DNA of 20,000 nt from Chiloscyllium plagiosum (taxonomy: Eukaryota), in NCBI RefSeq assembly GCF_004010195.1, contig NC_057752.1, positions 3,267,753 to 3,287,752 of the forward strand, in the 5' to 3' direction. The notes beneath the pieces were generated by a model that searched no databases, was not told where the DNA came from, and saw nothing but the letters and a program-made list of their open reading frames with translations. Shown here piece by piece: positions 1 to 20,000 of the stretch. Each line of letters begins with the position of its first letter. Position 1 is the first letter of the stretch. Position numbers and translations under genes: made by a program.

Positions 1-40
1 AATGCTGCACCTCGCATTTATCTGAATTAAACTCCATATC
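1..40 (-). mobile_element. CR1 LINE ORF2 fragment running off the window edge
   Basis: Reverse complement translates DMEFNSDKCEVQH, matching the CR1 RT motif WQMEFNxDKCEVxHF. Confidence 0.7.
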
Positions 41-828
41 ACATCGTTACACCAGCACAATTCCCTTCCCTGTGGCTGTTGTTGTACATTGCAAAACCTG
101 GCTGAAGTTTACTATCCAACGTTACAAAGTGAGTGTGCGATAGCATGAGACTATTTTTAATCCAGTTAGCTCAAAGATCACTTATGAAAATTGCTGGGAG
201 ACTGTTGAGAGCGCGAGAGAGAAAAAGCTAACGCTGTAAAAGGAACATAATCAGAGTCAAATATCAAACCCATGCTTCATCATTAGTGTCTTGGATATGA
301 CAAAGCCAGCGTACAGACCTCGCTGAATTATTCATCCGCCTATTAAATGAAACTACACACAGCTTCAAAAACTCCAAAGTGCTGGGACAAAATGTTGGAT
401 GAGCTGGATCTCAGCTAACATTGTGCATTGAAGGTTCCCTGTGGAAAGTCTCAGTAATTTAAAAAGTTGAGTTCGCCACTGATCGGGAGTATTTTCCACT
501 GACACATCACAGGAAGGGGACATCAATGGACCTGTCACTTGAATGTACTGGAGTTATTTTTCCAACGTCAGTGAGGAAACTTCAGCGAGAACAAAAGCGG
601 ACTCGTCTCCGCCATGAATTGCTATTAATTTTTGCTTTAACGCGCTGAAGGACTGTCTCTTTGAATGATCAGTTTAACCATGCTTGCAATGTTAAGCAGG
701 TGCTGCAACTGTGTAGCCTTCGTGGCATGGAAACCAAGCAGAACCTCAGAGACAAGCAACACAAATTGAATCCTCGCTCTGCATGGCTCTCCCTATCCAC
801 TTCAAACTGGACCCCTTCCAACCTTCAG

Positions 829-1246
829 AGTCGAGATTACACTGGTGCTGGAAAAGCACAGCAGGTCAGGCAGCATCTGAGGAGCAGGAAAATCGATGTT
901 TCAGGCAAAAGCCCTTCATCAGGAATGAAGGCGGGGAGCCTGCGGGGTGGAGAGATAAATGGGAGGGGGGGGTGGGGCTGGGGAAAAGGTAGCCAAGAGT
1001 ACAATAGGTGGATGGAGGTGGGGATGAAGGTGATAGGTCAGAGAGGAGGGTGGAGCAGATAAGGAAGATTGGCAGGTAGGACAGGTCATGAGGGCGGTGC
1101 TGAGCTGGAAGTTTGGAACTAGGGTGAGGTGGGGGGAAGGGGAAATGCGGAAATTGGTGAAGTCCACATTGAGGCCCTGGGGTTGAAGTGTTCCGAGGCG
1201 GAAGATGAGGCGTTCTTCCTCCAAGCATCGGGTGGTGAGGCCCAGA
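829..1246 (-). mobile_element. Penelope-like element, 5'-truncated (GIY-YIG endonuclease C-terminus plus 3' region with hammerhead motif), 12-bp TSD
   Basis: Minus strand encodes LTTRCLEEERLIFRLGTLQPQGLNVDF, the typical PLE endonuclease end. The pyrimidine-rich 3' region carries a CUGAUGA..GAAA motif. Exact direct repeat TCCAACCTTCAG at 817-828 and 1247-1258. Confidence 0.88.
891..926 (-). ncRNA. Minimal type-I hammerhead ribozyme motif (PLE-associated)
   Basis: Minus strand reads AUUC-CUGAUGA(922-916)-A-GGGC-UUUU-GCCU-GAAA(902-899)-CA-UC-GAUU. Confidence 0.7.
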
Positions 1247-1274
1247 TCCAACCTTCAGCCAAATCAAATTGCTG

Positions 1275-1399
1275 AGGTTTTATTCATCAAGGCATAACCG
1301 TGAGGAGGCTATCCTGAACTTGGATAAGACACTGCTCCAGCATCAGCTGGAGTATGACAACCAGTTCTGGGTGCTGTACTTTGGGAAGAATGTGTAAGG

Positions 1400-1433
<34 letters not shown>

Positions 1434-1470
1434 AGAGTGCAGGGAAGAGTTACTCGAATGGTTGCAGGGA
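1275..1470 (+). mobile_element. Old, degenerate CR1 LINE ORF2 fragment (piece 1 of a fragmented copy)
   Basis: Decayed KTL..QLEY..QFW..FGKNV...RVQGRVTRMVAG motif. A (GA)n tract has expanded inside it. Confidence 0.7.
1403..1430. repeat. (GA)14 microsatellite
   Basis: Direct reading. Confidence 0.95.
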
Positions 1471-1509
1471 GGAGGGACTCATGTTCGAAGGTGGGTCGGA
1501 GAAGTTGGG

Positions 1510-1787
1510 ATAAATGCATAGAAGGCTGGAGAAACTCAGCAGGTCTTTCAGCAGCTGTGCAGACGGAAAGAAAGATGGTGTTTCGGTTTCAATATTGGAG
1601 CCATTATTGGACTGAACCATTCGCTCCGCGAAAAGAGAAACAGAATTAATGTTTTGAGTCCACGATGGCTCTTATAGTGAAATCGAAACACCATCCCCCT
1701 TTCTTTCTGCACAGATACAAAAAGACCTCCTTGACCATTCGATGTCCTTATTTCTGATCTCCAGCATCCGCAGCGTTTTGCTTTTGC
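1510..1787. mobile_element. Degenerate PLE-derived fold-back remnant inserted in the old CR1
   Basis: gctggagaaactcagcaggtc.. on the left and ..tctccagcatccgcag on the right resemble the other PLE termini here. Inverted arms include gatggtgtttcggtttca (~1574-1591) and tgaaatcgaaacaccatc (~1678-1695). Confidence 0.6.
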
Positions 1788-1788
1788 A

Positions 1789-1866
1789 TTGGAGAAATTG
1801 GGACTATTATCCCTGAAGAAGAGAAGGTAGGAGAGGAGATTTGAGAGATGCGTTCGAAATCGTGAC
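1789..1866 (+). mobile_element. Old CR1 fragment (piece 2)
   Basis: Translates LEKLGLLSLKKRR, then (frameshifted) RGDLRDAFEIV, continuing piece 1. Confidence 0.65.
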
Positions 1867-1870
1867 TGCC

Positions 1871-2628
1871 TAGAGTCATACAGCCCGGGAACAGAACCTT
1901 CGGCTCAACCAGTCCATGCTGCCCATTATCCCAAACTAACCTAGTCCCACCTGCCTGCTCCTGGCCCATGTCCCTCCAAACCTTTCCTATTCATGTATTT
2001 ATCCCAATGTCTTGTAATTGTCTCCACATCCACCACTTCCTCAGTAAGTTCATTCCACACACGAACCACCCTCTGTGTGAAAACAAATTCCCCTCATGTT
2101 TTTTTAAAATCTCTCTCCGCTCACCTTAAAAATAGTCTTGAAATCCCCCATCCTAGAGAAACAACAACTACCATTAATTCTATATCTACCCCCATGATCT
2201 TTTAAACCGAATTAAGGTCACCTCTCAACCTCCTACGTTCCAGTGAAAAACGTCCCTGCCTATCCAGCCTTTCTTTCTAACTCAAGTCTTCCAGACCCGG
2301 CAACATCCTGGAAAAGTCGGGGAAAATTACGGCAGGTGCTGGAATCTGTTCTGAAAACAGCAAATGACGGAGATCAGAGCGGGTCGGGCAGCATCCGTGG
2401 AGAGAGAGCAAGCTAGCGTTTTGACTCAAGATGACTCTTCATCAGAACATCCTGGTAAATCTCTTCCAAACCCTCTCCAGATTAATAATATCCTTCCTAT
2501 AACAGGGCGACCAGAACTGGACACAGTATTCCAGATGAGGCCTCACCAATGTCCTGTACAACCTCAACATAACATCCCAACTCCTATACTCAAAGGACTG
2601 AGCAATGCAGGCAAGTGTGCTAAACACA
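1871..2628 (-). mobile_element. CR1 (HER1-like) LINE 3' end, 5'-truncated, interrupted by a 134-bp PLE piece
   Basis: Minus ORF reads [47 protein letters not shown]. The 3' UTR and tail (..tatgactcta) end at ~1871. Confidence 0.92.
2312..2445 (-). mobile_element. Short PLE terminal fragment with decayed hammerhead, 10-bp TSD
   Basis: AACATCCTGG duplicated at 2302-2311 and 2446-2455. Minus strand starts CUGAUGA-AGAGUC-AUCUU-GAGUC-AAAA (GAAA box mutated). Confidence 0.82.
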
Positions 2629-2639
2629 TTTTTAACCAT

Positions 2640-2807
2640 AATGGGAATGTTCTCTCCATTGGGAGAAGAGTCAAGAACCATAGGATACAGATTTAAGGTA
2701 ATTGGCAAAACGCTGACAGGATGAAAAGGTTTTTCACACAGTGAATAGTTACGTTCTGGGGTACACTGCCTGACAGCATGATGGAGGAAGGCAAAGTTAG
2801 GGCATTT
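2640..2807 (+). mobile_element. Old CR1 fragment (piece 3)
   Basis: Frameshifted pieces read SPLGEESRT/IGYRFKVIGK..RMKRFFTQ*IVTFWGTLPDSMMEE..VRAF. Confidence 0.7.
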
Positions 2808-3527
2808 ATAGAGTCACAGAGATGTACAGAACGGAAACAGACCCTTCGGCCCACCACATCTATGCCGACCAGATATCCTAAGTTAATCGAGCCCAATGTG
2901 CCAGCACTTGGCTCATATCCCTCCAAACCCTCCTATTCATATACCCATCCAAATGCCCTTTAAATGTTGCAATTGTACCAGCCTCCACCACTTCCTCTGG
3001 CAGCTCATTCCATACACGCACCATGCTCTTTGTGAAAAAGTTGCCCCTTAGGTCTCTTTTATATCTTCCCCTTCTCACCCTAAACCTATGCCCTCTAGTT
3101 CTGGACTCCCACACCCCAGAGAAAAGGCCTTGTCTATTTATCCTATCCATGCCCCTCATGATTTTATAAACCTCTCAGGTCACCCCTCAGCCTCCGATGC
3201 TCCAGGGAAAACAGCCCCAGCCTCTCCCTGTTCAGCCTCTCCCTGTAGCTCAAACCCTCCAACCCTGGCAACATCCTTGTAAATCTTTTCTGAACCCTTT
3301 CAAGTTTCACAACATCTTTCCGATAGGAAGGAGACCAGAACTGCACGCAATATTCCAACAGTGGCCTAACCAATGTCCTGTACAGCTACAACATGACCTC
3401 CCAACTTCTATACTCAATGCTCTGAGCAATATAGGAAAGCATACCAAACGCCTTCTTCACTATCCTATCTACTGGCGACTCCACTTTCAAGGAGCTATGA
3501 ACCTGCACTCCAAGGTCTCTTTGTTCA
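2808..3527 (-). mobile_element. CR1 (HER1-like) LINE 3' end, 5'-truncated
   Basis: Minus ORFs read [37 protein letters not shown] and MRGMDRINRQGLF..SRTRGHRFRV..WNELPEEVVEAGT, followed by the 3' UTR. A small internal duplication cagcctctccctgt lies at ~3218-3246. Confidence 0.95.
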
Positions 3528-3565
3528 AGAGGGAATTTGACTGTTGTCTGAAAGGAAGAATGAGT
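3525..3565 (+). mobile_element. Old CR1 fragment (piece 4)
   Basis: FKREFDCCLKG continues the AF of piece 3 (AFKRELD motif). Confidence 0.55.
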
Positions 3566-3769
3566 TGAGTAATTTCCCTGTCAATCATGCCCAAAGTCAG
3601 CCCAGCTTCACATGATTGGGATTAGTTTTCTCCACATCCTTTGTATTATCCTCCACTTACTATATTTTGTCAGCAAAATAATCCTGCTGTACTTGGGAGA
3701 CTCTACAACAGTTTCAGGCACCAGACGGGGTATTCTGTAAATTAAACTGAGAACAACTGCCTTCGATTC

Positions 3770-4774
3770 AATATTTAACACTGGAGCCCCCCAGGGGTGT
3801 GTACTCAGCCCCTACTGTACTCACTGTATGCCCATAACTGCATCACCAAATACCAGACTAATGCCATTTACAAGTTCGCTGATGACACCACCATAGTCGG
3901 TCGAATCTCAGATGGCGACGAAACAGACTACAGATGTGAGGTGGAAGACCTGGAAAAATGGTGCACTGAGAACAACCCAGCTCTCAATGCTGGCAAAACC
4001 AAGGAACTCATTATTGACTTTCGGCAGGATGTTACTCATGCCCCCCCTTCTCCCCCACACATTAACAGCACAGAGTGGAACCAGTGGGGAGTGTCAAGCT
4101 TCTGGGAGTGGGTCATCCACAACAAGCTTTCTTGGACTCTTCATGGGGGCGCACTGGTTACAAAGGCCCAACAACGTCTCTTCTTCCTCAGGCAGCTGAG
4201 GAAATTTGGCATGACGGCGAATACCCTTGCCAACTTTTATAGGTGTGCCATCGAGAGCATTCTGTTTGGATGTATCACTATCTGGTATGACAACTGTACC
4301 ATACAAGATCAGAGACGGTTACAGAGAGTGGTGAACTTAGCTCAGACAATCACAAGGGCCAACCTCCCATCAATAGAATTCATCTACCAGGCCACTGTCA
4401 AGGAAAGGCAGCCAGCATTCTCAAAGATCCATCCCACCCTGGCAATGNNNNNNNNNNNNNNNNNNNNNNNNNNNNNNNNNNNNNNNNNNNNNNNNNNNNN
4501 NNNNNNNNNNNNNNNNNNNNNNNNNNNNNNNNNNNNNNNNNNNNNNNNNNNNNNNNNNNNNNNNNNNNNCTGTTGTTAGAATACTGAATGGACTCACAAA
4601 CTCTTAACGTTCACCTGTACCTGTGTTTTGGTTTTTGCCGCTGTTTACCTATTATTTACTTATCTATTCTACTTAACTCTGTGACCTGCCTGTATTGCTT
4701 GCAAGACAAAGCTTTTCACTGCGCCTCGGTACACATGACAATAAATTCAATTCAATTCAACTCAATTCAATTCA
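3770..4774 (+). mobile_element. Rex1/Babar-like non-LTR retrotransposon 3' end (RT domain fragment, frameshifted) with (TTCAA)n tail
   Basis: NTGAPQGCVLSP/LLYSLY..YKFADDTTIVGRIS..KTKELIIDFR..KAQQRLFFLRQLRKF..FYRCAIESIL. AATAAA at 4740-4745 is followed by (TTCAA)n at 4746-4774. Confidence 0.9.
4448..4569. other. Assembly gap (122 N)
   Basis: Run of N. Confidence 1.
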
Positions 4775-5064
4775 TTGCTTACATAGCATTGTCAATATCT
4801 CCTCCTATCTTTTCTTTGGATCACCAGCCTTGAATTCTGCATGTTAAAATGCTGTGGCCACTTACACATGCAAACAACGCTGTTGGTATTCTGTGCACTG
4901 AGGTAAACCCACTTGGATCGCAGATAATTTCAATTATTCAAGCCGAAGAGGTCAATGAAAGGGCTGAGGTTGCACAAGGGAAAATAAACCTGTCAAGGTT
5001 CCATAATTCGATGGCTGGAATTCACAACATTTGCTTGTCTTTTATTCCAGCAAGGTCTGCACCT

Positions 5065-5490
5065 CCGTACAGAGAAGATCATCGGATCTGTCTGCCCTCC
5101 ATTACACACATTTACACCACGCTGCATCCACAAGGCCACACACCCCTCACTCAAACTCTTCTCCCTCCTGCCATCTGGCAGCAGATACCAGAGCATTCGG
5201 ACTCTCACAGCCAGACTGCGCAATAGATCCCCCCCCCAGCCCCCACCCCCCCCGCGGGCCCCCGGGCCATCACGTTCCTTCATACTGTATCATCACACTA
5301 TTCCATTTGCAATTTTTGGACGACTTTTCAAATTGCTGCTAATACGATGTTTTATTAATGCTCATTCACTGCTACATTTTAATTTGTCCACCGCTGTACC
5401 TATTGTCTTGTCAGAAATTACTGTGCTCTCTTGCATGTTTTGCATTTCTCTCTGCAGTTTATGCTGCTCTGTGTATGACTGTACTGTCTG
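5065..5490 (+). mobile_element. Rex1/Babar-like LINE 3' fragment, degenerate
   Basis: Frameshifted pieces EKIIG / LPSITHIYTT / HPSLKLFSLLPSGSRYQSIRTLTARLRN, followed by a T-rich putative 3' UTR. The right boundary is uncertain. Confidence 0.7.
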
Positions 5491-5604
5491 AAAAATCCTG
5501 CTGTGACATTTTGTTGATTGAGGATGATTGTCCTCAGGCTTTGACTTTTTATCTCTCTGTCTCTCTCGCTCTCCAGCGACTTGTCTGTCCATTTCTGACT
5601 GCTT

Positions 5605-6220
5605 ATGCTTTCCTTTATTGGTCAGAGTATTGAGTACAGGAGTTGGGAGGTCATGTTGCGGCTGTACAGGACATTGGTTAGGCCGCTGTTGGAATGTTGC
5701 GTGCATTTCTGGCCTCCTTCCTGTGGGAAGGATGTCGGGAAAGGGTTCAGAAAAGATTTACAAGGATGTTGGAGGGTTTGAGCAATAAGGAGAGGCTGAA
5801 CAGGCTGGGGATGTTTTCCCTGGAGCGTTGGAGACTGAGGGGTGACCTTATAAAGGTTTATAAAATCATGAGGGGCATGGATGGGATAAATAGACAAAGT
5901 CTTTTCCCTCGGGTGGGGAAGTCCGGAACTAGAGGGCATAGGTTTAGGTGAGAGGGGAAAGATATAAAAGAGACCTAAGGGGCAACTTTTTCACACAGAG
6001 GGTGGTACGGGTATGGAATGAGCTGCCAGAGGAAGTGGTGGAGGCTGGTACAATGACAGCATTTAAAAGGCATCTGGATGGGTTTATGAATAGGAAGGGT
6101 TCAGAGGGATATGTGCAGAGTGCTGGCAAATGGCACTAGATTAGGTTAGGATATCTGGTCGGCATGGATGGGTTGGGCCGAAGGGTCTGTTTCCATGCTG
6201 TCCATCCCGATGACTCTATG
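5605..6220 (+). mobile_element. CR1 (HER1-like) LINE 3' end, 5'-truncated
   Basis: [72 protein letters not shown]. The 3' UTR ends atgactctatg. Confidence 0.95.
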
Positions 6221-6769
6221 CTCATCTCTGATGCTGCCAAATCGTGACTTTCTCCATCCCTCTTGTCACCACCTCCTGAATTAGCCACATGATGTGTTTG
6301 GCAAGAGAGGGAGGAGTTGGTTGAACAGTGGCATGTCCCAAGATGCTGGAGTTGAAACAGGATTTCTTAATCCCCGAACAGACTTCAGAGGACACTCACT
6401 TCAGTGCACATCAGATATGAATGATGGAAGCTTTTCCATTTTAATTAAATAAAGTCTGGTCTGATTCACCAAAGAAGCGTATTAAATTAAATAATTGATT
6501 AGACACAAGTATCGTCAGGTTAAACAAATACAAACAGAAGGTAATTAATAACAGGAGTATTCCTTAATGCCTTTGCATTTCCTAAACGGATCTGCCATTG
6601 CGATTATTAATGCTTTACTGAGCCAGGGTTGGAGTAATATGCAGGCGAGAAATGCATCACCGTTTGTGCACTGAGTAAACCACCATCACAGAGATGATGA
6701 GACCCCTCTCTCTCACCTTGGGTCATCAGTCTGTCAAATTCTCTCCCCCAGAGACGTCGGGCCACCCAA

Positions 6770-6913
6770 TATGATAGATCGACAAGGAGGTCAAAAGGTT
6801 AAAGGGGGGGATGGATAAGATGTGGAGTTGAGGCCACAGTCAGATCAGCTATGATCTTATGAAATGGCAGAGGGGGTTCGAGGGGTTGAATGGCCTACTT
6901 GCTGTCCTAATTC
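6770..6913 (+). mobile_element. Older CR1-type 3' UTR remnant
   Basis: gtggagttgaggccacagtcagatcagctatgatctt..aatggcctact..cctaattc resembles a CR1 3' terminus. Confidence 0.6.
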
Positions 6914-6942
6914 ATAGAGTCGCAGAACGTGAAAGCAGAGAA

Positions 6943-7016
6943 ATATTATTAAATTGGAAACAAAATTATAAGAATGTTACCGGGTCTGGAAGGTTTGCGT
7001 TATAAGGAGAGGCCGT
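6943..7016 (+). mobile_element. Short CR1 ORF2 piece (part of the left arm of an inverted repeat)
   Basis: [20 protein letters not shown]. It is the reverse complement of ~7515-7598. Confidence 0.75.
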
Positions 7017-7730
7017 ATAGAGTCATACAGCACGGAAACAGACCCTTCGGTCCAACCCGTCCATGCTGACCAGATATTCCAACCCAATCTAGTCCCACCT
7101 GCCAGCACTTTGCACATATCCCTCTGAACCTTTCCTATTCATATACCCATCCAGATACCTTTTAAATGCTGTCATTGTACCAGCCTCCACCACTTCCTCT
7201 GGCAGCTCATTCCATACCCGTACCACCCTCTGTGTGAAAAGATTGCCCCTTAGGTCCCTTTTATATCTTTCCCCTCTCACCTTAAACCTATGCCCTCTAG
7301 TTCTGGACTCCCCAACCCCAGGGAAAAGACCTGGTCTGTTCACCCTATCCATGCCCCTCATGATTTTCTAAATCTCTGTAAGGTCACTCCCTCAGCCTCC
7401 GACGCTCCCTGGTAAAAAAAGTCCCAGCCTATTGTGGGATTAGTTTAGTTTGGGAACATGGTCTGCATGGACGGGTTGGACCGAAGGGTCTGTTTCCATG
7501 TTGTATGACTCTATCCGGCCTCTCCTTATAACGCAAACCTTCCAGACCCACTAACATCCTTGTAATTTGTTTCTGTATGCTTTCCAATTTAATAATATCC
7601 TTCCTGTAGCAGGGAGACTAGAACTGCATGCAATATTCCAAAAGTGGCCTCACCAATGTCCTGTACAGCCGCAACATGACCTCCCAACTCCTGTACTCAG
7701 TGCACTGACTGACGAAGGCAAGCAAACCAA
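7017..7730 (-). mobile_element. CR1 (HER1-like) LINE 3' end, interrupted by an ~80-bp opposite-strand CR1 tail
   Basis: Minus ORFs read [36 protein letters not shown] and MRGMDRVNRPGLFPGVGESRTRGHRFKV..SAGRWD. Confidence 0.92.
7434..7514 (+). mobile_element. CR1 extreme 3' tail fragment
   Basis: gtgggattagtttagtttgg..ggaccgaagggtctgtttccatgttgtatgactctat, inserted at a CTAT microhomology. Confidence 0.85.
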
Positions 7731-8029
7731 TCGAGGGGTGATACTGGGACGGGGGAGGCGTGTCAGATGGTGAATACTGGGGCGAATTGTGGAGGCAAAG
7801 GGCAACATGGAGTAGCATGGGACAGAAAGGCAGCTGCACACGCCAGAGGCAAGGCTGTATGGAGCAAGAGGCCTATGAGTTGAAGAGAGATAAAGCCACC
7901 AGCCACATGATCAGCAGACTTATGGGTGATGGGTAGGCTAAGAGTTTGAATTGAGGAAACACACAGCACGTTGCATATTTGTCTGGGAAGGCTCCCCCGA
8001 AGAAAGAGAAGCCTCGAAACAACACCAAG

Positions 8030-8200
8030 AGTGAGAATGTCAGTTGAAGTGAACAGTGTGGATCCATTTAAGGGCAAGCTGGACAAGTGTGTGAGACAGA
8101 GAAGGAAACAGAGGCAGACAATGACAGGTTTAGATGAGGGAACTTGGCAAGTCGCTCAACTGGAAATGTAAGCACTAGGGTAAAGTCACAACACCAAATA
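8030..8200 (+). mobile_element. Old CR1 3' remnant
   Basis: VEVNSVDPFKGKLDKCVR motif. Confidence 0.55.
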
Positions 8201-8229
8201 GCCTGCATCTGTGCCATACCTTCTAAGTA

Positions 8230-8730
8230 TGAAAGAGTCCAGAAAAAATTTACAAGGATGTTGCCGGGGTTGGAGGATTTGAGCTATAGGGAGAGGTTGA
8301 ATTGGCTAGGGCTGTTTTCCCTGGAGCATCGGAGGCTGAGGGGTGACCTTATCGAGGTTTATAAAATCATGAGGGGCTTGGATAGGGTAAATAGACAAGG
8401 TCTTTTCTCTGGGTTGGTGGAGTCCAGAACTAGAGGGCATAGGTTTAGGGTGAGAGGGGAAAGATTTAAAAGGGACCTGAGAGGCAACCTTTTCACTCAG
8501 AGGGCGGTGCGTGTATGGAATGAGCTGCCAGGGGGAGTGGTGGAGGCTGGTACAATGACAACATTTAAAAGGCATCTGGATGGGTATCTGAATAAGAAGG
8601 GTTTAGAAGGATATGAGCCAAATGCTGGCAGGTTCGACTAGATTGGGTTAGGATATCTGGTCGGCACGGACAGGTTGGACCCGAAGGGTCTGCTTCTGTG
8701 CTGTACAGCTCTCTGATGCTATGACTCTAT
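8230..8730 (+). mobile_element. CR1 (HER1-like) LINE 3' end, 5'-truncated
   Basis: Open frame [55 protein letters not shown]. The 3' UTR ends atgactctat. Confidence 0.95.
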
Positions 8731-8814
8731 AAATGGTGAAGAGTGGGACTTTGTACCTCAGAGAGATAGCCTACCCATCAGCCATGGGCCAATGATCATG
8801 TGGATGGTGTCAGT

Positions 8815-8955
8815 GGTGACTCTGTTGGTAGTACGCTCGCCCACTCCAGTTCAAGTCCCACTCCAGAGAGTCGAGCTTGAAAATCCAGGTGGCTCTGAGG
8901 GAGTGCAGGGTGCTCTCGCCCTTGAGGGTAATGTTAAACGGAGGTTCCTGCTTTC
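8815..8955 (+). mobile_element. DeuSINE/SacSINE-like tRNA-derived SINE head, degenerate
   Basis: gttggtagtacgctcgcc..gttcaagtcccactccagag..ctgagggagtgc..gttaaacggagg. Homologous to the minus-strand copy at 13034-13192. Confidence 0.6.
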
Positions 8956-9197
8956 TCAGGAGCCCGTGGCACTGTGGTCTGCTCCCCCTCTCATTTGCTG
9001 CCTTTATAACCGGAAGGGTGGTGGCAAAGCGAAGGAGGTTGGGGGCAGGTCGTACAATTTCGCTGCAAACTCCAAAGGCTGGGGATCCACAAAGAATGTC
9101 AACAAAGACTACAAGTACCCTCCACCCATACATTGACAGCAGTGGCACTGGGCTATTACCCAGAATGCTTCAGATGTAGACAGTGGTACGATTCAGA

Positions 9198-9436
9198 GTA
9201 ACATAGAAAATGGGAGCAGGAATAGGCCATTCGGCCCTTTGAGCCTGCTTCATCATTCAGTATTATTGATCCTGACCTTTCAACTCAGTCCCCTGTTCCT
9301 GCTTTCGCTTCCATATCCTTTACTCCCTTTAGCCCGAAGAACTATATCAAACTCCCTTGTGAAAACATTCAATGTTTCGCTGTCAACAATTTTGGGTGGC
9401 AGAGAATTCCATCTCTGTGGGAAGACATTTCTCCTC
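9198..9436 (-). mobile_element. Older CR1 3' end
   Basis: Antisense tail aacatagaaaatgggagcaggaataggccattcggccc and ..ggcagagaattcca (WNSLP on the minus strand). Confidence 0.75.
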
Positions 9437-9725
9437 GACGCAACAGCATATGGTTGAGGGCATTTGGCAGAGGATCAAGATTGTTCTCAATCAGATATGT
9501 ACTAAATGATTCAAATAAGCTTCCAGCAGCCACTCTTTCCCTTTTATGTGTCTCTCCTTCTCTTCGCAATCCTGTTCCTACCCCGTTCCTTTCTTTAAGG
9601 CGTCTTCTGACATTTTCCACCCGAGAGGCCATTTTGGTTTCTTTGGTCATGGGATGCCATGCTGCCAACCCCAGTTGTTTCTGAACTGAGTGGCTGGCTG
9701 GACAGCTGAGAGTCCACCCCATTGC

Positions 9726-9915
9726 CAGAGATAGAGATTGCTGGAAAAACTCGGCTGGGTGGGGGGGGGGGGGTGTCTGGCAGCATCAGTGGAGAGAAAT
9801 CGGGGTGAGTGAGCTGAAAGGTTCACTCTGATTTCTCTCCACAGATGTTGCCAGACCCCCCTGCTGAGCTTTTCCAGCAATCTCTAGCACAGATTTGCAG
9901 CATCCACAGTCCTTT
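9726..9915. mobile_element. PLE-derived fold-back (inverted terminal fragments)
   Basis: Arms 9732-9808 and 9823-9886 are imperfect reverse complements. CATTGC flanks both sides (9720-9725, 9920-9925). Confidence 0.75.
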
Positions 9916-10054
9916 CACACATTGCTATGGGTCTGGAGTCACATGTAGGCCAGGCCTGGTAAGAGAGGCAGATTTCCTTCCCTTCAAGAACACGGGTGAA
10001 TTAGACAGCCTCTGACAATTCAATGCCAGACTCTTTGATATTTTCCCTAACCAA

Positions 10055-10115
10055 TGTGGTGCTATTACACCCCTCTGGAGCAGGTAGGACTTGAACTCAG
10101 GTCTCTGGCTGAGAG
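10055..10115 (-). mobile_element. tRNA-derived SINE head fragment
   Basis: cctctggagcaggtaggacttgaac matches the copy at 13722-13800. Minus-strand B-box is gttcaagtcc. Confidence 0.55.
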
Positions 10116-11029
10116 TCACTCTCGCTGCAGTCCCTTTTGATTGCAAATCTATTTATTGACTGTTAAATTCCATGAGCTCCCTTGGTGGGATTTGAACCCA
10201 CGCACTCGAGTATGGGTCCAGCCCTATGGATGACCAGCCTAGTGATATTGCCATTATTGCTTACATCTGCGAAGCACGTTCTTGGCCGTAAAATGCGTCC
10301 AAGACCTCCCAAGGTTGCAAGGTCTTTCGTTGCAACATGACACAAACAACCCCAAACTCATTTCCCAGACAGCTCCTTGGCCTCCAAGCATCTGCTGATT
10401 TACTGCTCCCTGTGCTGGGAAGATTCACTAGAGATCAGCACGCTCAGCTCTGCCTGAGGCTGACATTCTGTATCGGTGACAAGGCAATGTGTCGTGACAC
10501 CAGTTTCTCACCAGAACATTCAGTCAAAAAAAAATGTGTTTTTTTCTGCTCTGCAGCCCAGCACTGACGAAACAGAATAGCCTTGCAGCTCCCTCTGTCC
10601 CCAGGGAGACAAGTCAACACCTTCTGCGCTTTTCAAACACTGATCTATGCTCTTGTGCAGATAATTCCATTTATGAAAAAGAACCAAAAGTAATTTCAAG
10701 AAGGTTACAGACTGCAGCAAGTAAGCACATTTCTGATGAACTTGCACATCCTTTTTATTAAATCGCTGTTTATCGCATCTTATTGTTGAGAGAATATTTT
10801 GAACAGCTCCACACTATTAACTCCATATTCTTGGACACAAGGCTGAGGAAGGGCAAATTTTCACTTTCACTGTGAGGGGATGAGGGTAAGTTATTGGTCT
10901 GAAATCGTCACATTTTCGTGAGGTACATGAACACAGCCATCGTGCCCCATTTATCGCGATCTCGGTCCTCCCCGCTCACCTTTCTTGGTTATGTTCCACG
11001 GATGCTCTGCACTATCACTACTTCTTGCA

Positions 11030-11365
11030 ATCTCCATTTTGAAAATTTTCATTTCACCTTTTTTGAGGGGAGAAAACTCCAAACCGTTTCTCTTTGCACT
11101 CGACATCACCCCTGACAAGCCTGGCTCAAATTTCCAGGTTGTGATCTCTTGTTTACGATTCCATCCATGGAGAAGAAATCATTTCTCTCTGTCTACCTTG
11201 TCAGAGCCTTTGAATCAGTTAACACCTTGTTTAGAGGATCCCTTAATCGTCTCACCTAAAGGGAGTCCGAGTCCAGCCTAGCAACATAATTTAACCTTCG
11301 ACTTAAAGTCATTCTCGTGAATCTTTCCAACAGATCTGAACAGGACAATGTATCTTTCCCTAAAA
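11030..11365 (-). mobile_element. Highly degenerate CR1 fragment
   Basis: Minus strand reads ..LGKDTLSCSDLLERFTRMT.. The plus strand has CR1-antisense motifs (tttctctctgtctaccttgtc). Confidence 0.5.
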
Positions 11366-11477
11366 TCTGTGAGATTTTTATGAGATCCCTTCTCTTGTGC
11401 GTGCAGCCAAGACAGACAGAAGACAAACTTGCCCTTCTATACACAAGCTTTACTTTTTTTACGCTTAGGATATGTTT

Positions 11478-12200
11478 TGTTATGAAGGTATAAGGGGTAC
11501 TGTACCTTTAAGAGAGCTGGAAGCTAGCAAGGTCTTAGAGAGGCACAGACAGTCCGGAACAATGTCACGTTTGGTCAGAACAGCAAGCACCGGCTAGGTT
11601 GCTATGAGACCAAAACAAATTCAAATGTGGCCATCTGTATAAATTATGCCCCAAGATACCAAACTCCAATCGAGTGTGAATTTAGTATTTTAACAATATC
11701 AAAACCAATGAAACGATCTGGTGGTTTGGGGTATAAGTATCAGACAATCTGAATAGTTAGTCAGAGAGAGAACTTCCAAAAGACTAACAGATGTAAGCTG
11801 CAAATGAGAACTCTCTGAGAGGTACCTGGCTGGAGAAGGAGTTTGCACAGAGAACAAACATCAACACCAACCTGGAGAGCAAATCTACTGAGGAAGATAC
11901 AAAGAGCAGATTCGCCAACTGGTTTTGAAATTTGAATTTTTCTGTTAGTCTTAATCAGGGGTTTTATTGGACCAGCAAGGGGAAGATAAAAGGTAGGTTT
12001 AGGTAAACGAGTTATAAATAGTTGTTAATTAACTTCTCTGTTAGACATTTAAAAAAAAAAAGTTGTTAATTTTTACTGTAAATACTGACTTTTGGGGTAG
12101 TTCATTTCCTCTCGAATTTTCACAGATTACAGCACGGGGTAAATCTTTTCTGTGTTGCTGGTTTAAATTAGCAGAGGGAGGTTTACCTCGTGTCATAACA
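11478..12200 (+). mobile_element. Solo LTR (723 bp), probably Ty3/Gypsy-type
   Basis: Perfect 8-bp terminal inverted repeats TGTTATGA (11478-11485) and TCATAACA (12193-12200). The 4-bp flanks GTTT/GTAT are a TSD with one mismatch. Internal CCAAT at 11705 and TATAA at 11732. No coding capacity. Confidence 0.8.
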
Positions 12201-12496
12201 GTATGTATCATGTGAGGAGTTCGCCAAATTCACCTTGTCTCCACGAGCAGGAAATAAATCTCACACTGTGCAGGCTAAAACTAGAATTACAATTTATTCC
12301 CGAGTAAGATTATATAAAAACCTCCTCAGAGAAGTTAAGTATCACATGCTGAGATCTTCCATTACCTCAGGCCATTCCAAAGTCCTTTCCAGCTAATGGA
12401 GCACTTTGTGAAGTGTAGTCACATCAATTTGTGCAAAGCAAGATCCCACAGCTAGCGGTGTGCTAAGGACTAGATAATCACTTTTTAAGTGACAGT

Positions 12497-12798
12497 TATA
12501 GAATCCCAACAATGTGCGAAGGGACCATTTGGCCCGTCAAGTCTGCACTGACCCTCCGAAGAGCAGCCCCCCTATCCCTATATTCCCCTGTGGCTAACCC
12601 ACCTAGCCTGCGCATGACAGGACAATTTCTCATGGCCAATCCACCTTAAGCTGCACATCTTTGGACTGTGGGAGGAAACCAGAGCACCCGAAGAAACCCA
12701 CGCAGAGAATGTGCCGACTCCACCCAGACAGTCGCCCAAGGGTGGAATTGAACCCGGGTCCCTGGTGCTGTGAGGCAGCAGTGCTAACCACTGAGCCA
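12497..12798 (-). mobile_element. HE1-type SINE (V-SINE)
   Basis: Minus strand has A-box tggctcagtggttagc, B-box ggttcaattcc, a central gggtttcttcgggtgctctggtttcctcccacagtccaaagatgtgcag domain, and a CR1-derived tail. Confidence 0.92.
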
Positions 12799-12894
12799 AT
12801 ATGCTACACGTTGGTTGGGGAATGATCAGTGGGTTATATGGAATCATTTACAGACATCTAAAAGGGCAGATTGAGTTTTAGCTTAACCCAAAAG

Positions 12895-13033
12895 GTAGAA
12901 GTGGGTACTGCAGATTAGAGTCAAGATTAGAGTGGTGCTGGAAAAGCACAGCAGGTCAGGCAGCATCCGAAATCCTGCTCCTCGGATGCTGCCTGACCTG
13001 CTGTGCTTTTCCAGCACCACTCTAATCTTGACT
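12895..13033. mobile_element. PLE-derived mini-element forming a perfect 52-bp hairpin, 12-bp TSD
   Basis: 12919-12970 is the exact reverse complement of 12982-13033. Flanks are TTAACCCAAAAG (12883-12894) and TTAATCCAAAAG (13034-13045). Confidence 0.88.
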
Positions 13034-13249
13034 TTAATCCAAAAGATGGCACCTCCGACAGTACATGGATCCCTCCGTACTGGTGTACCAGCCTTGGTAT
13101 CTACTCAAGTTTATAGAATCTTGCAGAATAAGATTTGAATCCCATTTTGAGACTTTTTGACTCAGGGCAACGAGCACTGCCAACTAAGCCAGTGCCAGGA
13201 CCTGAATTGCACATATCCTCAAGAAAAACGACTCGATAATTAGCTTGCA

Positions 13250-13680
13250 TGGTGCTGGGAATGGCCCCGATCTGCCCGCAAGGAATGAGACAGCATGCCA
13301 GTCCGCAAGCCTGGCTTCCAGCACGGGCATGAACGGGCCGCGAACCCAGGCTGCTCACTCCGAGGGTCCACACTTGGTGTCCAAAGCCCTACTGGCGGCC
13401 CACTGACCCGCGCGGAGGTGCTGCTCACGGAATCCCTTACTGACTTTGCAGCATCTGGGCAGCCTCCTGTCAGACCGATCTGCCGTCACATTAACCAGCA
13501 TTCCCTCTCCTTGGCCGATGCGGCATTTCCTGCCCCCCCCATCGGAAAAAGAAGAAGGGAATCGGAACGCACGCTTAATACCGTAACCAGCCCCGCCTTC
13601 CCGGTGTGGGAGCCGCTGGTGCTTATCAAAGCGGGGATGGTGAGCCTGTTCAAAGTGCTTAACGTAAGCAGTTAGCTAGG
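13250..13680. promoter_or_regulatory. CpG-rich island-like unique segment (function unknown)
   Basis: Hand count of 27 CpG in 13261-13680. GC-rich, with no repeat recognised. Confidence 0.4.
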
Positions 13681-13721
13681 GCACCAAGGCCTTAATAAAA
13701 CAGGAGATTTGATTTTTCCGA

Positions 13722-13800
13722 ATCACACCTCTGGAGTAGGTAGGACCTGAACGCCGATCCTCCCAGCCCAAGGGTAGGGACAATACCACTGCACCACAAG
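13722..13800 (-). mobile_element. tRNA-derived SINE head
   Basis: Minus strand reads cttgtggtgcagtggtattgtccctacc..gttcaggtcctacctactccagagg (A and B boxes). Confidence 0.65.
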
Positions 13801-14024
13801 TTCTCGCGCCAGTGCAGCTCCAGCTTGCGTGGAGTCCCACCATATATTATTCCAAGGGAGACGAGGCGACATGGTAGCTGAAGTGGACACAGACCCCACT
13901 GAGGCTTCCTTCTACAAGTCAGGTGACATTCACCTTGCTGCAGGGGCAAGCAGAGGGGAAGCTGCAGATCCAAACTCCCAGCATGCCTCACCAGCACACC
14001 AGGCTGCCCGCTCAGAGTGCGACC

Positions 14025-14482
14025 TTGGAAAAAAAAATGTCCTGAAGAAATTTATAAGGACGTCACTCAGCGATCTGAGTTATAGGGAGAGGTTGGACAA
14101 GCTATGACCATTTATCTTTCGAGTGTAGGAGACTGAGGGGGACGTCTTACAGAAGTGGCTCAGATCATGCGAGGCATGGATAGGGTGATTCCCCAGGGTT
14201 GGGGAGTCGAGGACTGGAGGGCATCAATTTAAGGTGAGAGGGGAACGAATAAAAGGGAACCTGAGGGGCAACGCTTTTGCACAGAGGGTGGGACGCATAG
14301 GGAATGCGCTGCCAGCGGAAGTGGTTGAGGTGGGTACATTAACATCATTTAAAAGGCATTTGGACAAATACATGGATAGGAAAGGATATGGGCCAAGTGC
14401 AGGGAAATGGGGTTAGTGTGGATGGACATTTTGGTCAGCATGGACCAGTTTGGACAAAGGACTTGTCTCCATGCTGTAGTCC
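14025..14482 (+). mobile_element. CR1 LINE 3' end, moderately diverged
   Basis: KKFIRT..DLSYRERLDKL, then MRGERIKGNLRGNAFAQRVGRIGNALPAEVVEVGTLTSFKRHLDKYMDRKGYGPSAGKWG, then the 3' UTR. Confidence 0.9.
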
Positions 14483-14489
14483 CTTAAGC

Positions 14490-14810
14490 TTTCAGGGAGT
14501 TGGAGAAGCTGCTCTCTTTGGTGCAAAAGGAGGGGAGATCTGATTAAGCCGTGCAAGATTCAGATTGGTCTTTGACAAGACAGGCAAAAATTTCCATTTA
14601 CAAGGTCAGTGGGAACGTAGTTGAGAGCTTTGGCTGATATAACGATGAAGATTTTGACACGTGTTAACGCCCTAATGCCCGCTGCCTGAAGGGGGTGAAG
14701 CAGAGACCATCAATGGTCACAGAAGGAAATTGGAAACTGCAGAGCTCTGGGGCTAAAATCTGGGACTGAAACTGAGTGGCTGCTTAACAGGGAGTCAGCA
14801 CAGACTCGAC
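14490..14810 (+). mobile_element. Very degenerate CR1 3' remnant
   Basis: Scattered motifs ttggagaagctg..ggggagatctgatt..gctgcctgaagggggtgaagcagagaccatc..aggaaattgga in CR1 order. Confidence 0.45.
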
Positions 14811-14877
14811 TCCAATTTGCTTTCTTCTGTGTTCGGAATCTACCACCACGCATCCATCCCTGAGCTGAGAACAACTG

Positions 14878-14962
14878 CAACGAAAACAGAAATTGCTGGA
14901 AAAGCTCAGCAGGTCTGTGAGGAGAACTCACATTTCAGGTCCGGTCACCCTTCCTCAGAACG
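14878..14962 (-). mobile_element. Short PLE terminal fragment with hammerhead-like core, 11-bp imperfect TSD
   Basis: Flanks GAGAACAACTG (14867-14877) and GAGAACAATTG (14963-14973). Minus strand reads GUU-CUGAGGA(14958-14952)-A-GGGU-GACCGG-ACCU-GAAA-UG-UG. Confidence 0.72.
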
Positions 14963-14979
14963 GAGAACAATTGATGCAG

Positions 14980-15605
14980 TCAGTTTACAGCTGTACCATG
15001 GAAAGCATTCTATCCAGATGGATCATGGCTTGGTACGGCAACTGCTCTGCCCAGGACAGTGAGAAACTACAGGGAGTTGTGAACACAGCCCAGTCCATCA
15101 CCCAAACAAACCTTCCATCCATTGGCTCCATCTACACTTCCCACTGCCTCGGGAAGGCAGCAACATCATCAAAGACCCCTCCCACCCCGGTTATCATCTC
15201 TTCCAACCTCTTCCATCGGGCAGAAGATACACACAGACCAACAGATTCAAGAACAGCTTCTTCCCTGCTATTATTAGACTTCTGAATGGACCTAGGATGA
15301 AGTGAGGACTGCAGTTGCTAGAGATCAGAGTCAAAACGTGTGGTGCTGGAAAAGCACAGCCGGTCAGACAGCATCCGAGGAGCAGGAGAGTCGATGTTTT
15401 GGGCATAAGCCCTTCATCAGGACCTCTCCAATTTCAAATCTAATGTTGATGTTGCTTTGTGCACCTCCTGTACAGCCGTAACCGTGTTTGCCTCACTCTG
15501 CCTGCGATCTGTGTGTCTTTGTATGCTACGTTCTGCCTGGACAGCATGCAAAACAAAATTTTTCACTGTACTGAGGTACATGTGACAATACTAAATCAGA
15601 TCCCA
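14980..15605 (+). mobile_element. Rex1/Babar-like LINE 3' end, interrupted by a PLE piece
   Basis: YSCTMESILSRWIMAWYGNCSAQDSEKLQGVVNTAQSITQTNLPSI..HCLGKAA / TNRFKNSFFPAIIRLLNG. The 3' UTR ..ttttcactgtactgaggtacatgtgacaata resembles 4710-4745. Confidence 0.88.
15294..15419 (-). mobile_element. Short PLE terminal fragment with decayed hammerhead, 6-bp TSD
   Basis: GGACCT at 15288-15293 and 15420-15425. Minus strand reads CUGAUGA-A-GGGC-UUAU-GCCC-AAAA-CAUC (GAAA>AAAA). Same family as 829-926. Confidence 0.85.
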
Positions 15606-15790
15606 ATAAATCACCAGGTGTCCAAAGTAGAAACCCAAATCTCTTTTCCACTCGCAGCAACATTCAGCATAAGTCCCACTCAGTCAGGATGGAAATGCCA
15701 CCAGTACCTGCTGCTGTCCAAATGCATTTCAAGGACATAGGAGGTTCCATTCTCTGTGCTGGTGGTGGTGAGTTTTCTCTTACTGTGCAA

Positions 15791-16083
15791 GCTACGGTGG
15801 CTCAGTGGTAGACACTGCTACCTCACAGCACCAGGGACCCAGGTTCAATTCTAGCCTCGGGCGACTGTCTGTGTGGAGTTTGCACATTCACCCCATGCCT
15901 GCGTGGGTTTCCTCCCACAGTCCAAAGATGTGCAGGTCAGGTGAATTGGCCACGCTAAATTACCCATAGTGCTCGGTGCACTAGGCAGAGGGAAATGGGT
16001 CTGAGTGCGTTGCTCTTCGGAGGGTCAGTGTGGACTTGTTGGGCCGAAGGGCCTGTTTCCACACTGTAGGGGAATCTAATCTA
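15791..16083 (+). mobile_element. HE1-type SINE (V-SINE)
   Basis: A-box ggtggctcagtggtag, B-box ggttcaattc, central domain, and tail ttgggccgaagggcctgtttccacactgtagg..(aatct)n. Confidence 0.93.
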
Positions 16084-16954
16084 CGGTTTTGGTGAAATAG
16101 CGAAGACGGACGTCGGATAAGGCTTTCTGCGTGCCCAGTTTCCGGGTCAGAGACGGTTAACAAGCTCACGTCACCGAGATTGGGTCAATCTGGATTCCCA
16201 ACAGGCATTTGCTGACTGGAAAAAGAACCAACAATGTCGGGAGGAGTTGACCACAAACCTCAAGGGCTCAGAGAAGTAGCTTGCTTCTTAAGGTCACAAT
16301 GGAGATCATTTTCCACAATTCACTGCTGCTCGGTCAATTATTATATTTATATCAGATAGCGCCCAGGTCAAATTACGTTTTAAAATAATCATTTTTTTTT
16401 GTCTTCATTTGCTGGCAGTGAATGTGATGTGAAGGTCAGTGTTAATCCTTGATTAAAAGAAACCTACTTTCATATAACTTTCCGTTCAATCAACAGAAAT
16501 TGGTGACAGATTCTTTTATCATTGTTTGCCATTTCCAAAAACAGCTTTGTCGACTTGAGCTGACCGGAGAGACGTATTGAACACTCCCTCCTGAGTTACT
16601 TTTTGTAGCAACAGCAATTTTAACTTCTGAATCTTTGGAATTCAAGAGAAATCCCCCTGAATCCACCTTTCGGTTATCAAGCCCTCTGCAGAGCCCAGTA
16701 GCTCAGTCTGTATTGACCTAAGTGCCTGATGCACTGCCAGAAATCACTCCAGCTTAATCCAGGTATCACGTCTGAATCAAACTGGTAGATACCACAGGCT
16801 AAGCACACGACTATACTTCAGCGAGGTATCATGCACTGTCACTTGGTATGTTGAAGTGCGTTGAAAGCATGACAGGAGCACAGGCAAGATTTCCAATTTG
16901 TGTCTGAGATAATGCATTGCTTGACTGCACACACAAAATATCAAATTCATTTAA

Positions 16955-17080
16955 AAGTCTGGAATGAGGTGGAGGCAGGGTCAATTTACACACTCAAGAG
17001 GCAATGGGACCATTATCTGGAAAAGGAAGGGCGTGCAGGGTTCCAGGGAGAAGCATGGGATGAGTTGCTCATTCGGAGAC
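16955..17080 (+). mobile_element. Old CR1 3' remnant
   Basis: VWNEVEAGSIYTLKRQWDHYLEKEG motif. Confidence 0.55.
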
Positions 17081-17368
17081 TGAAAGGGTTGTCTGACTGG
17101 AACAATTCACAGAAAAACATGGCTGGGTTGCTATCCCACTTCTCCCCAGTCATTTCACACCCAAATGCCAAAGCTGGCACAGAAACGCATTTTCAATGTG
17201 TAATCCAACAGGTTTATTTGGGAGCGCTGCTCCTTCATCAGGTGACCAACACAGTCATTCTGAAAGATGAGAGACTTAACAAACAATCCAGGTCTTTTTC
17301 AATGTATCATTTCAGTTACTGAACCTTTTGCTATAAATTCAGTGTCTTATGATCTTCTACTCCACAAC

Positions 17369-17398
17369 CAACTGATGAAGGAGCATCACTCCGAAAGC
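17369..17398 (+). ncRNA. Hammerhead ribozyme motif, truncated by SINE insertion
   Basis: CUGAUGA(17372-17378)-A-GGAG-CAUCA-CUCC-GAAA(17393-17396)-GC, then the SINE. Confidence 0.65.
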
Positions 17399-17689
17399 AG
17401 ATCCCCTACAGTAAGGAAACAGGCCCTTCAGCCCAACAAGTCCACACCGACCCTCCGAAGAGCAACCCACCCCAACTACTGCACCTAACATTATAGGCAC
17501 TTTAGCACGGTCATTTCTCCTGGCCTGCACATCTTTGGACTGGGGGAGGAAACCGGAGCACCCAGAGGAAACCCGCACAGACATGAGGAGAATGTGCAAA
17601 CTCCACACAGACAGTTGCCCCACGGATGGAATTGAACCTAGGACCCTGGTGCTGTGAGGCAGCAGTGCTAACCACTCAGCCACCGTGCC
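17399..17689 (-). mobile_element. HE1-type SINE (V-SINE)
   Basis: Minus strand starts ggcacggtggctgagtggttagcactgctgcctcacagcaccaggg..ggttcaattcc, with a complete tail. Confidence 0.93.
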
Positions 17690-18219
17690 ACTCAGTGAGC
17701 CACAGTGCTTCCAAATAAATCTACAACCTAGTGTTGTGTGATTTTTAACTTTGTACACCCCAATCCAACACTGGCATCTTGAAATCATATTTGCAGTTAA
17801 GACTCTGACCGTACCACTTTGTTGAGGCAATCACTGTTTGAAAAGCCCGTTTTGAGAAACCAGAATTCTTACCGGGAGTGACTTACCCACCCTTGCAGTT
17901 TATTCTCGCTTGTGCCCCACCAACCCCATAGCCTTCATTGTTGACTTTTTTTGACCAGCTCCCTATCTGTTGACTTACATCCAAGTCTGCACTGCTTCCC
18001 TGACATGTCCCCACACTGTAGCTCATGAATTGCTTCAAACAATGCCTCAACTAATACCTGAACACAGTCCCTCTCAGTTAAACACTTGATGTTAATGTGC
18101 AGCTGGCAGTAGACCACAGGTGAGATACAGGAGGATCCGCGTGGACAGTGCGTTGTCATTGTGGACAAAGTTAAAAATCCCATAACACCAGGTTATAGTG
18201 CAACAGGTTTATTCTGAAG

Positions 18220-18254
18220 CACGAGCTTTCAGAGTGCTGCTCCTTCATCAGGTG
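18220..18254 (-). ncRNA. Minimal type-I hammerhead ribozyme motif (best-preserved copy)
   Basis: Minus strand reads CAC-CUGAUGA-A-GGAG-CAGCA-CUCU-GAAA-GC-UC^GUG. Stem I is CAC/GUG, and palindromic AGCU takes the place of stem III. Confidence 0.78.
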
Positions 18255-18255
18255 G

Positions 18256-18417
18256 TTGTGTGTGAGAGTGTTTGTGTGTATGTATGTGTGTGAGAGAGAG
18301 AGTGTATGTGTGTGAGTGAGAGCGAATGTGTGTGTGAGAGTGATGTGTGAATGAGAGTGTGTCTGTGTGCGTGTGAGTGAGTGAGAGCATGTATGTATGT
18401 GAATGAGACTGTGTGAG
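18256..18417. repeat. Imperfect (TG)/(GA) microsatellite
   Basis: Direct reading. Confidence 0.9.
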
Positions 18418-18549
18418 ATTCCTGATGAAGGACCTTTGCCTGAAACGTTGATTTTCCTGCTCCTTGGATGCTGCCTGACCTGCTGTGCTCTTCCAGCACC
18501 ACTGTAATCTAGACTCTGATTTCCAACATCTGCAGTCCTCACTTCTGCC
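18418..18549 (+). mobile_element. Short PLE terminal fragment beginning at a hammerhead motif
   Basis: AUUC-CUGAUGA(18422-18428)-A-GGAC-CUUU-GCCU-GAAA(18442-18445)-CG-UU-GAUU, then ggatgctgcctgacctgctgtgctcttccagcacc..tctgcagtcctcactt. Confidence 0.85.
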
Positions 18550-18660
18550 TGAGAGTGTATGTGTATGAGTGAGAGTGTAAGTGTTTGTGTGTGAGAGAGA
18601 GTGTGTGTGTGTGTGAGAGTGTGTGTGCGTGTGTGTGTATGTATGTGTCTGTGTGTGTGT
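18550..18660. repeat. Imperfect (TG)n microsatellite
   Basis: Direct reading. Confidence 0.9.
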
Positions 18661-18779
18661 CAGTGCAGCTCCTGTTACCTGTACAACACAAAGTGACTAA
18701 AAAGGAATATGTGACTCCTGCCTACTCCTGCCCAGCCAGTGGGTTTCTCATTGCCAGCTGCTGCATTTTCATTTTCAAC

Positions 18780-18784
<5 letters not shown>

Positions 18785-18818
<34 letters not shown>
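18785..18818. repeat. (GA)17 microsatellite
   Basis: Direct reading. Confidence 0.95.
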
Positions 18819-18820
<2 letters not shown>

Positions 18821-19907
18821 AAGCCCTCTGAAAGCTAGTGCTTCCAAATAAACCTGTTGGACTCTAGCCTGGCGTTGTGTGATTTTTAACTTTGTCCACC
18901 CCAGTCCAACACCGGCATCTCCAAATCTTGTCATTGTGTGCACGGGTGTCAAGATTCCAAGTAACCCAACAGCAAAGAAAAAAACAATCGGTTTTATTTT
19001 CTGGGTTTAAATGATACACACAGCGCCATTCACTAACTGAATGGCAGCTCTTGTAAACTTGACTGATTTCAGTTTCGATTAATCCAGCTGCTGATTCGGA
19101 GCTTTAATAGTTCGAGGGAGATCTCAATTGTGAATGGTGGTGACATTAATGGATGAATCCTTAATGCATTCCTTCGTCTGCTATTTTAACACAGAGATTA
19201 TGCAATTTGTCAGACTCAAATGTTCAGTGATCTCTTGCCACGAAGTGTGTTTCCTCAGAATATTAACTTTTATCTAAGTTATTCAGATTGGAAAAGGATG
19301 GTTAGTGAGGGCGACTTGTTTAAAGCATAGCCTATACTCACAGGAGCCTTGGACGTTGGTTTGCTGTGCTATGTAGCAGGAGAATTGGTGCTCAACTGCA
19401 TGGCTTATCACTAGTCACAACTCATTCGTTCTATTAAAACTAAATTCCCAGGTATAACTCTATACACAGTCACCAGGAATGTAGTACATAGGTGGCAAGC
19501 TGTAAAAGTCAAAGTGGACTCAGATGTAATCTTGAAAACAATAAGGCGCCAGAAAGGGTCTCAAATCAGACACAGCCTTTGGTCTTGATCGCTGGTGAGA
19601 ACAATCACAGCAAGCACAATTTTGGGGTGTATTACACTGGATGCTCAGAAAGTACAGTGGCTCCCTGCATTCAGCCTCGTTAGGATTACATTTTCACTCC
19701 CTTCCCAAAACCCGACCTGCTGGAAATTTCCCCGGAAGGTGGGTTTTAATTCTGGCCAAGTTGCAGTTGGACATGTAACACCTGCAGACCGCCGAAGCAG
19801 CCACAGGGGCAGCTGAGGTGAGGGCGGTTTGGGTTAACAGGATCTGACCCATCAATCCAGCTCGAATCAAAACAGGCCAAGGCTCATTTCTCATATCCCA
19901 TCACCCA

Positions 19908-20000
19908 TCCACACACAGACACTGTCTCTCTCTCTCTCACACACACACTCACAGCCATACACACTCACACACACTCATACACACTCAATCACACTCTCTC
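19908..20000. repeat. (CA)/(CT) low-complexity microsatellite
   Basis: Direct reading. Confidence 0.9.

Follow-up and report, generated by a model that had tools for sequence, protein, structure and literature searches.

The nine hammerhead motifs in the 20,000-nucleotide Chiloscyllium plagiosum window (the whole stretch of DNA analysed) are very probably decayed minimal type-I hammerheads in the pLTRs of 5'-truncated or inverted Penelope-like copies, likely dead, and their number mirrors the genome-wide load of such motifs. Both motif and host element are of a known kind, the minimal hammerhead ribozymes of Penelope-like elements (PLEs) described in PMC4209133, so the window itself is ordinary. 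The genome, however, holds about 166,000 intact-core and about 241,000 CpG-tolerant motifs, far above the counts of that 2014 survey (descriptors differ), and this load lets covariation in minimal hammerheads be studied on a large natural set. Furthermore, the role of the PLE hammerhead was called unclear in PMC8557442; the copy ends in this genome speak for uncut RNA as the template and single out -4 as a position that can be tested.

Decayed motifs and their host elements

A check of the window sequence bore out the sites and strands of all nine motifs as originally predicted, and a BLAST search with 220 genomic hammerhead copies returned exactly these nine window sites and zero others. Four window matches to CUGANGA-stem-GAAA with a stem of at least 4 bp were found, versus a mean of 0.13 across 40 dinucleotide shuffles. 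Four families (A-D) of minimal type-I hammerhead are represented, in seven insertions rather than nine, since 17221/17369 and 18220/18817 each form the paired arms of an inverted insertion (Table 1). TSDs of 6-12 bp flank five of the seven.

Table 1. Hammerhead-bearing insertions and associated features, in window coordinates
Feature	Position	Strand	Details
Family A 3' fragment: GIY-YIG ORF end, 3' UTR, hammerhead, short tail	829..1246	-	12-bp TSD 817-828 / 1247-1258
Family A minimal hammerhead	891..926	-	C3 at 922; G-U closes stem II; stem III palindrome lost (CA for CG)
Family B stub, begins at hammerhead	2312..2445	-	C3 at 2445; AAAA for GAAA; one stem II mismatch
TSD of family B stub, 10 bp	2302-2311 / 2446-2455		
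Family C stub, begins at hammerhead	14875..14962	-	C3 at 14958; stem III and cleavage triplet decayed
TSD of family C stub, 8 bp	14867-14874 / 14963-14970		
Family A stub, begins at hammerhead	15294..15424	-	C3 at 15420; AAAA for GAAA
TSD of family A stub (15294..15424), 6 bp	15288-15293 / 15420-15425		
Family D inverted arm: hammerhead 5' half fused to part of tail	17197..17244	-	
Family D 3' UTR and hammerhead	17245..17398	+	C3 at 17372; intact core through GAAAGC, then broken off
SINE-like repeat, ~305 nt, at UH position of family D hammerhead	17399..17703	-	From sequence; inverted repeats I24, I25
Family D tail, remaining part	17704..17790	+	
Family D left arm, motif most nearly intact	18164..18260	-	C3 at 18251
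Family A stub nested within D insertion	18418..18551	+	C3 at 18422; one A-C mismatch in stem II
Family D right arm: hammerhead 3' half and long tail	18817..18927	+	

The family D left and right arms belong to a single insertion, which is flanked by an 11-bp TSD (18153-18163 / 18928-18938), and the TSD of the family A stub nested within it is uncertain in its microsatellite context. For the family D insertion at 17197 a TSD search found none; its 17369 motif is split at the UH site by the SINE-like repeat, which we take to be HE1-like, and the tail picks up again at 17704. On the window's fold-backs, Rfam gave only miRNA-type matches, below threshold.

Every window copy carries at least one departure from the core boxes or UH triplet, to which the family types conform. 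None of the nine fits the strict descriptor (CTGANGANG-N9-17-CGAAA-SS-TH), and two (18251- and 18422+) fit a relaxed descriptor that allows CpG decay, where 1.36 would be expected among nine (P=0.39). The left-arm motif at 18251- combines a G-U closing pair, an AGCU palindrome, a UC triplet and a 3-bp stem I. The window copies are likely dead as ribozymes. An Rfam search of the window found no hammerhead family at E≤10. When window copies were folded as monomers, the hammerhead was never the minimum-energy structure, a result that is uninformative because the motif is thought to need a dimer.

The attribution of the motifs to several Penelope-like families also held: in families A, C and D, an ORF end that contains a Cys linker and a GIY-YIG nuclease is followed on its 3' side by the motif, in sense orientation. 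Family A yielded the RT, CX2-5CxxC linker and C-terminal GIY-YIG, while C and D yielded the linker and nuclease end; neighbours found in the Atlas carry HTH_animal, GIY-YIG and RVT_1, the best of them scoring 0.96. These features, as described in PMC8557442, suggest that the A, C and D elements are Neptune-type. A Pfam search with the 395-aa fragment P0002 returned 0 families. Family A has a second hammerhead position about 160 nt ahead of the ORF start (pLTR-leader-ATG), and one internally deleted family A element (L189) carries a hammerhead at both ends, in pLTRs; in families C and D the hammerhead was seen at the 3' position. Ten family B copies were checked for an upstream ORF, and one had a match, 1.1 kb upstream, that is probably a separate family A copy. 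At ten loci with long open frames, the frames listed run across N gaps; assembly gaps fall inside the elements, and for this reason no intact full-length ORF was obtained. The copies display 5' truncation, inversion, an optional 30-40 bp tail and TSDs, and their 3' ends are bimodal, clustering at two sites separated by about 35-40 nt, which correspond to the known 'tail'.

Copy ends and the template RNA

Among 133 unbiased family A copies, 50 start at -12..0, with the mode at -4, and nine at -100..-13; similarly, 46 of 90 pattern-selected copies start at -11..0. These 5' ends just ahead of the motif likely mark the start of the copied RNA. Three public runs contained loose ends ahead of -4 with unrelated flanks (142 reads, 176 and 48 contigs). 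A search for runs holding the motif listed no RNA holder. In raw RNA reads from X19 (organism C, which may be another species), the motif is covered on both strands and 96-97% of motif reads continue into unrelated sequence, which is the pattern that passengers carried within host transcripts should give; the X20 run gave 0 reads. Because a search of the public runs for an RNA start site revealed no position where many molecules begin or end, we infer the start from the copy ends.

Reverse transcription of the element would begin in the tail, on RNA that the hammerhead has left uncut; internal starts on uncut RNA have been reported for PAc in PMC11167929. When priming occurs on the leader copy, synthesis would run only about 130 nt to the RNA 5' end, likely at the base that opens helix I (-4), and so produce hammerhead-plus-tail stubs such as those in four of the seven window insertions. 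Active master elements would be where the motif is maintained and where the hammerhead would cut, either as a dimer or helped by protein, and genomic copies would afterwards decay neutrally, fastest at CpG. A stronger form of this reading, which we consider less likely than not, places the transcription start at the base that opens helix I; the ribozyme would then act as a cap-proximal switch and, by cutting, strip the first 32 nt from the mRNA. Reverse transcription would prime on the uncut leader so often that stubs are the main product, leaving several hundred thousand ribozyme fragments that record the RNA start in one vertebrate genome.

Alternatively, the motifs may be just as identified and the -4 pile-up made at the DNA level, either by the GIY-YIG nuclease cutting the new copy at 5'-ATT ahead of the core or by ATT microhomology between cDNA and target; we consider this unlikely. 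According to PMC11167929, ATT is the pLTR motif cleaved most, and in family A it occupies -4..-2, coinciding with the mode of 5' ends, while families D and E are without ATT there and have a weak peak (six of 44 unbiased D copies at -12..0, with 13 of 44 starting inside the motif) or none (one of 24 E copies starts within 20 nt). However, a second family A ATT at +29, which reverse transcription would reach first, has no peak (1/133), and 14 of 30 pattern-selected family D copies nonetheless begin at -9..0. A splice acceptor was rejected as the source of the family A -4 ends, since there is no AG there and the nearest, at about -18, has few ends; in families B and C, where CAG is present at -5..-3, a splice acceptor may lie behind the ends.

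It is very improbable that the stubs form a SINE- or retrozyme-like non-autonomous element of their own, spreading via hammerhead-cut circular RNA. Short units flanked by TSDs of their own do occur commonly, and non-LTR retrozymes are pLTR-derived and present in one chondrichthyan (10.64898/2026.07.22.740005), but the stubs keep the whole core, which cleavage would remove, and match the ends of ORF-bearing copies, with longer truncations forming a continuum. Moreover, among the 133 family A copies no junction with host DNA falls at the cut site and no pile-up occurs there, the two ends at +28 being both arms of a single fold-back; in family D, where the comparison is weakly powered, one of 44 copies has its 5' end at +28. 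An independent retrozyme was rejected on the retained core, the lack of cut-site junctions and the absence of direct tandem hammerhead units within the window.

Genome-wide load and covariation

Strict motifs number 165,984 genome-wide, versus 179 for the reversed control, and relaxed motifs 241,322. In a density sample of 110 stretches (1,056,479 non-N bases, small chromosomes being thinly sampled), 230 hammerhead fragments correspond to 4.35 per 20 kb, and the window flanks hold 6.08 per 20 kb. The density of nine per 20 kb, which the original prediction called striking, proved to be about twice the sampled mean and 1.5 times that of the flanks; this puts it in the upper range of an ordinary genome-wide background rather than in a local cluster. 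Nine fragments against that mean, a number reached by 4% of random pairs of 10-kb stretches, lend scarcely any credence to a special cluster of functional, host-used ribozymes, which was rejected given decayed copies, an ordinary relaxed count, rich flanks and motifs that lie on both strands in separate insertions, one of them SINE-split.

Covariation was assessed in 211 genomic hammerhead matches obtained with a descriptor that fixed only the first stem II pair. The anticipated stem II covariation between families is evident, with 0.83 of types paired versus 0.47 in shuffles (3 of 5000 reach 0.83), and for stem I the values are 0.85 and 0.50 (1 of 5000 reaches 0.85), though both shuffle tests overstate independence because the families are related. 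Stem II is at least 4 bp in 186 of the 211 matches, with types GGGC/GCCC, GGAGC/GCUCC, GAGU/ACUC and GGGUC/GACCC; the short helix I occurs as CAC/GUG, GCA/UGC, GCU/AGC, GUU/AAC and UUC/GAA, and its commonest type has U-U at pair 3. The short stem III palindrome of the original prediction also held: positions 15.2/16.2 are palindromic in 209 of 211 matches (CG 143, GC 66, GG 2, CC 0; the descriptor permitted all four), and a stable helix III is absent. So did CpG decay: the C11.1-G12 CpG carries a C-to-T or G-to-A change in 75,338 of the 241,322 relaxed matches.

Relation to known hammerhead-bearing elements

The motifs resemble the minimal hammerheads of metazoan PLEs, as presented in the available part of PMC4209133, in their core boxes, the extra base between 9 and 10.1, the G10.1-C11.1 pair, palindromic 15.2/16.2 and short helix I, as well as in the many families per genome and the mostly dispersed single copies with some opposite-strand close pairs. 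They differ in helix II, which is 4-5 bp in families A-D versus 7-8 bp in the Schistosoma families, and in copy number, the strict count here comparing with ~4,000 in coelacanth and ~9,000 in Xenopus under different descriptors; that part of the survey (Cervera and De la Pena 2014) names no shark. The host elements share with Neptune-clade EN+ PLEs (PMC8557442) an RT with a DKG motif, the CX2-5CxxC linker, C-terminal GIY-YIG, heavy 5' truncation, inverted 5' copies and the optional 30-40 bp tail. Like animal non-LTR retrozymes (10.64898/2026.07.22.740005), the window copies are non-coding and pLTR-derived with a type-I hammerhead, but retrozymes are defined by hammerheads in consecutive tandem units, whereas these copies are solo or inverted. 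A further comparison is with the anole Poseidon element PAc, as covered in the available part of Frangieh et al. 2024 (PMC11167929). That text does not describe the 5'-end pile-up at helix I seen here, and the PAc ORF begins inside stem II, whereas the family A ATG lies about 160 nt downstream. Both systems, however, give no sign of cut RNA as template, and both have a hammerhead at the pLTR-ORF junction and two 3' ends, which in PAc arise from two internal RT start sites.

Hammerhead motifs of the window

The nine hammerhead motifs claimed for the window in the original prediction are real and were read correctly, each lying where it had been placed, and they are of a kind already known. A scan of the window for CUGANGA-stem-GAAA returned 4 matches versus 0.13 in 40 shuffles, and a homology count that queried with 220 hammerhead copies from the genome, leaving out loci centred on the window, recovered exactly these nine sites. 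They belong to four sequence families (A–D) of minimal hammerhead ribozymes (min-HHR) from Penelope-like elements (PLE) and to seven insertions, five of which are flanked by target-site duplications (TSDs) of 12, 10, 8, 6 and 11 bp. Every window copy departs from its family type: none of the nine matches the strict, intact-core descriptor, and two match the relaxed one, which permits CpG decay. A SINE-like repeat splits one family D motif at UH, a single event that may be due to chance. We take the remaining repeats of the window to resemble the HE1 SINE and CR1-type LINEs of elasmobranchs.

Hammerhead motifs and associated features of the window (C3, hammerhead core position; stub, short copy with hammerhead and tail)
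Feature	Position	Strand	Remarks
Family A motif	C3 922	-	
Family A motif	C3 15420	-	
Family A motif	C3 18422	+	
Family B motif	C3 2445	-	
Family C motif	C3 14958	-	
Family D motif	17241	-	
Family D motif	17372	+	Split by SINE-like repeat
Family D motif	18251	-	
Family D motif	18817	+	
SINE-like repeat	17399-17703		Inserted in motif 17372
Family D insertion	17197-17790		TSD sought, none found
Insertion	18418		TSD uncertain; in microsatellite
Family A stub	15294-15424		
Family A fold-back	12895-13038		Two tails, hammerhead lost; 7-bp repeat on both sides; produces sub-threshold miRNA matches in Rfam
Inverted insertion	9728-9915		Family B/C-like tails, GAAA-box remnants; left out of the nine
Inverted insertion	1505-1790		As preceding row
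Piece of another LINE-type RT end	3776-4750		Contains 122-base N gap
Piece of another LINE-type RT end	14970-15480		Host of the family A stub

Abundance and structure across the genome

The motif density of the window, previously called striking, is ordinary for this genome. The window contains nine fragments that include a piece of the motif, a count attained by 4% of random stretch pairs, versus a mean of 4.35 per 20 kb (230 in 1,056,479 bases), 3.2-6.2 by subset and 6.08 in the window's flanks. Relaxed matches in the window number 2, with 1.36 per 20 kb expected (P=0.39). Across the 3.56-Gb assembly, in which the window occupies 3267753-3287752 of contig NC_057752.1, the strict descriptor matches 165,984 times versus 179 for the reversed pattern, the relaxed one 241,322 versus 1,091 times, and three exact 32-mers 15,500, 30,393 and 2,154 times; extrapolation suggests some 0.6-0.8 million motif fragments, from a sample that takes in a dense 200-kb block.

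Structure was assessed in 211 distinct strict matches across the collected loci, a biased sample, many having been chosen by motif. Of these, 186 have at least 4 pairs in stem II, where the descriptor fixes only the first, and 209 carry CG or GC at positions 15.2/16.2. The stem II covariation on which the original prediction staked its reading is present: 0.83 of pairs form over eight types versus 0.47 when shuffled (3/5000 shuffles attain 0.83), and for stem I, where both sides changed between families (CAC/GUG, GCA/UGC, GCU/AGC, GUU/AAC, UUC/GAA), 0.85 versus 0.50 over nine types (0.85 attained in 1/5000), although these fractions are not probabilities because the families are related. Minor decayed types were retained, lowering the score. 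Family E hammerheads, absent from the window (loci L045, L101, L128, L160 and others), have an 18-nt stem II region and three stem I variants. At L128:240-980, one decayed motif precedes a tandem array of ~49/98-nt units of hammerhead-family tail.

The host element

Upstream of the family A end, copies reach by varying distances into an ORF that encodes RT motifs, followed up by a CX4CxxC linker and GIY-YIG domain in the family A frame; a DKG motif is visible at locus L137. Walking 5' through family A leads from tail to leader to an ATG ~160 nt past C3. A Pfam search of a 395-aa fragment of this ORF found no family; Atlas neighbours of the protein carry HTH_animal, GIY-YIG and RVT_1. Between N-terminal region and RT, loci L266:1000-1400 and L272 show a Thr/Pro/Ala-rich low-complexity stretch of variable length. 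The family A arrangement is the pLTR-ORF-pLTR layout, pLTR being the PLE terminal repeat. Locus L189 (1450-2400) is an internally deleted family A element with a hammerhead at each end; the two are direct, ~780 nt apart with a gap between, a layout compatible with a dimer. There and at L173, leader and ORF start are fused to the ORF end at differing junctions. Families C and D have a linker and nuclease end like that of family A. No ORF link was established among the family B copies examined for an upstream ORF, and the family A query gave no ORF match in family E copies.

Copy ends and comparison with known elements

Family A 5' ends were taken from 110 unselected stretches (142 copies, less 9 adjoining a gap or edge), using references reaching no further than -150. 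They concentrate just before the core, with 50/133 at -12..0 and a mode at -4 (13 copies), the first base of helix I. A further 9/133 start at -100..-13 and 15/133 farther upstream; the remainder begin within the motif or downstream of it, and some of these are tails belonging to related families. Only 2/133 fall at the cut site (+28), both arms of a single fold-back. Among 90 pattern-selected copies (10 adjoining gaps; 5 pairs being arms of one insertion), 46 start at -11..0 (A1 10/30, A2 22/30, D 14/30), and many carry TSDs or an inverted arm; public runs gave loose ends before -4 with unrelated flanks. Unselected family D (6/44 at -12..0) and family E (1/24 within 20 nt of the motif, with no pile-up) count against generality.

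Identity, layout, decay, counts and end positions were observed directly; the mechanism is proposed. The stubs could, somewhat short of an even chance, reflect RT priming in the tail of a leader copy on uncut RNA, which would yield copies terminating at the RNA 5' end. In families A, B and C, -4 is the A of an initiator-like YYANWYY, with a poor fit in D and E. The Drosophila Penelope promoter is described in PMC2377424 as internal and TATA-less. We rank lower, as rather unlikely, an origin of the 5' ends at the DNA level by cutting or joining at ATT. As outlined in PMC4209133, min-HHR monomers fail to cut and dimers cut weakly. Dimers are unlikely among the window copies, since none sits in direct tandem, the arms of inverted insertions occupy opposite strands, and stems I and III differ between A and D. 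According to PMC11167929, the anole motif requires protein and is dispensable for insertion in vitro.

In a literature search with most subscription papers outside its coverage, none of the papers listed dealt with hammerheads of shark PLEs or with 5' ends located at helix I; the supplements of PMC4209133 and of a retrozyme preprint (10.64898/2026.07.22.740005) may hold shark motifs or counts. PLEs are reported to have expanded in whale shark introns, in passages of an account (10.1101/443036) that do not mention ribozymes. The strict count in C. plagiosum compares with ~4,000 motifs in coelacanth and ~9,000 in Xenopus in PMC4209133, which used another descriptor. The bimodal 3' ends of families A, D and E correspond to the tail that PMC11167929 attributes to RT initiating at two internal sites. 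By their linker, elements of families A, C and D share what PMC8557442 gives as the Neptune/Nematis mark, and the structural features of the families agree with the min-HHR described in PMC4209133.
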